Origin: an uncultured cyanobacterium
GTDB taxonomy: Bacteria > Cyanobacteriota > Cyanobacteriia > Phormidesmidales > Phormidesmidaceae
Assembly: GCA_963793265.1 (NCBI GenBank)
Contig: CAWBZI010000001.1
Location: 1,152,001-1,216,000, forward strand
DNA: 64,000 nt
Reading direction: 5' to 3'
Position 1 is the stretch's first letter. The number at the start of each line of letters is the position of its first letter. This document shows, piece after piece, positions 1 through 64,000 of this stretch. The translations under genes were made by a program, and so were the position numbers. The notes beneath the pieces are model-generated. The model was not told where the DNA came from. It did no database searches and saw only the letters and a program-made list of their open reading frames with translations.

Positions 1-783
1 GGACGAGAATTTCTTAGAGCGCACGACCTGCTTAAGATAGTAGAAAAGAAGGGTAAGGGAAAAAATGCAAAAACAGAGAAGCTACCTTGCTCGTTGAATA
101 CGAACGCACCGTGCGAAATGTGCATCGACTGCTTCACATACGGATTTGCAGCCGGTGGCGGCGGCGCTCAAAAAAGTCGCATTTGGACAGAGGATGCTTT
201 TAGTCTATTGCCAGCCAATGAATTAATAGACGATCGCACTATCAATGGCGTTTATGAAAACGGAACTATGCGATTGCCTCAGCAGGAAGAGGCAAAAGAT
301 AAAGCGTCACAGTCGCTCAATACCAGCGAGTACATAAAACCAGGCGTACATTTTCTAGACGTTGTTACATTCAAAGATTTGACGGCAGACGAGCTAAGGT
401 ACTCGCTTGGAAATATTCTACTGACTACTCGCTACGGAGCAATTTCTAGCCGAACTGGCAGAATGGACAATCAAATTTTGGGAGTATTTGGAGGTTCTAC
501 GGAACTGCCTAGCTCTCTTGAGCTAGTGCAGCAAATATATGACAAGATGTTCGAGAAAGAAGAGCGTTTTGAACATCCTCTAGCACCGAACGCTATTAAG
601 GAAAACACCTTTGGGGTTATCTCTGAATGGGAGAACAGGCGGGGCGTTTCAGTTAGGCTTTCGGAAGTAGAAACAAAGTCGTTAGTTGCAGACGTAGATA
701 GGCATTGGGCAGATGAAGAACGAGCTTCATTTTTAGAGAGACTGGATCAGTCTTACGAACCCTTTCGCAGAATTTCTACATAG
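1..783 (+). CDS. csc2: Type I-D Cas7 (Csc2), 5'-truncated by the window edge
   Basis: Frame is open from base 1 (GREFLRAHDL...). Cys cluster C-x6-CEMCIDC, YGFAAGGGGAQKSR, E-x-IKPG-x-HFLD and RYGAISSR-G motifs are typical of Csc2; lies upstream of csc1. Confidence 0.9.
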   Translation, partial: GREFLRAHDLLKIVEKKGKGKNAKTEKLPCSLNTNAPCEMCIDCFTYGFAAGGGGAQKSRIWTEDAFSLLPANELIDDRTINGVYENGTMRLPQQEEAKDKASQSLNTSEYIKPGVHFLDVVTFKDLTADELRYSLGNILLTTRYGAISSRTGRMDNQILGVFGGSTELPSSLELVQQIYDKMFEKEERFEHPLAPNAIKENTFGVISEWENRRGVSVRLSEVETKSLVADVDRHWADEERASFLERLDQSYEPFRRIST

Positions 784-792
784 GGAGACTTT

Positions 793-1623
793 GTGATGCC
801 GACTATTGAACAAATGGGCTTGAATATAGCAAAAGAGCCTACCGCCCAATTCAAAAAAGCGCGACTCATCGAGATATGGTGCGCTGAGCCTGTCTTCTTC
901 GCATCTAGAGAGATTTCTGATGGTTACTACACAGAAGGCGTACTTGGAAACTACGCCTTAGCTTATGCGCTAGGCTGGGTGTCTTCTCCTTATAGGCTAG
1001 AAGGCAAGGCCGTACACAGACCGTCTTATGTAGAAGACTTAGGGCCAATATCGCGAGATTCGTATATTTTGCCAGCTTGGCCCTCAACTGGGCAGGTAAA
1101 GTTTATATTTGAGCGATTCAACGCCTTATCAGATTCTTACTGGTACGCGATGAGTGCTAACAGAGTTGTAACCGATAGGAAAGCGCTACCAGAGTATAGG
1201 CAACTACAAAAGATAAAAGGAACGCCTACTCCGAAACACCGCTCGTACGCACCTATCAACTTTCCACAGACAGGTCAGATTCGGATGATTGACCGAGGCA
1301 ATCGGTTTCAAACATTAGTATTTGGGAACAGAGAACTTCCAGAGCACTTTCGCATTGGGAAGTTCAGAAGTAAAGTTCAACTTTCGGTACTGGCAGAGTT
1401 TAGCTTGGAATCGCTGCCAGAGGCAGAATACATTTGCATACCCTTACTAAATACCGCTGACCTGCCGTCCAACCTTAAACTCACAGCCTTCGATCTAGTT
1501 TCAGTGCCACCTGCATCACTTTTGAAAAACTTGCGTTTTAAAGGAGAAGCTTGGCGGATTGGAAACTTTGTTGTTCCTGCCCATCTTCAGTTCTGCGGAA
1601 ATCGAGTCTCTCATGAAAAATGA
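793..1623 (+). CDS. csc1: Type I-D Cas5 (Csc1)
   Basis: PVFFASRE, NYALAYALG, NFPQTG and FRIGKFRSK motifs; GGGAG SD upstream; start GTG793 or ATG796. Confidence 0.88.
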   Translation: MMPTIEQMGLNIAKEPTAQFKKARLIEIWCAEPVFFASREISDGYYTEGVLGNYALAYALGWVSSPYRLEGKAVHRPSYVEDLGPISRDSYILPAWPSTGQVKFIFERFNALSDSYWYAMSANRVVTDRKALPEYRQLQKIKGTPTPKHRSYAPINFPQTGQIRMIDRGNRFQTLVFGNRELPEHFRIGKFRSKVQLSVLAEFSLESLPEAEYICIPLLNTADLPSNLKLTAFDLVSVPPASLLKNLRFKGEAWRIGNFVVPAHLQFCGNRVSHEK

Positions 1624-3907
1624 AGCAATAAACATTACGCTTGAGCCAAAAGGCATTGCGGCCTGCACAGATTTGCCACCACAGCTAGCTTTTATGGGTC
1701 GAGCCTTGCAACATCAGGTAGACGTATTCGATAAAGCTGTTAACCACAACATCATCGTTAACTCATCATCTACAGGGACAGGGAAAACTAAAGCAGCATT
1801 CACAGTTCTACTGCATGAGAAAAATAGAAACCGACATGCTATCTATGTTGCGCCAACTAATGCGCTAATTGAACAACAAAAATCAGCCGCAGAGAAATTT
1901 ATAAAACAGGCAGATCTTTCGCATGTTGTCATAGAGGCATCTGCAAAAGATATCAGAAGCTGGCCAAGCGATAGAGTAGGAATACGTCCAGGCGAAAAAA
2001 TCTATAACCTGTTGAGGAATCCGGCCACTATTTTTCCTGAGTTGGGAAGCAATCGGCCCGTTTTGCTCATCACTAATCCAGATATCTTCTACTACGCTAC
2101 CTTCTTTGCCTATCGTCAATTGGATCGCGTAAATATTGCCAGTAAGTTTTATAGCCAGTTCTCGACAGTAATTTTTGATGAGTTTCATCTCTACGATGCC
2201 AAGCAGCTAATTGGACTACTTTTCTACATGGCCCTCTCTCATGAGTTCGGGTACTTCAATCATGGGCGGCGAATAATTTTGCTAACAGCGACACCTGAGC
2301 CTGCCTGCGAGTCAACATTGGAAAGTCTATCTAGGCAAGGCGTCAAAATTGCATATGTCGATGGAGAGTCTACCAGTGAGAACCTACTACCGTCTCAAAC
2401 AACAGTAAATTTGTGCATTCGCCCACAACCCGATAGGGATCAACTAATCTTAGAAATTAGCCGCAAAGTTCAGAGAAACCTGAAAGACAACCCAGATAAC
2501 TACGGTGCCGTTATTCTGGATTCGCTCGATCAAATCAATCAGCTTTCCGACGAGCTACAGAGTAAAGGATTAGGTCGTGAGGTTGGAAGAATAACAGGGC
2601 CATCCCCTTTAGCTGATCGTCAGCGTGCAGCACAGTGCAAAATAATCTTAGCTACTAGCACTGTTGATGTTGGCTTTAATTTTGAGCGAAATCCTACATC
2701 AGAAAGGCAACCTTTGGACTGGATAATCTTTTCTGCCCAAGATCGCGCTGCTTTCTGGCAGCGCATTGGTCGAGTTGGTCGGGTTTTAGGAAGATCGCAA
2801 ACTGATATTTCTTCTGTAGCTACAGCTTACTTACCAGAAAAAGCCTGGGAGCAGAATATAAGTTCGCTTAATGGGTTACAGGGGCGCGAGGCTCTTGAAC
2901 AAAAGCTATTAGAGGTAGATTGTCTCGATCGCCCTTTCCTCTCTGTTTATTGGCAGTCTGAGGCTTTTGTAGAAATCGCTCGGCCTTTTTTGATTCTTGA
3001 AAATATGATGGACGGGTTGGCAGAAAGTGAACTACTATCAAACCTTTATCAGACAATCAAAAACGTTTTGGGTGGAAAGCGTGACTGGAAATACTATAAA
3101 CAAAGAATGCAAGCATTGCAGGCAGCGGAGTCAATAGCACAACATCGCGGCAACGATGCGAAGAACCCACCGCTTAAGTTTATAAAAGGAAATGCTAGAT
3201 GGGCAATAGTGACAGCTTTTCTAAAGGCAGAATGTCCAGAAGACTGGGAAGAGCTGAAAGCGGGAAAGACAAACATAAGGGATTACGAAGAAGTTTTGAG
3301 CGAATCTTCTGAAGCTATTACCGCATTCCGCACCTTTTGCAAGAAATTCAGTGTTAGCTACTCACCCCTTTTTGGTTTTCGTTCTAGCTTGTTCAAAAGT
3401 CTAGATATCAAAGATCCAAGAGGATTTCTGCTAGATGTTTCAGACAAGACTGTGATTGATCCGATCCATCTTCTTCGCTACTACGAGTTCTCTAACGATC
3501 AAGATACGGTTGAATTGGTAAATCGTGCTGCGCAGCCCTATCAGGTAAGCTTTCGACTGAGATATTACGATAACAGCTTGAGCTGGAAGAGCGATCACAT
3601 GAATAAACTTCAGTCATTTGAGAATTGTCATATCGAACGTAGAAGAGACGGCGCTCTTTCACCTACACCGCTTCTATCGAAATTAGAGAGAGAGCTGATT
3701 CCGGGCGCAATTATCTGCCCGGTTGCAAATGCTTATGCCTACTACCAATCGAGAAAGGACAGGATAGTATCTTATCCAATCACTGTAGTTGGAAACAACT
3801 TTGAAAAAGAGTATGTATTTTTTCCTGGGCTTTCAGGAATTTTGACTCTAGCGCTTTATGGCACGCGGCTAAAGCTGCCGGATGAGGAGGAGTTTCTATA
3901 CTTTTAA
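1613..3907 (+). CDS. cas3: Type I-D Cas3' helicase (no HD nuclease domain)
   Basis: SF2 motifs TGTGKT, PTNAL, TNPD, DEFH, TAT, ATSTVDVG and QRIGRVGR; no N-terminal HD domain; ATG1613 overlaps the csc1 end. Confidence 0.9.
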   Translation: MKNEAINITLEPKGIAACTDLPPQLAFMGRALQHQVDVFDKAVNHNIIVNSSSTGTGKTKAAFTVLLHEKNRNRHAIYVAPTNALIEQQKSAAEKFIKQADLSHVVIEASAKDIRSWPSDRVGIRPGEKIYNLLRNPATIFPELGSNRPVLLITNPDIFYYATFFAYRQLDRVNIASKFYSQFSTVIFDEFHLYDAKQLIGLLFYMALSHEFGYFNHGRRIILLTATPEPACESTLESLSRQGVKIAYVDGESTSENLLPSQTTVNLCIRPQPDRDQLILEISRKVQRNLKDNPDNYGAVILDSLDQINQLSDELQSKGLGREVGRITGPSPLADRQRAAQCKIILATSTVDVGFNFERNPTSERQPLDWIIFSAQDRAAFWQRIGRVGRVLGRSQTDISSVATAYLPEKAWEQNISSLNGLQGREALEQKLLEVDCLDRPFLSVYWQSEAFVEIARPFLILENMMDGLAESELLSNLYQTIKNVLGGKRDWKYYKQRMQALQAAESIAQHRGNDAKNPPLKFIKGNARWAIVTAFLKAECPEDWEELKAGKTNIRDYEEVLSESSEAITAFRTFCKKFSVSYSPLFGFRSSLFKSLDIKDPRGFLLDVSDKTVIDPIHLLRYYEFSNDQDTVELVNRAAQPYQVSFRLRYYDNSLSWKSDHMNKLQSFENCHIERRRDGALSPTPLLSKLERELIPGAIICPVANAYAYYQSRKDRIVSYPITVVGNNFEKEYVFFPGLSGILTLALYGTRLKLPDEEEFLYF

Positions 3908-3955
3908 TCTTGTTAAGAAGTCTGCTGACTATCCAAAACGCACTGAAGAATTGCT

Positions 3956-4828
3956 ATGCCCTACAGTCTTGTCCTCAATCTTGTACCGCTCTCTCCAATT
4001 CCCAAAACGCATCTAAGCGGGCGACATTTACACGCGCTGTTTTTGGATTTGGTCAGGTCGCATAACCCGGAGCTAGCAACCATCCTCCACGGCCAAACCA
4101 CCCAGAAAGCCTTTACCCTCAGCCCGCTACAAACCAATATCACCACGCAACAGTCACCCGAAACGCTGCAATGGAGCTATCGAAACGCCATCCCTGCGGG
4201 CTCCTTGTGCTGGTGGCGCATTACATTGCTAGATGACACGCTGTTTGCGCAGCTTGCTCACCTGTGGCTGGGCTTGGATAAACAGCAGCAGTGGCAGCTT
4301 GGGGGCAGTCCGATTCAGGTGACGCGCGTGATTGGGACGCAGCAGTTAGGTCAGCCCTGGGCGGGCTATGTGGGTTATCAGCAGCTTTATGAGCAGGCGA
4401 GCGATCGCACTCGAAAACTCCCTTTTAAGCTATGCACCCCCACTAACTTTCGCATCAGCGACTACGACTCTTCTATGCCAACGCGCGATCGCGTATTCAA
4501 AAGCCTGCTAAAGCGCTGGAACCACTACAGCAACATCCCGTTTGAGCCTGACATTATCAGCCATATCTACCCCGGCGAATACAGCATCCATTCAGAAATC
4601 GCCATCGACAGCCGCAGCAAATTTATCGGCTGTGTTGGCAATCTCTCTTTTAATATTCTGGGTGATCTGATGCCGAGCACGGTTAAACAAATTAACGCGC
4701 TGGCAGCGTTTTCTTTGTATGCAGGCGTCGGACGAAAAACGCCAATGGGTATGGGGCAAACGTTTTATGGTGAGATGAAGGCGAATGCTGTGCCTAAGCC
4801 TAAGCCGAGGCGCAAGGTAGCGGTATGA
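3956..4828 (+). CDS. cas6: CRISPR endoribonuclease Cas6
   Basis: MPYSLVLNL start, GRHLHALF, TPT motif and C-terminal Gly-rich loop YAGVGRKTPMGMG. Confidence 0.95.
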   Translation: MPYSLVLNLVPLSPIPKTHLSGRHLHALFLDLVRSHNPELATILHGQTTQKAFTLSPLQTNITTQQSPETLQWSYRNAIPAGSLCWWRITLLDDTLFAQLAHLWLGLDKQQQWQLGGSPIQVTRVIGTQQLGQPWAGYVGYQQLYEQASDRTRKLPFKLCTPTNFRISDYDSSMPTRDRVFKSLLKRWNHYSNIPFEPDIISHIYPGEYSIHSEIAIDSRSKFIGCVGNLSFNILGDLMPSTVKQINALAAFSLYAGVGRKTPMGMGQTFYGEMKANAVPKPKPRRKVAV

Positions 4829-5403
4829 GTATTCAGTATTTGCCGCTCTCCTATCTCAATGCTTGGGAGTATTGCCATCGCCGCTTTTACTTGGAGTATG
4901 AGCTGGGAGAGATGAAGATAAATGAGCATATTGTGATGGGGACTCATCTGCATCGGAACGTGGATGAGGAAACGGTGCGGCGAGAAGGAGAGACGACGAT
5001 TTATCAGCAGCAGTGGGTGTGGAGCGATCGCCTAAAAATATCCGGTATCATCGACGCCGTAGAAGAAACTCACGGACACCTTGTACCGCTCGAATACAAA
5101 AAAGGGCGCATGGGCAAACACCTGAGCGATCACTTTCAGCTTTGCGGGGCGGCGCTGTGTTTGGAGGAGCGCATGGGGAGAGAGATTGAGTATGGAGAGA
5201 TTTTTTATCATGCCAATCGGCGGCGGGAGCGGGTGATGTTTACTGAGGAATTGCGGGGTAAAACGGAGGCTGCTGTGATGGCAGCGATCACAGCCACCCA
5301 GTCCACCATTCCCGCACCCATCACCCACAAAACCAAATGTAGCGCCTGTAGCCTCACAGAAATTTGCCTACCCAAAGAAGTTCTCGCTTTACAACAATTA
5401 TGA
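4825..5403 (+). CDS. cas4: Cas4 exonuclease
   Basis: YCHRR, G-IID...PLEYKKG nuclease motif, QL, C-terminal CSACSLTEIC Fe-S cysteines; ATGA overlap with cas6. Confidence 0.95.
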   Translation: MSIQYLPLSYLNAWEYCHRRFYLEYELGEMKINEHIVMGTHLHRNVDEETVRREGETTIYQQQWVWSDRLKISGIIDAVEETHGHLVPLEYKKGRMGKHLSDHFQLCGAALCLEERMGREIEYGEIFYHANRRRERVMFTEELRGKTEAAVMAAITATQSTIPAPITHKTKCSACSLTEICLPKEVLALQQL

Positions 5404-6377
5404 CCTCTCTTTACATCACTCAGCCCGACGCCCGGCTCAGCAAAAAATACGAAGCCTTTAAAGTCTCGCTTAAGCAAGAAGATGGCACCTGGAAAAATCA
5501 ATCTGTGCCTGCGCAAACTGTTGAAGAAGTGGTGCTGATGGGCAATCCTTCGGTGACTGGCGATGCGCTGATGTATGCGCTGGAGCTAGGGATGCCGGTG
5601 CACTATCTCTCTCCTTTTGGTAAATACTTAGGGGCGGCGCTGCCAGGACATTCTCGCAACGGACAGCTCAGGCTGGCGCAGTATGGCGCTTACAAGGATG
5701 CTGATGCCAAGCTGACGATTGTGAAGGCGATGGTAACCGCTAAAATTCATAACCAGTATGCGGTGCTGTACCGGCACGGGCAAAAGGAGAATCCCTTAAA
5801 GCTGCGGAAGGCGTTGGTAGCGCAGCAGCATAGCGTGGATCAGGTGCGGGGGATTGAGGGGCTGGCGGCGAGAGAGTATTTTGCGGGGCTTTCGGGGATG
5901 CTGGCGGAGGAGTGGAAGTTTGGGGGGCGCAATCGACGGCCGCCGACTGATCCGGTGAACGCGCTGTTGAGCTTTGGCTATGCGCTGTTGCGAAGCCAGG
6001 TGACTTCGGCGGCGCATATTGCCGGGCTCGATCCTTATGTGGGCTATTTGCATGAGGTGCATCACGGGCAACCGGCGATGGTGCTGGATTTGATGGAGGA
6101 GTTTCGGCCTTTGGTGGCGGATAATGTGGTGCTCGCGACGATCAACAATCGGTCGATTCAGCCGCAGGATTTTACAGAGAGTTTGGGGGCGTACCGGCTG
6201 AGTGACGGGGGGCGGCGGACGTTTTTGCAGGCGTTTGATCGCAAGCTGAACGATACGTTTAAGCATCCAACGTTTGGGTACAAGTGTAGCTACCGAAGAG
6301 CGATCGCACTTCAGGCCCGGCTCTTAGCTAAGCATCTGCAAGAGGGCGTTGTTTACAAGGGTTTGGCGCTGCGATGA
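5400..6377 (+). CDS. cas1: Cas1 integrase (I-D type)
   Basis: RGIEGLAAREYF, RNRRPPTDPVNALLSFGY, GLDPYVGYLH and LDLMEEFRP; ATGA overlap with cas4. Confidence 0.97.
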   Translation: MTSLYITQPDARLSKKYEAFKVSLKQEDGTWKNQSVPAQTVEEVVLMGNPSVTGDALMYALELGMPVHYLSPFGKYLGAALPGHSRNGQLRLAQYGAYKDADAKLTIVKAMVTAKIHNQYAVLYRHGQKENPLKLRKALVAQQHSVDQVRGIEGLAAREYFAGLSGMLAEEWKFGGRNRRPPTDPVNALLSFGYALLRSQVTSAAHIAGLDPYVGYLHEVHHGQPAMVLDLMEEFRPLVADNVVLATINNRSIQPQDFTESLGAYRLSDGGRRTFLQAFDRKLNDTFKHPTFGYKCSYRRAIALQARLLAKHLQEGVVYKGLALR

Positions 6378-6667
6378 CGACGCTCTTTTATCTCATTATT
6401 TACGATTTGCCAGATAGTAAGGCGGCAAATAAGCGGCGCAACCGGCTGCATAAGCTGCTGTCGGGCTATGGCCAATGGACGCAGTACAGTGTGTTTGAGT
6501 GCTTTTTGAATGGGGTGCAGTTTGCGAAGTTGCAAGTGCAGATAGAGCGGCTGATTAAGGTGAATGAGGATTCGGTGCGGGTGTATGTGTTGGATGCGGG
6601 GGCGGTGAAGAAGTCGCTGACGTATGGGTCTGAGCAGCCGAGGCAAGCGTCAGCGATTATTTTGTAG
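6374..6667 (+). CDS. cas2: Cas2
   Basis: YLIIYDL, YGQWTQYSVFEC and EDSVRVY; ATGA overlap with cas1. Confidence 0.96.
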   Translation: MTTLFYLIIYDLPDSKAANKRRNRLHKLLSGYGQWTQYSVFECFLNGVQFAKLQVQIERLIKVNEDSVRVYVLDAGAVKKSLTYGSEQPRQASAIIL

Positions 6668-6731
6668 GAGGGGCACGGGCTATAGATGCTACCTTAAGGG
6701 CGTGAGCATTTGTTCAGCGGAGCCCTAACGT

Positions 6732-7448
6732 ATGGTTTCTCAACTTTCTAAACTTGCTGAGTCTGAAGTAGCTGACGTTTTCTATCCAGATTCTGATGGT
6801 CAGCCGATGGCAAGCAACACGGAGCAATACCGCTGGATTGTGATGATTCAGCAGAACTTAGACTGGCTTTTGTCGGATGCTTTTGTCGCGGGCGATTTGT
6901 TTTGGTATCCCATTGAAGGCCGTTCGGATGTGTCTGTTGCGCCGGATGTGATGGTGGCTGTTGGAAGGCCGAAAGGAAAAAGGCTTTCTTATAAGCAGTG
7001 GGAAGAAGAGGGTGTTGCGCCACAGGTTATTTTTGAGATCATTTCGCCTAGCAACACTAAACGAGAGATGGATAAAAAGCTGCTTTTCTTTGAGCGTTAT
7101 GGGGTTGAAGAGTATTATCTTTACGACACTGAACGTAACAGTTTGGACGGCTTTTTACGGGGTGAGTTTGGCTTAGAGCATATTGCAGATATGGCTGGCT
7201 GGGTAAGTCCTTTGCTTGATATTCGTTTTGATATGTCGGGCGATGAGCTGACGCTATTTCGTCCGGATGGAACGCCTTTTTTGAGCTATCAAGAGGTTAT
7301 TGAGCAAGCTGAAGTGGCTAAGCAGGAGACTGAAGCGGCTAAGCAGAAGGCTGAAGTGGCTAAGCAAGAAGCTGAAGTGGCTAAGCAGGAGACTATGAAG
7401 CTGGCTGAGAAGCTCAGAGCGCTTGGCGTTGACCCCAATGCTGTATGA
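6732..7448 (+). CDS. Uma2 family (DUF820) putative endonuclease with C-terminal coiled coil
   Basis: YPDSDGQPMA, APDVMV, FEIISPSN, YGVEEYYLYD and a LAEKLRALGVDP tail typical of cyanobacterial Uma2 proteins. Confidence 0.9.
   Translation: MVSQLSKLAESEVADVFYPDSDGQPMASNTEQYRWIVMIQQNLDWLLSDAFVAGDLFWYPIEGRSDVSVAPDVMVAVGRPKGKRLSYKQWEEEGVAPQVIFEIISPSNTKREMDKKLLFFERYGVEEYYLYDTERNSLDGFLRGEFGLEHIADMAGWVSPLLDIRFDMSGDELTLFRPDGTPFLSYQEVIEQAEVAKQETEAAKQKAEVAKQEAEVAKQETMKLAEKLRALGVDPNAV
7308..7391 (+). repeat. 4 x 21-bp tandem repeat encoding heptads (AEVAKQE)
   Basis: gctgaagtggctaagcaggag / actgaagcggctaagcagaag / gctgaagtggctaagcaagaa / gctgaagtggctaagcaggag. Confidence 0.9.
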
Positions 7449-7639
7449 TTTTGGCAAAGCCAAGCGGGGGCGATTTCCCTGGGAGGTTTGCCAAAACGCT
7501 AGAACCTTGATAATTCAATAGCTTTGAGAATTTTAGGGAGGGGCGATCGCGATGAATGTCAGCTATTTTTGCTGGTTTTTATGACCTTTGCCAAAACCCT
7601 CTCTGAGATCGATGTATAGTAAGGGTTCCAAAGGCCGGA
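7449..7639 (+). promoter_or_regulatory. CRISPR leader
   Basis: Non-coding and adjacent to the first perfect repeat; TTTGCCAAAAC at 7487 and 7587, with an inverted copy TTTTGGCAAA at 7449; the degenerate repeat is at the opposite end of the array. Confidence 0.85.
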
Positions 7640-10600
7640 CGCGCCAAACCCAAATCCCGATTACCGGGACTGAAACCTAACGGCTGCCGAGTAGAGCACG
7701 TAAACAACTCATTGCGCGCCAAACCCAAATCCCGATTACCGGGACTGAAACGAATGACGAAGTTTGATTTAGACGACTTTTACAGGCGCGCCAAACCCAA
7801 ATCCCGATTACCGGGACTGAAACTGGACATGTTAGGCATGAGCGCGCTTGACATGGAAGCGCGCCAAACCCAAATCCCGATTACCGGGACTGAAACTTTG
7901 GTGCAAAACGGGCAACACGACGCGCCGGTACATCGCGCCAAACCCAAATCCCGATTACCGGGACTGAAACTTGCTGCTTGAGCCATTAGCAAGTAATCCA
8001 AGTGTCCGCGCCAAACCCAAATCCCGATTACCGGGACTGAAACTACAGCAGTGACTTGACCGACCTTAAGAATCCTGCTTCGCGCCAAACCCAAATCCCG
8101 ATTACCGGGACTGAAACATTTGGCATTCATTACTGCTAATGTATCGCGAACTAAACGCGCCAAACCCAAATCCCGATTACCGGGACTGAAACAGATGCTG
8201 CAGGCTGCACTGCGCAATCGCATCGACTTATCGCGCCAAACCCAAATCCCGATTACCGGGACTGAAACTCAAGACCTTTGCTGTACTCAGCACGGGTTGA
8301 AGCTAAGCGCGCCAAACCCAAATCCCGATTACCGGGACTGAAACTAGCGCTAGGCTCGGTCTATGACAGCGAACGGCTACGGCCGCGCCAAACCCAAATC
8401 CCGATTACCGGGACTGAAACATTACGCGCAACTGCCATCAGATGCACCCAATCAGTCGCGCCAAACCCAAATCCCGATTACCGGGACTGAAACATCTAGC
8501 CGAAGACTTGCCAGCCGCAAGTTCTACTAAGCCGCGCCAAACCCAAATCCCGATTACCGGGACTGAAACATCGTGATGCTGCAGAGACGTTCGCGAGCAA
8601 TCTGAGCGCGCCAAACCCAAATCCCGATTACCGGGACTGAAACACAGCGGCAGTGCTGCAGACGATTGACAGCAGTCGGACCGCGCCAAACCCAAATCCC
8701 GATTACCGGGACTGAAACCGTCGATCGCAAGCTTCGACAGCGTTAAGCCGTATCAACGCGCCAAACCCAAATCCCGATTACCGGGACTGAAACGTTGACT
8801 ACTAGTCTGCAAGCAGCATTCGCTCCGCGTCGCGCCAAACCCAAATCCCGATTACCGGGACTGAAACTTAGCTACTGCTGAACTGCGCACAGGCGAACTG
8901 ACTGGCGCGCCAAACCCAAATCCCGATTACCGGGACTGAAACTCAACGACTGCTAGTCCGCTCAAGTGCCGACTGCACGCGCGCCAAACCCAAATCCCGA
9001 TTACCGGGACTGAAACGCTAGTTGGCTCAGGCTGGTTCGAATACTAGTCGACGCGCCAAACCCAAATCCCGATTACCGGGACTGAAACGATCAGCTGATG
9101 TACGCCGATAGTCGTTGAATCAGCGCGCGCCAAACCCAAATCCCGATTACCGGGACTGAAACGATAGTCGTGACTGTAGCCAGCGATTCAAGCGCGTCGC
9201 GCGCCAAACCCAAATCCCGATTACCGGGACTGAAACTTGCAGCTTGCCAGACTTGAAGGTCAGCTAAATTTTTCGCGCCAAACCCAAATCCCGATTACCG
9301 GGACTGAAACGATCTGCGATCGCACTAGCGCCTCGCCGCGTATCTGTCCGCGCCAAACCCAAATCCCGATTACCGGGACTGAAACAAGCAATCTTCTAGA
9401 CTTCACATCGGAGTTCAATGCTCTCGCGCCAAACCCAAATCCCGATTACCGGGACTGAAACGATGATTGCGAATGTCTGTTAGCTTGATTTGCGACAGCG
9501 CGCCAAACCCAAATCCCGATTACCGGGACTGAAACAACAATCTGCTAGACTTCCAATGCGGGTTCAATGCTGCCGCGCCAAACCCAAATCCCGATTACCG
9601 GGACTGAAACATTAGATGCGCTGTCCGAACTCGCGGAGAGAATCGCAGCGCGCCAAACCCAAATCCCGATTACCGGGACTGAAACGCAGCGGCGTTGCAG
9701 ACTCGACTACGCAAGCGTACAGCGCGCCAAACCCAAATCCCGATTACCGGGACTGAAACGCGTAGGGATAGACGTGGTGCCGACTGCTAATCACCGCGCG
9801 CCAAACCCAAATCCCGATTACCGGGACTGAAACATTCCAGACACTATCAGAGCCGTAGCAAGCGCTGATACGCGCCAAACCCAAATCCCGATTACCGGGA
9901 CTGAAACTCTAGAATAGCGTTATGGATTAGCGCACGTATGCTAACCCGCGCCAAACCCAAATCCCGATTACCGGGACTGAAACCATTGGACACTATCAGA
10001 CTGCGACTGTCAGGTGTCTGTCCGCGCCAAACCCAAATCCCGATTACCGGGACTGAAACACAGTGCTATCAACGTCCGGACTAACGCTGGACAGCAGGCG
10101 CGCCAAACCCAAATCCCGATTACCGGGACTGAAACTTAGCATCGTCAGTGAGCAGTTCCGGCCAAGCCTGTTGCCGCGCCAAACCCAAATCCCGATTACC
10201 GGGACTGAAACATCTGAATCTATTAGACTGTATGTGCTAGGACTGTTAGCGCGCCAAACCCAAATCCCGATTACCGGGACTGAAACTAGACAGACTCGGA
10301 CTGGCTCAGCATCAGCAGCTATCGCGCCAAACCCAAATCCCGATTACCGGGACTGAAACAATCCGAATCACTTTATGCCCTGGGCGCATCTCTTGCCGCG
10401 CCAAACCCAAATCCCGATTACCGGGACTGAAACGGATCTCAGCAGATGGCATTACCGCTGGCCTAGCTACGCGCCAAACCCAAATCCCGATTACCGGGAC
10501 TGAAACACAAACGCAGACAAGCAGCTTAAAATCGCCTGCAAGCGCGCCAAACCCAAATCCCGATTACCGGGACTGAAACATTTGATTCGCTATAGTATCA

Positions 10601-11773
10601 GTCGGCAGGCTTTGATCCGCGCCAAACCCAAATCCCGATTACCGGGACTGAAACATTCGGACAATGCAGCTGATCATAACGAGCTCTAGATTCCGCGCCA
10701 AACCCAAATCCCGATTACCGGGACTGAAACGTGGGTGAGCGTTAGTCATCGCGAGAACGTTTCGATGCCGCGCCAAACCCAAATCCCGATTACCGGGACT
10801 GAAACTGTTCGGCGCTCCAATAACGACTGCCACGCTGACCGCACCCGCGCCAAACCCAAATCCCGATTACCGGGACTGAAACTCCTCTACGACCTCTTCT
10901 AGGGAGATGAGTCGGCTTCGCGCCAAACCCAAATCCCGATTACCGGGACTGAAACATCGACAGCAGCGGCACGATCGGACACATTTTCGATCGCGCCAAA
11001 CCCAAATCCCGATTACCGGGACTGAAACGTCTCAGCAGCATCGGCATTAGCCTCTAGTCTAGCTAGCGCGCCAAACCCAAATCCCGATTACCGGGACTGA
11101 AACGAGCTCTCCAAGATAGACGAGGCACACGACTCGACCCCCGCGCCAAACCCAAATCCCGATTACCGGGACTGAAACATCGCCTCTGCCACCGATAGAG
11201 TATTGCGAACATCCGCGCCAAACCCAAATCCCGATTACCGGGACTGAAACTCATGCGTTTACCTACAGCCGGTACGTATTAGACCTGTCGCGCCAAACCC
11301 AAATCCCGATTACCGGGACTGAAACACGTGCTGAGCTGACCGAGACAGGACGTAGCACTAGAGCGCGCCAAACCCAAATCCCGATTACCGGGACTGAAAC
11401 ACCTCATCCCAATCAGCAATGCAACTGACAGCCAAGGCCGCGCCAAACCCAAATCCCGATTACCGGGACTGAAACCTGCTGAAGGTGTTAGAGCTGAATG
11501 CGCGGGGCGGGCCTTCTGACGCGCCAAACCCAAATCCCGATTACCGGGACTGAAACGAATTAGACCGCTATGAAACAGTCATCCTGTCTAATCGCGCCAA
11601 ACCCAAATCCCGATTACCGGGACTGAAACCACATCGAAGGGCAGCGGCCCCGGTTCGTGAGCCCACGCGCCAAACCCAAATCCCGATTACCGGGACTGAA
11701 AATTTCAACTGCGCTATTGTATGGGGGTAGCAAACACACGCCAAACCCAAATCCTGATTACCGGGAGTAAGTC
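7640..11773 (+). CRISPR. Type I-D CRISPR array: 56 repeats (54 perfect, 1 with a last-base change, 1 degenerate terminal) and 55 spacers of 34-44 nt
   Basis: Repeat CGCGCCAAACCCAAATCCCGATTACCGGGACTGAAAC (37 nt, TCCCG/CGGGA stem, GAAAC 3' end), counted by hand. Repeat 55 (11666-11702) ends GAAAA. Terminal copy 11737-11773 is CACGCCAAACCCAAATCCTGATTACCGGGAGTAAGTC. Confidence 0.99.
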
Positions 11774-11774
11774 G

Positions 11775-12035
11775 ATGAGCCCAGCTTTATCTAAAATGAT
11801 AAACGAGCTAAGTCAGCTCTCGCCTCAAGAACAGTGGACATTGTTAGGATACCTAACAAATCGGTTGCAAGACACTGTTCGCTTAGACGAAGCATCATCT
11901 AAGTTGAAACCTACAACGGAGATGGGGAATGCCCTTTCTATCTTCGAAGAGACTAGAGGAATGTGGGGCAGTAGCAGCCTGACATCAATAGATGACGAAC
12001 TCAGTAGACAAAGGCAAAACGACTGGGGAGAATGA
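11775..12035 (+). CDS. Putative antitoxin (86 aa) of the downstream PIN toxin
   Basis: Small gene; QLSPQEQWTLL and GMW...R-R-DW segments resemble VapC-associated antitoxins; GGGAG lies 7 nt before ATG11775. Confidence 0.7.
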   Translation: MSPALSKMINELSQLSPQEQWTLLGYLTNRLQDTVRLDEASSKLKPTTEMGNALSIFEETRGMWGSSSLTSIDDELSRQRQNDWGE

Positions 12036-12438
12036 GCCCGACATCGCAAAACTAATTTTTGATACTAATATCTTCATCTACCATTTCAACAATCAGCTAG
12101 GCGAGCTAGGAACCGATCTTCTTAAGCAAGGACTGCTGAACTCAGGCGCTTATTCAGTCATTTCAAAAATTGAGGTACTAGGCTTCAAGCAGTCCAAAGC
12201 TGATGATACGAAAGCTCGACAGTTTTTGTCTCAGCTCGTCGAACTACCGCTGACCGCCAAAGTTACAGAACGAACAATTTCAATTCGCCAGAATTTAAAG
12301 ATAAAAACGCCTGATGCCATCATTGCAGCTACAGCAATAGAGCACTCACACCGCCTAGTGACTCGCAACTCAAGTGACTCCAGCAAAATCGAGGATTTAG
12401 ACTGGCTGAATCCTTTCATAGAACAAGACCACTCGTAA
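11992..12438 (+). CDS. vapC: PIN-domain (VapC-like) toxin; start uncertain
   Basis: IFDTN, SVISKIE, PDAIIAATA and LVTRNxxD PIN motifs. Confidence 0.85.
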   Translation: MTNSVDKGKTTGENEPDIAKLIFDTNIFIYHFNNQLGELGTDLLKQGLLNSGAYSVISKIEVLGFKQSKADDTKARQFLSQLVELPLTAKVTERTISIRQNLKIKTPDAIIAATAIEHSHRLVTRNSSDSSKIEDLDWLNPFIEQDHS

Positions 12439-12462
12439 TTGTGATGAATTCGTGTGAAACAT

Positions 12463-12492
12463 TTGACACATCAAAAATACTGCTGATACGCT
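12463..12492 (+). promoter_or_regulatory. Putative sigma70 promoter
   Basis: TTGACA (12463-12468), 18-nt spacer, then TGn-TACGCT extended -10 (12487-12492). Confidence 0.6.
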
Positions 12493-12499
12493 GTATCTT

Positions 12500-12706
12500 A
12501 CGGTTGTTCTCGCAACAACCTAACGACCGTCTTGAAAAAACTAGCCATTGTCGGCGTTGGCTGGAACCCAACACCGACAACTAACCTCTGAACTGATTAG
12601 ACCAGTAAAGAGGCTGTGGGTATCATCCCACAGCCACCCTGGCGCTTGGCAAGTCGGAGTGGCTATTTTTTTCTGGGTTTTCTTCAACCACTCACCCGAA
12701 GAACCC
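12500..12706 (+). ncRNA. Highly structured 5' leader or putative cis-regulatory RNA
   Basis: Hairpins at 12502-12520, 12548-12580, 12612-12635 and 12675-12706; terminator-like stem 12632-12664 followed by T7; long-range TAGCCA/TGGCTA pairing. Confidence 0.55.
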
Positions 12707-13033
12707 ATGAAAATCATGACTTTCACAGCCAATCAACCGCTACAAGCCCGTCCAACAGCTCACCCAGAAACTCGCCAAATTATTACCCAGGCCATCACTC
12801 AATCTGAGCCAACCACCGCCCTACAGCTTTCGTCAAACGGCACCGATCCCGGCGAATCTCTCCGGCATATTTTACTGGGTAGCCCCAGCGCTATCCAACA
12901 GACCATTCACCTACTCCACAAGCTTCACTACGCCGAAACCCTCTTGTGGACACCCATCCTCACCATCGAAGAACCGTTGAACATTACACCTGCGCAAGGC
13001 GAAGCAATCAGCCTGCTCAAAAAGCAAATATAG
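12707..13033 (+). CDS. Small hypothetical protein (108 aa; LRHILLGSPSAIQQTIHLLHKLHYAE...W-P core)
   Basis: ATG12707 is in frame with ORF 12548..13033. The core motif resembles, from memory, a recurrent uncharacterised cyanobacterial family. Confidence 0.7.
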   Translation: MKIMTFTANQPLQARPTAHPETRQIITQAITQSEPTTALQLSSNGTDPGESLRHILLGSPSAIQQTIHLLHKLHYAETLLWTPILTIEEPLNITPAQGEAISLLKKQI

Positions 13034-13043
13034 CCAAAGGTGC

Positions 13044-13081
13044 ATTCGCAGGCTGGCTATAAAACAAACCAGCCTGCGAAT
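13044..13081. terminator. Perfect 13-bp inverted repeat after the small gene
   Basis: ATTCGCAGGCTGG-N12-CCAGCCTGCGAAT; no clean U tract on the + strand. Confidence 0.5.
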
Positions 13082-13618
13082 ACAAACAAATCTAAAACAG
13101 CACTTGACCTGAATACTCGCCCGACTGCCGAGCCCCGTCCGACTCCATATCAGAATACTCACGCGCTGACATCACCTGGCTAGCCACCAGTAGCATCAAC
13201 AGCAGCACAAACGGGATCGATACAAAATTAAACAACAACTTACACCAAGCTTCACTAAAAGAAGACTGATACACAGCGAAACCTCACGAGCAACGAAAAT
13301 TAGGAGCGAAGAGAAGACAAAGCGAAAAGACGAAGCGGCTCCCTTGTGTATTCATTCTCCATGTCATAGATGCCCATAGCCGGACGGTTAGTGACACAAC
13401 CAAAAGTGGTTTGTCACAAATCTTTCAAAAGGTATACGCACGAGGTCGTACAAACCGTACTCAAAGCTTGTTTTTGTATCAGCGGCCACTCTGACTAACA
13501 GCAACAACTTTTACGTATTAGCAGCTAAACGTAAAGGTATCAAGAACTGCATTCGATACCCTTGTATTCGCCCGATCGCGCTGTAAAATCCTTAATAGCT
13601 TGGAAAAAGGACTTGAAA

Positions 13619-14290
13619 ATGCCACTTGACAAGGTTTCTACACTGCTCAGCAGCATCAGCTTAGGATGCTTACTCCTGACGGGCGCGCCTGCTAAGGCCC
13701 AATCAGCCACCATCCATCAGCTCGGCGTCCTCGACAGCGCCGATCCTCAGATGAGTGACGGCAGCTACTTCGACAGCTACGAAATTGCCGGAACCGCCGG
13801 AGAGCGCGTCACCATCTCGCTCAACAGCTCAGAATTCGACACCTTTCTAGGAATCTTAGACAGCGAAGACAATCTGTTAGCCAGCAACGACGACGCCAGC
13901 GACACCAACCGCAACTCATTTATTTCCCTAACCCTACCGGCCAACGGCATTTACACAGTCGTGACCACCACCTTTACCCCCTCAGCCAGCGGCGGCTACC
14001 GGCTCTCCATGCGCAACTTCAACGCGCCGCCCACTACTACTAGCACTACCCAAACCGCCTCATCCGGCCTATCCCCCGTCTTCAATCCCCTCGCCCTGCT
14101 CGCCATTGGGTTCGCACTCGACAGCTTCTTTGGCGGCGGCGGCGGCAGTGCTGATCCCTATCCCGACCCTAGCCAAGACCCGCTCTTACGAGACATGAAC
14201 CGACCCCAACGAAGCGCACCGCTGCCGCCACCCCGGCCCATCCCACCCGTAGGTGGCCCCTGCGGCCTGTATGGCAGCGGGCCTTGCTGA
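13619..14290 (+). CDS. Secreted PPC (pre-peptidase C-terminal) domain protein with Pro/Gly-rich tail
   Basis: Signal-peptide-like LGCLLLTGAPAKAQ; DGSYFDSY..G.AGERVTISL.S.EFDTFL, NDD and LPANGIYTV. Confidence 0.8.
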   Translation: MPLDKVSTLLSSISLGCLLLTGAPAKAQSATIHQLGVLDSADPQMSDGSYFDSYEIAGTAGERVTISLNSSEFDTFLGILDSEDNLLASNDDASDTNRNSFISLTLPANGIYTVVTTTFTPSASGGYRLSMRNFNAPPTTTSTTQTASSGLSPVFNPLALLAIGFALDSFFGGGGGSADPYPDPSQDPLLRDMNRPQRSAPLPPPRPIPPVGGPCGLYGSGPC

Positions 14291-14335
14291 AGTAGTCCCA
14301 AAGCTATCGACGTTGCGAGCAGTATTCAGAGGCAA

Positions 14336-17300
14336 TCATGATGCAGAATGCTGCTTGAGCACGTCTTTTAGATATTTGCCTGTGTAAGAAGCTTCCACCT
14401 CAGCGACTTCCTCGGGTGTGCCCTCAGCAATAATTTCGCCACCGCGATCGCCCCCCTCAGGCCCTAAGTCAATCACCCAGTCACAGCACCGAATCATATC
14501 CAAGTTGTGCTCAATCATAATCACCGAATTACCCTTATCCACTAGGCGCTGCACCACATCTAGCAGCTTGTGCACATCATAAAAAGAGAGTCCAGTCGTC
14601 GGCTCATCAATTAAATACAGCGTTTTACCCGTAGACCTGCGCGCCAGCTCGCTTGCCAGCTTCATCCGCTGCGCCTCACCACCTGAAAGCGTCGGCGCAG
14701 TTTGGCCCAGGCGCACATAGCCTAAGCCCACATCCACCATCGTCTGCAACCGGCTCGCCGCCTTCGGAATGTTCTCAAAAAAGGTCAGCGCCTCTTCAGC
14801 CGTGGTATGCAGCACATCCGAGATATTCTTCGCCTTGTACTTTACCTGAAGCGTCTCACGGTTGTAGCGCGCGCCCTTGCACACCTCACACTCCACATAC
14901 ACATCTGGTAAAAAGTTCATTTCAATGACATTCACACCCTGCCCGCCGCAGGCTTCACAGCGCCCGCCCTTCACATTGAACGAAAACTGCCCGCGCTTAT
15001 AGCCCCGCGCCTTCGCCTCAATTGTCTCGGTGTACAAATCGCGCACCACGTCAAAAATGCCGGTATACGTCGCCGGGTTAGAGCGTGGCGTCCGCCCAAT
15101 CGGAGACTGGTCGATCACAATTGCCTTGTCTAGCGCCTTGAGTCCTTTAATCGGCTCCATCTCTTTAGGCTCAGGAATTTTGCTGCCAAAGAAGTGACGA
15201 ATCGCCGGATACAACAGATCGTTAATTAACGTCGATTTGCCCGATCCCGACACGCCCGTAATGCAAACAAACTTGCCCAGCGGAATATCCACATCAACAT
15301 TCTGCAAGTTGTTGCGGTGCGCGTTGCGAATTTGAATACTGCGCCCGTTCCCTGCTCTGCGCTCAGTCGGCGTGGCAATCTTTTTACGCCCCGATAGATA
15401 TGCCCCGGTCAGCGATTCCTCCGAGTTCAAAATGTCTTCTAGCTGGCCTTGGGCGACAATATTGCCGCCGTGAATTCCCGCCCCAGGGCCAATATCCACA
15501 ATGTAGTCCGCCGCTCGCATGGTGTCTTCATCGTGCTCCACCACCACCAGCGTATTGCCCAGCTCCTTCAGCCGATCCAGCGTCTTCAGCAGGCGATCGT
15601 TGTCTCGTTGGTGCAAGCCAATGCTCGGCTCGTCAAGCACATACAGCACGCCGCTCAGGCCCGCGCCAATCTGCGTCGCCAGTCGAATCCGCTGCGCTTC
15701 GCCACCCGAAAGCGTTCGCGCCGTTCTGTCTAGCGTGAGGTAGTCCAGCCCGACATCAAGTAAAAAGGTCAGCCGCGCCTTAATCTCTTTGAGCACCAGT
15801 TCACCAATGGCAATTTGGCGGTTTGTTAGCTTAGGCGCTTCGCCATTTTCACCCACCAGCTCGAAGACGCGATCGCGACATTCCCGAATCGAAACGCTGG
15901 TAAAATCCTTAATGTTATAAGGCCCAATCTTCACCGCCAAAGACTCCGGCTTCAGCTTCGCCCCATGGCAGGTTTCGCAGGGCTGATCGATCAAATACTT
16001 CTCTAGCTTTTGCTTATAGGTATCTGACGAAGACTCCTGATACTGCCTTTGCAACATCGGCAATACGCCCTCATAGCGGCGATGATAGCCCTTCTGCGTG
16101 CCGTAGCGAGAATCCGTTTCGATGTAGATTTTCTCTTTAGAGCCGTGCAAAATCGTGTGCATCTGCTCCTTTTCGAGCGTTTGCCACTGCGACTGTAGCT
16201 CGAAGCCAAACGCCTGACCCACGCTGTAGAGCAAAGAGAAATAGTAGGTATTGTCCTTTTCTGACCAGGGGGCGATCGCGGCATACACAGGCGCAGTCAA
16301 ATCAGGCACCACCAGCTCCGCCGAAAACCGCCGCAGGCTCCCCAAACCATGACAGTCCGGGCAGGCCCCATAGGGTGAGTTAAACGAAAACAAACGCGGC
16401 GATAGCTCATCCATCACCGCCCCGTGCTCAGGGCAGGCAAAATTCTCAGAGAAAATCAGCTCATCCGGCAGCGCGTTCTCAGGCTGCTCTTTCTTAGCGT
16501 CTCCCGAATCGTCCTTTCTTGCAGGCAAAATATCAATAATCGCGATTCCATCCGACCGACTCAGCGCTGTGGTCAGCGAATCCACCAGCCGCTCCTGCAA
16601 ATCGTCCTTTTTCACCAGACGATCAACCACCACCTCAATATCGTGCGTCTTATTCTTATCCAGCTCGATATTATCGCCCAGCTCACGCGCCTCTTTGTTA
16701 ATGCGCACCCGCACAAAGCCCTCAGCCGCCAACGCCGACAGCAGCTTTTGATGCGTTCCCTTTTTCCCACGCACCACAGGCGCTAAAATCTGAAACCGCG
16801 TTTTATCCGGCAGCTCCATCACCTGATCGACCATTTGATCGATGCTCTGTGGCGCAATCGATCTGTCGCACACTGGGCAATGCGGCTGACCAGCTCGGCC
16901 ATACAGCAAACGAAAATAGTCATAGATCTCCGTTACCGTACCCACCGTCGAACGCGGGTTATGCGAGGTTGACTTTTGATCGATCGAAATCGCCGGGCTC
17001 AGGCCCTCAATTGCATCTACATCCGGCTTGTCCACCTGGCCCAAAAACTGCCGGGCGTAGGCACTCAGCGACTCCACATAGCGCCTTTGCCCTTCGGCAA
17101 AAATCGTATCGAACGCCAGCGACGACTTACCCGAGCCCGAAACCCCGGTAAACACAATCATCTTGTCACGCGGCAAATCAAGGCTAATATCCTTGAGGTT
17201 GTGCTGCCGCGCGCCGCTAATACGGATCAGGTTCTTAGTATCAGAAAGATCCAGGTCACCACCCGCCAAACCTATCGGCGCATCAACGTGAGCAGCGGGC

Positions 17301-17428
17301 CTATCTTTGGCCGTTTTTGTAGACTTTCGAGTCGTTTTTTTCTGAGTTTTAGCCGCTTTAGCCTTAGCTCCGTTAGAGGCTGTAGTAGGGTTTTTATCCG
17401 AATCAGGCTTTTTTTTGGATGAAGGCAT
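14336..17428 (-). CDS. uvrA: Excinuclease ABC subunit A
   Basis: GARQHNLK, two GVSGSGKS Walker A motifs, two LSGGEAQR signatures and Zn fingers. Confidence 0.99.
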
Positions 17429-17620
17429 GGGCGAAATTAGAGGCCGAGAGTGGCGATTTTACGGACGCTTGAAAGCATTTCTTCATAATAAACCACCGCG
17501 ATCGCTCTGAGCAGGTTCGGTTAATATGCAGCAGATTACACTTCGGATGTATCCGTTTATCGTTACCTCCCAATAGCCCACCCCGTCCCTGCGCGCCGCC
17601 TCTCAAAAGCCCACAAGACT

Positions 17621-19003
17621 ATGAATTTTTCCCAGTCAATACAGGCACAGATTGCCGATCAGCGATCACTCTTCGCCACCCTAAAAACGCGCTCCCTAGC
17701 CTTCCGCCGCGCCCAGCTCAAAACCCTAAAAGCCAGCATCACCGCCGCTGCGGCCGACATTTCAGCCGCCCTCAGAGCCGACTTAGGCAAATCCGAAGCC
17801 GAAGCCTATCTCAGCGAAACTGTGCTGTGCCTCAACGACATCGACTTCGCCCTCAAGCACCTGTCACGATGGAGCAAACCCAAACGCGCCCGCGTCCCCA
17901 TTGCCTTCCAGCCCAGCCGCGCCAAAATCATCCCCGAACCGCTTGGCGTCGTGCTCATCATCAGCCCGTGGAACTATCCCTTTCAGCTCGCCATCGGCCC
18001 GCTTGTCAGTGCGATCGCCGCCGGTAACTGCGCCATCATCAAGCCCTCCGAAATCACACCCCACACCTCAGCGTTACTCTCAAAGCTCATCACCAGCACC
18101 TTTCCTCCCGACTACGTAAGCGTCATCGAAGGCAACGCCGACACCGCCCAAGCCCTCCTCGCAGAACCCTTCGACCACATTTTCTTCACCGGCTCCCCCG
18201 CCATCGGCAAAATCGTCATGCGCGCCGCTGCCGAACACCTCACCCCCGTCACCCTGGAGCTAGGCGGCAAAAGTCCGACGATTGTCACCGCCCAGGCCAA
18301 TATTACAGTCGCTGCCCGTCGCATTGTGTGGGGCAAATGCTTTAACGCTGGACAGACCTGCATTGCGCCTGACTATGTGCTGGTTGAAGAGAGCGTTAAG
18401 GGTGAGTTAGTGGAGGCGATCGCCCAAGCCAAAACCGACCTCTACGGCCAAGACATGCTCACCAGCTCCGACTATGGCCGCATCGTCAGCGACCACCACT
18501 TCCAACGCCTCCAAACCCTCCTTTCCACCACCACCGGCACCACCGCCCTCGGCGGACACAGCGACTCCGCCAAGCGCTACTTTGATCTCACCGTCATCGA
18601 CAGCCCCTCCCCCGAAGACGATCTCATGCGCTCCGAAATCTTCGGCCCCATCCTCCCCATCCTCACTATCGAAAACCTCAACGACGCCATCCAATTTATC
18701 AACCAGCGCCCAAAACCGCTTGCCCTCTATCTATTCTCAAACGACCGCGATCAGCAACAAGCCGTCCAAAATCAAACCTCATCCGGCTCATTTTGCATTA
18801 ACGAAACCGTCAGCCAATACGCCATTTCCACCCTTCCCTTCGGTGGCGTCGGCCAAAGCGGCATCGGCGCAGCCCACGGCAAAGCAGGTTTTGACACCTT
18901 CTCTCACTACAAAAGTGTTCTCAAAAATCCATCCTGGCTAGATATCCCGCTCCGCTATCCGCCCTATGCAGGCAAACTGCCGCTGCTCAAAAAGTTGTTG
19001 TAG
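17621..19003 (+). CDS. Aldehyde dehydrogenase (ALDH3-like)
   Basis: PWNYP, KPSE, FTGS, LELGGKSP, NAGQTCIAPDY, EIFGP and PFGGVG. Confidence 0.95.
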   Translation: MNFSQSIQAQIADQRSLFATLKTRSLAFRRAQLKTLKASITAAAADISAALRADLGKSEAEAYLSETVLCLNDIDFALKHLSRWSKPKRARVPIAFQPSRAKIIPEPLGVVLIISPWNYPFQLAIGPLVSAIAAGNCAIIKPSEITPHTSALLSKLITSTFPPDYVSVIEGNADTAQALLAEPFDHIFFTGSPAIGKIVMRAAAEHLTPVTLELGGKSPTIVTAQANITVAARRIVWGKCFNAGQTCIAPDYVLVEESVKGELVEAIAQAKTDLYGQDMLTSSDYGRIVSDHHFQRLQTLLSTTTGTTALGGHSDSAKRYFDLTVIDSPSPEDDLMRSEIFGPILPILTIENLNDAIQFINQRPKPLALYLFSNDRDQQQAVQNQTSSGSFCINETVSQYAISTLPFGGVGQSGIGAAHGKAGFDTFSHYKSVLKNPSWLDIPLRYPPYAGKLPLLKKLL

Positions 19004-19017
19004 CAAAACGATTATCT

Positions 19018-19437
19018 CTATGCTGACCAGTCCTCAATACTCAAATCTGTTATACGCTCAAAATCTTGGCGGTTGCGTGTAACGAGTGTTGCTTTTTGAG
19101 CCAAAGAAATTGCTGCAATCTTGAGATCTTGTGTACCCGTCCGAAGCTTTCGGGCTAAAAGGACTTGAAAATAAGCCTCTGCTTGAGTGTCGTATTCTAT
19201 AATCCTAAAGCCATCGAGAAACTCTAACGTTCTTGCGAACCAACGATAGACATAAATTCTCTCTTGAGGCTTACTAGCCTTGCGAATCTGCGCTAAACGA
19301 CCTCGAATGAGTTCTTCAGCACTAATCACAGTGATAGCGATCTGAGTAGGTGGAATTGTCAGCAGCTTTTGGCCGATAGGTTCATGGCCACGCTGATACA
19401 GGCTGAGATGATCGCTATCTAATATGTAAAAAGGCAT
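19018..19437 (-). CDS. vapC: PIN-domain (VapC-like) toxin
   Basis: YILDSDHLS, ISAEE, DLKIAAI and LVTRNRQDF. Confidence 0.9.
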   Translation of the reverse strand: MPFYILDSDHLSLYQRGHEPIGQKLLTIPPTQIAITVISAEELIRGRLAQIRKASKPQERIYVYRWFARTLEFLDGFRIIEYDTQAEAYFQVLLARKLRTGTQDLKIAAISLAQKATLVTRNRQDFERITDLSIEDWSA

Positions 19438-19449
19438 TAAAATACAGCA

Positions 19450-19761
19450 TCACTCCGCAAGAGGATCTGCTTCGCGATCAATTTCTTGACGATATGCTGC
19501 AATTTCAGCTTGCAAATCCTCAAATGTTGGGTCGTCCTTGAACCAACCAAACTTATCAATCCATGGATTTCCCGTCTGTGTTGGCAGCGGAATCTCTACC
19601 TGAATAACTTCCACCTTGTTCGTTAAATAATCAAGGAGGCGAGATTTTAGTTGGGCAATAGCAGCGTCTCGACTGCTTTCAGTCACGATTACTTCGGGCC
19701 ACTCTTTAGCGCGAGCAATATATCTATCGTCTTCTCTACTAAGAATAACATCGTAAATCAT
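19450..19761 (-). CDS. Antitoxin with HicB-like N-terminus
   Basis: YDVIL...YIARAKEWPEVIVTESSRDAAIAQLK resembles the HicB fold; NPW..FG.FKDDP tail; 12 nt upstream of the PIN gene. Confidence 0.7.
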   Translation of the reverse strand: MIYDVILSREDDRYIARAKEWPEVIVTESSRDAAIAQLKSRLLDYLTNKVEVIQVEIPLPTQTGNPWIDKFGWFKDDPTFEDLQAEIAAYRQEIDREADPLAE

Positions 19762-20119
19762 GGCTTATCTCTACTTTATTTTTGGTTATGACCATCGACC
19801 TTTCTATCGATGCTAGAAAGACCTATTTTCTTTAGCTCGCTGCTGAAGACGCTGCGCTAGTTGAGGCTCGATAGATTTTAGGAGGATGTTCGTCATGATG
19901 CAGGAAAGCTCAGAGCAGCTTGTAGTTAGAAGGATATTAGGCTTATAAATTTGAAAAGAACGCTAAGCCTATTGTTGACTTTACTTGAGCCACACGTATG
20001 AAGGTATTGTACAGCTTTCGGTGAGCGGAAGGTGGCGCTTTTAAATAGACCGAAGTCCTCAGGCGCTTCGCGCAGGAAAGAAGAGTAGAGGGAAAGAGGG
20101 TAAAAGAGAAAAGTGTAAC

Positions 20120-21043
20120 TTAAGTCTTGGGCGCAATAAAACAGACTACTCGAAAACCGAAGCTGCTGTTGCGGAAGTCGCGCGAATTCCTGTCGCGATC
20201 GGCCGCGCGGCAGTCCGTCGGGAGGCTGAACCACGAACCGCCCCGCAGCACTTTATTCGCGTCAGCAGATTCCCAAACACTTCCATCAGCAGGTGCGCCT
20301 TTATAAGACTCATGCCACCCGTCGAGGCACCATTCCCATACATTGCCGTGCATGTCATGTAAGCCAAAGCCATTAGACGGAAAGCTGCCTACGTCTATCG
20401 TTGTCTCGCGAAATTCGCCCTTTGGCCCTTTGCTGTAGTTGCATGAATAAGTTTCGTTTTGATATTCCCAGTCTGTCCCTCGGTAGTTTTCTAAATTGGT
20501 TGTGATAGTCGGCCCAAAGTGAAAAGGCGTTGTTGTCCTCGCGCGGCAGGCATATTCCCACTGCGCTTCGCTGGGTAAAGTATACGACGCTCGTTTTGAG
20601 CGGTGCGATAGCCGTTTACAAAACTCTACCGCCTCCTCCCAGTTAACTCCTTCAACCGGACGTTGTGCACCTTTAAAGTATGCCGGATCTTTCTCCAAGT
20701 CGCGCTCTATCTTATTCATCGCTGCCACCGCCGCCCACTGCGCTTGAGTCACCGCAAGCTTGCCCATCCAAAACTCAGGCATCCTCACCTCATGCTGCGG
20801 ATACTCATCCTGACTAGCGCCTTCTTCTCCTGATGCTGCCCCCATTAAAAACTTTCCACCCGGAATCCGCACCATTTCTAAGCCGATATCATTGCCGAGC
20901 GCTTCAGTAAAATGCTCCGCCGTACCTGGAATCTTCTCAACCTCTTCGCCTTGCTCATTCACTCGCACGCTCTCAAAGCTGAAGGTAGGGTATTGAACAA
21001 CTTTCTCTAAAGTCTTGTATGCCTCCGGCTCAGTCGTCCCGAT
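20120..21043 (-). CDS. FGE-sulfatase (SUMF1) domain; likely the C-terminal part of the caspase gene beyond a frameshift
   Basis: MVRIPGGKFLMG, VTQAQW, LPSEAQWEYACRA, DMHGNVWEW, RGGSW and GFRVV. The frame is open back to 21043 (…PTFSFESVRVNEQGE) with no ATG before the domain's N-terminal segment. Confidence 0.85.
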   Translation of the reverse strand: MGTTEPEAYKTLEKVVQYPTFSFESVRVNEQGEEVEKIPGTAEHFTEALGNDIGLEMVRIPGGKFLMGAASGEEGASQDEYPQHEVRMPEFWMGKLAVTQAQWAAVAAMNKIERDLEKDPAYFKGAQRPVEGVNWEEAVEFCKRLSHRSKRASYTLPSEAQWEYACRARTTTPFHFGPTITTNLENYRGTDWEYQNETYSCNYSKGPKGEFRETTIDVGSFPSNGFGLHDMHGNVWEWCLDGWHESYKGAPADGSVWESADANKVLRGGSWFSLPTDCRAADRDRNSRDFRNSSFGFRVVCFIAPKT

Positions 21044-22160
21044 TCAGGAACATTACTCTCATCCGTTCTCCCAAAACCTTCTTTTCTTCAGCTTGCACAT
21101 CTTTATCGGTAAGGCCAAACGTTCGCTGCAAGCTTTTGAACGACTCAATTACATCATCGTCAAAAGGATAGGCCACCGCTTTTTCTTCTTTCAAAGCTTC
21201 AGCATAAAACGCTAGATGTTTCAGTTTTTCTCTATGCGGCCTCAACACCTCATCGATAATCTCTTTTACTAGCTCAGGCGTAATGCCAAGCTGCGGTTGC
21301 CAGTGTTGCACCAACTCCATGCGAGCCGCCGCATTAATTCGCCCATTGCGAGTCATTTTCTGCACTCGCTTGCGATAGCGCTGCACATTATCCACCTGAG
21401 CTTTTGCCACCCAAATATTTTCGCCTGCCTGCCCGTTAAAGATGGTAGGCTCCATCGTCGGTGCCGCCCCAATCACTCGCTTTTCCACATAGTCGTGCCA
21501 GTGCCGCACCGACACAAACTCACGCCCATCTAGCGCCGCGCCTCCGGTTTGCAATCCTTCTACCAGATAGCGAGTATATACAGACAGCTCCTCACCGATC
21601 TGCTCTAGGGCATAGCGCCGAGAAGTAGCCGCCGTCATCACGCACCAGCCCTTACCGCCTAGCTGCGCTTCCACGTCCATGCTGCCGTCATCCATTGTCA
21701 AAAAGCCATCGGCAAAGGCTGCGCCGAAACAACAGTCTAAAACAACAACTTTACGCTCAGCACCGCAGATTCTCAGTACGCCCTTGATAAAATCTGCTTC
21801 AACGGCTGTACCCGTGCTAAGCTGGCCGGTTTTGTGCAGCTTTGATTGCGCGGTTGTGAGATAAAACTTGTCTGTAAGATCCTTAATGCCATGGCCTGTG
21901 AAGTACAGGAGGGCCAGGTCATCTTTGCGAAGTGACTCAAATGTGTCGCTGATGCGCGATCGCATCTCCCCCACATCCGGGTTAATCAGCGACACCACCT
22001 CAAACCCACCAATAGCAGCATCACCCAACACCGCCGCCATCGCCGCCACCCCCTTAGCAGGACATTGCAACGAAGGCAGTCCCTCGCCATAGCTTCCTAC
22101 ACCAATAAGCAGCGCAACTTTCCTACCCGCTTTCTCTGACATACCTACTTCAGCCAACAT
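21030..22160 (-). CDS. Caspase-like (peptidase C14) protein, N-terminal part
   Basis: KVALLIGV, YFTGHG (His) and VLDCCF (Cys) dyad, SVYTRYLVEGL. Confidence 0.9.
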   Translation of the reverse strand: MLAEVGMSEKAGRKVALLIGVGSYGEGLPSLQCPAKGVAAMAAVLGDAAIGGFEVVSLINPDVGEMRSRISDTFESLRKDDLALLYFTGHGIKDLTDKFYLTTAQSKLHKTGQLSTGTAVEADFIKGVLRICGAERKVVVLDCCFGAAFADGFLTMDDGSMDVEAQLGGKGWCVMTAATSRRYALEQIGEELSVYTRYLVEGLQTGGAALDGREFVSVRHWHDYVEKRVIGAAPTMEPTIFNGQAGENIWVAKAQVDNVQRYRKRVQKMTRNGRINAAARMELVQHWQPQLGITPELVKEIIDEVLRPHREKLKHLAFYAEALKEEKAVAYPFDDDVIESFKSLQRTFGLTDKDVQAEEKKVLGERMRVMFLNRDD

Positions 22161-22177
22161 CCCCCAGCCATCAAAAT

Positions 22178-22564
22178 CTAGTCCTTAAGCGCCTGATTCA
22201 GGCTTCGTACCTTTTCCTCTACCGCATCAATATCCTGTATCCGTACGCCCTTTATCTCAATTTTGCGCCCATCCCGCTCTATCAAAATATCTATCGGCTT
22301 CCCCGGCAGTCGCTCAAACACTTCCTGCAATGCCACCTTAATGCCCTCACCCGGAATCTCAGCCGTAATCACACCCCACAGCCAGGCTCCTACCCCCATA
22401 CCACCCTCTGGCACATCAGCATCCGACACCCGCTCTACTGTTTCTACCGCATCTACCCGCCGCAGCTCCTTCAGCAGCGTTTGCGTTAGTGCTTCCTGCT
22501 GAGCCTCAGGCATATCGCGATCAGCCTCGCGCCAGTCAACGGTGAGCTGTACAGAATTAGACAT
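22178..22564 (-). CDS. EACC1-like small protein upstream of the caspase
   Basis: LT..LLKELRR.D.V..V...PEGGMG..WLWGVI...KIEIKG pattern, placed directly upstream of a caspase gene. Confidence 0.65.
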   Translation of the reverse strand: MSNSVQLTVDWREADRDMPEAQQEALTQTLLKELRRVDAVETVERVSDADVPEGGMGVGAWLWGVITAEIPGEGIKVALQEVFERLPGKPIDILIERDGRKIEIKGVRIQDIDAVEEKVRSLNQALKD

Positions 22565-22675
22565 ATGAAATCTTACAAATAAATAGATATGATACGTTAT
22601 TTCATAGTTGTGTGCGAATTAGCGCGATCTACGTCTGTAGCTATAGGTTCCGGTAACAAATCGCACTTAACCACG

Positions 22676-23101
22676 ATGATGCTCGCTAATTCATTAAAAC
22701 CACTTACCCGCTACCGCATTTTCTGTTCTGTTGTAATAGCAATCCTTGTCGCCCTCGGGCTCGGTAGCAAAGTCTATAGCGGCTGGGCGCAGGGCTGGGT
22801 CAACCACTCTAGCGGTGATGTGCTCTACGAAATGCTTTGGATTTGGCTGGTGGGCAGTTGGAGGGTGCGATGGTCGGTTAAAAGAATTGTGATCGCGACC
22901 TTCCTCATCACCGCTATCATTGAATTCACCCAGCTCATCCCCTTCCCCGCCGTCTGGCAGGCTCAGCTCTGGTGGCGCTTACTACTCGGCTCCACCTTTA
23001 CGCTAGGCGACTTTTTTCACTACGCCATAGGCTGCATACTAGGCGCATTTACTCTAATCTGGACACAGCGCCGATTAATCCCGTCTTACAAAACTCGATA
23101 G
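22676..23101 (+). CDS. DUF2809-like membrane protein
   Basis: GDVLY, IEFTQL, LLLGSTF...D..HYAIG; hydrophobic segments. Confidence 0.75.
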   Translation: MMLANSLKPLTRYRIFCSVVIAILVALGLGSKVYSGWAQGWVNHSSGDVLYEMLWIWLVGSWRVRWSVKRIVIATFLITAIIEFTQLIPFPAVWQAQLWWRLLLGSTFTLGDFFHYAIGCILGAFTLIWTQRRLIPSYKTR

Positions 23102-23112
23102 GAGATAAACAT

Positions 23113-23694
23113 ATGGCGATCGCAACCTCGACAACAACTCTCACAACCGCCCTCAAAGAATGGTCAGTCGCCGTCGATGCCCTAGCAAACGGCGAAACTA
23201 TCCTACTCCTGCGCAAAGGCGGCATCAAAGAAAGTCAGGGTAAATTCTCAGCCCAGGCCGAGCGCGCTATTCTCTTTCCCACCTTTGAGCACCAAAAACC
23301 CGAACTGCTCAAGCCTCAATACCAAGCCGCCGCCACACCCGTTACCAAAGGCTGGCACCCCGACCATATCACCCTCAAGGCTTGGGCTCACATCACTCAT
23401 ATCTTTCTCACAGACGAAGCCGACAAAGTTGCTGCCCTTACCCCCTTTCATGTTTGGCAGAACAACCTAGCTCAGGAGCGTTTGAAGTGGAAGCCCAAAC
23501 AGCCGCTATATGTACTCGCGCTACGCGCCTACCGCTTTGCCAAGGCAATTGAGCTGCCTTGGGATGATAGTTATGGTGGCTGTAAGTCTTGGGTAGAGAT
23601 TAATGAAGAGATTGAGGTAGATGAGGCAAAAGCGGCGATCGCACAGGCAGATTATCTAAAGAAGGTAGAGGCGATCGCCCAAATCCTCCGCTAA
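23113..23694 (+). CDS. DUF1802 family protein
   Basis: ALKEW, LLRKGGIKE, LFPTFEHQ and YGGCKSWV; GGAG SD upstream. Confidence 0.85.
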   Translation: MAIATSTTTLTTALKEWSVAVDALANGETILLLRKGGIKESQGKFSAQAERAILFPTFEHQKPELLKPQYQAAATPVTKGWHPDHITLKAWAHITHIFLTDEADKVAALTPFHVWQNNLAQERLKWKPKQPLYVLALRAYRFAKAIELPWDDSYGGCKSWVEINEEIEVDEAKAAIAQADYLKKVEAIAQILR

Positions 23695-23700
23695 AACAAC

Positions 23701-25716
23701 CTAAGCTCTCGTAGCCGTCACTGGCAAAGGCACATTCTCACTGTGATCCGACTTCTCTCCTAGATCGCCCTCTGCCGTCTCGTTATTCGCCACCACCAGC
23801 CGAGGCACCACAATTGTCACCACCGACCCCTTACCTGCCCCGTCACTACTGATCGTAATATCGCCCTGCATCAGCCGCATAAAGTTCTGAGAAATCGCCA
23901 GCCCTAAGCCCGTGCCCTCATAGGCTCGCGTACGTGAACCATCCACCATCACAAATGGCTTAAACAGCTTCGGCAAACTCTCAGGCGCAATCCCAATCCC
24001 CGAATCTCTCACGATAATTTTCACCCATGGCCCAGACGGCATCATCAAATCGCCAGCAGCCTCATCGCCGTTCTCACCTGCAGTTGTTCTACCACACATC
24101 TCATCGGTTACAACGCTAACCAAAACACCGCCCTCATCTGTGAACTTCATTGCGTTCGAGAGCACATTCAACAACACCTGCTTAAAGCGAGAGAGATCGA
24201 CCGGCACCGTAATCGGCCCAGTCATCTCTGGCCGCACAAGCTGCAACCCCTTCTGTTGAAACAAAAACACCTGCATATCTAAAACGTCTTGTAAAACCGA
24301 TCGCAAATCGACCGAAACCACATTCATATCCAGCGTGCCAGCCTCGATTTTGGCAATATTCAAGATATCTTCAATCACTGATAGCAAGTGCAGCGCCGCC
24401 TTGTCAGCCTGCTGCAAAAACTCCATCTCCTCTTCTCGCGAATCGCAAAGATCGTCCTTAATCACGCGAATAGAGCCAATAATCCCATTCAGCGGCGTCC
24501 GCAGCTCGTGCGACGTGTTTGCTAAAAACTCATTCTTAAGCTGATTAGCCGTTTGCGCATCGTGCCAGGCCCTACGCAGCTCAGCCGAATTCTCCTCTAG
24601 CCGTCGCAGCGTTCGCTCTAGCACCCGCCCCAAATAGTCCAGCTCCCAAATATTAGACGCCTGCGGAGCCGCCTTCAGCTCCGACAAATCGCCTACACCC
24701 TGCGCGTAGCGAATCAACCTTTCTATTGGCAGCGAAAAACTGCGCGCCACATACACTGCCAATAGCGTACTCGTCACAATTAGCCCAACCGTAATCCAGG
24801 CCAGCACCGTGCGAATTTCATCCAAACCAGAAAGCGCACGGTCAATCGGCGTTACCGTCAGCACCGTCCACAGATTGTTCTGCTTTGGGCTTACTGGCAC
24901 CGTAAACCCGCTATAGCCCGCCAGCCACTCCTCACCATCTGGCGGTCGAAAGCGAAAGAGATGCGCAAAATGATCTTCGCCCGCCCTCACGTTACCAATC
25001 ACACTTGTTAGCTTTTCAGACTCTTGCAGCTCAGAAACTGCCTTCCCCACCTGCTCAGGATCAGGATGAGTCACCACCACATCGTTAGGATCAATAATGA
25101 CCGTTTCACCCACCAGCGACTGGTCGTTAATATCTTGAAGCTGCGATATGCACACCTCCATGGCCAGGGTGTAGCGCAGCTTGCCATCGTCCGCGCCATA
25201 AATCGGACTAGCCACTACAAACTTGATGATGGCGCGATCAGGATCAGGCGATGCCATCGGAGCCTTAGAGCCTGGCGAAAAGACAAAAAAGTCAGAGTTG
25301 TCTATGCTGTCGTCTTGTAGCCATGGCACCTGCTTTGGGCTCGGGATAATAGAGCGATCGCACGTATTCACCGTCGCCGCCTCAGCCAAAGGAGCCATCA
25401 GCTCCACACAGCTAATTTGATAGGGCGAATCTTCCTCAAACCGATACAGCAGCTTTCTAATACCGTCTACGTCGCCGCTCTGAAACGCCGTCGTCTGCGC
25501 CACCAAATCCATATTGGCTTCAATCGAGCCAATGCCCGTATCTAGCTCTTCGGCCTTACGAATAGCGCTGCTGGTCAAATTTTGCCGCGCCGTTGTCAGC
25601 AGGCTGGTTCGGGCCTTGCGCAAAGCCACCCACTGCCCAGCCACCAGAATGGGCAGTGTAAACGCTAGAATTTTGAGCAGCAGATTGCGCCGAAAGGAGC
25701 GCGGACGGTTAGCCAT
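23701..25716 (-). CDS. Membrane sensor histidine kinase (Cache-HAMP-HisKA-HATPase)
   Basis: Two TM helices, FLANTSHELRTPL, NVLSNAMKFT, DSGIGI and GTGLGL; start could instead be TTG25746. Confidence 0.92.
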   Translation of the reverse strand: MANRPRSFRRNLLLKILAFTLPILVAGQWVALRKARTSLLTTARQNLTSSAIRKAEELDTGIGSIEANMDLVAQTTAFQSGDVDGIRKLLYRFEEDSPYQISCVELMAPLAEAATVNTCDRSIIPSPKQVPWLQDDSIDNSDFFVFSPGSKAPMASPDPDRAIIKFVVASPIYGADDGKLRYTLAMEVCISQLQDINDQSLVGETVIIDPNDVVVTHPDPEQVGKAVSELQESEKLTSVIGNVRAGEDHFAHLFRFRPPDGEEWLAGYSGFTVPVSPKQNNLWTVLTVTPIDRALSGLDEIRTVLAWITVGLIVTSTLLAVYVARSFSLPIERLIRYAQGVGDLSELKAAPQASNIWELDYLGRVLERTLRRLEENSAELRRAWHDAQTANQLKNEFLANTSHELRTPLNGIIGSIRVIKDDLCDSREEEMEFLQQADKAALHLLSVIEDILNIAKIEAGTLDMNVVSVDLRSVLQDVLDMQVFLFQQKGLQLVRPEMTGPITVPVDLSRFKQVLLNVLSNAMKFTDEGGVLVSVVTDEMCGRTTAGENGDEAAGDLMMPSGPWVKIIVRDSGIGIAPESLPKLFKPFVMVDGSRTRAYEGTGLGLAISQNFMRLMQGDITISSDGAGKGSVVTIVVPRLVVANNETAEGDLGEKSDHSENVPLPVTATRA

Positions 25717-26017
25717 AGCGACTTTAAAAACAGTGGGCTCAAACAACCAGGGAAAGAAAAACGCTCAGCCGCTCTTAGTGATCGCAGCGGATTTACCGAG
25801 ATAGCATCAGCTCAAACAAGCAATATTACGAAAGACACGCTGTAAAAACCTCCAAACCCTCTATCTGTTTTGACCTGCCTATTTTATCGATCAAATTCGT
25901 ACCCTTACGTAATTTGGCCGAAAAGTTAGCCGGTACTCTTATAAAGATAAATAATCTGGTATAAATTACAACCCTACTTGATACACCCACGCTTAGGTAA
26001 ATATAGGCTGTTAGTCC

Positions 26018-26749
26018 ATGCAGAAGCAACCCCGCCCGCACATTACAGCCATCCTAGCCATGAGCGCCGACGGCAAAATCGCCGACGCCACCCGCTCAGC
26101 CGCCCGCTTTCCCTCAGCCGCCGACCAGGCTCACCTAGAAGCGCAGGTTGCCAAAGCCGACGCCACCCTATTTGGAGCCGGAACCCTCAGAGCCTACGGC
26201 ACCACGCTCTCAGTCACCAATCCAGACTTACTTGAGCAGCGGCGCGATCGCCATCAGCCCGCACAACCCGCCCAAATCGTCTGTACCGCCACCGGCAACC
26301 TCGACCCCCACTGTCGCTTTTTCCAGCAGCCCATCCCCCGCTGGCTCCTCACCACCCCCGAAGGTCTACAAGATTGGAAATCTCGCGATCCCGCGCCCAA
26401 TGCCTTTGAGCACATTCAAATTAACGAGCGCCCCTTCAACTGGGAAAAGGTGATGCAGGACTTGTATGCAGGGAAAGTTGCGCTATCTGGGAGAGGCGAT
26501 CGCCCCCCGATCAAAAATCTCCTTATCATGGGCGGCGGCGAGCTAGTCGCCTCACTCCTGGCAGACAATCTGCTCGACGAGCTGCATCTGACCATTTGCC
26601 CTTTACTCATTGGTGGAAAAACTGCACCGACACCCGTAGGCGGATTAGGGTTTGTGCTGCCGAATACGCCTCAGCTTAAGCTACAGTCCACGCGAGTAGA
26701 AGGTGATGAAGTTTTTTTGCACTACGCATGTCAAGCTACAATTAAGTGA
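26018..26749 (+). CDS. RibD C-terminal (DHFR-like) reductase domain protein
   Basis: AMSADGKI, GAGTLR, MGGGEL and LLDELHLTICP. Confidence 0.88.
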   Translation: MQKQPRPHITAILAMSADGKIADATRSAARFPSAADQAHLEAQVAKADATLFGAGTLRAYGTTLSVTNPDLLEQRRDRHQPAQPAQIVCTATGNLDPHCRFFQQPIPRWLLTTPEGLQDWKSRDPAPNAFEHIQINERPFNWEKVMQDLYAGKVALSGRGDRPPIKNLLIMGGGELVASLLADNLLDELHLTICPLLIGGKTAPTPVGGLGFVLPNTPQLKLQSTRVEGDEVFLHYACQATIK

Positions 26750-26785
26750 AGACAGTTAGCAAATCAATCGGGGAGAAAACTTGTC

Positions 26786-27034
26786 ATGACTCATATTGAA
26801 GAGCAAGTCGTAGACGGCCTCAGAGTTTTGCCTCTTGAAAAACAGCAGAAGGTTTTGGACTTCGTTGAAGCACTTAGGTCAAATTCGGCTGTTCAAAAGA
26901 GTGAATCTATACCCGACAGCAAGACTTTTATCTCTTTCGCAGAAGCAGCTCATAAATACATTGGGTCTGTAGATAGCGGTCATACCGATCTCTCTACGAA
27001 CAAGAAGCATATGGAAGATTTCGGAAAAGTATGA
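26786..27034 (+). CDS. Putative antitoxin (DUF2281-like)
   Basis: LPLEKQQKVLDFVEAL and DLSTNKKHMEDFG; ATGA overlap with the PIN gene. Confidence 0.75.
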   Translation: MTHIEEQVVDGLRVLPLEKQQKVLDFVEALRSNSAVQKSESIPDSKTFISFAEAAHKYIGSVDSGHTDLSTNKKHMEDFGKV

Positions 27035-27462
27035 ACAATCAGGTTGTGATAGACGCAGGGCCTTTGGTTGCTTCTATAGATCGTCGAGATGATTTTCATC
27101 AATGGGCTAAGGCAGCTTTAGGCACTGTTCGATATCCTATCTTTACCTGTGAGCCTGTCATCACAGAGTCCTGCTTTCTTTTACGAAAAACTGACGGTGC
27201 AGTACTCAATCTCCTTTCTTTAATCAGCGAAGGACTCATCCGTATTAATTTCTCCGTAGATGAGAATGCTAATGCGTTAAGTGCTTTAATGGCTCGCTAC
27301 AAGTCCGTTCCAATGTCTTTGGCTGATGCCTGTCTCGTCAGAATGGCGGAGCTGAATTCGAGCAGTGTGGTCATGACAATCGATAGCGATTTCACAATTT
27401 ACCGGATGCATCGCAATCAGCCTATTTCGATAATTATGCCGGAAGATCGACAAAGCTATTGA
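27031..27462 (+). CDS. PIN-domain toxin
   Basis: IDAGPLVA, TCEPVITE, MSLADACLV and TIDSDF. Confidence 0.88.
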   Translation: MNNQVVIDAGPLVASIDRRDDFHQWAKAALGTVRYPIFTCEPVITESCFLLRKTDGAVLNLLSLISEGLIRINFSVDENANALSALMARYKSVPMSLADACLVRMAELNSSSVVMTIDSDFTIYRMHRNQPISIIMPEDRQSY

Positions 27463-30332
27463 TGCTCCAAGACCCACTGATGGAAAAGAGGTACGATGAT
27501 TTTCCATTTACCATCAGCTTCGCTGACAACATCGTGACGCTTCAGCGTCTTAAGCGCTTTATCAATCTCATTTTCTTCGAGTCTGCTCTTTCTGCGAATA
27601 TCTGAGAGGTTTCTACCCTCAATTTTCTCTGCCAGCACTTGCAAAATTTCCTGCTGACCTGGAGCATCTTGAGCAGCTTGTTTCCAAACGCCTGTGAAAT
27701 AGTAGCGGCCTTTGGCGAAAAAGTCACTATGGTAGATAACGGTGTTGAGGTCGTCGAGGGTGAAGATGGGTGAGCGATCGCGGCCCTCATCAAATACCTG
27801 ATGGTTGTAATGACGCACGAGCTGAGAGCCGATGAGCTGAGTAAGGTAGGGCTGGCCTGCCGTGAGCCGATAGATCTCGTTGAGTGTCTCGGGTTTGTAG
27901 TCAAGCGTGAAATCTTCATCAGGGTTGGCGAGCAGTTCGCGAGTTTCGCCTATGCTAAAAAAGCGGATGGGAATGGTTATAACACTGGCGAATAGTGGAT
28001 TGAAGTAGTCTTCAGTCATTTCTTCAAGGGTATGCAGACCTGCAAAGGCAAAGGCAACGTTGAAATATTCCTGTAGCAGACCCCGCAAGAAGCCCAAGAA
28101 GTCGGGACTGAGAGCGTTAGTTGAGATAAGTTCTTCTATTTTCTCGAATTCGTCTAAGGCAATGATTAGACCTTGACCCGGATTGAACTGCTGGCTGATA
28201 GAGCGAATAAAGCGTTGAAAGGTAACAGACGGTAGTCGTAGAAAGTCTTCGTCGGATGGTGGTGAAATTGAGACAGTCTGGCTGATAGCGTCGCTAAGCG
28301 CAATTAAAACTTCGCTTTCTCCTTGGTCTGTAGAGACAGCACCTAAGTTAAGCAAATTTATATAGGCAACTTTAATACTGCTGCCTAAATAGCTCGACAA
28401 ATTTTTAAGAATAGAAGTTTTACCCATACGGCGATGGCCGTAGAGCACAACAGACTGAAGCTGATTGCTCATCAGCCAAAGTTCTTCGAGCTGTTTGATA
28501 ACCTGTCCACGACCTACGAATAGATTTCCTTCTACGGGGTCGCCTGCTACGTATGGATTATGAATAGGCTGTGTATGAGTAATCTCTCCTATGTCGGTTG
28601 CAATAGCTAGTAGTTTTTCTTGCCAAGATTCGGTAATAGAAGCGACTAGCTTTCTTTCAGCTTGAGGAACGCGATCTATTTTTTGAGCGATTTCTGTCAG
28701 CTTGCCGAGGGCTCGATTGAGTGCCAGGGAGCGGTTAGAACGCGAATAGCTTTGATAGACAAGCTGGGCATCATCAACAGTGCTACGGAGGCGAGATATA
28801 GTTGACCATGTATCAGAACGCAGTAGTCGAGAGCTAGGAATAGTCAATATCTCAATTAGTTTGCTGTCATTTAGTTGATCTGCATGTAGAGCAGCCGATA
28901 GGCAATTTGCAAGATGATACATCTCTTCTCCATGAGGCAGATGACGCACTTTTGAGAATGCTTCAGATGACTTAGCAGGCTTATTTTGATACAGATATAA
29001 GAATCCCGCTGCTGTTGCTCGGGCTGGTGTATTGATACGAATAGATGTATCGATATAGGATTGCAATCGTCGCTTTACAGAAGATGGTAGATAGACCAAG
29101 CTCTGAATTGAGCGAGCCTTCAATTCATTAGATAACGACACGGAAACATATCTGATGATATCCCAATCAAAAGGATCGTCTGCTAGCTGCGAAATTCTAA
29201 GCAATAGAACATCACCTGATAGCGTCCTGAGACTACGGTTAATTGCTTTAACGATAGGAATAAACTGTTGAGTGTAAGTTAGTAACTCATTAATATTGTG
29301 GAGAGCAGTCACCCAGTCATGATGCAGCCACTTGAATATCTGAGAAGACAGACCTATTAAAGGGATAGGTGTTACATGTCCGAATTGCTTTGAACGGTGC
29401 GAAGGTATAATCCTTAATAAAGACACTAATATCCATTGATCCGGCCTTAGAATTAATACATTCAAAGCTGCTGCTGGCAAAACATATAATCCTGAAAAGA
29501 ACAAAACAACTAATACAATACCTACAACTACTGTAAATACTGATCCGAGAGGCGGCACCAACATTACAGTAAGTCCAAAGTACGTTCCCGTGATAATTAG
29601 TAAAAGTATTAAAGATAGAATAGATGCGATACTATACGTTAAGTTGATCAAGAAGTATGATGCAATGCTTGTGATTGCACTTGATGAAGCTATAAAAGCA
29701 ATAAGTGCTGGAACAAGGAAGGAGAGTAAAAGAAGCCGTGGCCTTTCTGCTACGAAAGTTGCAAACCCGGATGAGAAAATTTCTGTTAAGCTACTCGATA
29801 TAAATACTTGTGAAACAGCAGCGACAATTAAAAACATAACAATTATTCGTAAGTCATCGCCAGATAATGGCCTAGAGTCCTCAGACCTTTCCAAAGGCGA
29901 GGATTTCCTATTAGGCCTAAGTCTGATCGGGTTTGCGCTAATAAGACCGACTGAAACACCAACCGCAACCGCAAGCGTACATCCGAGTGTGCCAATCACC
30001 GAAGAGTCGATTCTATGAAAGAAGATAAGTCCTATAAGCAAACTAGCTATTGTCAGATATCTCTTGTGCAATCCAAAGTAGCTTTGAAAAGCCCATTGCC
30101 AGTAAGACCAACGTATGTACCAATCTTCACGTTGACTGAGATCTATCTTGTTGAGTTCACTTAAGCGATTAGGCGAGCTGAGGCGACTAAACGATATGAC
30201 GCTCCACCTCAACGCTTGAGGGAAAAAAGCTACCCAGTATAGAAGGTGTACATAATCAAACGGATTCCATAGAGACAAGGGATTGCGACGCTTGGGCGCT
30301 AAATTTAGTCGAGGAACGATGTGCGTGCTCAT
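27456..30332 (-). CDS. Multi-TM plus helical region plus STAND-like P-loop ATPase with C-terminal wHTH
   Basis: About 6 hydrophobic helices; NPYVAG.P...FVGR, GHRRMGKTS (Walker A), IALDEFE (Walker B) and TAGQPYL. Confidence 0.85.
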   Translation of the reverse strand: MSTHIVPRLNLAPKRRNPLSLWNPFDYVHLLYWVAFFPQALRWSVISFSRLSSPNRLSELNKIDLSQREDWYIRWSYWQWAFQSYFGLHKRYLTIASLLIGLIFFHRIDSSVIGTLGCTLAVAVGVSVGLISANPIRLRPNRKSSPLERSEDSRPLSGDDLRIIVMFLIVAAVSQVFISSSLTEIFSSGFATFVAERPRLLLLSFLVPALIAFIASSSAITSIASYFLINLTYSIASILSLILLLIITGTYFGLTVMLVPPLGSVFTVVVGIVLVVLFFSGLYVLPAAALNVLILRPDQWILVSLLRIIPSHRSKQFGHVTPIPLIGLSSQIFKWLHHDWVTALHNINELLTYTQQFIPIVKAINRSLRTLSGDVLLLRISQLADDPFDWDIIRYVSVSLSNELKARSIQSLVYLPSSVKRRLQSYIDTSIRINTPARATAAGFLYLYQNKPAKSSEAFSKVRHLPHGEEMYHLANCLSAALHADQLNDSKLIEILTIPSSRLLRSDTWSTISRLRSTVDDAQLVYQSYSRSNRSLALNRALGKLTEIAQKIDRVPQAERKLVASITESWQEKLLAIATDIGEITHTQPIHNPYVAGDPVEGNLFVGRGQVIKQLEELWLMSNQLQSVVLYGHRRMGKTSILKNLSSYLGSSIKVAYINLLNLGAVSTDQGESEVLIALSDAISQTVSISPPSDEDFLRLPSVTFQRFIRSISQQFNPGQGLIIALDEFEKIEELISTNALSPDFLGFLRGLLQEYFNVAFAFAGLHTLEEMTEDYFNPLFASVITIPIRFFSIGETRELLANPDEDFTLDYKPETLNEIYRLTAGQPYLTQLIGSQLVRHYNHQVFDEGRDRSPIFTLDDLNTVIYHSDFFAKGRYYFTGVWKQAAQDAPGQQEILQVLAEKIEGRNLSDIRRKSRLEENEIDKALKTLKRHDVVSEADGKWKIIVPLFHQWVLEHQ

Positions 30333-31942
30333 AGCTGCTGCTCTTGCAAACTTGCATAATGCTGATAACAGAGAGTGACTACTTCTCTAGGATTTCCTCG
30401 ACTAACTTGAATAATTCTCGTAATTTCCGATTCAGCAAACTGAACAGACGAAGCTTGCAACCTGTCAGCAATAAAGCTTCGAGTGATACCGTCATCCCAA
30501 GGTTTTATGATTTCTTCCAAGCAGATACCTGATAAAGGAGACACCATATTGCCATCGGCACTGTCAGGAAATAGCCTATCCAATGATTTTGAAGCAGCTA
30601 CGACTAATCGAAGAGGAGCGTCCTTACCTTCTGCTAACCCCCGCAACTGCCCTCTCACCTGATTCGTAAAGCCATCCCAGGTCATTTTCTCTATCTCGTC
30701 TAGAATCAGCAGTAGCCGTTTCGATTTCAGCTCGCGTGCCAAACGAAACCCTTTGCATTCAGGAATACCAGCTTTATCGCATAGGGCATAGTAAAAGTCT
30801 TCCTCGTCTGCAACGTGCCGCAAATCAAGATAGATAGGCTCGCGGTATATTTCTAAAAACTCTTTTGCGTTCGCTTCAACAGCTTTGAGCAGAGAAGACT
30901 TTCCCATCTCTCTACTGCCTATCAGAGCTACACTACTGCCACTATTGAGCGTTTCAAAAATCCACTTCAGCGTCTGCTCACGCCCAAAAAACTGATCCGG
31001 CGAATCAATCCGCCCACCCAAAGGCCCAAACGGGTTAGCATCGCTGACAACAAACGAAACAGCATCCGTCTGCTCTACGCTTCCTTTCTGCGTACCCGAT
31101 AGCAGCGCCTTCAAATCTCGAATCAGCCCTAAAATGATATCAGGCCGATCGTCTGCTGCCGAAATACCCGACTCTATCAACGCCAGCTTATCCATCACCT
31201 GGCCAAACTTTTGCGGCACTTCCTCAGAAACTTCTTTAGCCACCTTTTGCAGATTACTATCGACCGCTTGCAGCGTGACTTGCTGTGCCACTAGCCTGCT
31301 ATCAATTTGAACCAGCATTTGAGTTTCAAAAAAGGCATGTAGCTCAGGATTATCGCTGAGCTGCTTAGCAAAAAAGCCATAGGCGCGGTCAATTAGACCA
31401 TCTTCGGGCTGTGCTAACTTCGCGGCGTAGAGTGGAATGGCGTCTTCTGCTGTAGCGAAATTTGTCAGCGATCGCACCACCTCCAAAGCCGCATCCCGCT
31501 CCCCAAAACCAACAAACCCTTCCAAATCTTGCACAGAAATCTCAGGCAGACACGCCTCCGCCCCTTCCAACGCCTTAATCTCCTGTTTCAGCCAAGCCAG
31601 CTTACTGTCCAGCCAGCGAATATCCGCCTTAACTTCTTTAGAATAAACAGGCTGTCCTCTCCAATGCTTCGGAAAATCTCCAATCAGCTCAACCTTGCAC
31701 TCGGAGCAGATACTGACCAATGCCCGCAAATACGAGAGCCAAAGTGCCTTCCGCAGATCTTCGCTAATAGGCGTCGAAGCTTGCCCCTTGAGCGCATTGA
31801 TCAAACACTCACAAACCCGTACAAACCCAACATCAACCCTATTTCCGACGATTCCGCCTACAGAGGCAGCGACCAGCGCCGTAGGCTGCACTGCATTCAC
31901 CGACGCCCCAACCATTAATGCTAGTAGCCCCGCTAAAGCCAA
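30329..31942 (-). CDS. STAND-like P-loop ATPase with uncharacterised N-terminal helical region
   Basis: NPF...FFGRE, GSREMGKSS, LILDEIE and RGNP; TTG start with GAGGT upstream; ATGA overlap with the next ATPase. Confidence 0.85.
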   Translation of the reverse strand: MALAGLLALMVGASVNAVQPTALVAASVGGIVGNRVDVGFVRVCECLINALKGQASTPISEDLRKALWLSYLRALVSICSECKVELIGDFPKHWRGQPVYSKEVKADIRWLDSKLAWLKQEIKALEGAEACLPEISVQDLEGFVGFGERDAALEVVRSLTNFATAEDAIPLYAAKLAQPEDGLIDRAYGFFAKQLSDNPELHAFFETQMLVQIDSRLVAQQVTLQAVDSNLQKVAKEVSEEVPQKFGQVMDKLALIESGISAADDRPDIILGLIRDLKALLSGTQKGSVEQTDAVSFVVSDANPFGPLGGRIDSPDQFFGREQTLKWIFETLNSGSSVALIGSREMGKSSLLKAVEANAKEFLEIYREPIYLDLRHVADEEDFYYALCDKAGIPECKGFRLARELKSKRLLLILDEIEKMTWDGFTNQVRGQLRGLAEGKDAPLRLVVAASKSLDRLFPDSADGNMVSPLSGICLEEIIKPWDDGITRSFIADRLQASSVQFAESEITRIIQVSRGNPREVVTLCYQHYASLQEQQL

Positions 31943-32172
31943 ACTCAGTACACCTCATAACAAGCGTCGTTGTTTATAACATAGCTCACTTATCAAACCA
32001 TTCGGACTGTTGCTAAATAGCCATTATCGGTATGAATTCATACGTGATACTTAGAAAACACTATGTACTAGCGGTAAAGATTGTGACACGGCCAACAGGT
32101 AGCTAAGGTTATATAATTGAGCGCTGATATGTCTTAGCGTATTCGGCACTCATACACCTTAGATGCGAGCTG

Positions 32173-33180
32173 ATGATCAAACATAACGTAATAGATAAAG
32201 GCGTTAGGCCCACTAGCTGCTACCAGCAAAGAATTATCTACAGCGCTAGGGTTTTCGGCATTACGCTGCGCTTAGCCGGAGGCATACTGCTATTAAGCCA
32301 GGTGGTTAAAGCGGTCATGTCTATTATGGATGGCGGCGGGATTAGCTTTAGCGTTGCCAGTGCCGCCCTATTTGCTATTCTCCTTTTGATCGTCAGCAGT
32401 CGGGCTGTCTTAGAAAAAGCGATCGCGCAATTTGCCACTCGACTACGCCGCACCAGCTTTGCCATTTACCTTTATCTATTTCCGTTTTTGCTCACCGCGT
32501 TCATTTTATGGATAAAGTTTAGGGTGGGGTATGAGAGCGATCGCTGGCGATATTTGAGTAGCGAAGGTGGACTCTCTGAGTACGGTACGGCGCTGGCCTA
32601 TCTACTCGTGCCTCTCTTTGCCTATCCCGTTTATAAACAGTTTTGGCGGCAAGGCAGGAAGCTCATGGGAGCCTTATATCTCCTATTCGCCGCTGGCGCA
32701 TTCTTTGTCGGGATGGAAGAAATTAGCTGGGGCCAAAGAATACTGGGCTTTCAAGAACCTGAGTTTTGGACAAAGCATAACGTTCAGTCAGAATTCACGT
32801 TCCACAACTTTGCCTTCTATCAAAACCATCTTCTAAGCCTGAGCTTTCTGGTAGCTGGCTTTGTCGGCTCGTTCTGTTGGATTGTTCTGCGCTACTGGCA
32901 GAAGCAAAGAACACCATCACAACAGCCCGCGCTAGATCTCAACTATCTTTTGCCTGACTGGCCGGTATCGTCGTTTTTCTATCCTATATTTCTGTTTTAT
33001 CTAATCATTGACTATACGGCGTTTAGCGATCGCATCCAATTCTTCAACAGCTTCGACCAAGAACACTGGGAACTGGTCATGGGCTTGGGGGTACTGCTAT
33101 TTGCCGTCATCAGTTTCTTTCGTCAGGGTAGAGAGTACGACGCGCTAAACCGTAGTGAAGTCGAGCCCCCATCTTTTTAA
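32173..33180 (+). CDS. Hypothetical integral membrane protein
   Basis: Multiple TM segments; EGGLSE, EEISWGQR and N-Q-E-T-HN motif. Confidence 0.75.
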   Translation: MIKHNVIDKGVRPTSCYQQRIIYSARVFGITLRLAGGILLLSQVVKAVMSIMDGGGISFSVASAALFAILLLIVSSRAVLEKAIAQFATRLRRTSFAIYLYLFPFLLTAFILWIKFRVGYESDRWRYLSSEGGLSEYGTALAYLLVPLFAYPVYKQFWRQGRKLMGALYLLFAAGAFFVGMEEISWGQRILGFQEPEFWTKHNVQSEFTFHNFAFYQNHLLSLSFLVAGFVGSFCWIVLRYWQKQRTPSQQPALDLNYLLPDWPVSSFFYPIFLFYLIIDYTAFSDRIQFFNSFDQEHWELVMGLGVLLFAVISFFRQGREYDALNRSEVEPPSF

Positions 33181-33225
33181 AACTTCTACTACTCTATATA
33201 GAAGCCCCTAATAGCCTTACCCACC

Positions 33226-34458
33226 GTGCCAACTTCCTCAAAGCAATATACCGCCCGCTGGATGAATCGCCTTGCAGACATTCCATCTGAGCAATGGGAT
33301 GCTATGGCCATGCCTTTACCGACGCCCGCACTAGAGTGGGCCTGGCTCAATAATATGGAAACCTCCGGCAGCACCGGGCCTAAAACGGGCTGGATGCCGA
33401 ACCATTTGACCCTGTGGCACGATGACAGGCTAGTTGCCGCTGCGCCGCTGTATTTGAAAGGGCATAGCTACGGTGAGTTTGTATTCGATCATCAGTGGGC
33501 CGAGCTAGCCGAACGGTTGGGCGTATCCTACTATCCAAAGCTGCTGGGCATGTCGCCTTTTACGCCCGCAGAAGGCTATCGATTTTTGATTGCGCCGACT
33601 GAAGATGAGGCCGAAGTGAGCGCCTTGCTGGTGGGCCTGATTGATGATTTTTGCATTAAGCACGACATTTCGGGCTGCAATTTTTTGTACGTCGATCCTG
33701 AGTGGCAGACGGGCATGGAGGCGTTGGGCTTCAATAAATGGCTGCACCATAGCTACGTGTGGAAAAATCGTGGCTTCAATGACTTTAATGATTATCTAGC
33801 GCAGTTCAATGCGAATCAGCGCCGCAATATTAAGCGCGAGCGTAAGTCTGTAGAGAAGGCAGGCATTCACTTTAAAGTGCATACGGGCGAGAGTCTTACG
33901 CCTGAAATGTGTTTGAAAGTGTATGACTTTTATAGTGATACCTGTGACAAGTTTGGCTGGTGGGGCAGTAAGTACCTTAAGCGTCAGTTCTTTAAGCAGC
34001 TACATCCGGTTTGGAATGATACTCCTTCGGAGTGGCCAGGCCAACGCGTAGTCATTTTCGCCGCCTACACCGAAGACTCTCCCGATCCTGTGGGCATGTC
34101 TTTTTGTTTGACTAAAGGCGATCGCCTCTATGGTCGCTATTGGGGCTCATTTGAGGAATACAACAATCTGCACTTTAGCGCCTGCTATTACGAACCGATT
34201 GAGTGGGCGATCGCGAACGGCATCCAAACCTTTGATCCTGGCGCGGGCGGTCGTCACAAACGCCGTCGCGGCTTTCCGGCCACACCCAACTACAGCCTGC
34301 ACCGATTCTATGCTCGCGACCTTGGCGGCATTCTAGAAAACTACATTGGCCGTATCAACGAAGCCGAACAGTTTCAGATAGACGAAATTAACGCAGACTT
34401 ACCGATTAAGGACTTGCAGGCTGAAGTTCCTTTGATAGAACGAACTAAAAGTCGATAG
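33226..34458 (+). CDS. GNAT-fold FemAB-like (DUF482) protein
   Basis: KGHSYGEFVFDHQWA, PFTP, LYGRYWG, LHFSACYY and GGRHKRRRGF. Confidence 0.9.
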   Translation: MPTSSKQYTARWMNRLADIPSEQWDAMAMPLPTPALEWAWLNNMETSGSTGPKTGWMPNHLTLWHDDRLVAAAPLYLKGHSYGEFVFDHQWAELAERLGVSYYPKLLGMSPFTPAEGYRFLIAPTEDEAEVSALLVGLIDDFCIKHDISGCNFLYVDPEWQTGMEALGFNKWLHHSYVWKNRGFNDFNDYLAQFNANQRRNIKRERKSVEKAGIHFKVHTGESLTPEMCLKVYDFYSDTCDKFGWWGSKYLKRQFFKQLHPVWNDTPSEWPGQRVVIFAAYTEDSPDPVGMSFCLTKGDRLYGRYWGSFEEYNNLHFSACYYEPIEWAIANGIQTFDPGAGGRHKRRRGFPATPNYSLHRFYARDLGGILENYIGRINEAEQFQIDEINADLPIKDLQAEVPLIERTKSR

Positions 34459-34837
34459 AAGCAGTAGAACGCTGTAGCCAAAGTGCCAAGTCCTCTTGAG
34501 AATAGACGCCAGTTGCGACAGATAATACGACTGATACTTCCTCGGCTTCTGTAGAAGTCATTTCATATCCGTTGAGATAAAGGAACGCGGCCATTGCAGC
34601 AAGGCCCACTCTTTTGTTGCCATCTATAAAGACGTGGTTTTGAATAAAGCCATAGCCATAGGCCGCTGCTAGATCCCAAATATTTGAGCCTGGGACATAG
34701 TTGAGAAGCGTTTGAGCTTTAAGTAAAGTTGACTCTAACAGTCCTTCTTCTCGAATACCCGAGGTACCGCCATGTTCCGAAATCTGTTGCTGGTGTAACG
34801 CAACAACACCTCGCTTGGTTAAAAAGCGGTAGCTCAC
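34445..34837 (-). CDS. doc: Doc/Fic family toxin
   Basis: GGTSGIR.EGLLES and NHVFIDGNKRVG Fic/Doc motif. Confidence 0.9.
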   Translation of the reverse strand: MSYRFLTKRGVVALHQQQISEHGGTSGIREEGLLESTLLKAQTLLNYVPGSNIWDLAAAYGYGFIQNHVFIDGNKRVGLAAMAAFLYLNGYEMTSTEAEEVSVVLSVATGVYSQEDLALWLQRSTASIDF

Positions 34838-35067
34838 TGTGCCAGCGCTCTTAAAGCATTGCGATGCTTGCGAGCTACGTGGCGATAAGCCTCCATTTCT
34901 GCGGTAAATTCCGGATCGTAGGGTGTCAGCTCAAAGCCTTGTTCCGTTTTAGTAAGATAAAGCTCATCACCCTCTTTCACATTTAGCTGATCTAGTAATT
35001 CTTTGGGAAACGTGACGCCTAAAGAATTACCAACCTTGCGAATTTTAATGCCACCCATTCTTTTCAC
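34834..35067 (-). CDS. AbrB/MazE-type antitoxin
   Basis: KIRKVGNSLGVTFPKELL..L.VKEGDEL; 4-nt overlap with doc. Confidence 0.88.
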   Translation of the reverse strand: MKRMGGIKIRKVGNSLGVTFPKELLDQLNVKEGDELYLTKTEQGFELTPYDPEFTAEMEAYRHVARKHRNALRALAQ

Positions 35068-35131
35068 TGTGAAGTTATTACTTTAGTTATAACATGCAAG
35101 TAAACAGCAGCGTGACTATCTTTAATCTCTT

Positions 35132-36400
35132 TTACTCATCACTAGGCTGAACCTCCGTAGCAATCATTGTCCTAGTTCCAGCAATCTGTCCAATAATCTC
35201 TTTAAGATCCATTCCCGTTGCCTGATTCACCTGCTCCAAAAATGAAGCCAGCTTAGTCACCTGCGTACCTTTCTCTGCATCAATCACCGTCACATTCTCC
35301 ACTGCAATCTTAGGAATGCTCGTCGCCATCATCTGCATCAGCACCTCTATTTTCTGATAAAGGAACACATCATGAGCATCATCGCCCGCCGCCTGCCACG
35401 CTTCGCCTAATCGCTGCAATCCCAGCACCTGAGCTTTGCCCGCTTCAATAATGCTCGCCGCTTCGCCTTTTGCGGATGCGATCGCCCGTTGCCTCTCCGC
35501 CTCAGCCGGGGCCACCACATCTGCCTGCAATCGCTGCTCCGTCTCCACCACGCGCGCCTTTTCCACCTTAATTTCAGCAGTTGCCTCAGCCACCTGCACC
35601 GCCGCCACCGACTCCACCTCTGTCACCAAAGCCGTCCGCTTCGTCAGGGCATCACGCACCCCTTTTACCGCGTCCATCTTGGCCACTTCTTCGTCACGCA
35701 TTAGCTCTCGCAACACCGTCACGCGCTTATTTGCAGAATCTTGAATAATCGACTCCGCCCTAGCTTGAGCCTCAGCAATTCGAGCATCGCGAATCAGCTC
35801 GGCCTGCTGCTTACGCCCAATACTATCGAGATAGCTCACGTCATCCGAAATCGTCTGAATCTGCAAGCTATCAAGCATCAGCCCCAGCCGCTGCAAATCT
35901 TCTTCAGCCTCTTCAAGCAAGCTCCGAGCAAACGCAATTTGATCGCCATTGGCTTCTTCCGGCGTCAAAATTGCCAGCACGCCGCGTAAGTTACCCTCCA
36001 AAGTCTCTTTCGCCAGCTTCTCTATTTGCTTGCGGCTTTTACCCAACAGCCGCTCAATCGCATTGTGAATTGTCGGCTCCTCACCTGCGACTTTAATGTT
36101 CGCCACCCCCGTTACCGTTAGCGGAATGCCGCCCTTGCTATAGGCTCCCACCACTTTAAGATCGATGATCATATTGGTGAGATCCATCCGAAAGGTTCTC
36201 TCTAAAAAAGGTATTTGAATGCTGCTGCCGCCTTTGACCAGTCGGTAGCCGACCTTCTTATCTTGAGGCAGATGAGTGGGCGTACCTGCAAAAATCAGTA
36301 CTTCTGACGGCTGGCAGATGTAGTAGAGGTTGCGGATGACTAGCCAGGCGCTGCTAGAGCCTAGAAAAGCTGCGCCGAATAAAAAAGCTAAGGTTCCCAT
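35132..36400 (-). CDS. Flotillin (SPFH) family protein
   Basis: TM anchor, AYSKGGIPL, ETLEGNLRGV and EA-rich coiled coil. Confidence 0.9.
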   Translation of the reverse strand: MGTLAFLFGAAFLGSSSAWLVIRNLYYICQPSEVLIFAGTPTHLPQDKKVGYRLVKGGSSIQIPFLERTFRMDLTNMIIDLKVVGAYSKGGIPLTVTGVANIKVAGEEPTIHNAIERLLGKSRKQIEKLAKETLEGNLRGVLAILTPEEANGDQIAFARSLLEEAEEDLQRLGLMLDSLQIQTISDDVSYLDSIGRKQQAELIRDARIAEAQARAESIIQDSANKRVTVLRELMRDEEVAKMDAVKGVRDALTKRTALVTEVESVAAVQVAEATAEIKVEKARVVETEQRLQADVVAPAEAERQRAIASAKGEAASIIEAGKAQVLGLQRLGEAWQAAGDDAHDVFLYQKIEVLMQMMATSIPKIAVENVTVIDAEKGTQVTKLASFLEQVNQATGMDLKEIIGQIAGTRTMIATEVQPSDE

Positions 36401-36438
36401 AATTTCTCTCTTTTAGGTAAAGTATTCGATCTTTTGCG

Positions 36439-37839
36439 CTATTTCAAGCTCAAAGAATTTGTCTTTGGATTAGCGACTGAAACAGGCTGTAGCGCACTCG
36501 CCACGTTGATACCCAAAGTCTCTTCAGACGCTTCTAAGAACTGTTTCATCACTCGCAGATAAATGCCTACTACGCTAGAAACCGCCTCGCCATCGCCGTT
36601 ATCAATGATATTTATATGCTGGAGATCAAGCCTTTCAGGCACCTTGATCGCCTCGCGCAGCACCGTCTCAAACTGTTGAATCACAAACATCTGTGAGGCA
36701 TCTGCACCAATCTCTTGCCACACCTTTGTCAGCAGCTCATTCACATAAGCCTCAGCCTGCACATTCTCAGCTAGGCTAGCGGCCTCACCTTCAGCCTGAA
36801 GCACCTTTGCCTGAAGGCTCGCCTCAGCCGGTAAAATCTGCTCGGCTTGCAGACGGTGCCGTTCTCGCTCAGTTCGCAGCGCCTGCAATTCTTGCTCAGC
36901 GATCGCCTTCCTCTCCTTAGCTGCTGCAACCGTAATTGCCTGCTCAGTTCGCACCTGTTTAGACAGCTTCGCCTTAATCTCACGCAGCCCGTTTTCACGC
37001 TCTACAATCGCCACATTGTCCTGCGTTTGCGCCACGCGCCCCTGCTCCTCACACTGCGCTTCGATTTGTTTAGCCGCCGCGATCGCATCACTTTCTGCAA
37101 TTTCAGCATCGCGAATAATCATCGCAATCCGCTGCCGACCCAAAGACTTCAGGTAGTCCACATCATCCGAGACATTTTGAATCTTCAGAATATCAAGCTG
37201 CAAGCCAAGCTTAGAGAGATCGCTACTTACCCCCGAAGCAATTCGCTCAGCAAACTTCAGCCGGTCTTCGTTCACCTGTTCAGGCGTCATCGTTGCCACT
37301 ACCCCGCGCAAATTCCCCTCAAGGGTTTCTCTAGCGACGCGCACAATTTCAGCCGGTTTATGGTCTAAAAAGCGTTCGATGGCATTGCCAACAACATGGG
37401 TGTCGCTAGAAATTTTAATGTTTGCGATCGCCTGCAAATGCAGCGGAATCCCGCCCTTAGAATACGCGTTATGCACCTCTACCGGCACTGGCATTGTGGT
37501 CACGTCCATACGCTTCACCGTCTCCACGATTGGAATTCTGAACGCTCGTCCGCCCGTCAAAATCCGAAAGCCCACATCCTGACCATTCTTATTCTTCCAC
37601 TTACGTCCTGAGAGAATGACAACCTCGTTCGGATTAGCCACCACTAAAAAAGAACGTAAGAACCACGATCCCAAAACCGCTGCTACGATGCCCAGAGGAA
37701 TCAGGGTCAAGCCACCTAGTTCAGAAGCGTCGTCAAAGGAGGGATTAACCGGGCGGTCTGGGGCTGAAGATTCTGTTTCAACCGCTTGAGTAGTAAGCTG
37801 AGATTGAGAAATATTGTTCAAATTGAAGAAGGGCTTCAT
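36439..37839 (-). CDS. Flotillin (SPFH) family protein
   Basis: PNEVVILSG, AYSKGGIPL, ETLEGNLRGV and coiled coil. Confidence 0.9.
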   Translation of the reverse strand: MKPFFNLNNISQSQLTTQAVETESSAPDRPVNPSFDDASELGGLTLIPLGIVAAVLGSWFLRSFLVVANPNEVVILSGRKWKNKNGQDVGFRILTGGRAFRIPIVETVKRMDVTTMPVPVEVHNAYSKGGIPLHLQAIANIKISSDTHVVGNAIERFLDHKPAEIVRVARETLEGNLRGVVATMTPEQVNEDRLKFAERIASGVSSDLSKLGLQLDILKIQNVSDDVDYLKSLGRQRIAMIIRDAEIAESDAIAAAKQIEAQCEEQGRVAQTQDNVAIVERENGLREIKAKLSKQVRTEQAITVAAAKERKAIAEQELQALRTERERHRLQAEQILPAEASLQAKVLQAEGEAASLAENVQAEAYVNELLTKVWQEIGADASQMFVIQQFETVLREAIKVPERLDLQHINIIDNGDGEAVSSVVGIYLRVMKQFLEASEETLGINVASALQPVSVANPKTNSLSLK

Positions 37840-37888
37840 GAATCTCGCTCCTGATTAAGTTTAGAGAAAAAACGACAATGATAAGAAG

Positions 37889-38272
37889 CTAGCTATCGTC
37901 AAGCACTTCGCCCGGTACAACCCAAGCGTGTGAATCAACAACTTGAATGACTAAGACGCGATCGCCCTGAGAAAACACGTTAGGATAGTCAGTAACAGTC
38001 AAAATCTCTTGGGTCGAGCTATAGTGATAGACTGTCGCTTTTCCTTTTGAGCGGTAGTCGAAAGGGACTTGAACCGTACCGACATGACCTGCTAGCAGAT
38101 GATCGTGAGTGAGGCTGCTTGCCAAAATCTTTTTACGACCAACGAACAAACCTAGAACAAACAGTCCGCCGCATAAAAAACCAATGCTTACAGCAATAAC
38201 AGCGACTAAGATCAACAGATTGCTTTGAATAAGACGCCCTCGCTGCTTTACTGCACACAGGTATGTAGACAA
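37889..38272 (-). CDS. NfeD-like protein (start uncertain)
   Basis: TM helix followed by an OB-fold-like G.V.VPF...KG...GDRVLVI...WVVP; upstream of the flotillins. Confidence 0.7.
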   Translation of the reverse strand: MSTYLCAVKQRGRLIQSNLLILVAVIAVSIGFLCGGLFVLGLFVGRKKILASSLTHDHLLAGHVGTVQVPFDYRSKGKATVYHYSSTQEILTVTDYPNVFSQGDRVLVIQVVDSHAWVVPGEVLDDS

Positions 38273-38482
38273 GAGGCGATCACGCCGACCAAAAGTTTAC
38301 AAAAGTACGCATAGTCAAAACAGATGTCGTTTTAGCGCGTTTGCATACCAGGCTAGGTCTATCTATTTTGTGCAATGAATCCATTCGTCAATTGAAAGAA
38401 GCGTATTGCGCTATACCGTCGATAGCGCGATAAAATAGTCAACCACTACTGCCGTTCATAACAAAAAAAGTCCTGAAGTACG

Positions 38483-38896
38483 ATGGTGATCGCAACCCCA
38501 CCCGCAGCAGATAAAACGAAAAAAGAAACCCTCGCCGCCCTCGACGACAAACTCTCGAAGCGCTTCATCGAGCTAGATCCTGATGGCTATTTTCTCATCT
38601 ATATCGACCGCGACGCCGAGCTATTGTGCGCCAAACACTTTAGCAACACCATCAACGAGAAAGGGCTGGCCTGCGATCCTGAAACCGGCAAGCCTTTATC
38701 CGTACGCGGCGGCAATGTGCGCAAAGCAGAACAGCTCTTCACCGGACGAACCGCCAAAGAGCTGTGTATGAAAATATTTGAAGACAAAGAAAATCCCTGC
38801 CCAATTAGCTATTTAGACCACGCCGCCTACTTAGGTCGCGAATTTGTCCGCGCCGAAATCGCTTTAATCCAGGGTGCGGAATACGTACAGGATTGA
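38483..38896 (+). CDS. DUF4346 family protein
   Basis: LDPDGYFLI, GRTAKEL, LDHAAYLGRE and C-terminal YVQD. Confidence 0.85.
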   Translation: MVIATPPAADKTKKETLAALDDKLSKRFIELDPDGYFLIYIDRDAELLCAKHFSNTINEKGLACDPETGKPLSVRGGNVRKAEQLFTGRTAKELCMKIFEDKENPCPISYLDHAAYLGREFVRAEIALIQGAEYVQD

Positions 38897-39069
38897 GCAG
38901 GAAAGCGATAGACAGGCAAACGCCGAAAGGTAAAGTAGGCCGCTGATGAGCATAAGAACTGACTCGGAAGAACTTGAGATTAGGTAGAACCTACAGGTAA
39001 ACCGGATCAGCTAACCTGCAAACGGGAAATCGCATCATCATTTCACAGTTGACGAAACTAGGCAGGGTA

Positions 39070-39113
39070 TTAGCTTCATACTTCAAGACTCTACCTTTAA
39101 AATATGAAGCTAA
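39070..39113. terminator. Inverted repeat between convergent genes
   Basis: TTAGCTTCATA...TATGAAGCTAA. Confidence 0.45.
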
Positions 39114-39117
39114 AGGT

Positions 39118-42100
39118 TTAGCCCAAGCCGGTTGCGATCGCCTGCACCTGCTCGCTCGTCAGCGCCTGATTAAAAATCTGCACCTCATCCATCGAGCCCA
39201 CTAATCCCTGCGAGCCTTTTCCAATGCCATCGCGAAAGCGAGTTGCCCCGGCAATATTGCCCAAAGCAATGCGATCGCCGTGCCCCCAAAGCTGAGAGCC
39301 CTCGCCGCTACCGATCTTCTCACCGTCCAAATAAGCCGTGAGCGCGTTAGGTTGCAGCGTGCTTCCCCCGTCTAACACCACCGCAACGTGGTGCCAGTCG
39401 CCCGCCGTCACACCATCAGCGGCTATCCAGGTGCCGTTCCAACCGCTCTCTGAATCCGGTCGATTCCAGCCGCCGACGTACAGCTTATCGTCATCTAAGT
39501 AGGCATTGAGCCCTCGCCCGGTGCCGCCTTCTTCATACAGCACTTGCTTGTTAGTATCAGCCGATAGCGCGTCAGCTTTGAACCATAAAGAGAGCGATCG
39601 CTGCGGGTGAATTCCCAAATTAATATCCCTAGAGTTCTTCAGCCGCACGCTGCCCGTCCCGTCCATCTTGAGCCCTTTCGACCCGTTGAGTCCATCCAAA
39701 TGAGCAACTCCATTCCACAGGTCGCCCGCATTATCTTGACCGCTCGTAGAGCTGTCTAGCGCAACGCCTTTGATAATCGACTCGAAGTCAAAGTCAGCAA
39801 TTGGCTCAGCGACATCAACAGGGTTAGGAACGGGTGTTTCTGGAACTGGCGTTTCTGGAACTGGCGTTTCTGGGACTTCTGGAACCTCTGGAACTTCTGG
39901 GACTGGCGGCGTAACTGGCGGAACAGGAACAATCGAATCTTGAGCAAGCTGAAACTCACTATCAGGAAGATTAAACGTAGTCGGCCCGCCCAAACTATTT
40001 GGATCTAGCTCACCTTTATACTCAGCGTCTTCGGCCCACCATTTCTCTTTAAAAGTGACGACAAATGGATACTTCTTAACCTCTCCGGTCACCCGATCCG
40101 AAATGTATTCGTTAATCACAGTGGCATAGGTGCCGTCAGCCAGCGTGTAGTAGCCCTTTCTCTCTAAGAGCGTTCTAATGCCCTGATAGTCAAAAGACAA
40201 ACTTTCATCACCCAGCGGCATCTCAACGGAGCCTAGTGAATCTGTCTTAGTCCCACGAATATCGACATACTTTCCTTGCTCGCTCCCTTCAACGAAAAAG
40301 TCAGCCTGATCGGAAACCTCAAACGTCAGTCTTCCGGGCGTTAGATCCGACTGCTTCAGCCATTCTTCAGGCGGAATATCTATCCCCTTAAGATCTGTAT
40401 TGTTGTTCTTTAGTTCCAGATCAATCCACACCAGCTCTCTATCAGCTAGCTCCGCAGGCCCTTGTCCTACATCCGGCTGAGCGGCAATCCCTTCATTGAA
40501 GCCATCTACCGTCATATTGTTGAATACAAAGTCTTGAACATTCTTCTGTAGCTCAAGACCCTGATTTTTCCATAGCGTAGGATTTTTACTACCAATCAAG
40601 TCAAAATTGTTCAATGTGTAGTGAGAGGTGTACTGAAACTTAGATCCCTTATCGACCTCCCACCCCTTAAAGCCATCCATGACGGTTCTTAAATCGTTCG
40701 TCTGCCGAGGAAAGTCTTTGATTACATGCAGCCCCGTACCCGAAGCAAACACCTCATTGTTCTTAAACCCCTGAATCGGCGGCTGATCGGTATTTACCGT
40801 CTCCCCATCAGGCAGCACCCGCCGCGCTAGCTCTGGCACCGGCAAATCATCAATATCAGCAGGCTTCAGATCAACTCCCCGATGAAAATAGAACATCCCC
40901 GCGTTACGACTGCCCGCCGCCACGTTGCTCTCATTTTCTACTAAGCGACCCTGAAACCAAAAGCCTACACCGGTTCTAGCAAAGTCGTGCGTCCCCGTGC
41001 CCTGCTTCTCAATCACATCATCAATGCCCGGCCCCGTTTTGATCGAAATGTTGTTGCGCATGGCCCCAGTTTCATTTCCGCTCTCAGTTACAAAAGCGCC
41101 GCCGTCCACATCGTAGGCAACATTGTTCTCTAAAATAGCGCTGCTGTCATGCACCACAAAGCCCCAGCCGGGCGAGCCATCGACCACATTGCCCACCATC
41201 ACCGCAGGCTCTCCTTCAGTACCGGAGCGGTGAATATGTGCAGAATAGCGACCGGCAATGTTTTTACGCGCACCAGGGACAGGATTACCCTGTCCGTCTA
41301 GCACCCGCTGAGGATAAGTGCCGCCTGTGTCTTTGAAGTCATCTAACGGCTTCGTTTTATCCGTACGGCCCAAGTCTCGAAACTCAGCGTAGCGAATGTC
41401 TACGTCGTCAGAGTGCATAAACATCGTGTGCCCGCGCTGGCTATTAGGCAAAGCGTCGCCGTTTTCGCTGGCAATCACAATGTTGCGGCTTTGATTGGCA
41501 ACATACGCCTTTAGGTCACCTCTGGGCGTTGTATGGTCAAACTTTAGGGCGCGATCTAGCGTGATGCGCTTGCCTTCAATGCCGGTGACGACAACTTCTT
41601 CGTCTTGAGTCAGCGAATCCCATTTTTGGCCCGCCCGCTCAGAAGGGTACTGCGTGCCAGTGAGAACAAGGCGATCGCCCACCTGCCAATTGACCGGGGC
41701 TGACTGTAGGGAAAGTGTGCGATCGCCCGCCATGGGATCAGCCGCCACCTTTACATGAGAGGTTTTCGCCTGCCCGAACATCTGCACATCGCCGTGAGAG
41801 ATCAGCCCTCTGCTGAGCTGCGTCGGATCCCAATTCAAATCAATTGGGCCATTATCTGCAATCAAGATCTCAGTGGTCACATTGGCCTTTACCGGATCGC
41901 CTTTTGTACCCACCGTCAGCCTACCTTCAGGCGAGACAACAAAAGTATCGATCACCATTTTGGTGTTTTTATCTGTTGCAAACTTAAGCTGACCGTCTAC
42001 ATCGAGGGTAAACAGACGCGCCTCGCTTTGCCCGTCGTAGTTTACGCTAACGCCCTTGCGAATCAATACCTTTGCATTATTACCAGGGACTTTTCCACCC

Positions 42101-42273
42101 TGCCAGGTTGTCGGATCAAACCAGGAGCCGCTTTTAGTAGCGACGTGAGTAGGCGTGCCCGCAGAAACAAGCGCCATTGCCGCGTTATGTTCGGCTTGCT
42201 TAACAGGGCTGTCGGCGTGGGCCTGCATTGCACTGTGAGGTGCAGTGCCTGATTGAGCTGTTGATGCTGCCAT
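39118..42273 (-). CDS. G8-domain / beta-helix protein with Pro-rich linker and C-terminal LamG (ConA-like) domain
   Basis: SGSWFDP.TW..G.VP G8 start, NWQVGDRLVL, GRYSAHIH, PEV/PETPV linker, WHHVAVV..YLDG..G.MDEVQIFN.AL. Confidence 0.85.
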   Translation of the reverse strand: MAASTAQSGTAPHSAMQAHADSPVKQAEHNAAMALVSAGTPTHVATKSGSWFDPTTWQGGKVPGNNAKVLIRKGVSVNYDGQSEARLFTLDVDGQLKFATDKNTKMVIDTFVVSPEGRLTVGTKGDPVKANVTTEILIADNGPIDLNWDPTQLSRGLISHGDVQMFGQAKTSHVKVAADPMAGDRTLSLQSAPVNWQVGDRLVLTGTQYPSERAGQKWDSLTQDEEVVVTGIEGKRITLDRALKFDHTTPRGDLKAYVANQSRNIVIASENGDALPNSQRGHTMFMHSDDVDIRYAEFRDLGRTDKTKPLDDFKDTGGTYPQRVLDGQGNPVPGARKNIAGRYSAHIHRSGTEGEPAVMVGNVVDGSPGWGFVVHDSSAILENNVAYDVDGGAFVTESGNETGAMRNNISIKTGPGIDDVIEKQGTGTHDFARTGVGFWFQGRLVENESNVAAGSRNAGMFYFHRGVDLKPADIDDLPVPELARRVLPDGETVNTDQPPIQGFKNNEVFASGTGLHVIKDFPRQTNDLRTVMDGFKGWEVDKGSKFQYTSHYTLNNFDLIGSKNPTLWKNQGLELQKNVQDFVFNNMTVDGFNEGIAAQPDVGQGPAELADRELVWIDLELKNNNTDLKGIDIPPEEWLKQSDLTPGRLTFEVSDQADFFVEGSEQGKYVDIRGTKTDSLGSVEMPLGDESLSFDYQGIRTLLERKGYYTLADGTYATVINEYISDRVTGEVKKYPFVVTFKEKWWAEDAEYKGELDPNSLGGPTTFNLPDSEFQLAQDSIVPVPPVTPPVPEVPEVPEVPETPVPETPVPETPVPNPVDVAEPIADFDFESIIKGVALDSSTSGQDNAGDLWNGVAHLDGLNGSKGLKMDGTGSVRLKNSRDINLGIHPQRSLSLWFKADALSADTNKQVLYEEGGTGRGLNAYLDDDKLYVGGWNRPDSESGWNGTWIAADGVTAGDWHHVAVVLDGGSTLQPNALTAYLDGEKIGSGEGSQLWGHGDRIALGNIAGATRFRDGIGKGSQGLVGSMDEVQIFNQALTSEQVQAIATGLG
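39827..39929 (-). repeat. 9- and 15-bp tandem repeats encoding a PEV/PETPV linker
   Basis: tggaactggcgtttc units and ttctggaac-type units. Confidence 0.8.
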
Positions 42274-42585
42274 AGATATAAAAAACCTGAGAAAACCTGA
42301 AAATTACGTGACTGTCGCAAATACTTTTCAGGTAGATGCTTTACGCTCCCCTCTACTCACGCGCATTACCATGTCAGGATTTATACCCGTAGTTTTCTAT
42401 AGGTGGCAAACCATAAAAATCAATAAATCCTTATGTATCAACAGCTATATACTTTATGAGAATACAAAGAAGTTTTGTTAATAAAACATCAATGTTCTTT
42501 TATCAAAACGTGAGGGGGAAGACCCCTCAATCGCTCTACTGCTGGCCTGTTAAAGGTTGCAAAAGGCAGGCTATTTTTGATGATA

Positions 42586-45144
42586 CTAAACCCCAAACTC
42601 CGAAGTCGCAGAGACTAATTCCTGAGAATTCTTCGTATTCCCTAGCAAATCACTGCTATTTTCCTCCCCAAAAACGAAGCGATCGCTACTATCAACACCC
42701 ATCAAAAGCACATCATTCTGAGACAAATCAGAAGCGTCTGCTAATAGAGCATCGGTATTCATCGCCGCGACTACCGCCGAGCGATCCTGAGAATCAGCCG
42801 AGAGCAAGGCATCGCGATAAAGCAAACTCTCATTCTCCACAGCCACATCTGCACCCAAGCCAACCACATCCGCAGCCGCAACAAGATCAGCCTTTGCGCC
42901 CGGCAGTCGAAACCGACTCCGTGGCAGATTCACCGCTGTCGGCCCGCCCAAACTACTTGGATCTAGTTCTCCTAAATAGCGCGCATTCTCCGTCCATACA
43001 GTCTCCTTAAAGGTCACAATCAGCGGATACTTCTTAGTCTCACCCATCACCCGGTCTGAAACATACTCATTAATCACTGTCGCCCGCCTGCCATCAGGCA
43101 GCGTGTAATAGCCTTTGTTATTAACCAAATTCAGGATGCCTTGATAGTCAAAAGACAAACTCTCTTCACCAAAAGGCATCGCCACCGTTCCTAGCGAATC
43201 GGTCTTGGTACCGCGAACGCTCACAAAGTCGAATTCGCCATTTTCAACTAGAAGATCGGCATTATCAGAAACCGCAAACTCCAATCTCCCAGGCGTTAGG
43301 TCAGACTGATTTAGCCACTCCTCAGGCGGAATGTTGATCCCTTTGAGATCTGTCTGATTATTCTTCAGCGCCAGATCAATCCAAAACAATCCTCTATCAG
43401 CCAGCTCAGCAGTTCCTTGCCCCGTGTCTGGCTGAGCCGCGATTCCCGAGCTAAAGCCGTCTACCGTCATGTTATTAAACACAAAGTCTTGAACATTCTT
43501 TTGCAATTCAAGCCCCTGACTTTCCCACTTAATCTTGTCTTGAGAGCCGATCAAATCAAAGTTGTTCAGCGTGTAGTGAGAGGTGTACTGAAACTTAGAC
43601 CCCTTGTTCACCTCCCACCCCTTAAAGCCATCCATGACAGTCCTCAAGTCGTTCGTCTGCCGAGGAAAGTCTTTAATTACATGCAGCCCCATCCCAGAAG
43701 CAAACACCTCATTGTTCTTAAACCCTTGAATCGGCGGCTGGTCAGTACTAACTGTTTTGCCATCATCTAGCACCCGCCGCGCCAGCTCTGGCACCGGCAA
43801 ATCCTTAATCTCAGCCGGTAGCAAATCAACCCCCCGATGAAAATAAAACATCCCCGCATTACGACTGCCTGCCGCCACGTTGTTCTCATTCTCCATCAGA
43901 CGACCCTGAAACCAAAAGCCCACGCCCGTTCGCGCAAAGTCGTGCGTGCCCGTACCCTGCTTCTCAATCACGCCGTCAATACCCGGCCCCGTTTTAATCG
44001 AGATATTGTTGCGCATCGCCCCGGTTTCATTCCCGCTTTCAGTTACAAAAGCGCCACCATCCACGTCATAGGCCACGTTGTTCTCTAAAATCGCGCTGCT
44101 GTCATGCACCACAAAGCCCCAGCCGGGCGAGCCATCGACCACGTTGCCCACCATTACCGCAGGGGTTCCATCAGTCCCGGCCTTATGCAAATGCACCGCG
44201 TAGCGACCGGCAATATTAGTACGCGCCCCCGGCACAGGATTGCCCTGTCCGTCTAGCACGCGCTGAGGAAACTTACCGCCCGTATCTTTGAAGTCATCCA
44301 GCGGCCTAGTTTTATCCGTACGGCCCAAGTCTCGAAACTCAGCGTAGCGAATATCCACATCGTTAGTATGCATAAACATGGCGTGCCCACGATGAGAAAT
44401 TGGTGAGGCTTCACCGCTTTCACTCGCGATCGCAATATTCCGGCTCTGGTTAGCCACATACGCTTTCAAATCCCCTCTCGGCGTCGTATGGTCAAACTTT
44501 AGCGGGCGATCCAACGTAATTTGGTTACCCTCAATCGCAGCGATCGCAACCTCTTCATCCTGCGTGCGCGCCTCCCACTGCTGCCCTGCTAGCTCAGCCG
44601 GATACTTCGTGCCCGTGAGCACCAGGCGATCGCCCGCCCGCCAGTTTGCCGGAGCTGATTGGAGAGAAAGTGTGCGATCGCCCGCCCTCGGATCAGCCGC
44701 CACCTTCACATGAGACGTTTTTGCTGCCCCGTGCATTCTCACCTTTCCTGCCGACACCAGCCCGCGCCCTAGCTGCTGCGGATCGCGGCCCAAATCCAGC
44801 GGCCCATTATCTGCAATCAAAATCTCAGCTTTGGCCGTCACCGGGTTCTGCTCAGTGCCGATCTCTAGCTGCCCGCCCATCGCCACCACCACCGTATCCA
44901 CCACCATTTTGGTATCAACTGCGGTCGCAAACCTGAGCTGCCCGTCTACATCAATCGTGTCGAGACGAGCATCGCTTTTGCCGTTATAAGTTACGCTGAG
45001 GCCCTGTGCGATCGCTACTTTTGCCCCGTTGCCTGGCACCACGCCCCCTTGCCACGTTGCTGGATCAAACCAAACTCCGCTGCGCTGCGCCACGTGCGTA
45101 GGCTGACCTAAATTAAAAGCATCAATCCCGTTTGCCATTGCCAT
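42586..45144 (-). CDS. G8-domain / beta-helix protein, paralogue of 39118-42273
   Basis: Long near-identical blocks with the neighbour (GSPGWGFVVHDSSAILENNVAYDVDGGAFVTESGNE); different acidic C-terminus. Confidence 0.85.
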   Translation of the reverse strand: MAMANGIDAFNLGQPTHVAQRSGVWFDPATWQGGVVPGNGAKVAIAQGLSVTYNGKSDARLDTIDVDGQLRFATAVDTKMVVDTVVVAMGGQLEIGTEQNPVTAKAEILIADNGPLDLGRDPQQLGRGLVSAGKVRMHGAAKTSHVKVAADPRAGDRTLSLQSAPANWRAGDRLVLTGTKYPAELAGQQWEARTQDEEVAIAAIEGNQITLDRPLKFDHTTPRGDLKAYVANQSRNIAIASESGEASPISHRGHAMFMHTNDVDIRYAEFRDLGRTDKTRPLDDFKDTGGKFPQRVLDGQGNPVPGARTNIAGRYAVHLHKAGTDGTPAVMVGNVVDGSPGWGFVVHDSSAILENNVAYDVDGGAFVTESGNETGAMRNNISIKTGPGIDGVIEKQGTGTHDFARTGVGFWFQGRLMENENNVAAGSRNAGMFYFHRGVDLLPAEIKDLPVPELARRVLDDGKTVSTDQPPIQGFKNNEVFASGMGLHVIKDFPRQTNDLRTVMDGFKGWEVNKGSKFQYTSHYTLNNFDLIGSQDKIKWESQGLELQKNVQDFVFNNMTVDGFSSGIAAQPDTGQGTAELADRGLFWIDLALKNNQTDLKGINIPPEEWLNQSDLTPGRLEFAVSDNADLLVENGEFDFVSVRGTKTDSLGTVAMPFGEESLSFDYQGILNLVNNKGYYTLPDGRRATVINEYVSDRVMGETKKYPLIVTFKETVWTENARYLGELDPSSLGGPTAVNLPRSRFRLPGAKADLVAAADVVGLGADVAVENESLLYRDALLSADSQDRSAVVAAMNTDALLADASDLSQNDVLLMGVDSSDRFVFGEENSSDLLGNTKNSQELVSATSEFGV

Positions 45145-45427
45145 AAGAAATAATCCGTGAGAATGAACCCTAAAAAGAACAAAAGAGATTTTATTAGCGC
45201 CATTTACAGTCTTTAAAAATAAGCTCGTTTTAAGGGCAAATGTCTTTATGTTAGGATCTTACATACTCAGTGATGATTGATACATGCCACAGGCTACAAA
45301 GCACGGAGTAGACACGCCACATATATTCGCAAAGCTCTCTTATATCAGCACTTTCAGCTATCAGTAAACATTTATAAAAGAGTTTTAAACGCAACAAAAA
45401 TAGCCTATGACTAGCCATAGGAAAATC

Positions 45428-45461
45428 AAAAAATAGGGGCATAGCAGTGCTATGCCCCTAT
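45428..45461 (-). terminator. Rho-independent terminator of gap1
   Basis: ATAGGGGCATAGC-agt-GCTATGCCCCTAT, with an A-run giving a U tract on the minus strand. Confidence 0.8.
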
Positions 45462-45522
45462 CAGGTTTCGACGGTATGTTTTAACGAAGGGTTGCGCCAG
45501 ATGTCCTAGCAATAATTCCGAG

Positions 45523-46584
45523 CTAAGCTGCGGCCATTGCTGCGCTAGCCACATCAGCCGTCAAAATACCCTCAGACTGCGCCATATAAAGCATCAGATC
45601 CATTACTCGGTTCGAGTAACCCCACTCATTGTCATACCAAGCAAGCACTTTAAAGAAGCGATCGTTTAGCTCCATACCCGCTTTGGCATCAAAAACGCTA
45701 GAGCGAGGATCGCCTGTAAAGTCTGAAGACACCAAAGGCTCCTCGGTGTAGCCCAGTACGCCACGAAGGCTATCCAAAGAAGCTTCCTGCATCTTTGAAC
45801 AGATTTCAGCATAGGAAGTTGCCTTCTCAGTGCGGAAGGTAAGATCAACCACAGAAACATCAGGCGTAGGCACCCGAATCGCCATACCCGTGAGCTTGCC
45901 AGCTAGCTCAGGTAATACCAAAGTCACCGCTTTAGCCGCGCCCGTAGACGCTGGAATCAAGTTTTGCCCTGCGCCGCGACCGCTGCGGAAATCCTTATTA
46001 CAAGGGCTATCCACCGTAGGCTGAGTCGCCGTAGACGCATGAATCGTCGTCATCAAGCCTTCAGCCAAACCAAAGTTGTCATTAATCACTTTGGCAATGG
46101 GCGCAAGACAGTTAGTCGTGCAGCTCGCATTAGACACAATCCGATCGCTCGCTGGATTAAACGTCTCATGGTTAACACCCACTAAGAACGTACGCACCTG
46201 ATCGGGGCTCTTTGTCGGCGCAGAGATAATCACGCGCTTAGCACCTGCAACCAAGTGAGCATTCGCCGTGTCGTGAGTGGTAAATAGGCCCGTTGCCTCA
46301 ATTACGTAGTCCGCGCCAATCTCGCCCCAAGGTAGCTCAGTTGGGTTGCGAATAGAGGTGCAAGGAATGAAGCGACCGTTCACGATAATGCCGTTGTCGC
46401 GAGCTTCTACATCACCAGGAAAGGTGCCGTGAGTAGAGTCGTACTTGAGCAAGTAGGCTAGCGTCTCAGGGGGAACTAAGTCGTTGATGCCAACAAACTC
46501 GATATTGCGGTTATTGATAGCCGCGCGAAAAACGAGGCGACCAATCCGGCCAAATCCATTAATACCAACTTTTAGAGCAGCCAT
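45523..46584 (-). CDS. gap1: Glyceraldehyde-3-phosphate dehydrogenase (Gap1 type)
   Basis: [26 protein letters not shown] and WYDNEWGY. Confidence 0.93.
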
Positions 46585-46871
46585 AAGCAAATTTTAGAGA
46601 TGAAGTACGTGGAGGTTTGCAAAGAGTATTAAGCGTGGTGAGCGAAATAAAGCGTTGAATGAGGCGTTATGTGTTTCGCTTCTTGATATTCATTTATAGA
46701 GATAAAAATCGAATTTCTGAAGTTCTACACTTTTCCTTCAGACTTGCTCAGAATTACGAAACAAATTGATTAAGCGATGTAACAGAATATATCGGAATAT
46801 CAAGGCAAGTCATTAGTTAATTACATTCGGTTCAAAGGGCATTTCTCACGCTAGCGATCGCACGCCTCTCA

Positions 46872-49085
46872 TCAATGGGTCGCCGTCACAAAAACAATCG
46901 TACGATTCCAGGTGACCGTATTATTCCTAAGCTGCTGAATAAAACAGTCTCTCATCCGATCAACATCCGCAGCAGACACCCCGCCAGCAACCAAAGCCGC
47001 ATGATACTTTCCGCCATCACTTAGCCACCGATCCAGCAGCGCCGCCGACACTAGCAACTGCGACTGAAACGCTGCGATCGCCACCTCACACCTCAGCCCC
47101 GCCCCCTCAAAATAACGCTGCAAATCAGGCACATCCCAATTCAACATGGCATCATCCGATTTGTTGTATATTGCTTCTTCAGCTTCAACAAGCTGTTCAA
47201 ACAAACCACCTGCCATCTTTGAAGCCTCTAACAGGCCCGAAAGCCTTTGCCCACGAGAAGGCACCGATTCAGCCAGCACGATCTTTCCACTATTGCCCAA
47301 TAGCTCAGCCAAAGACGCGATCGCCTCCCCCTTATTCTCAACCGCCATCAGCGCATTACGCCCCACAATCCCATCAAATTTCTCAGGCACATTCTGTTGT
47401 TTCAACGCGCTTACCCAGTCAGAATCCTTCACCCTAAGCACATGTGGCCTCGTCAGCTCACCTAGCATTGCAGACTGTTCTACCAGCGCATCATAATCTT
47501 TCACCGACCGCACGCAGCTAAACACGCCGCCTTCCGGCACCCGCCGCACCGCTTCCCAAGTCAACAAACCCGTATTCGCATTGAGATCCAACAGAACGTG
47601 ATGCCGCTGAGGATTGAGCGAATCGAACAGGCGATCGCGCACCTCTCCCAACTGCGCTCCCAGCGCCCCCGTCGCCCGTTGCAGCCATTGATCTTCTGCC
47701 ACATTCTCAGGCCCCACCGTCAGCGCCTCCGGCAAACTTCGCTCCGCATTACTCTCCACCAGCGCCGCAAGCTGAGCCTCCCGACGCCGCGCTACCTGAA
47801 GCTGAATCCCCGCCTCATACCCCTGATCCGAAGGTTGATAAAACACCTGCCCCTGCAAGCTACCCGGCAAATACTGCTGCGCCACCCAATGATCGCGATA
47901 CGCATGAGGATACAAATACCCCGCCCCGTGCCCAAACCCCTTTTTATCCCGCGTCGCATCCCGCATCGCATTCGGCACTTCGCCCGCCTTCTCTTCCTTC
48001 ACCGCCGCTAGCGCGTCAAAAAACGCCATCACGCTATTACTCTTCGGAGCCGTCGCCAAATATAGCGTTGCCTGCGCCAGCGGATAGCGCCCCTCCGGCA
48101 TTCCCACCCGGTCAAACGCCGCCGCACAGCCCGTCACCACAACCACCGCATTCGGGTCAGCCATCCCCACATCCTCGCCCGCCAAAATCACTAGCCGCCG
48201 GAAAATATAGCGCGGGTCTTCTCCGGCATACACCATTCGCGCCAGCCAGTACAGCGCCGCATCAGGATCAGAGCCGCGAACGCTTTTAATGAAGGCGCTA
48301 ATCGTATCAAAGTGCGCATCGCCTTCTTTGTCGTATAGCACCGCCCGCTGTTGAATCGACTCTTCTGCCACCGGCAGCGTAATGTGAATAATATTGTTGT
48401 CATCCGGCGGCGTTGTTTCTACCGCGAGTTCCACCGCATTTAGAAGCGATCGCGCATCTCCATTGGCCACATTCACCAAATGCGCCCGAGCCTCATCCGC
48501 TATCTGAATATCTTTCTCTCCATATCCCCGCTTCTCATCGCGCAACACCTGTTGCAAAACGCCCTCCAAATCACTCGCCTCCAGCGGCTTTAGCTGAAAG
48601 ATTCGAGAACGACTCACTAGCGCTTTATTCACCTCAAAAAAGGGATTTTCAGTTGTTGCCCCAATCAAAATCACCGTGCCATTTTCTACCCAGGGCAACA
48701 GCGCATCCTGCTGAGCTTTGTTAAACCGATGCACCTCATCAATAAACAAAATTGTGCGCTGCCCGTACTGTCCCCGTTGCGCCTGAGCTAGCTCAATCGC
48801 ACCCCGAATATCTTTGACCCCGCCCAGCACCGCGTTGATTGCCACAAATTGAGCCCGCGTCGTATTGGCAATCACCCGAGCCAGCGTTGTTTTACCCGTA
48901 CCTGGCGGGCCATAAAAAATTAGAGAAGAGAGCTGATCGGCTTCGATGGCACGACGCAGCAGGCGACCGGGGCCAATGATGTCGTTTTGGCCGATGAATT
49001 CGCTGAGCGATCGCGGCCTCATCCGAGCGGCCAAAGGTGCTTCAGAGGCAATCACTTCCTGCCGCCTTTGCTCAAATAAATCCAT
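46872..49085 (-). CDS. rarA: Replication-associated recombination ATPase RarA/MgsA with extra C-terminal domain
   Basis: [42 protein letters not shown] and YLYPH. Confidence 0.92.
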
Positions 49086-49191
49086 TGCTCACCCTGCCCT
49101 TCCAACCTATCGCCAGCGCCTCACAAATCTTACATATCAAAAAAACTTTTGGGCACCTTAAAAGCAAAAGACGACCATCAGGTGATAGCCC

Positions 49192-51813
49192 GTGATCCTT
49201 GCCGATCTCACACATAGCGATTCTTCTCGCACACCCACCCCAAAACCCATCATAGATGCCGCCGCCTGCTTTTATGCGCTGTGGAACAATCGTCTATACG
49301 GCATGTACATCATGGAGGTGCTTGAAAACGGCAAAGACTTCCGCTTCTTAGGCTTCAACGATACCTTTCATCAGCTCGAAGGCATTGTCAAAGCCAGCCC
49401 CACGCCAATACATCAGCTAGTCGGTCAGCGATTAAGCACAGGGCTGCCACCAGAGATGGCACGGCACTATCGACGCTACTTTGCAAGCTGCGTTCGCTCA
49501 GGTCATATTGTTGAATTTGAAGAGCATATTCCTAGCAGCAGCGGCGATACGTGGTGGAATCTGAGCATTGAACCGGTAAGAAACCAGAGCGGAGAAATCT
49601 ATCAACTGATTGCGACTGTTGCCGATATTACAGATAAGCGGCGGGCAGAAATAGCACTACAGGCTTCTCGCCAGGTGCTACAGCAAGTCATTGATTCGAT
49701 GCCGTCAGCCGTTATGTGGAAGGATCGCAACAGCATATACAAAGGATGCAATCTACCATTTGCTAAGATCGCAGGCTTTCAAAACGTTGCTGATTTAGTG
49801 GGTAAGAACGATTACGATATGCCCTGGGAAAAAGCAGAGGCTGACTGGTTTCGTAAGTGCGATCGCCAGGTGATGAATACAAACTGCGCTGAAATTGATA
49901 TTATCGAACCACAGCTTCAGGCAGATGGCAAGCAAGCCTGGCTCAGCACGAGCAAAATTCCGCTGCACGATAGCAATGGGCTAGTTTCTGGCGTTTTGGT
50001 TATGTTTGAAGACATTACCGATCGCAAAGACGCTCAAGAACAACAGGAAAGACTGCTCGCTATTTTAGAAGCCACACCTGATGTTGTCGGCATTACCGAT
50101 GCGGCGGGCAATCATCAGTATCTCAATCAGGCGGGGCAAACGCTATTTAATATTCAGCCTGAGCAAATCAATCAGTTTCACCTGGGCAATATCACTCGCC
50201 CTGACGTTGCAAAAAGGCTGATGGAAGAGGCCATTCCCGCTGCGATCGCCAACGGTAGCTGGCACGGCGAGTCTGTCATTCTATGCTGCAAAGGCCAACA
50301 GATTCCGGTGTCTCAGGTGATCATTTGCCATAAAACAGAAGAGGGTAAGGTAGCTTACTTTTCTTCGATTGCCAGGGACATTAGCGATCGCAAAGCCACC
50401 GAAACCCTGCTCAAAGATACTGCTGATCGCCAGGGGGTTCTTAACAAAATTACAGCTCAGGTTAGCAACTCACTCGATCTCGATACGGTCATTGCTACCA
50501 CGCTCATGTCTATGCATCAGGGGCTTAAGCTAGACTACTGCGCTTTTGCCTGGCTAGAAGAGGGGTCTGAGCCTACCTGGAAGGTAGTGCAGGCCGTTGA
50601 TGACACCGACCACGGCATTCCGTTGGATCAGCATCTAGTCGAGTATCCAAAAGAGTATATCGGCGTTAATTTTGAAGGCTTAGCTAATCAAGCAATCATT
50701 CAAACAAACGATACCAGCCGGTGCCACAGCGCGACTCACAAAAAGTTTCTCGAACGGCTAGGCGTTCACTCAGAAATCCTGGTGCCTATTCAAACAGATG
50801 CTGGCAAAACGGGTGTTATTGTCTGCTATCACATTCATCAAATTCATCCCTGGAGCACCGCAGAAGTAGAGTTGTTACGAGCCGTAGGAAATCAGCTTGC
50901 GATCGCTATCAACCAGGCCAACCTCTACGCTCAAAGCTGCCAGCAATCGCAGCAGCTCACCGCCGCGCTTAACCAGCTCAAACGCACCCAGGCCCAAATT
51001 ATCCAGGCCGAAAAAATGTCCAGCTTAGGACAAATGGTGGCAGGCGTCGCGCACGAAATCAACAATCCTGTGAACTTCATTCACGGCAATTTAGAGCCTG
51101 CTCAAGACTATACGCAAGATCTGTTGGGCCTCATTGCCCTATACCAAAAGACCTACACCACGCCGACCCCGGAGATAAAAGAAGAGCTTGAAACGGTCGA
51201 TTTAGAATTTGTAAAAGAAGACTTGCCTAAACTGTTGAATTCGATGATGGCAGGTACCGACCGCATCAGAGAGATAGTACTTTCGCTTCGCAACTTCTCT
51301 CGGCTTGATGAAGCCGCTGTGAAAACGGTTGACTTGCACGAAGGCATCGATAGCACCTTAGTAATTTTGAGCCATCGATTGAAGTGTAATAGGTGCGATC
51401 GCGCCATTAAAGTCAGCAAACAATACGGCGATCTTCCCCAGGTAGACTGCTACCCCAGCCAGCTCAATCAGGTCTTCATGAACATATTCGCCAACGCCAT
51501 CGACGCCTTAGACGATCATCAGCAACCACAGCTCACCATCACCACCGAGCTAACCAAACAGAACAACAAACCAACCCGAGCTATCATCCGCATCTGTGAC
51601 AACGGCCCCGGCATTCCCAAAGTCATCCAGCCTCAAATCCTAGATCCCTTCTTCACCACCAAGCCTGTCGGCAAAGGCACCGGTATGGGCATGTCCATCA
51701 GCTACCAAATCATCACCGAAAAGCACGGCGGCAACCTCACCTTCAGCTCAGAAATCGGCAAAGGTACCGAATTTGTTATTGACATTCCGATCCACCAGAT
51801 CGAGGCAACATAA
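49192..51813 (+). CDS. Soluble PAS-PAS-PAS-GAF histidine kinase
   Basis: PAC DIT/DIS-RK motifs, GAF, EKMSSLGQMVAGVAHEINNP, DNGPGI and GKGTGMG. Confidence 0.92.
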   Translation: MILADLTHSDSSRTPTPKPIIDAAACFYALWNNRLYGMYIMEVLENGKDFRFLGFNDTFHQLEGIVKASPTPIHQLVGQRLSTGLPPEMARHYRRYFASCVRSGHIVEFEEHIPSSSGDTWWNLSIEPVRNQSGEIYQLIATVADITDKRRAEIALQASRQVLQQVIDSMPSAVMWKDRNSIYKGCNLPFAKIAGFQNVADLVGKNDYDMPWEKAEADWFRKCDRQVMNTNCAEIDIIEPQLQADGKQAWLSTSKIPLHDSNGLVSGVLVMFEDITDRKDAQEQQERLLAILEATPDVVGITDAAGNHQYLNQAGQTLFNIQPEQINQFHLGNITRPDVAKRLMEEAIPAAIANGSWHGESVILCCKGQQIPVSQVIICHKTEEGKVAYFSSIARDISDRKATETLLKDTADRQGVLNKITAQVSNSLDLDTVIATTLMSMHQGLKLDYCAFAWLEEGSEPTWKVVQAVDDTDHGIPLDQHLVEYPKEYIGVNFEGLANQAIIQTNDTSRCHSATHKKFLERLGVHSEILVPIQTDAGKTGVIVCYHIHQIHPWSTAEVELLRAVGNQLAIAINQANLYAQSCQQSQQLTAALNQLKRTQAQIIQAEKMSSLGQMVAGVAHEINNPVNFIHGNLEPAQDYTQDLLGLIALYQKTYTTPTPEIKEELETVDLEFVKEDLPKLLNSMMAGTDRIREIVLSLRNFSRLDEAAVKTVDLHEGIDSTLVILSHRLKCNRCDRAIKVSKQYGDLPQVDCYPSQLNQVFMNIFANAIDALDDHQQPQLTITTELTKQNNKPTRAIIRICDNGPGIPKVIQPQILDPFFTTKPVGKGTGMGMSISYQIITEKHGGNLTFSSEIGKGTEFVIDIPIHQIEAT

Positions 51814-51976
51814 CGTAAATAGTCCACGCGGCGACGGTTCAGCACATCTTGACTCAGAGCCCCATTGTGGGGACGGGGGCCTCAGCCACTACAACCCAAA
51901 AAACAAAGCCCCCAGAAGACAAAACACTTCCAGGGGCTCCAAACTACAACAAACTAGGCATCAAAAAAGAACAAAC

Positions 51977-53770
51977 CTACCGCTTAGCCAGCTTCTTCTT
52001 ACCCACCTTACGCAACCGAATAGACTCAGGCGTAACCTCCACCATCTCATCGGGGCCAATATACTCAAGCGCTCGCTCCAAGCCCATCTCCATCGGAGAC
52101 TGAAGCTGCACTAGCTCATCACCCGACGCGGCTCGGTGGTTCGTAAGCTGCTTAGCCTTACAGATATTCAGCTCCAAATCCTGCGGGCGATTGTTCTCAC
52201 CCACCACCATGCCCTTGTACACCTTCGTACCCGGCTCAATAAAGAACGTCCCACGATCTTCCGCATTCTTCAGCGAGTAGAACGTTGCAACACCTTCTTC
52301 AAACGAAATCAACACGCCATTGCGTCGCGTATCAATCTCACCCGACATCGGACGATACTCCAAAAAGCTGTGGTTCATAATGCCAGCGCCACGAGTCGCC
52401 CGCATAAACTCACCCCTAAAGCCAATCAGGCCCCGAGCCGGTACCACAAACTCAAGCTGCGCCCGGCCATCGCCCGACACCATCATGTCTTGCAGTTCGC
52501 CTTTACGCGTACCCAAGCGCTCCATACAGCCGCCAACGGATTCTTCAGGAATATCGAGCACTAGCTGCTCAAACGGCTCGCAGGGCTTGCTGTTCACTTC
52601 ACGGTAAATCACCTGAGGCTGAGACACCTGAAACTCATAGCCCTCACGTCGCATCGTTTCAATCAAAATGCCAAGGTGTAGCTCACCCCGACCCGATACC
52701 GCGAAGCGATCGGGAGAATCAGTCGGCTCAACGCGCAAAGCCACATTGGTTTCTAGCTCACGGAAGAGGCGATCGCGCAACTGCCTGGACGTAACAAAAT
52801 CACCCTCTTGCCCTGCAAACGGTGAATCATTCACCGCAAAGGTCATCTGCAACGTTGGCTCATCTACCTTAATCAAAGGCAGCGCCTGCGGGTCGCTCGC
52901 ACTCGTAATCGTCTCACCAATGTTTGCATCCGCAAAACCAGCCACAGCCACCAGGTTACCAGCCGTGGCTTCTTTGATCTCAACGCGAGCCAAACCATCA
53001 AAGCCCATCAGCTTCGTAATTCTGCCCTTAACAATCGAGCCATCTTCTTTCACCAGCGCCGTCTGCTCGCCCTGACGAATCGTGCCGTTGTGCACCTTAC
53101 CAATCACAATCCGACCCAGGTAGTCCGAATAGTCCAGCGTGGTCACCTGAAGCTGCAAAGGCTTCTCAGGGTCACCAACTGGCGGTGATACATGGTGCAA
53201 AATCGACTCAAACAAAGGCTGCATGTCCTTGTCTTCGTCTTCCATTTTCGTTTTGGCAAAACCGCTCAGGCCCGATGCAAACAGATAGGGAAAATCGCAC
53301 TGGTCATCATCTGCACCCAGCTCAAGAAAAAGGTCAAGTACCTTATCTACAGCGACATGGGGGTCAGCCCGAGGCCGGTCAATCTTGTTGACCACCACAA
53401 TCGGACGCAAGCCTTTCTCTAGCGCCTTTTTCAGTACAAAGCGCGTCTGTGGCATCGGCCCTTCATTCGCGTCCACAATCAGCAGACAGCCGTCCACCAT
53501 GCCCAGTACGCGCTCAACTTCACCGCCAAAGTCCGCGTGACCAGGCGTATCTACAATATTGACCAAAATGTCTTTATACCGAACCGCCGTGTTCTTAGAC
53601 AGAATGGTGATCCCTCGCTCTCGTTCCAAATCGTTAGAGTCGAGCACACAAGTGGGGACGGCTTCGTTGTCACGAAAGATGCCGGACTGCTCAAGCAGTG
53701 AATCGACGAGTGTGGTTTTGCCGTGGTCTACGTGGGCGATGATAGCGACGTTACGAATTGGAATGCTCAT
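51977..53770 (-). CDS. typA: Translational GTPase TypA/BipA
   Basis: [31 protein letters not shown] and GRGELHL. Confidence 0.98.
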
Positions 53771-54066
53771 GAGGTATCTCAAATGTGATGGCCCGCCAAT
53801 GCTTCGCGAGCACAAAAGAAGCTGCAATCAGGTGACATTTTTTTACGTCACCTATATAAAGCTTAATCAATTGTAACTTATGGGATAGCGCTCGTGGGCC
53901 TCAAACCCTTTTAATTTGGGCAAGTTGACGCATCTCCTCAGGTAGGCAAAACCTGACAACGGAGCAAATCCTTATGGGCTGCTTTGTTGGGAAGTGACGC
54001 GAGGCGATCGCGAATAAAAAGTCATCAATAAATAATGATGTTTGGCCAGATGCTCAGCCCTCAAGC

Positions 54067-54882
54067 TCAACCGCTCTCCCCTACATTTGTCACTGCCAGC
54101 TCAGTAGAATTCGGTAGCTCAGTCCCACAGCGCCGACAAAACTGCGCGTCTGTTTCATGGCCTATCAGGCTGCAGCTTTCACAAGCCACCCGCACAGAAT
54201 TCTGCACCTTCGTAAACTGCTGAATAAAGTTACCAACCTGCGTCGGAATCAGCGCAATCCCCGTCAAAATCATTGCGATTGTCAGCCCCCGGCCCATCTC
54301 AGAAACCGGCGTAATATCGCCATAGCCCACCGTCGTCATGGTCACCACCGCGAAGTAGACGGCATCTAAAAAGGTGACAAACGCCTCGCTATTAGCCTCA
54401 TGCTCTGCCTGGTAAATCGCCCCTGCGTAAATAAAGATGATTGAGAACAGCGTGAACAAAATTCGTGCAAAAATCAGTCCTTCAGAGCCGCTGAGCCGAG
54501 CGAACCAAATCTTTTTCTCAAAGAAACGGGCCAGCCGCAAAATTCTCAGCCAGCGGATCAGTCGTAAAAAGCGCGTATCGACAAAGCCCAGCACAAATGG
54601 CAAAATCGCCACCAAATCAATCAGACCGTAAATGCTGAAAACAAACCGCAGCGGGCGCTTCGCAGACCACAGACGAACAACATATTCGAGGGTGAACAGC
54701 ACCAGAATGATCTGGTCTGCAACCTTGAGCCATGCTTGAGTGGACGAAGACAGCGGGTAGGTTTGGATAGCAAATAGCGCGGCAGATAAAAGGATAAGGA
54801 AGGCGATCGCACCATTCACCACCACCCCAGCCGTCGAATCACTCTCCTCTAGTACATGCCGAACCCGTTCTTTCAAAGTCAT
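54067..54882 (-). CDS. Voltage-gated-type potassium channel
   Basis: S4-like RFLRLIRWLRILRLAR, TTVGYGD filter and C-terminal CxxC...CxxC. Confidence 0.92.
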   Translation of the reverse strand: MTLKERVRHVLEESDSTAGVVVNGAIAFLILLSAALFAIQTYPLSSSTQAWLKVADQIILVLFTLEYVVRLWSAKRPLRFVFSIYGLIDLVAILPFVLGFVDTRFLRLIRWLRILRLARFFEKKIWFARLSGSEGLIFARILFTLFSIIFIYAGAIYQAEHEANSEAFVTFLDAVYFAVVTMTTVGYGDITPVSEMGRGLTIAMILTGIALIPTQVGNFIQQFTKVQNSVRVACESCSLIGHETDAQFCRRCGTELPNSTELAVTNVGESG

Positions 54883-54947
54883 CTTTATATCTACAGATTC
54901 TCTCAGAAATCATCACATTATCTGTAGTTAACGGCTACCGCCCAAAA

Positions 54948-55052
54948 GAACTCGATAGGATAACTGAGCTAACTTATCAAAAGCCCCAGGGAAAGTCCGG
55001 CGAAAATCCGGCGCTGTGCCGCAACTGTCAAAGTCAGAACACCTGAGCGAGC
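54948..55052 (+). promoter_or_regulatory. Cobalamin riboswitch (short form; boundaries approximate)
   Basis: GGGAA-AGT-CCGG-CGAAAAT-CCGG-CGCTG..CCGCAACTGT and B12 box AAGTCAGAACACCTG; directly upstream of cbiX. Confidence 0.8.
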
Positions 55053-55113
55053 TTTTGTTCTATTATCCACTTCTCTCTACTGCCTGCGTCGCACAGCGCA
55101 TAGAGCCTCTTTT

Positions 55114-56226
55114 ATGACACGTATTCAAACCGCCGACACACTCACTGCTCAGCCCCAGCGCGTTATCGCCGCCGACCCTTCAACCGGCCTTCTGGCCAAT
55201 CATCACGGATCAAACCCATCAAATATTGACACGTCCTACGATGGCCTAACGTTACCACCGCTACCTATCGTCCGTCCGCTGCTCATGGTCGGCCACGGCA
55301 CCCGCAACCCCAAAGGTCGCCAGGATCTCATCGACTTCGCCACCATCTACCGGCAGCTAGACACCTCACGCCCCGTTATCCCCTGCTTTTTAGAACTCAC
55401 CGAGCCCAGCATTCAAGACGGCGTAGACCAGTGCATTGAGCAAGGCTACACCGATATCTCCGTCCTCCCTATCCTTCTATTCGCCGCCCGCCACAACAAG
55501 TTCGATGTCACCAACGAACTCGACCGCGCCAAACGCAGGCACCCACAGCTCACCTTCCACTACGGTCGCCATTTCGGCATCACTCCCGCCATCTTCGATC
55601 TGTGGAAAGCTCGCCTTGCTTTGCTAGACACCCTCACTCATAATCCCAACGGCATCGCCCGCGAAGACACCGTTCTGATGTTCATCGGTCGCGGCTCTAG
55701 CGATCCTGATGCCAACGGCGACGTGTACAAAATGGCCCGCATGATGTGGGAAGGCAGCGGCTATCACACAGTCGAAACCTGCTTTATTGGCATTACCCAT
55801 CCCCGGCTAGAAGAAGGCTTTAGAAGGTCGCGTCTCTATCAGCCCAAGCGCATCGTCGTGCTGCCCTACTTCATGTTTACCGGCGTACTAATGGAAAAAA
55901 TTGAGGCGATCGCCACCCAGCAGCAAACCCTCCATCCCGACGCCGAAATCGCCATGCTCCCCGAAATGGGCATCCATCCTCAATTAATTAGAGTATTGCG
56001 CGACCGAGAAATCGAAACCCAGCGCGGACAGGTCGCCATGAACTGCGAAATGTGTAAATTCCGCATCGTCGCTGGAGAATCAGGCCACGGTCATGACCAT
56101 CACGGCCACGATCATCACGGCCATAATCATTCCAATGGTCACGGCCACAATCACGACCATGGCGCTAATCTAGATCCCTGCGCCGAGCCTGAAAAATACC
56201 ATCAGCGCATCTGGCAAGTTCCTTAG
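55114..56226 (+). CDS. cbiX: Sirohydrochlorin cobaltochelatase CbiX (long form, His-rich tail)
   Basis: [36 protein letters not shown] and poly-His. Confidence 0.92.
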
Positions 56227-56240
56227 TTTATTACGACTCT

Positions 56241-56474
56241 ATGGCTGACTCTACGTTTAAGGTGGGCGATCGCGTCCGCATCGCCACCGCCCCCCCCTAC
56301 CTAAAAACCGACGACAACATGCCCATGCTACGCCCCCCAGACCTCGTAGAACTGGGGGAAGAAGGCGTCATCAAATCACGTAAACCCGGCGGCTACTTAG
56401 GCGTCCGATTCAGCCAGGGCACCTTCTTACTAGACGCCCAATACCTTGAACTAGCCACCGAGCCAGCAGAATAA
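56241..56474 (+). CDS. sipA: SipA (NblS-interacting, DUF3148)
   Basis: F.VGDRVR...PPYLKT.D.MPMLRPPDLV..GEEG and VRFSQGTFLLD. Confidence 0.85.
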   Translation: MADSTFKVGDRVRIATAPPYLKTDDNMPMLRPPDLVELGEEGVIKSRKPGGYLGVRFSQGTFLLDAQYLELATEPAE

Positions 56475-56613
56475 AACTTCTTTTTCAAAGCGAGCCCAAA
56501 ACAGGCGGCAACGGTGTGCTACATTTAGTAACCGTGAAAGGCATACGAATTGCCCACAGCGAGCTTTGCTGTAGCGCAGAGCACACCCCGCACAAGCAGG
56601 GGCATAAAGATGG

Positions 56614-56685
56614 GGGTCGCTAGCTCAGTGGTAGAGCATTCGGCTTTTAACCGACTGGTCCTGGGTTCGAATCCCAGGCGACCCA
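56614..56685 (+). tRNA. trnK: tRNA-Lys(TTT)
   Basis: GGGTCGC/GCGACCC acceptor stem, AGCTCAGTGGTAGAGC D arm, CTTTTAA anticodon loop and GGTTCGAATCC T arm; CCA not encoded. Confidence 0.97.
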
Positions 56686-56861
56686 TTTTTTCCAAGCTCA
56701 GATTTTAGACCTTAGATTTTAAGCTCTTTTACGTTCAGCTAAAAAGAGTTATTCACAGGTCATTGTTTTGACCTACTATTGATTTATATAAACCTAAGAT
56801 TAATTTTAGGTTTGCACTTGAAGGTTGCCCTTGGGCAATAAATCAATTAGGAGGATATGGA

Positions 56862-57941
56862 ATGGCGCTTGTACCTATGCGGCTGATGCTCGATCACGCA
56901 GCCGAAGAAGGCTACGGAATCCCTGCGTTTAACGTAAACAACCTGGAGCAGATTCTTGCGATCATGCAGGCTGCTGACGAAACTGACAGCCCCGTAATTT
57001 TGCAGGCTTCACGCGGCGCGCGCAAATACGCAGGCGAAAACTTCTTGCGTCATTTGGTGATGGCAGCGGTAGAAACCTATCCCCACATCCCCGTCGTGAT
57101 GCACCAAGACCACGGTAACGGCCCAGCGACTTGCTACTCAGCAATCCGCAACGGCTTTACCAGCGTCATGATGGACGGCTCTCTCGAAGAAGATGCGAAA
57201 ACGCCAGCCAGCTTCGAGTACAACGTCAACGTCACTCGCAAGGTCGTTGATGTAGCTCACGCGATTGGCGCGAGTGTAGAAGGCGAGCTAGGCTGCCTCG
57301 GCTCACTCGAAACCGGCCAGGGCGAAGCAGAAGACGGCCACGGCTTTGAAGGCAAGCTCGACAAAGACCAGCTCCTCACTGACCCCGAAGAAGCGGCTCA
57401 GTTTGTAGAGGCTACTCAAGTAGACGCCCTTGCAGTTGCCATTGGCACCAGCCACGGCGCATACAAGTTCACTCGCAAGCCTACCGGCGAAATCTTGGCA
57501 ATTGACAGGATTGCAGAAATCCACAAGCGTTTGCCCAACACTCACCTGGTCATGCACGGATCTTCTTCTGTTCCACAAAAGTGGCTAGAGATGATTAACA
57601 AGCACGGCGGTGCCATTCCTGAAACTTACGGCGTACCCGTTGAAGAGATTCAAAAGGGCATTAAAAACGGCGTTCGCAAAGTGAACATCGACACCGACAA
57701 CCGCCTGGCAATTACCGCTGCGATTCGGGAAGCTGCCGAAGCCGATCCTAAAAACTTCGACCCTCGTCACTTCCTCAAGCCTTCTATCAAGTACATGAAG
57801 ATGGTTTGCACAGATCGCTACGAGAAGTTCGGTGCGGCGGGTCAAGCTTCTAAGATCAAGCAGGTTGGCGTAGAGATCTTTGCTGATAAGTACGCTGCTG
57901 GCGAACTTGATGCCAAAGTTAAGAAGACGGCTGCTGTCTAA
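56862..57941 (+). CDS. fbaA: Class II fructose-bisphosphate aldolase
   Basis: [35 protein letters not shown] and KVNIDTD; GGAGG SD. Confidence 0.97.
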
Positions 57942-57976
57942 TTGTTTGATCTGTTAAAAGCCGTACTCGGTTAAGT

Positions 57977-58018
57977 AAAACAAACCCCTAGAAGAGCTAA
58001 TCTTCTAGGGGTTTGTTT
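57977..58018 (+). terminator. Rho-independent terminator after fbaA
   Basis: AAACAAACCCCTAGAAGA-gctaa-TCTTCTAGGGGTTTGTTT followed by T-rich sequence. Confidence 0.85.
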
Positions 58019-58192
58019 ATGTTTTGTTCACCATAGAGACTACGCAGCTACCTGCTGTGGCATGTGCAATGGTCTGGAATCCTCCCCTTACAAGTTGATT
58101 TCTTATGACAGGGCATCTAAAAAAGTACGAAAAGTACTCTAGCAATGTGTACTTACGATTAAAAGCATTGCTTCATCAGCAGGGTGATCCCA

Positions 58193-58592
58193 ATGAGCAA
58201 CGAGTTTCAAAAGTTTGTAGTAGACCCCGACACGATTGAGCCAAGGCAGTTCTCTGAAGCACCACCGCCGCCGCCACCCGTAGTTGTGAACAAAGGCGCA
58301 GGCTGGCTATACGCCAATGTCACAGATTGAGCTGGAGGGTCAGACTTATAGCGGGATGACTAGCGGTAGGGTGCCCTAGTGGGTGCTGATAACAGGGGCC
58401 ATTGTATTCGTAGTGCCGAGTATAGCGATGGTGCTCTTAAGCGGCGATTTCGTTCTTCTTCTGATTCTTTCTCCGCTTTTAGCACTGCCTATCATGATTG
58501 TTTGGCGAGGCGTCCGTGCCAAACTGATTGCTCAAAAGCAGAGAGAACAGCGTCGGCGTAGGAGAGAAAGCGCGATCAGACTGAATGAGTGA
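58193..58592 (+). pseudogene. Disrupted small membrane-protein gene
   Basis: The ATG58193 frame joins the 58383..58592 frame if one copy of GGCTGGCT (58301-58308) is removed; in-frame TAG at 58377 in GRVP*WVLITG. Confidence 0.65.
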
Positions 58593-58631
58593 TGGAGATG
58601 TTATAAAATCTGTAGCTTCTCGTCCCGTCTC

Positions 58632-59405
58632 TCAATACATCTGATTCCAAACGTCGCTAGGATTATCAGCAAAAACATAAGCATGAACCATCCAGCCAAA
58701 GGCGGTTGGCATAAAGTCGCCACCCACTTCCGCACAAGCTACCTCAGTCGCAATCGCGCTCTGTGGCCCAAAGCGCGGCGCACCATTATCTTCAATTTTC
58801 CACTGCTCACTATCCCAAATTGGGTCGGGCACACAAATATTGGTATGCAGATGCCACTGCGTTACCGAAAGCGGCATCCGTTCATCAAGCTCTGCTTCAG
58901 TCGCATCATCGGGAGCCACAAACATTGCCCCAATTAGCTTCAATGAACTATCAGGCTGACGCTCATATAGCAAAGACCCAGGCTCCTGTGGATTGAGCCG
59001 CCAGTTTTCCTGCCAGGAGCGATACACATTTACATAGTGCACAATGCGCAAACCGCTCGAATCGGCTGGGAAGGGGAAATAGTCATCGGCTTCAGCAACA
59101 GAAATATCTGCATACTTAGCGATCGCCCCTTTCAGCTCTTCGGCAATCTCATCAGCCACAGCCTGATCTTCAGCCTTCGGTGCTCTCATAGCCGTCATGC
59201 GCACGTGCGGATCGTTCTCACCATGAGGCGTCATCGAGCCGTCTGAGCCTTCAAGCCCGTTTAAGTCGATCGGGCCGAGGGCTATGAGTGGAGAGGTTTG
59301 ATGGGTTTGTTGTTGCGTTTGAGCGATCGCAGGCGGCAATAGGAAGGCAAGCAGCAACAGAGCCAATAATACCAAACGAAAATAGCGGCGTCTTAAAAAC
59401 AGCAT
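58632..59405 (-). CDS. Secreted hypothetical protein (His-containing motifs)
   Basis: Signal peptide; VHY, P.SLLYE, LIGAMF, WHLHTNIC and GWMVH. Confidence 0.75.
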   Translation of the reverse strand: MLFLRRRYFRLVLLALLLLAFLLPPAIAQTQQQTHQTSPLIALGPIDLNGLEGSDGSMTPHGENDPHVRMTAMRAPKAEDQAVADEIAEELKGAIAKYADISVAEADDYFPFPADSSGLRIVHYVNVYRSWQENWRLNPQEPGSLLYERQPDSSLKLIGAMFVAPDDATEAELDERMPLSVTQWHLHTNICVPDPIWDSEQWKIEDNGAPRFGPQSAIATEVACAEVGGDFMPTAFGWMVHAYVFADNPSDVWNQMY

Positions 59406-59551
59406 GGCCTTGTAGAAAGTAATGTGACTTTTTTACAGATGCCCTGTTTCTATAATTTCGCAGTGAGCTGAGTTCGTGAACTGGGGTGTGCCAGCGATCG
59501 CAACCGTCCAATTTGCTAAAATGAGAGAATGGTTCTGAAGCAAGGCCGAGA

Positions 59552-59827
59552 ATGAATCTTCCTCAACTCCGCTACAGTAAAGAAGAATTTACCAAGAGAG
59601 GCAATGAGATCTATGAAGCTCAGGTGCGTGCTCAGGTTGAGGACGGTAACCATGGCAAAATTGTTGCTATAGACATTGAGACAGGCGAGTTCGAGCTTGG
59701 GCGCAACACCATGATCGCTTCTGATAACCTGCTTGAAAGATGTCCTGACGCACAGATTTGGTGCGTTCGCATCGGATACAAAGGCGTACATCGCTTCGGT
59801 GCTTATAGTCCCGCAGCACAACTATGA
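59552..59827 (+). CDS. Small hypothetical protein coupled to the aspartic protease
   Basis: RYSKEEF..RG.EIY, GKIVAIDIETGEFE and VRIG; ATGA overlap with the next gene. Confidence 0.75.
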   Translation: MNLPQLRYSKEEFTKRGNEIYEAQVRAQVEDGNHGKIVAIDIETGEFELGRNTMIASDNLLERCPDAQIWCVRIGYKGVHRFGAYSPAAQL

Positions 59828-60213
59828 TGCTGGGAAGGGTCGATCTCAACTGTGAGGCAATAGTTCGTTTAGCTGTAGGAAACAGCGAGGGTAAGCGACA
59901 AATGGTCGAGGCCTTAATTGATACCGGGTTTACCGGATTCATGACTTTGCCACTACCCATTCTGAAGAAGTTAGGATTGCAAGCCTACAGGAGAGAAGAA
60001 GGCATTCTAGGGGATGGTAGCAGTTGCACCTTTGACGTGTACAGAGGTTTAGTAATTTGGGACAGTGAGCTTCGGTCTGTCGATATCAATGCATCTGAAG
60101 CTGGCGTACTCATCGGAATGAGCTTGCTCTATGGCTATCGAATGCAAATGGATGCGATAGAAGGGGGGACGGTAACCATCACCAGCTTGGTTTACCAAGG
60201 ATCGACTTATTGA
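59824..60213 (+). CDS. Clan AA (retropepsin-like) aspartic protease
   Basis: ALIDTGFTG catalytic motif, LGDGS flap and LIGMSLL. Confidence 0.85.
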   Translation: MMLGRVDLNCEAIVRLAVGNSEGKRQMVEALIDTGFTGFMTLPLPILKKLGLQAYRREEGILGDGSSCTFDVYRGLVIWDSELRSVDINASEAGVLIGMSLLYGYRMQMDAIEGGTVTITSLVYQGSTY

Positions 60214-60525
60214 AAGCATACTTCGCTCATTTGAGTTCTCAGAAGGTAGTGACAGTTATCGCGTCTCTAAATCAAGAGAATAAATATGTTTCTACATAGA
60301 GTTAGGCAAAATATGTGACTTTATCGAGAAGGTTCCAAACGAACATTTCTGTAAAGGTGCTCGATTGGAATCTCGATGTTCATACTCGCAATAGAGATGC
60401 GATCGCCCGCTCTATGTGGAAAATACAGCCACATCCGCCCTTCTCCCTTCCGAAAGCACTCCACCTGCATCCGCTTAGCGCTTATCAACGCATATTCTTT
60501 TGAACTTTACACGCCTACCAAAAGC

Positions 60526-61089
60526 TTATTCATAAAGCCATGCTACTAACTCTCCGAGCGTTAAGCTAAAGCCTTCTGCAAAATCAGGAACCGGCAGTTG
60601 CGCATTAGGATCTTCGTAGAATACAGGTCGCCAATCAGGTCTATAAACAAAAACGCAGTTCTCAGCCGGAGCAATGAGCCATCCCATTTCAGTACCGTGC
60701 TCAAGGCTGCACAATATTTTCGCCATAACCTTTGTCTGACTCTGATCGGGCGATAGTATTTCAATCATCCAGGGAGGAGCTGCAAACAGCTCACCGTCCA
60801 TCATGCCTCTGTCATCTCTGGGTATTTTTGACCAGGGCAAGACGGTAATATCAGGAACGATTGAACGCCCACCAAATGTACAGCGCAACTCTGGAAATGC
60901 AAGCGCCTTGTGTTCAGCTTCGAGTACTGAATTGACAGATGTTGTGAGCTTGCCTTGTATGCGGCTGTGCGCTGCTTTCGGCATAGGCTTCTCAAGAATT
61001 TGACCATCTATGTACTCACTTGCTGGCTTCGTATCGGGCAGTTGAAGGAAGTCTTCTAAAGTAAGAGTTCTAGAGGGAGACTGTACCAT
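60526..61089 (-). CDS. Uma2 family (DUF820) protein
   Basis: LEDFLQLP.TKPASEYIDG, PELRCTF, VPDI and IEILSPDQ. Confidence 0.9.
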   Translation of the reverse strand: MVQSPSRTLTLEDFLQLPDTKPASEYIDGQILEKPMPKAAHSRIQGKLTTSVNSVLEAEHKALAFPELRCTFGGRSIVPDITVLPWSKIPRDDRGMMDGELFAAPPWMIEILSPDQSQTKVMAKILCSLEHGTEMGWLIAPAENCVFVYRPDWRPVFYEDPNAQLPVPDFAEGFSLTLGELVAWLYE

Positions 61090-61199
61090 AACAGGATGAG
61101 CCGTAAGCTTGGACTATCTGTATCGTATCTCATACTTAAAAGGGCACTAGATAAAATATCTAATGCCCTTTCCTATCTAACTATGTCAAGCGACTACCG

Positions 61200-62630
61200 C
61201 TAGCGAGCCCCAGCCATCGCCGGAACCTTCGCCTCAGACTTCTGCATCTCAGCTAATATAGCCGACACATTTGCCTTCGCATCACCAAAGAGCATCTGCG
61301 AATTGTCTTTATAGAACAAAGGATTGTCTACGCCTGCATATCCAACAGATAGAGAGCGCTTCATCACGACAACATTTGCTGCGTTCCACACTTCCAACAC
61401 AGGCATTCCTGCAATCGGACTGGTGGGATCGTCGAGTGCACTTGGGTTCACCGTGTCGTTTGCACCAATGACGAGTACGACATCAGTTTCTGTAAAGTCT
61501 TCATTAATTTCGTCCATTTCAAGCACGACATCATAAGGCACATTGGCTTCAGCTAATAGAACGTTCATGTGCCCTGGCAAACGACCTGCTACGGGGTGAA
61601 TGCCGAAGCGGACGGTTGTGCCGCGATCGCGCAAAATCTTCGTAATATCCGCCACCGCATGTTGCGCCTGAGCCACCGCCATCCCATAGCCCGGCGTAAT
61701 AATCACACTGCTCGCATCATTCAACAATTCAACCGTCTCTTCCACAGTCGTAGAAGTCGCCGTACCACCGGGCGCAGTCGCCCCAGAACTCTTCACAGCG
61801 CCCTGACCAAAGCCACCCAAAATCACGCTGATAAAAGAGCGATTCATCGCCTGACACATAATAATGCTCAAAATCGCACCGCTACTGCCCACCAGCGCAC
61901 CCGTCACAATCAACAGATCGTTCGAGAGCATAAAGCCCGCCGCCGCCGCTGCCCAGCCCGAATAGCTGTTCAACATCGAAATCACAACCGGCATATCCGC
62001 CCCGCCAATCGCTGCAACCAAGTGAGCGCCCAGCAGTCCAGCCAAACCACACATACCAAGCAGTGCAGGCAGGCCAGCCGAGCCTTCCGCGCCCATAAAG
62101 ACAAACCCAAGGGCAGCTGTGCCAGCCAATAAACCAATGTTCAACAGATGCCGACCTGGTAGCGTCAGCGGCTTACTGCTGATAATCGCCTTCAGCTTAC
62201 CAAAGGCAATCACAGAGCCCGTAAAGGTCACCGCGCCGATGAATACACCCACATAAATTTCAATCATGTGAATAGTCTCTTCTGCGCCAACTAGACCAGA
62301 CTCAGGCTGCAAGTAGTTACCAATACCAACCAGCACAGCGGCCAAACCAACAAAGCTATGCAGCACAGCCACCAGCTCAGGCATCTCCGTCATCTCAACC
62401 CGTGAGGCCAAAAACGCACCAATCACCACGCCCGGCAAGATCACCGCCGCTAGCACCGTGTAGTTTGTAATGCCAGCCCCCAGCGCGGTCGCGCCAATCG
62501 CCAGCGCCATCCCAATAATACCGTAGAGATTCCCACGCTTAGCCGTTTCTTGAGTAGACAATCCACCCAAACTTAAAATGAACAGAATGATAGCCGCAAT
62601 ATAAGCGACCGTCACTAAATTGTTGGACAT
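61200..62630 (-). CDS. pntB: NAD(P) transhydrogenase beta subunit
   Basis: [40 protein letters not shown] and [18 protein letters not shown]. Confidence 0.98.
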
Positions 62631-62739
62631 TGTTTATTTCCTTTGTTATTCCTTACCGTCACTCATCGCTTATCACCCGAAGCAAATCCCCTCTGGAGGG
62701 GTGCCCCCAAGGTGGGGTGGGTTCTTGCCTCTTGGCCCC

Positions 62740-64000
62740 TTACTTCCGAAACATCTTCAACATTCTCTGAGTCACCAAAAAGCCACCCGAAATATTAATC
62801 GTGCCGACCAAGATCGCGATCGCACCCAACACACTCGTCGCACTCCAAGCACCTTCCAGCGGCCCGCTCAACTGCAACAAACCGCCGATAATAATAATTC
62901 CACTAATCGCATTCGTCACACTCATCAGCGGCGTATGCAAAGACGGGCTCACATTCCAAATCACCTGCCAGCCCACAAAGCAGGCCAAAATAAACACCGT
63001 AAAGTGCGAGAGAAAAGAAGGTGGTGCGCTCAAACCAACTGCAACCAGCCCGCTAAACAAAGCCGCATAGCCCACCCACTTCACAACCGGAGAAGACTTC
63101 TTCTGTTCTACAACCGGCGCAGCCACCGCCGCAGGCTTAGCCACAGGAACAGGTGGCTTCTCAGGTTTAGGCGCAGGCCACTTCACCTCGCCCTCGTAGG
63201 TAATCAACGCCCCCCGCACCGCCTCATCGTCCATATCTACTCGAAACTCGTCCGAGCCGCCCATATCACTCAGCAAGTGATACAGATTCGTGCCATAAAG
63301 CTGACTAGACTGACTCGCCATCCGACTCGGAAAATCAGTAATGCCCACAATCGTGACATCGTGATAGCTATAAATTTCATCGGCCTTAGCCACCGCACAG
63401 TTGCCGCCTTGAGCTGCCGCCATATCCACAATCACCGAGCCCGGCTTCATACTCTCCACCATCTCTTTAGTGATCAGCAAAGGCGCTCGCTTACCCGGAA
63501 TCAGCGCCGTCGTGATAATAATGTCAACCTCTTTGGCCTGCTCAGCAAACAGCGCCATCTCCGCCTCAATAAACTCAGGGCTCATCGTCTTGGCATAGCC
63601 ACCATCGCCCGAACCATCTTCCTCAAAGTGCAGCTCCAGAAACTCAGCGCCCAGGCTCTCCACCTGCTCTTTCACCACCAGGCGAGTATCAAAAGCCCGC
63701 ACAATCGCACCTAAGCTCTTAGCCGCACCAATCGCTGCGAGGCCCGCAACGCCCGCGCCAATCACCATCACCTTACAGGGGGGCACCTTGCCCGCAGCCG
63801 TAATTTGCCCGGTAAAAAACCGGCCAAACTGATTTGCAGCCTCAATCACAGCCCGGTAGCCCGCAATATTCGCCATCGAGCTAAGCGCGTCCATCTTTTG
63901 CGCCCGGCTAATTCGAGGCACCGCATCCATCGCCAGCACCGTCGCTTGAGAGCTAGAGAGCTGATCGACCAGTCCTTTATTTTGCGCAGGCCATACAAAG
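62740..64000 (-). CDS. pntA: NAD(P) transhydrogenase alpha subunit (unsplit), 5' part outside the window
   Basis: [28 protein letters not shown] and [14 protein letters not shown]. Confidence 0.97.

What the first reader, a model, noticed from the sequence alone, without database searches (positions are those of the whole stretch)
4341..61700. Local G/C strand skew flips at HIP1 sites, as if HIP1 nucleates a directional mutation or repair process
Seen: the + strand is repeatedly G/T-rich just 5' of GCGATCGC and C/A-rich just 3' of it, in genes on either strand, giving a sawtooth inside single ORFs. Hand counts over 60-nt flanks: HIP1 4401 (cas6, +) 22G/12C before and 7G/22C after; 5024 (cas4, +) 25G/8C then 12G/18C; 18416 (ALDH, +) 21G/10C then 12G/23C; 21956 (caspase, -) 19G/12C then 7G/25C. 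The same look appears near 50899, 51395, 54804, 55907, 56266 and 61623. In ALDH it shows at wobble positions (gtg/gag/gtt approaching the site, gcc/acc/ctc after it). Some sites (e.g. ~35478) do not flip, and I chose the examples by eye. Known: HIP1 function is unresolved, and its core is a DNA methyltransferase target. Inference: nicking, resection or repair synthesis polarised from HIP1 leaves a strand-specific substitution footprint. I am not aware of this being described.
Basis: partly seen in the sequence, partly recalled or inferred. Interest (0 to 1): 0.85.

Follow-up and report, generated by a model that had tools for sequence, protein, structure and literature searches.

The report
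G/C strand bias flips at HIP1
In this cyanobacterium the silent positions of genes are G-rich just before and C-rich just after nearly every copy of the abundant palindrome GCGATCGC, a footprint that points to a one-directional DNA process starting at this long-unexplained word.

Summary
Across 6,885 HIP1 sites, + strand GC skew is +0.36 just 5' and -0.36 just 3' of GCGATCGC. HIP1 is the extreme outlier among 166 palindromic octamers. The flip occurs in genes on either strand and is concentrated at silent sites: fourfold G 0.42-0.46 against C 0.11-0.18. 85% of sites show it. It reaches about 1 kb and forms a sawtooth. An additive term for each neighbouring HIP1 explains 99% of the binned ln(G/C) at fourfold sites.

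In codon alignments with a sister species, only the species that has the site shows the flip. Only intact HIP1 and its CpG-to-TpG derivative carry it.

A proxy has the same sign in 218 of 221 HIP1-rich cyanobacteria. This genome is the strongest, and one HIP1-dense genome has none.

Best reading: a strand-polar DNA transaction starting at HIP1 biases substitutions. Mutation bias, biased conversion and selection are not yet separated, and the enzyme is unknown. My literature searches found no report of it.

The parts
4341..61700 (.). The window has 64 HIP1 (GCGATCGC) sites in all. Plus-strand G-C skew forms a sawtooth that resets from G-rich to C-rich at most of them.
   Evidence: 64 sites against 2.1 expected. 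52 of 64 have D>0, mean D 11.7. The genome-wide sawtooth holds in every spacing class.
4401..4408 (.). HIP1 site inside a + strand ORF (3956-4828); strong flip.
   Evidence: 22G/12C before, 7G/22C after; D=+30; ORF from my own caller.
5024..5031 (.). HIP1 site inside a + strand ORF (4825-5403); flip.
   Evidence: 25G/8C then 11G/18C; D=+21.
18416..18423 (.). HIP1 site inside a + strand ORF (17621-19003); strong flip.
   Evidence: 22G/9C then 11G/24C; D=+31.
21956..21963 (.). HIP1 site inside a - strand ORF (21030-22160); strong flip of the same sign on the + strand.
   Evidence: 19G/12C then 7G/25C; D=+33.
50899..50906 (.). HIP1 site with flip.
   Evidence: 15G/14C then 11G/25C; D=+16.
51395..51402 (.). 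HIP1 site with flip.
   Evidence: 15G/10C then 12G/20C; D=+16.
54803..54810 (.).
   Evidence: 22G/7C then 7G/27C; D=+36.
55906..55913 (.).
   Evidence: 14G/14C then 11G/26C; D=+13.
56266..56273 (.). HIP1 site with flip.
   Evidence: 14G/13C then 9G/29C; D=+24.
61623..61630 (.). HIP1 site with flip.
   Evidence: 21G/16C then 11G/23C; D=+21.
35478..35485 (.). Both flanks are C-rich and the flip is only weak.
   Evidence: 12G/21C then 13G/28C; D=+7.

Best explanation
HIP1 is the anchor of a strand-polar DNA transaction. On each strand something starts at GCGATCGC and runs 5'->3', most simply a nick or break at the site followed by removal and re-making of the strand 3' of it. Tract lengths run from tens of bases to about 1 kb. 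Because the two strands of a flank are then treated unequally (one re-made or donor, the other template or recipient), substitutions become biased. The strand 5' of the site gains G (and a little T) and loses C, and the strand 3' of it does the reverse. HIP1 is a palindrome, so the same thing happens on both strands, giving the G-to-C flip and, between sites, a sawtooth.

Shown here: the polarity, the centring on the site, the additivity, the range, the dependence on the intact octamer and on the site being present, and the concentration at silent positions.

Inferred: that the cause is DNA processing and not selection; the 5'->3' direction; and the favoured sub-variant. That sub-variant is Elhai's proposed HIP1/GmeC-directed mismatch repair without MutH, with excision in one direction only. 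Replication errors on the new strand would then be corrected only 3' of a HIP1, and the errors that survive (G.T and purine-purine mispairs) would enrich G/T on the 5' flank strand.
For: Metaplot of 6,885 sites: skew +0.36/-0.36 at 1-5 nt, +0.11/-0.12 at 41-60, +0.04/-0.05 at 101-150. Specific to HIP1 among 166 palindromic octamers and among all palindromic 4- and 6-mers more than 400 nt from a HIP1 (largest mean D 1.1 against 8.98, z 86, for HIP1). Same size on sense and antisense strands; fourfold-site G 0.42-0.46, C 0.11-0.18 against a baseline of about 0.28 each. All 8 fourfold codon families flip; at twofold sites C/(C+T) is 0.28-0.36 5' and 0.61 3', and G/(G+A) is 0.65-0.66 5' and 0.36-0.43 3'. 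No extended hairpin: mirror complementarity equals expectation. Only intact HIP1 and GTGATCGC/GCGATCAC carry the flip; CGATCG alone (n=209), GATC, and HIP1 lacking an outer base (n=321) do not. Isolated flanks (n=1,098): fourfold skew +0.52 at 1-50 nt, about +0.15 at 500, +0.05-0.07 at 1,000. Additive model ln(G/C)=F(d to downstream site)-F(d to upstream site), with F=1.39, 0.90, 0.58, 0.36, 0.27, 0.14; weighted R2 0.992. Orthologue test against a sister species: third-position D of 7.8+-0.7 against 1.1+-0.6 at G000-only sites, and 9.1+-0.7 against 1.5+-0.7 at G032-only sites. HIP1-free strong positive flips are no more common than negative ones. A per-base model explains 89% of 4-mer strand asymmetry and no Chi-like word stands out. 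The range of about 1 kb matches the reach of methyl-directed repair cited by Elhai 2015 (PMC4390886, section 18). Kamoku and Nielsen 2024 report that homologous HIP1 raises integration in a Chi-like but addAB-independent way (Discussion).
Against: Intergenic positions respond only about 0.3 times as strongly as fourfold sites (ln G/C 0.19-0.21 against 0.72 at 21-60 nt), wherever the HIP1 lies. A purely mutational bias should show fully at unconstrained sites. One HIP1-dense genome (G023, 565 sites sampled) has no flip even 1-10 nt from the site, so HIP1 is not sufficient. No MutH or Vsr homologue was found. MutL, RecJ and XseA do not distinguish strong-flip from no-flip genomes, and C5-methyltransferase presence does not track flip strength. 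The net flux has a large transversion part, C>G +51 beside A>G +54, unlike the transition-dominated spectra I recall for repair-deficient bacteria. Synonymous conservation near shared HIP1 sites is only slightly lower than far away, 0.26-0.29 against 0.31, so neither strong mutagenesis nor strong protection is seen. No mutation or polymorphism data were available: relatives are 67-84% identical over the listed DNA matches, and fourfold-site identity with G032 is 0.465.
Confidence: 0.55

Rival explanations
1. Polar biased gene conversion. HIP1 is where recombination or integration of incoming single-stranded DNA (natural transformation, or exchange between genome copies) starts. The heteroduplex therefore always has the same strand arrangement relative to the site, and unequal correction of the different mismatches acts as a fixation bias: G favoured on the 5' flank strand, C on the 3' flank strand.
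For: The net flux behaves like a preference scale G > A~T > C: everything goes to G, C goes to everything, and A<>T is balanced (+1). Twofold sites follow the same scale. Fourfold sites respond far more than intergenic DNA, which could fit a process that needs conserved homology. HIP1 raises transformation and integration in a homology-dependent way (Kamoku and Nielsen 2024, abstract and Discussion). HIP1 abundance correlates with competence and pilus genes (GBE 2026, PMC13756078, abstract and section 13).
Against: By my reasoning from the mismatch-repair hierarchy (recalled), canonical invasion by a 3' tail ending at HIP1, with correction against the invading strand, predicts the opposite sign (a C-rich 5' flank). 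A donor strand whose 5' end is at HIP1 would be needed. G023 has dense HIP1 and no flip. There are no population data.
Confidence: 0.2
2. Natural selection on the flanks. HIP1 works only when the strand 5' of it is G(T)-rich, for instance because the single strand ending at HIP1 must load RecA or another protein that prefers such sequence, as proposed for Chi in E. coli. Silent sites are tuned for this.
For: The G-rich flank is the strand that would end 3' at HIP1 after canonical 5'->3' resection. RecA prefers TGG-type repeats that resemble Chi (PMC3763553, abstract seen in a search listing). Chi lying in GT-rich islands is recalled (Tracy, Chedin and Kowalczykowski 1997, not read). The effect is strongest where change is cheapest, at silent sites, and weak in intergenic DNA.
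Against: It would need effective selection on hundreds of silent sites up to about 1 kb from each of about 6,900 sites, in all genes. The T component is small. A per-base model explains 89% of word asymmetry and no preferred motif emerges. Dense HIP1 exists without any flip in G023.
Confidence: 0.12
3. Reverse causation. Switches from G-rich to C-rich arise for other reasons, and HIP1 is created or kept preferentially at them.
For: The left half of HIP1 has one more G than C and the right half the reverse. In the species lacking a site, a small residual D of 2.0-3.6 over all codon positions remains at the orthologous position.
Against: At orthologous positions the species without the site has almost no third-position flip, 1.1-1.5 against 7.8-9.1. 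Strong positive flips without HIP1 are fewer than strong negative ones, e.g. 39 HIP1-free positive against 60 negative peaks at |D|>=35 after removing peaks near HIP1. Other G-left/C-right palindromes such as GGCGCGCC do not flip.
Confidence: 0.04
4. A by-product of gene orientation, amino-acid composition, codon frame of the motif, replication skew, or a subset of repeat elements.
For: HIP1 has preferred codon frames, and amino-acid usage shifts slightly (V, E, G up 5'; A, T, P, I up 3').
Against: The flip has the same sign in + and - strand genes, is largest at fourfold sites and small at positions 1 and 2. The per-site distribution is unimodal. D is 11.2-12.6 in all three regional-skew classes. 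The flip is absent at the same codons of the orthologue that lacks the site.
Confidence: 0.01

Closest known systems
Methyl-directed mismatch repair (Dam/MutH of E. coli) and Elhai's proposed GmeC-directed repair at HIP sites
   Same: A short methylated palindrome with GATC at its core, spaced about 1 per kb. The reach of about 1 kb matches what Elhai cites for E. coli (PMC4390886 section 18). It involves strand-specific excision and resynthesis starting from a nick at the site.
   Different: No MutH homologue here, and none in any cyanobacterium according to passages of PMC5101192. As I recall, E. coli excision works in both directions and leaves no skew around GATC. Here GATC and CGATCG alone have no effect, and the footprint implies one direction only. 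Elhai's paper does not contain the word 'skew'.
Chi recombination hotspots in GT-rich context (E. coli RecBCD; AddAB in Bacillus)
   Same: An over-represented octamer. The strand 5' of the site, which would become the 3' tail, is G(T)-rich. HIP1 has been called Chi-like.
   Different: Chi is asymmetric and oriented with replication, while HIP1 is a palindrome. Deleting addAB did not remove the HIP1 effect in PCC 7002. RecC is reported only in marine picocyanobacteria. The bias here is mainly G against C, with little T.
Replication-associated GC skew (G/T-rich leading strand)
   Same: The same kind of strand asymmetry, strongest at silent sites. HIP1 looks like a miniature terminus, with positive skew changing to negative.
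   Different: It switches about every 0.8 kb instead of twice per chromosome. It is independent of regional skew and anchored to a word.
Strand-asymmetric mutagenesis at meiotic double-strand-break hotspots, and GC-biased gene conversion at eukaryotic hotspots
   Same: A compositional footprint centred on a recombination start site, mirror-symmetric and decaying over about 1 kb.
   Different: These are eukaryotic and protein-defined hotspots. gBGC raises G+C on both strands equally, whereas here G+C barely changes (0.57-0.60 at fourfold sites) and only the strand distribution does. This comparison is recalled and prompted by an earlier scan note; I did not read the paper.
Very-short-patch repair (Vsr/Dcm)
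   Same: A methyltransferase-linked nick next to a methylated cytosine, with 5'->3' repair synthesis, known to distort word frequencies.
   Different: No Vsr homologue. Patches are about 10-20 nt (recalled), against an effect reaching about 1 kb.

Membership tests
HIP1 (highly iterated palindrome 1) | The exact octamer GCGATCGC, greatly over-represented | tested here: met
   64 in the window against 2.1 expected; 6,884 in 5.68 Mb. It is the most abundant palindromic octamer by 17-fold.
HIP1 (highly iterated palindrome 1) | Conserved between species beyond neutral expectation | tested here: met
   221 shared of 337 (G000) and 348 (G032) aligned sites, while fourfold-site identity is 0.465.
Methyl-directed mismatch repair (MutHLS type) | MutH-family nicking endonuclease | tested here: not met
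   No PF02976 match in a 98.97% complete genome.
Methyl-directed mismatch repair (MutHLS type) | MutL and a 5'->3' single-strand exonuclease are present | tested here: met
   MutL_C, RecJ and XseA were found in G000, but equally in the no-flip genome G023.
Methyl-directed mismatch repair (MutHLS type) | A methyltransferase acting on the site | tested here: inconclusive
   G000 has 7-8 PF00145 matches of unknown specificity. Across the class, C5-MTase presence does not track the flip. m4C and m6A enzymes were not examined.
Methyl-directed mismatch repair (MutHLS type) | Reach of about 1 kb from the site | tested here: met
   Effect measurable to 641-1,500 nt (F=0.14); isolated flanks +0.05-0.07 at 1 kb.
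Chi-type recombination hotspot | Asymmetric sequence recognised from one side by RecBCD/AddAB | tested here: not met
   HIP1 is a palindrome. RecBCD/AddAB were not searched for in this genome. In the literature, addAB was dispensable for the HIP1 effect.
Chi-type recombination hotspot | G/T-rich context on the strand 5' of the site | tested here: met
   G strongly enriched and T weakly enriched.
Chi-type recombination hotspot | Stimulates recombination to one side | not testable with these tools
   Needs genetic crosses or transformation assays.
Very-short-patch repair | Vsr endonuclease | tested here: not met
   No PF03852 match.
Replication strand skew | Sign changes only at origin and terminus, and skew follows the replichore | tested here: not met
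   The flip occurs at 85% of 6,887 sites. D is constant across regional-skew terciles.
Transcription-associated skew | Sign depends on gene strand | tested here: not met
   Same sign and size on sense and antisense strands.

The most novel reading that the evidence does not exclude
HIP1 is the entry point of a so far unidentified, unidirectional (5'->3') strand-excision or strand-exchange machine, a MutH-independent counterpart of methyl-directed repair or a palindromic recombination initiator. It acts so often that it has written a kilobase-scale G/C sawtooth into the silent sites of virtually every gene. The strength and reach of this activity is a lineage-specific trait across cyanobacteria: none in one family, strongest in this genus. 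That could explain why HIP1 is kept at about one per kilobase.
Probability: 0.3. Interest if true: 0.95.

Novelty: categorically new. Interest (0 to 1): 0.88.

Why it matters
HIP1 has been known for about thirty years with no agreed function. Current proposals are repair signal, recombination hotspot, uptake sequence and chromosome architecture. A polar, additive, site-dependent footprint that reaches about 1 kb is a new kind of evidence. It indicates that something directional happens to DNA at HIP1, gives its polarity and length scale, and makes the question testable with nick or ssDNA mapping, mutation-accumulation lines and population SNPs. Natural positive and negative controls exist in the strong-flip and no-flip lineages.

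There is also a practical consequence. In such genomes, distance to HIP1 predicts the local synonymous G/C ratio (binned R2 0.99). Codon-usage, skew-based origin prediction and horizontal-transfer detection in cyanobacteria would all be confounded by it.

Tried and rejected
- Extended hairpin or cruciform: mirror-position complementarity equals expectation at 1-60 nt.
- Gene orientation, amino-acid composition, codon frame: rejected.
- Replichore or regional skew: D is constant across terciles.
- Other words: none of the other palindromic octamers or 4-/6-mers far from HIP1 flips. ATCGCGAT (+0.17) was not followed up and may be overlapping HIP1 copies.
- Partial motifs: CGATCG, GATC and one-off variants show no flip, except the CpG-to-TpG variant.
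- C5 cytosine methyltransferase as the lineage factor: suggested by G023 having none, then rejected class-wide. Median ratio is 1.33 with and 1.41 without, and five strong flippers have none. Similarity did not identify the CGATCG-specific enzyme: all pairs were 37% identical or less.
- MutL, RecJ, XseA: no contrast among 5 genomes.
- Parsimony polarisation of substitutions: not attempted, because relatives are 67-84% identical over the listed DNA matches and fourfold-site identity with G032 is 0.465.
- A first proxy with periodic G or C was confounded by codon frame and replaced by a frame-neutral run of nine. That proxy under-reads AT-rich genomes: G307 has ratio 1.00 but direct D of 4.6+-1.3.
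- Contig 1 of G020 and of G027 was too short to use.
- A first notebook search of earlier findings returned nothing.

Full report

The window (contig 1, 1,152,001-1,216,000 of a 5.68-Mb, 7-contig genome) has 64 copies of GCGATCGC where 2.1 are expected. I define D as (G-C) in the 78 nt upstream minus (G-C) in the 78 nt downstream, skipping 2 nt next to the motif. In the window 52 of 64 sites have D>0, with mean 11.7. Genome-wide, 85.0% of 6,887 sites are positive against 47.5% of 20,000 random positions, with mean 11.6 against 0.02. The distribution is a single shifted peak, and all seven contigs agree.

Over 6,885 sites the + strand GC skew is:
- +0.36 / -0.36 at 1-5 nt
- +0.18 / -0.19 at 11-20 nt
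- +0.11 / -0.12 at 41-60 nt
- +0.04 / -0.05 at 101-150 nt

The T-A skew has the same sign but is small. Among the 166 palindromic octamers with at least 20 copies, HIP1 has an up-minus-down skew difference of +0.290. The set as a whole, HIP1 included, has mean -0.005 and sd 0.047. No palindromic 4-mer or 6-mer more than 400 nt from a HIP1 shows a flip: the largest mean D is 1.1, against 8.98 (z 86) for HIP1 with the same flanks.

I made gene calls with my own ORF and codon-usage caller (4,696 genes). With them:
- The flip has the same sign in + and - strand genes.
- It is concentrated at third codon positions (GC3 skew +0.60 to -0.50 next to the site in + strand genes).
- It is small at positions 1 and 2.
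- At fourfold-degenerate sites the strand 5' of the site has G 0.42-0.46 and C 0.11-0.18 within 40 nt, from baselines of about 0.28 each.
- The size is the same whether that strand is sense or antisense.

D is 11.2-12.6 in all three classes of regional (50-kb) skew. So the metaplot is not flat, control words do not flip, and amino-acid composition, gene orientation and replichore do not explain the signal.

ANATOMY OF THE EFFECT

- All eight fourfold codon families flip. At twofold sites, 5' of HIP1, T is preferred to C (C/(C+T) 0.28-0.36 against 0.61 on the 3' side) and G to A (0.65-0.66 against 0.36-0.43). The order on the 5' flank strand is therefore G > T~A > C.
- G+C content barely moves.
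- Flanks are not complementary beyond what composition predicts, so this is not a long hairpin.
- A per-base model (0.26 log units per G versus C, 0.08 per T versus A) explains 89% of the strand asymmetry of 4-mers. No Chi-like word stands out.
- Only the intact octamer matters. More than 300 nt from a true HIP1 there is no flip at CGATCG without the outer G and C (n=209), at GATC, at HIP1 missing its last C (n=321), or at core variants. GTGATCGC/GCGATCAC, the CpG-to-TpG derivative, keeps +0.11/-0.12 (n=385).
- The reach is long. In 1,098 flanks with no other HIP1 within 2 kb, fourfold-site skew is +0.52 at 1-50 nt, +0.23 at 151-200, about +0.15 near 500 and +0.05-0.07 near 1,000 nt.
- Between neighbouring sites the skew is a sawtooth that crosses zero at the midpoint in every spacing class.
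- I binned ln(G/C) at fourfold sites by distance to the downstream and upstream HIP1. An additive model F(d_down)-F(d_up) fits it with weighted R2 0.992. F is 1.39 (1-30 nt), 0.90 (31-80), 0.58 (81-160), 0.36 (161-320), 0.27 (321-640) and 0.14 (641-1,500).

THE FLIP FOLLOWS THE SITE, NOT THE GENE

Relatives in the genus are only 67-84% identical over the listed DNA matches, which is too far for parsimony. I therefore used presence and absence of the site. From 400 kb of a syntenic sister species, G032 (itself flipping: mean D 12.4, 88% positive, n=529), I built 242 orthologue codon alignments. Median protein identity was 82% and fourfold-site identity 0.465. There were 221 shared HIP1 positions, 116 in G000 only and 127 in G032 only.

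Third-position D:

| Site class | G000 | G032 |
|---|---|---|
| Shared | 10.2 | 11.5 |
| G000 only | 7.8+-0.7 | 1.1+-0.6 |
| G032 only | 1.5+-0.7 | 9.1+-0.7 |

Strong flips do not exist on their own. Of 339 peaks with D>=35, 249 lie within 15 nt of a HIP1 and 22 at its TpG derivative. The HIP1-free remainder is smaller than the number of equally strong negative peaks, 93, none of which is at a HIP1. This argues against HIP1 settling on pre-existing switches.

At isolated species-specific sites I compared the species that has the site with the one that lacks it. Net flux on the 5' flank strand within 60 nt (1,165 fourfold sites) was C>G +51, A>G +54, T>G +26, C>T +30, C>A +13 and A>T +1.

DISTRIBUTION ACROSS CYANOBACTERIA

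I needed a proxy that the genome search could count. It is the number of HIP1 sites followed at +21..+29 by nine bases without G, divided by the number followed by nine bases without C, counted on both strands. The expected value is 1 if there is no polarity, and the measure does not depend on reading frame.
- I searched 301 genomes of the class.
- I scored the 221 with at least 150 counted flanks and dropped 80 HIP1-poor genomes.
- 218 have a ratio above 1 and 184 have z>3.
- The median is 1.36, and 18 reach 2 or more.
- This genome is the highest at 2.97.
- Strength follows lineage. The window's genus gives 1.9-3.0, and one other family has a median of 2.3. The family with the highest flank counts gives only 0.9-1.2.

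Direct metaplots agree (G023 first seen):
- G061 (other family): mean D 9.2+-0.7, n=292, but gone by about 100-200 nt.
- G023 (other family, 565 sites in 200 kb): mean D 0.10+-0.38 and no skew even at fourfold sites 1-10 nt away.
- G307 (38% G+C): a weak, long-range flip that the proxy missed.

So the sign is nearly universal, while strength and reach vary. HIP1 by itself is not sufficient.

MECHANISM

The only asymmetry that separates 'G-rich then C-rich' from its opposite is chemical strand direction. On each strand, the 5' side of HIP1 differs from the 3' side. A transaction that starts at the site and runs one way along each strand would produce this. The additive, slowly decaying F(d) looks like a tract-length distribution.

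The version I favour extends Elhai's 2015 proposal. He proposed that methylated HIP sites direct mismatch repair through an unknown MutH analogue over about 1 kb (section 18 read). Suppose excision ran only 5'->3' from the nick. Errors on a new strand would then be removed only 3' of a HIP1, and the strand 5' of the site would keep its unrepaired errors. From what I recall of polymerase error spectra, G.T and purine-purine mispairs outnumber A.C and pyrimidine-pyrimidine mispairs. That gives the observed direction for five of the six substitution pairs and neutrality for A<>T. This step is inference from recalled biochemistry and was not tested here.

A break at HIP1 followed by 5'->3' resection and fill-in has the same geometry.

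Points against a purely mutational reading:
- Intergenic positions respond only about 0.3 times as strongly as fourfold sites, wherever the site lies.
- The transversion share of the flux is large.
- Synonymous conservation near shared sites differs little from that far away (0.26-0.29 against 0.31).

A polar biased gene conversion tied to transformation or recombination, or selection for G-rich single strands ending at HIP1, therefore remains open. HIP1 raises integration in a Chi-like but addAB-independent manner (Kamoku and Nielsen 2024; abstract and Discussion read). HIP1 abundance correlates with competence genes (GBE 2026; abstract and section 13 read).

No enzyme was identified:
- No MutH or Vsr homologue.
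- MutL, RecJ and XseA are present in strong-flip and no-flip genomes alike.
- The tempting lead that G023 lacks any C5 methyltransferase failed across the class.

NOVELTY

The following searches turned up nothing on base composition around HIP1:
- Full-text search for HIP1 + cyanobacteria + 'GC skew': 2 papers, both genome reports.
- 'Highly iterated palindrome' + 'skew': 4 papers hold both terms (3 listed). In the one I opened (PMC13756078) 'skew' refers to uneven sampling. The other listed two are a genome report and a horizontal-transfer methods paper, judged from the listing only.
- A broader search on palindrome, strand asymmetry and synonymous sites.
- The word 'skew' does not occur in Xu et al. 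2018 (PMC5861425, term search) or in Elhai 2015.

Subscription-only papers and supplements were not seen.

This scan's own earlier notes describe similar word- or site-anchored skew patterns in other genomes (a GGCC-anchored sawtooth in an archaeon; mirror skew at insertion hot spots). They are unchecked leads. None concerns HIP1.

VERDICT

The interpretation as a polar process nucleated at HIP1 is well supported in outline. Whether it acts through mutation, conversion or selection, and which proteins carry it out, remains open.

Noticed in passing
genome-wide (e.g. window 23635-23678, two HIP1 sites 36 nt apart): ATCGCGAT is the second most flip-associated palindromic octamer (n=298, +0.072/-0.098). 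It is contained in overlapping tandem HIP1 (GCGATCGCGATCGC), which may explain it.
   Followed up: no
genome-wide: GTGATCGC/GCGATCAC (HIP1 with one CpG changed to TpG) occurs 385 times more than 300 nt from any HIP1 and keeps most of the flip (+0.11/-0.12). It is also the commonest octamer opposite species-specific HIP1 sites (14 of 243). This suggests frequent interconversion by cytosine deamination or its reversal.
   Followed up: partly
genome-wide: GGGCCC far from HIP1 shows a mild opposite flip (mean D -3.4, z -3.1, n=58); CCGCGG and CCATGG lean the same way.
   Followed up: no
window 1-64000: The + strand of the window is C-rich overall (18,074 C against 14,212 G, skew -0.12) and lies in a stretch of contig 1 with regional skew about -0.07. 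Large-scale skew along the contigs is irregular, with no clear two-arm pattern.
   Followed up: partly
G000 contig 6, 55603-57079 (outside the window): A second recJ-like gene appears split: two adjacent matches, one containing a TGA, both below the family cut-off. The other RecJ copy sits in an unusually long open frame of 1,080 aa, as in G115 at 1,098 aa.
   Followed up: no
G000 contig 1, 809848-811017 and contig 4, 93034-94084 (outside the window): Two of the eight C5 methyltransferase matches look broken: one has internal TGA and TAG stops, and one is split into two pieces.
   Followed up: no
L053-L057 (G307:C1:500001-600000): In this 38% G+C genome the pooled fourfold-site skew 5' of HIP1 stays at +0.14 to +0.25 from 11 out to 400 nt without decaying (51 sites), a much longer-range pattern than in G000 or G061.
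   Followed up: no
genome-wide: Protein composition shifts slightly around HIP1. Val, Glu and Gly are commoner within 60 nt 5' of the site in the sense direction, and Ala, Thr, Pro and Ile commoner 3' of it, so the bias reaches non-synonymous positions.
   Followed up: partly

Follow-up and report, generated by a model that had tools for sequence, protein, structure and literature searches.

A VapBC-type toxin-antitoxin pair at the trailer end of a cyanobacterial type I-D CRISPR array

In a 64,000 nt stretch of DNA from an uncultured cyanobacterium (GCA_963793265.1 CAWBZI010000001.1:1152001-1216000; referred to here as the window), a small antitoxin gene begins 1 nt past the last repeat of a CRISPR array and is followed by the gene for a PIN-domain toxin. 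This layout of array end and toxin-antitoxin (TA) genes is real and unusual, and an earlier note on the same DNA had read the last repeat as the ribosome-binding site of the TA operon and proposed that Cas6 gates its translation. The question raised by the locus is whether the arrangement is an evolved device that couples a protein TA pair to CRISPR processing or an ordinary TA module fused to the end of an array. The positions of the features considered below are given in Table 1.

Table 1. Features of the CRISPR-Cas locus and the adjoining TA pair, with coordinates counted from the first nucleotide of the window
Feature	Coordinates	Strand	Details
csc2/cas7d	1-783	+	Truncated by the window start; Pfam/NCBIfam above curated cut-offs
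csc1/cas5d	793-1623	+	Pfam/NCBIfam above curated cut-offs
cas3' helicase, cyano type	1559-3907	+	Pfam/NCBIfam above curated cut-offs
cas6	3956-4828	+	290 aa endoribonuclease; CRISPR_Cas6_N 4.6e-58, CRISPR_Cas6 3.2e-18
cas4	4825-5403	+	Pfam/NCBIfam above curated cut-offs
cas1d	5364-6377	+	Pfam/NCBIfam above curated cut-offs
cas2	6374-6667	+	Pfam/NCBIfam above curated cut-offs
Uma2-family gene	6732-7448		Between cas2 and the CRISPR leader
CRISPR leader	7449-7639	+	70% identity to a leader-like stretch of same-genus genome G020
CRISPR array	7640-11773	+	56 repeats of 37 nt; spacers of 34-44 nt
Last spacer	11703-11736	+	34 nt, the shortest of the array; contains TATTGT (11715-11720)
Degenerate terminal repeat	11737-11773	+	Hairpin 11752-11766 kept; predicted Cas6 cut between 11765 and 11766
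SD-like GGGAG	11763-11767	+	7 nt 5' of the ATG; 4 of 5 bases within the hairpin stem
Antitoxin gene	11775-12035	+	86 aa; family always paired with this VapC clade
PIN/VapC toxin ORF	11992-12438	+	148 aa from the sole in-frame ATG; PF01850 3.4e-11
Promoter-like/leader block of the next gene	12440-12707	+	TTGACA 12463-12468, TACGCT 12487-12492

The genes upstream of the array include the type I-D signature genes csc2, csc1, cas3' and cas1d, which matched the NCBIfam models TIGR03157, TIGR03159, TIGR03158 and TIGR04093, respectively, all above the cut-offs. In keeping with type I-D membership, Cas6 is accompanied by a 37-nt repeat with a 3' hairpin (repeat positions 16-30) and an 8-nt handle, and on its gene content the locus is judged to be a complete type I-D system. 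An 889-aa ORF located directly upstream of csc2, outside the window, is presumed to be cas10d; it gave a weak match to an HD domain (E 0.0075, below the cut-off) and no match in NCBIfam. A gene for a WYL regulator was also found just 5' of the window. The solved structures nearest to the Cas6 protein are the Cas6B/Cas6A chains 4c98/4c97, and this is the enzyme expected to cut the repeats of the locus.

The order of the cas genes, the leader, the GAAAC end of the repeat and the decay at the far end together identify the repeat next to the antitoxin gene as the trailer-end repeat. The 25-nt 3' part of the repeat is identical in 54 of the 56 copies, and the penultimate copy (11666-11702) has a final A for C. 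The genome contains two other arrays, both preceded by leaders resembling the one in the window; CTGAAAC is kept in the last repeat of each, and no TA genes were found behind either. A search allowing up to 3 mismatches over 25 nt detected no copy of the repeat past 11773, and the possibility that the array resumes 3' of the TA pair, with the TA genes trapped inside it, was therefore rejected. The region 7000-14500 gave no match to Rfam at E<=1.

The terminal repeat departs from the consensus at positions 2, 19, 31, 33, 35 and 36, and the changes are concentrated in the handle, with 4 in the last 8 nt against 2 in positions 1-29 (Fisher p=0.013). The earlier note had described the hairpin of this repeat as retained and its 3' handle as altered, and both observations hold: five base pairs (16-30 to 20-26) remain, with a G-U pair replacing a G-C pair, and half of the handle has departed from the consensus. 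The calculated hairpin energy is -5.3 kcal/mol, compared with -7.3 kcal/mol for the consensus, and the pair probability in a context of +-40 nt is 0.96, which places the terminal hairpin 19th of the 56 repeats counting from the lowest. As folded in these predictions, the hairpin is intact and would lie inside whatever leader the TA mRNA has.

The type I-D Cas6-1 enzyme, acting on a 37-nt repeat, requires the formation of a stable hairpin and cuts between G29 and A30, at a distance of 8 nt from the end of the repeat (PMC5741207). G29 and A30 of the repeat studied here occupy positions identical to those in the published repeat. When transferred to the terminal repeat, the published site would fall at the position given in Table 1, inside the GGGAG motif, which agrees with the earlier note.

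Divergence of the handle is expected at any terminal repeat, because the hairpin is needed for the last crRNA and the handle serves no spacer. A recombination breakpoint at the edge of the TA cassette would give an identical pattern, and by sequence the two are indistinguishable. Of the last 8 nt, 4 agree with the repeat handle and about 5 with the most similar of the related leaders (read by eye), and this stretch may be either a mutated repeat or a cassette leader.

The Shine-Dalgarno (SD)-like motif and the antitoxin ATG were confirmed at the positions that the earlier note had assigned to them, as was the location of the motif in the stem, where its mean unpaired probability is 0.13-0.22. 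The GGAG core (11764-11767) lies within the range of 5-9 nt 5' of a start codon that is usual for an SD sequence. However, the motif is neither accessible nor conserved, given these unpaired probabilities, which come from models of the uncleaved RNA, and the absence of a common SD from related leaders. Since GGGA belongs to all 56 repeats, the single substitution C31>G suffices to create the pentamer. As the motif is mostly paired and would be split by the cut, it may be usable as a ribosome-binding site solely on uncut RNA free of Cas6. The 7-nt spacing between GGAG and the ATG is near ideal, a feature not required of a pure by-product and one that counts against regarding the motif as such.

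The start codon at 11775 can be taken as the correct antitoxin start because the proteins of its relatives all begin at the matching Met. A HMMER search with the antitoxin returned 20 clusters at E<=1e-3, all of which align from residue 1-4, and Met1 is shared by all 18 of the family members aligned. A longer ORF starting at the in-frame ATG at 11721 was rejected, as the homologues begin at the Met encoded at 11775. The antitoxin matched no Pfam family, has no solved relative and contains no recognised DNA-binding domain, and a word-based protein search found only the antitoxin itself; it retains every invariant position of its family. A homologous ORF of 79-112 aa (mostly 86-91 aa) is located upstream of the toxin gene and ends at the toxin start in all 18 of the close loci examined.

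The toxin was assigned to PF01850 with a score of 44.2 bits (cut-off 23.6), and its closest relatives are proteins of 126 aa, about 65% identical, from Leptolyngbya-like cyanobacteria. Among the acidic positions, D24, E61 and D129 are invariant in the alignment and D108 is nearly so, and all four, which we take to be the catalytic PIN residues, are present here. Homology to the 126-aa relatives starts at codon 19 (12046), where the GTG/ATG start of the family is replaced by GCA; in the relatives, the toxin starts about a dozen nt past the antitoxin stop. The sole in-frame ATG (11992) lies 54 nt upstream of codon 19, within the antitoxin gene and without an SD, and the toxin may be attenuated through the loss of its start codon. 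This loss may also be a sign of decay, which would speak against a stabilising role for the pair.

A model of the antitoxin-toxin complex scored 0.81, against 0.00 for the best control. Among solved complexes, 116 of 157 attained the mark used, as did 2 of 215 mismatched pairs; these rates are rough, own alignments having been used. Contact agreement between runs was at least 93% and the pLDDT of the partners at least 71, and in the modelled contact the C-terminal third of the antitoxin (residues 49-86) lies over the active-site face of the PIN domain. The model supports binding of the PIN toxin by the antitoxin, and its pass may partly reflect likeness, since VapBC complexes have already been solved.

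A family of VapB-like/VapC (PIN) type II cassettes is conserved in cyanobacteria; the pair is a true member of it, and comparison with other members indicated what the pair lacks. A TAnAAT box is found at -60 to -30, mostly at -42 to -46, in 17 of the 22 distinct regions upstream of related cassettes. The VapBC pair in the window lacks this mark of an own promoter, which in VapBC modules is usually autoregulated, there being no TAnAAT box at -60 to -30; the last spacer and the terminal repeat stand where the family has its promoter region. The leaders of related cassettes are varied and have no consistent SD. A CRISPR-like array was found within 4 kb on either side of only 1 of 80 loci for VapC homologues, and that locus encodes a distant relative with an array of three repeats 2 kb off. 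No array was found within 3 kb on either side of the 8 metagenome loci for the antitoxin family, which were recovered with a 6-row antitoxin alignment.

The cassette itself is tightly delimited. At its left edge, at most 9 nt are without a clear repeat origin. At the right, the block listed last in Table 1 begins 2 nt past the toxin stop (12438) and includes two strong hairpins and a T-run at about 12666-12672. It shares 78% identity with G020, is conserved in further same-genus genomes and matched no Rfam family; it marks where the inserted cassette ends on the right. With the array end on one side and the promoter block of the next gene on the other, the cassette consists of almost bare reading frames. 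The syntenic site in G020 has the leader, one repeat, 242 unrelated nt and the corresponding downstream block, with no trace of the TA pair, and in a further genome (G008) the order cas2, Uma2 gene, leader and one repeat is followed by unrelated DNA. A DNA-level search with the TA coding part gave no match in 40 other genomes. The pair is present in a single copy in its own genome, and has a G+C content of 0.43-0.45 against 0.51 for the genome.

The TA pair was also found in contigs of public DNA runs from two studies. A contig from the first study starts at 11739, inside the terminal repeat, and reaches 13100 with 3 differences, and a 251-nt contig from the second covers 11735-11973 with 1 difference at a depth of 3. 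The only difference listed within the TA pair is at 12149, in the contig of a third run. The second-study contig carries 12 unlike letters before 11735, indicating that this second strain variant has another last spacer. The junction between repeat and ATG was seen in this lineage only, in two metagenome strain variants. The short, depth-3 contig offers a hint that spacer turnover has left the junction in place, possibly under selection.

The view of the earlier note that the arrangement leaves no room for a separate promoter or terminator is correct for the 1-nt gap, but a promoter could sit in the last spacer. No terminator-like site was found on the + strand between 7576 and 13500, a region that extends from the array through the TA pair. 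A promoter scan with the sigma-70 consensus found no + strand site in the last spacer; however, it also missed the leader promoter, and its silence over the last spacer thus means little. In Synechocystis, the final repeat of all three arrays is cut at the normal site, and transcripts pass the last repeat in two of the three (PMC3575380). The absent -10 box, the lack of a terminator-like site and this precedent make transcription from the array, together with cutting of the leader by Cas6, plausible. As the array end takes the place of the family's promoter region, transcription most likely arises by read-through from the array. Cas6 cleavage would produce no obvious shift in the toxin:antitoxin ratio, since both genes are on one mRNA.

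On balance, we consider the locus to be an ordinary VapBC pair, probably fused by accident to the trailer end of a type I-D array, and an ordinary stabilising module if it is active. The pair would be transcribed chiefly by read-through of the pre-crRNA, possibly with a contribution from a weak promoter in the spacer. Cas6 would cut the terminal repeat between G29 and A30, as it would any last repeat, and so release the TA mRNA. This mRNA, with a leader of 9 nt, would lack an SD, and translation of the antitoxin would, as in related cassettes, be largely SD-independent. Both the altered 8-nt handle and GGGAG would be by-products, made up of the GGGA of the repeat combined with either drift of the unused handle or a recombination junction. 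The module, if active, would stabilise the CRISPR-cas island in the manner of ordinary addiction modules.

The reading closest to that of the earlier note is an evolved device, in which the TA genes are carried on the 3' end of the pre-crRNA and Cas6, by binding or cutting the terminal repeat, hides or detaches the SD, such that translation of the TA pair reports on CRISPR processing. Several features are consistent with it: in context, the terminal hairpin is as stable as those of working repeats, the predicted cut lies within GGGAG, the family promoter is missing, and the junction recurs in two strain variants from two studies. A non-CRISPR RNA carrying one repeat-like motif, ncRNA60, is also known to be processed by Cas6 (PMC4041471), and other couplings of CRISPR and TA systems exist, namely CreTA (PMC9458426) and Cas13a-HicAB (PMC13448076). 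Nevertheless, we consider an evolved device, though feasible in biochemical terms, improbable, as the layout is known from one lineage only and the TA family is otherwise not linked to CRISPR, with a syntenic site in G020 that lacks the pair. The device would also have no clear killing logic, because a cut in the leader alters both genes of one mRNA together. Relatives are translated without a conserved SD, a kept hairpin with a diverged handle is expected at any terminal repeat, and the toxin has lost the start codon of its family. Equally doubtful is the proposal that the pair is expressed solely from the 3' end of the pre-crRNA once Cas6 has released it, such that silencing or loss of the leader or the array, or loss of Cas6, stops or alters antitoxin synthesis and frees the toxin. 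Thus, from the interpretation in the earlier note, read-through is plausible, with the promoter lost and no terminator found, but an evolved gate, addiction or anti-anti-CRISPR device is unsupported, as the family is not linked to CRISPR elsewhere. No evidence was found that the layout represents a new system, and the regulatory part of the earlier reading likewise finds no support from comparison with relatives.

Two further explanations concern how, or whether, the pair is expressed at all. The TA genes might have a new promoter of their own in the last spacer, with TATTGT as its -10 box and transcription starting near 11727, independently of the array and with the repeat forming part of the 5' leader. 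TAnnnT is a form of the -10 box, and TATTGT, at -60, fits it, with no other box of this form in the 70 nt 5' of the ATG. Cryptic promoters in spacers are, moreover, a recognised phenomenon (PMC10883916). However, no -35-like hexamer is present at a distance of 16-18 nt, the score is below the threshold of the scan, and the second strain variant has the corresponding junction behind another spacer, all of which make this explanation unlikely; a leader starting there would in any case still include the Cas6 hairpin. Alternatively, the pair could be a decaying remnant, either silent or harmless, with the fusion being what a deletion or insertion left behind where the array ends. The change of the family start GTG/ATG to GCA, with the remaining ATG 54 nt 5' in the antitoxin gene and no SD before it, is consistent with decay, as are the loss of the promoter region, the single copy, the low G+C content and the absence of the pair from relatives. 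Against this, both reading frames are intact, the four acidic PIN positions and all invariant positions of the antitoxin are kept, the complex model passes, and the contigs from the two studies differ very little over the TA pair, and a decaying remnant is therefore regarded as quite unlikely.

The closest kind to this locus is the VapBC modules of cyanobacterial defence islands, among which it is best placed as an unusual member. The numerous TA pairs of pSYSA, a CRISPR plasmid of Synechocystis 6803 (PMC4963859), similarly consist of a small antitoxin gene followed by a PIN toxin gene, are located beside CRISPR-cas genes and have been proposed to stabilise their island. The pSYSA pairs are, however, tabulated with mapped transcription start sites of their own (PMC4963859), whereas the pair described here lacks the family promoter, starts 1 nt past a CRISPR repeat and has an antitoxin whose family is without a Pfam model.

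CreTA (PMC9458426, PMC12737573) is similar in its unusual use of a degenerate repeat, its dependence on Cas6 and the idea of addiction to cas genes. In CreTA, however, the toxin is an RNA and the crRNA-like antitoxin, which has repeats on its flanks and partly matches the toxin promoter, guides Cascade to repress that promoter (PMC9458426, PMC12737573). The distinction from CreTA drawn in the earlier note is upheld, since both partners are proteins here, no copy of the repeat lies past 11773 and no targeting by Cascade is implied.

In the Cas13a-HicAB system, or CCTA, an array between hicA and hicB likewise interleaves a protein type II TA pair with a CRISPR array (PMC13448076). That system is type VI, involves both protein-protein and crRNA-protein coupling and recurs in several genomes (PMC13448076), whereas the present locus combines I-D with VapBC in a single lineage and is known from sequence alone. 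In Clostridium difficile, type I TA pairs lie directly beside arrays and a functional link has been suggested (PMC5961336). Those pairs have antisense RNA, convergent transcripts of their own and co-regulation by Sigma B, and their co-localisation with arrays is conserved across more than 2,500 genomes (PMC5961336), compared with one lineage here. The ncRNA60 of Sulfolobus also has a single repeat-like hairpin 5' of a non-spacer RNA that is cut by Cas6, but its product is a non-coding RNA loaded into Csm, unlike the mRNA considered here (PMC4041471). A search of the open-access literature yielded no account of Cas6 releasing or gating the mRNA of a protein TA pair, and the portion available of a 2025 review (PMC12737573) makes no mention of co-transcription, VapC, VapBC or a terminal repeat.

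TA modules are common beside CRISPR-cas genes, but their wiring to immunity is known in few cases, such as CreTA and Cas13a-HicAB. The locus described here offers a construct made by nature, with a protein TA pair that is without its own promoter and has a Cas6 substrate as its leader, and it makes testable the question of whether CRISPR transcription or processing can control a type II TA pair. If such control were true, a TA pair hard-wired to the array would be a protein-based form of addiction guarding the transcription and processing of the array, whereas the RNA-only CreTA guards Cascade. If there is no such control, the locus still illustrates that array ends can capture and drive neighbouring genes, which is relevant to the annotation of array trailers and of 'terminal repeats'.

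The genome from which the window derives has two further CRISPR arrays, whose repeats are related and whose leaders are similar. Their positions are listed in the table together with those of the non-coding features downstream of the toxin gene.

Coordinates of further arrays and of non-coding features (C1 and C6, contigs of the source assembly)
Feature	Location	Repeats	Setting
Further array	C1:1145002-1146943	at least 26	precedes the WYL regulator; distance to the window start, 5 kb
Further array	C6:456714-457486 (other contig)	11	followed by a DNA methyltransferase-like gene
Conserved non-coding block	window 12440-12707		precedes a small conserved ORF, 12708-13033
Strong hairpin	window 12547-12581		within the block
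Strong hairpin	window 12612-12635		within the block

Within the 56-repeat array, the spacers at window 9389-9424 and 9538-9573, two units apart, share ~78% identity, and the corresponding 73-nt spacer plus repeat units are 89% identical. From their sequences, both spacers seem to be variants of a single protospacer, such as repeated or primed acquisition from related invaders would produce. For the trailer end of the array, a 251-nt contig of depth 3 from X2, a public DNA run of a second study, agrees with the window in the terminal repeat and the start of the antitoxin gene, whereas 12 letters differ at the end of the last spacer (window 11723-11736). This suggests that the trailer end has undergone turnover between strains.

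Between cas2 and the leader lies a Uma2-family gene whose 3' end consists of four to five 21-nt units in tandem (window 7291-7394) that encode an AEVAKQE-like heptad repeat, and its orthologue in the compared genome G008 has a different repeat at the same place.

At the syntenic site in the same-genus genome G020 (locus L009, 1031-1258), a CRISPR leader with one orphan repeat is retained, flanked by a flavin-reductase-like gene on one side and by the conserved downstream block on the other. This site has neither cas genes nor an array, and it may represent what is left of a lost locus, or else an empty attachment site.

The conserved block contains TTGACA and TACGCT separated by an 18-nt gap, two strong hairpins and a T-run, and no Rfam family was found for it. 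Its initial ~80 nt recur at other loci in several genomes of the genus, and one further copy is found in the source genome itself (C5:389896-389972). The block could be a shared promoter/operator with a structured leader or small RNA.

At codons 18-19 of the toxin gene (window 12043-12048), GCA stands where all nine aligned VapC relatives have their start codon, ATG or GTG, one of these relatives (P0036) having one additional residue before the family start codon. The toxin can only start at the ATG at 11992, which gives an 18-residue extension and a 44-nt overlap with the antitoxin gene, or at a non-canonical codon. The altered start may attenuate the toxin.

Follow-up and report, generated by a model that had tools for sequence, protein, structure and literature searches.

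A proliferating small-gene cassette of cyanobacteria carries a conserved RNA leader predicted to act as a two-state translational switch

What restrains a 108-residue protein of no known family, and what part does the RNA ahead of its start codon play? The question is raised by a locus within a window of 64,000 nucleotides (the whole stretch of DNA analyzed here) from a genome of 5.68 Mb, with closest named homologues among Phormidesmis/Leptolyngbya proteins. The unit comprises a promoter, an RNA leader and the 108-aa ORF, all on the forward strand, and an earlier note had proposed that it is a self-contained module in which a switch-like leader restrains the protein, whether as an attenuator, as a riboswitch or under antisense control. 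The general part of that proposal holds: the unit is self-contained, and its leader is conserved, covarying, switch-like and predicted to restrain a small protein. Two further points were beyond the note's view: the unit is multicopy, and the ribosome-binding site (RBS) is the predicted target of the conserved switch.

The unit is preceded by cas1 and cas2, by a Uma2 gene and a CRISPR array, and by a pair of small genes of which the last is a PIN gene. The cas genes, the Uma2-family gene and the long array span window positions 5364–11750 (the array, from repeated frames, ~7700–11750); at 11721–12438 a 104-aa ORF overlaps the PIN-domain ORF, a VapBC-like pair by arrangement, and the stop codon of the PIN ORF adjoins the left boundary of the unit. 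On the other side, a 60-aa ORF with a hydrophobic middle (13092–13274, reverse strand, no Pfam match) is convergent with the unit; this stretch is 80% identical in another genome (G195), where it lies ~4.6 kb downstream of the unit's closest relative. An AdoCbl-II riboswitch match and a tRNA occur elsewhere in the window (54973–55051 and 56614–56685). The unit itself reads as follows, in window positions.

12434–12462, forward strand: upstream conserved element, the approximate left boundary of the unit; DNA similarity to congener copies begins at 12434–12457
12463–12492, forward strand: sigma-70-type promoter (-35 TTGACA, 18-nt spacer, -10 TACGCT), from sequence and family pattern
12500–12530, forward strand: P0, a variable 5' hairpin at the inferred start, from the minimum free energy (MFE) fold
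12527–12547, forward strand: a1 decoy and 5' strand of P1, resembling the start-codon region
12548–12580, forward strand: P2 hairpin with a 6–7-nt loop, from covariation
12584–12614, forward strand: P3 hairpin with internal loop and 7-nt terminal loop, from loop length, an A.C/G.U pair and covariation
12612–12635, forward strand: P4 hairpin, whose base swaps register with P3 and P5
12632–12664, forward strand: P5 hairpin, the long form of which pairs AGC 12632–34 with GCT 12662–64
12660–12683, forward strand: 3' strand of P1 and switching strand a' (anti-SD/anti-start codon), from pairing energies in both classes
12675–12713, forward strand: P6, the SD-sequestering hairpin; with P1 open it extends over the ATG and the As after it
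12707–13033, forward strand: ORF, 108 aa, of no known family
13041–13084, no strand assigned: 16-nt inverted repeat after the stop, facing the convergent 60-aa ORF

The leader of the window copy is densely structured, as had been claimed: residues 12495–12720 fold to -80.4 kcal/mol (z = -5.37), a value equalled by none of 200 shuffles. The stem 12548–12560/12568–12580 is present (13 nt, 92%), as is the stem 12612–12620/12627–12635, which is mutually exclusive with the hairpin 12632–12664; the latter, with its T-run, was also recovered (-16.4 kcal/mol folded alone, 7 T in the next 8 nt), and the SD hairpin 12675–12706 appears in the MFE. The proposed long-range closure exists and is longer than claimed (12534–12547/12660–12673, 14 nt, 93%). 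The hairpin formerly regarded as a terminator corresponds to the long form of P5, which is incompatible with inner P1. For the 5' segment of this copy, two alternative pairings are indeed available (-7.6 and -10.1). In the family at large the segment forms the variable hairpin P0, whose mean energy is -12.2 against -6.3 for shuffled sequences; 85/88 leaders beat their shuffles by more than 2 kcal.

At the two ends of the unit the earlier description stood only in part. The "strong promoter" is a promoter-like pair (TTGACA 12463–12468, an 18-nt spacer and TACGCT 12487–12492, read from the sequence), and the adjective finds no support: a consensus scan did not return this site, and the -10 element matches at 3 of 6 positions. 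Transcription would start near 12499. A promoter-like pair occupies the equivalent place in 89/94 homologous leaders, compared with 2.3% of random 170-nt windows, with spacers of 17 nt (47), 18 nt (40) or 16 nt (2). The closing inverted repeat is present, with arms at 13041–13056 and 13069–13084 (16 nt, 94%) rather than as 13 bp ending at 13081, and is a probable terminator or 3' stabilizer; the last 60 nt at the 3' end fall more than 3 kcal below shuffles in 43/94 copies and are not conserved in sequence. A longer overlapping frame from 12548 (161 aa) was rejected, being closed in paralogues, and ATG 12707 is therefore taken as the start.

Comparison across the family defines what is conserved in the leader. 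From 153 distinct upstream regions, 121 match the leader profile and 116 are nearly full-length; removal of near-duplicates left 105, with a mean identity of 56%. They share an architecture of four hairpins, P2–P5, enclosed by the long-range helix P1 (a five-way junction), and fall into two classes: class A has an A-run decoy, a U-run and a start codon followed by As, and class B an unrelated purine-rich decoy together with its complement. Changes on both sides occur in 29/34 pairs of P2–P5 (MAFFT, 68 leaders), a count inflated by relatedness, the set being mostly Phormidesmis/Leptolyngbya relatives that are not independent; none of 500 shuffles reaches 29/34, and slid controls are 25–42% paired, against 88%. 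The pairs highest in mutual information belong to the same helices as the covarying ones, and within P2 both sides change in 10/11 tested pairs. P1 can be assessed independently of column alignment by the length of its arms, which are equal in 42/47 class A leaders (shuffled mean 22.7, maximum 32) and 35/47 class B leaders (11.0, maximum 21), 11/105 rows being left out as unparsable. RNAalifold, applied to 38 class A leaders, arrives independently at the closed five-way junction.

In some features it is apparently shape, not sequence, that has been conserved. The loop ends of P2 covary as C.A or U.G (69/105 leaders), the basal P3 pair 12584/12614 is A.C or G.U in 96/105 (both classes), the P3 terminal loop measures 7 nt in 83/94 while its sequence is free, and the P4 loop positions 12622 and 12626 are A and U in 104/105. 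Invariant junction bases include C12546, C12581, U12582, C12585 and U12615. Three register-swapping AGC/GCT pairs, in P1, P4 and P5, are nearly invariant and show no covariation of their own, so that the case for their alternative pairings is made by P1 arm length and by energy.

The strand 3' of P5, a', is complementary to upstream a1 and to the SD/start region. Over 103 leaders the a':a1 duplex averages -12.7 with the native partner, -11.0 after a same-class swap, -6.1 with the other class and -5.3 when shuffled; the a':downstream duplex gives -18.6, -17.0, -13.7 and -12.8, respectively. Against same-class partners the native strand has a modest edge, ranking in the top quarter in 54/103 leaders for a1 and 45/103 for the RBS region. 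This triple complementarity is kept with different sequences in the two classes, which argues for a two-state translational switch. Comparative sequence evidence shows the helices, the two pairings open to a' and the fact that these exclude each other, as well as selection on both RNA and ORF.

Folding calculations describe how such a switch might behave (94 leaders with a usable start, 11/105 dropped). At 30°C the dominant state is a1-paired in 36/94, RBS-blocked in 50/94 and neither in 8/94. When a1 is blocked, RBS opening becomes costlier by a median of 4.2 kcal/mol (by more than 1 kcal in 74/94), whereas blocking three control segments adds 0.06–0.33 kcal (more than 1 kcal in 21, 22 and 35 of 94); in 7/94 leaders blocking a1 lowers the cost. 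For the window copy the MFE is the closed form: at 37°C it reaches -81.8, compared with -75.9 when a1 is blocked. RBS opening there costs 10.1 with a1 free and 13.0 with a1 blocked, and stepwise folding has P1 closed by 12668–12675. Opening of the RBS region with a1 free still costs ~8 kcal across the family, so the ON state may be only partly open. By these computations the two states are close in energy, and it is from computed energies that we infer which of them would be ON and which OFF.

We consider it very probable that the leader is a two-state translational switch, and the unit a dispersed single-gene module under its control. In the proposed OFF state, a' would lie on the SD and start codon (full P6), with P5 and P3 in their long forms. 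In the ON state, the upstream decoy a1 would capture a', closing the long helix P1 around P2–P5 into the five-way junction; this closure would shorten P6 and cut the RBS opening cost by ~4 kcal/mol. The balance would be tipped by a trans-acting partner that recognizes the shape of the junction, most likely a protein, and possibly the encoded dimer (see below) or its paralogues. Were the dimer to bind the closed form, positive feedback would result; binding to the open form would give self-repression. To this full reading, switch and protein trigger together, we assign a probability of roughly 0.5. The product would probably be one that has to be kept in check until a trigger arrives, and the unit would be gained and lost as other small accessory cassettes are.

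A DNA-level control may also operate upstream of the leader. A palindrome formed by the upstream element with the -35 occurs in 21/46 class A leaders and 0/48 class B leaders, and is imperfect in the window copy; it is a possible operator.

The encoded protein is under purifying selection (pN/pS 0.20/0.74 and 0.29/0.75), with pN below pS in 91/91 pairs (55/55 class A, 36/36 class B). Its family amounts to 623 clusters at 50% identity (E ≤ 0.001), at least one row of which is spurious; a 7068-aa entry (P0130) was discarded as a repeat match. Sequence searches of Pfam, NCBIfam, PHROGs and the PDB returned nothing credible, and the ESM Atlas only unnamed cyanobacterial clusters. AlphaFold predicts a low-confidence, apparently unstructured N-terminal stretch of ~45 aa followed by a confident, conserved β-α-β domain of ~60 aa. 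Conserved residues include H54, H71, Y75, W81 and S82. When the monomer and a natural tandem protein were used for fold searches, Z stayed at or below 4.9 and the matches were generic arrangements of ferredoxin, ACT or PII type, a null that excludes no family. The core domain is predicted to form an intertwined homodimer (score 0.76, best control 0.00), with runs agreeing in at least 95% of contacts and pLDDT of at least 83; in calibration this mark was reached by 20/30 solved homodimers and 1/23 monomers. Two domain copies occur in one protein in a natural tandem (P0129), and one locus (L156) holds two family genes in tandem. A search for fused forms (8000 candidates scored) yielded 33 longer proteins, none above 179 aa and none with a Pfam domain, which is weak evidence. 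From its small sheet-and-helix fold one might guess that the dimer binds RNA.

The source genome holds 24 copies of the ORF (from a profile of 20 paralogous cores), and a covariance model finds 23 strong RNA matches there, each before a family ORF (23/23); 23 copies are complete and dispersed, and the 24th ORF is without a leader. This copy (L015, G000:C4:698544-699296), which lacks a promoter as well, lies 3' of an apparently truncated PIN-type gene and is probably a broken copy. Elsewhere in the window, 60221–60333 on the reverse strand (L099) matches the class B promoter/decoy region weakly, with no RNA core or ORF, and is either chance or a decayed remnant. Among congeners the ORF occurs in 16/18, with 0–42 matches per genome. 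In a phylum-wide sample the ORF is found in at least 16/151 genomes and the RNA in at least 15/149 (22 candidates per genome scored for the RNA, the phylum counts being lower bounds), the latter in 9 genera beyond its own. One Nostoc-type homologue matches 13 cyanobacterial plasmid records, and on plasmid D of Trichormus variabilis (L180, 926–5167) a homologue is oriented divergently to parG and immediately followed by a replication-related gene.

Neighbors vary from copy to copy: 54 ORFs scanned around 20 paralogues include 7 Uma2 genes and several of TA type, and no common partner gene. Three class B copies are 92–93% identical over 500 nt, with similarity running from 6 nt before the -35 to just past the stop, near-identity that implies continuing duplication. 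Inspection by eye of the termini of four close class B copies (82–93% identical) revealed neither terminal repeats nor target duplications of the IS/MITE kind, and no empty orthologous site was found.

Outside the source genome the RNA mostly keeps its gene. We examined 19 foreign matches, partly picked because no ORF had been listed there, and 12 precede a confirmed family ORF. The exceptions are one with a family-like start by eye, one at a contig end, one before a different 212-aa ORF, one without a convincing gene, two identical partial (P2–P3) copies before another small ORF, and one weak match that is probably chance. A duplicated small-gene cluster (L226 and L235, G029:C2) has only the P2–P3 half of the RNA before a different small ORF, and such half copies possibly reflect an earlier or alternative use of the module.

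The ORF in turn occurs without the RNA. An HTH gene lies beside 12 of the 16 RNA-less loci scanned (by Pfam, one weak; hand-picked from 32 RNA-less entries), often upstream or divergent, and beside 1 of 4 plasmid loci by annotation. At three such loci (L022, L064, L066) a co-oriented DUF7662–HTH_3 fusion gene precedes the member, and the pair recurs as a two-gene unit. In several RNA-less copies from other lineages (L028, L031, L038, L045, L050), inspection by eye shows one imperfect hairpin immediately 5' of the RBS, a simpler leader that looks conserved. That an RNA leader or an HTH protein, two unrelated devices, guards the same gene would suggest a product kept off until triggered.

Several other explanations must be weighed against the switch with a protein trigger. 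In one, no binder is needed: timing or processing would set the same switch, an option we consider doubtful yet worth serious attention. As a timer, P1 would form first during transcription and permit a short burst of translation before a' moved to the RBS. The order of synthesis suits this (a1 is transcribed before a', and a' before the RBS), as do the early closure of P1 in the window copy and the prevalence of the RBS-blocked state among full leaders, but a pure timer needs no four covarying hairpins with conserved non-canonical pairs, and the closed form remains the MFE of the full leader in the window copy. Under processing, the switch would be reset by nuclease cleavage or, in the manner of IsrK, in trans by a short isoform with P1 closed; same-class a1 strands pair nearly as well as native ones, and cross-talk between copies is possible. 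A related case is the isrK–orf45–anrP leader of the Salmonella Gifsy-1 prophage, where two near-isoenergetic folds, one silent and one active, restrain a small gene (PMC4825925). The cyanobacterial leader is like it in having two alternative folds in cis that are predicted, by comparison and computation, to control translation, but differs in showing no sequence or Rfam match, no prophage context and no conserved terminator to make the short isoform, and in its five-way junction with upstream decoy and at least 20 copies per genome. An internal U-tract is found in 16/94 leaders, and a short isoform could arise by processing instead.

In riboswitches the helix closing the junction typically shares a strand with the expression platform, and translational ON riboswitches and ribosomal-protein leaders likewise combine a multi-stem junction with a closing helix that shares a strand with the anti-SD. 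This leader, too, has a conserved 5'-UTR junction that shares a strand with its expression platform. A metabolite or ion riboswitch, with the P1-closed junction as aptamer, a' as switching strand and translation ON upon binding, draws further support from the invariant junction bases and the nine additional genera. We nonetheless judge it unlikely: the gene family downstream is a single one with no metabolic annotation (own genome 23/23, foreign 12/19) among unrelated neighbors, the loops are free in sequence, and ~20 copies per genome with a turnover of 0–42 are unlike a metabolic regulon. An orphan gene family, a proliferating cassette and no Rfam family set the leader apart from the known ON riboswitches and leaders. 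Transcription attenuation, with long P5 and its U-tract as terminator and P1/P4 as antiterminator, fits the window copy, where the hairpin is stable, the T-run long and long P5 excludes inner P1; it finds no support as the mechanism of the family and is, overall, highly unlikely. Only those 16/94 copies (13/46 class A, 3/48 class B; class B median 3) have 6 or more T among the 8 nt 3' of P5, the length of the U-run tracks that of the upstream A-run, and a scan called no forward-strand terminator there. In class A the U-run serves instead as the pairing partner of the upstream A-run or of the start codon region.

The remaining explanation, a C4/P4-CI-type antisense immunity RNA or a classical type I toxin–antitoxin, is the least credible of those considered, and we would be surprised to see it hold. 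An upstream repeat of the RBS region (a1/a2) is the logic of C4, which the present leader recalls, and TA and Uma2 genes are frequent neighbors. Over 94 units neither loop–loop kissing nor cognate loop targets gave a signal: for all four loops in three regions native pairs equal swapped ones, with longest native complements of 3.3–5.4 nt matching swapped partners (mean rank 0.47–0.55), contrary to the suggestion of C4-type control. The C4 model was missing from the Rfam matches, both at gathering score for the window and at E ≤ 10 for the leaders searched. There is no true phage match, and icd/ant genes are absent near the unit, whose neighbors are unrelated. Type I toxins are usually small hydrophobic membrane peptides, with soluble exceptions. 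None of the 94 proteins has a transmembrane-like stretch (maximum 19-aa hydropathy 1.34, none above 1.6), and a sigma-70-type pattern on the local opposite strand occurs in 9/94 units against 6.2% by chance, no excess of antisense promoters of this type. Classical type I features were absent in these two scans. Like C4 RNA (RF01695) with its a1/b1 targets (PMC2864571, PMC8546580), the cyanobacterial RNA is a multi-hairpin RNA upstream of a small gene, with an upstream mimic of the RBS region that would compete for the antisense strand, but its antisense strand lies 3' of the junction and in cis, it has no icd/ant genes and it resides on cyanobacterial chromosomes. The type I aapA/IsoA mRNAs (PMC6733600) resemble it in having several chromosomal copies, a hidden SD, long-range pairing and a monocistronic layout; here, by comparison, the protein is a predicted soluble β-α-β fold, and the long-range pairing lies inside the 5' leader and is predicted to activate. 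The loop, antisense-promoter, hydropathy and U-tract results make membership in the C4, type I TA or attenuator classes less likely, but the logical resemblance to IsrK and to anti-SD toxin mRNAs is unaffected by them.

No Rfam family reaches its gathering score in the window, in agreement with the earlier failure to name one, and at E ≤ 10 the window leader and 20 short loci with 19 paralogous leaders gave scattered sub-threshold matches, none recurring. A phage origin was tried and dropped, the one viral match being a 14-residue chance match and no phage record carrying the protein or three RNA patterns. No paper describing the RNA or the protein was found in the literature searched, which takes in few subscription papers. 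A 2026 screen of 202 cyanobacterial genomes was anchored on 931 KEGG ortholog groups (PMC12873609), and would accordingly catch the leader only through a neighboring gene. The structured RNA class, joined in this proliferating cassette to the gene of an orphan small protein, is thus real and apparently undescribed.

As an RNA class the leader is well supported by comparison, and it reaches 20–40 copies per genome in some filamentous cyanobacteria. Its three-strand switch predicts exact compensatory mutations and is directly testable. It is conceivable, though speculative, that the leader is a new class of sensor RNA, a five-way junction that binds a protein or ligand, and that the 20–40 paralogous cassettes of a genome cross-talk: the encoded dimer, or a factor tied to stress or phage, would lock all leaders ON together in a bistable manner, with the HTH-repressed copies of other lineages as the DNA-level equivalent. 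The trigger, if found, would constitute a new riboswitch ligand or an RNA–protein feedback module, and the switch may find use as a compact translational device for cyanobacterial engineering; for the cyanobacteria themselves, the trigger would explain why a one-gene cassette without an evident mobility enzyme has been multiplied and kept under selection.
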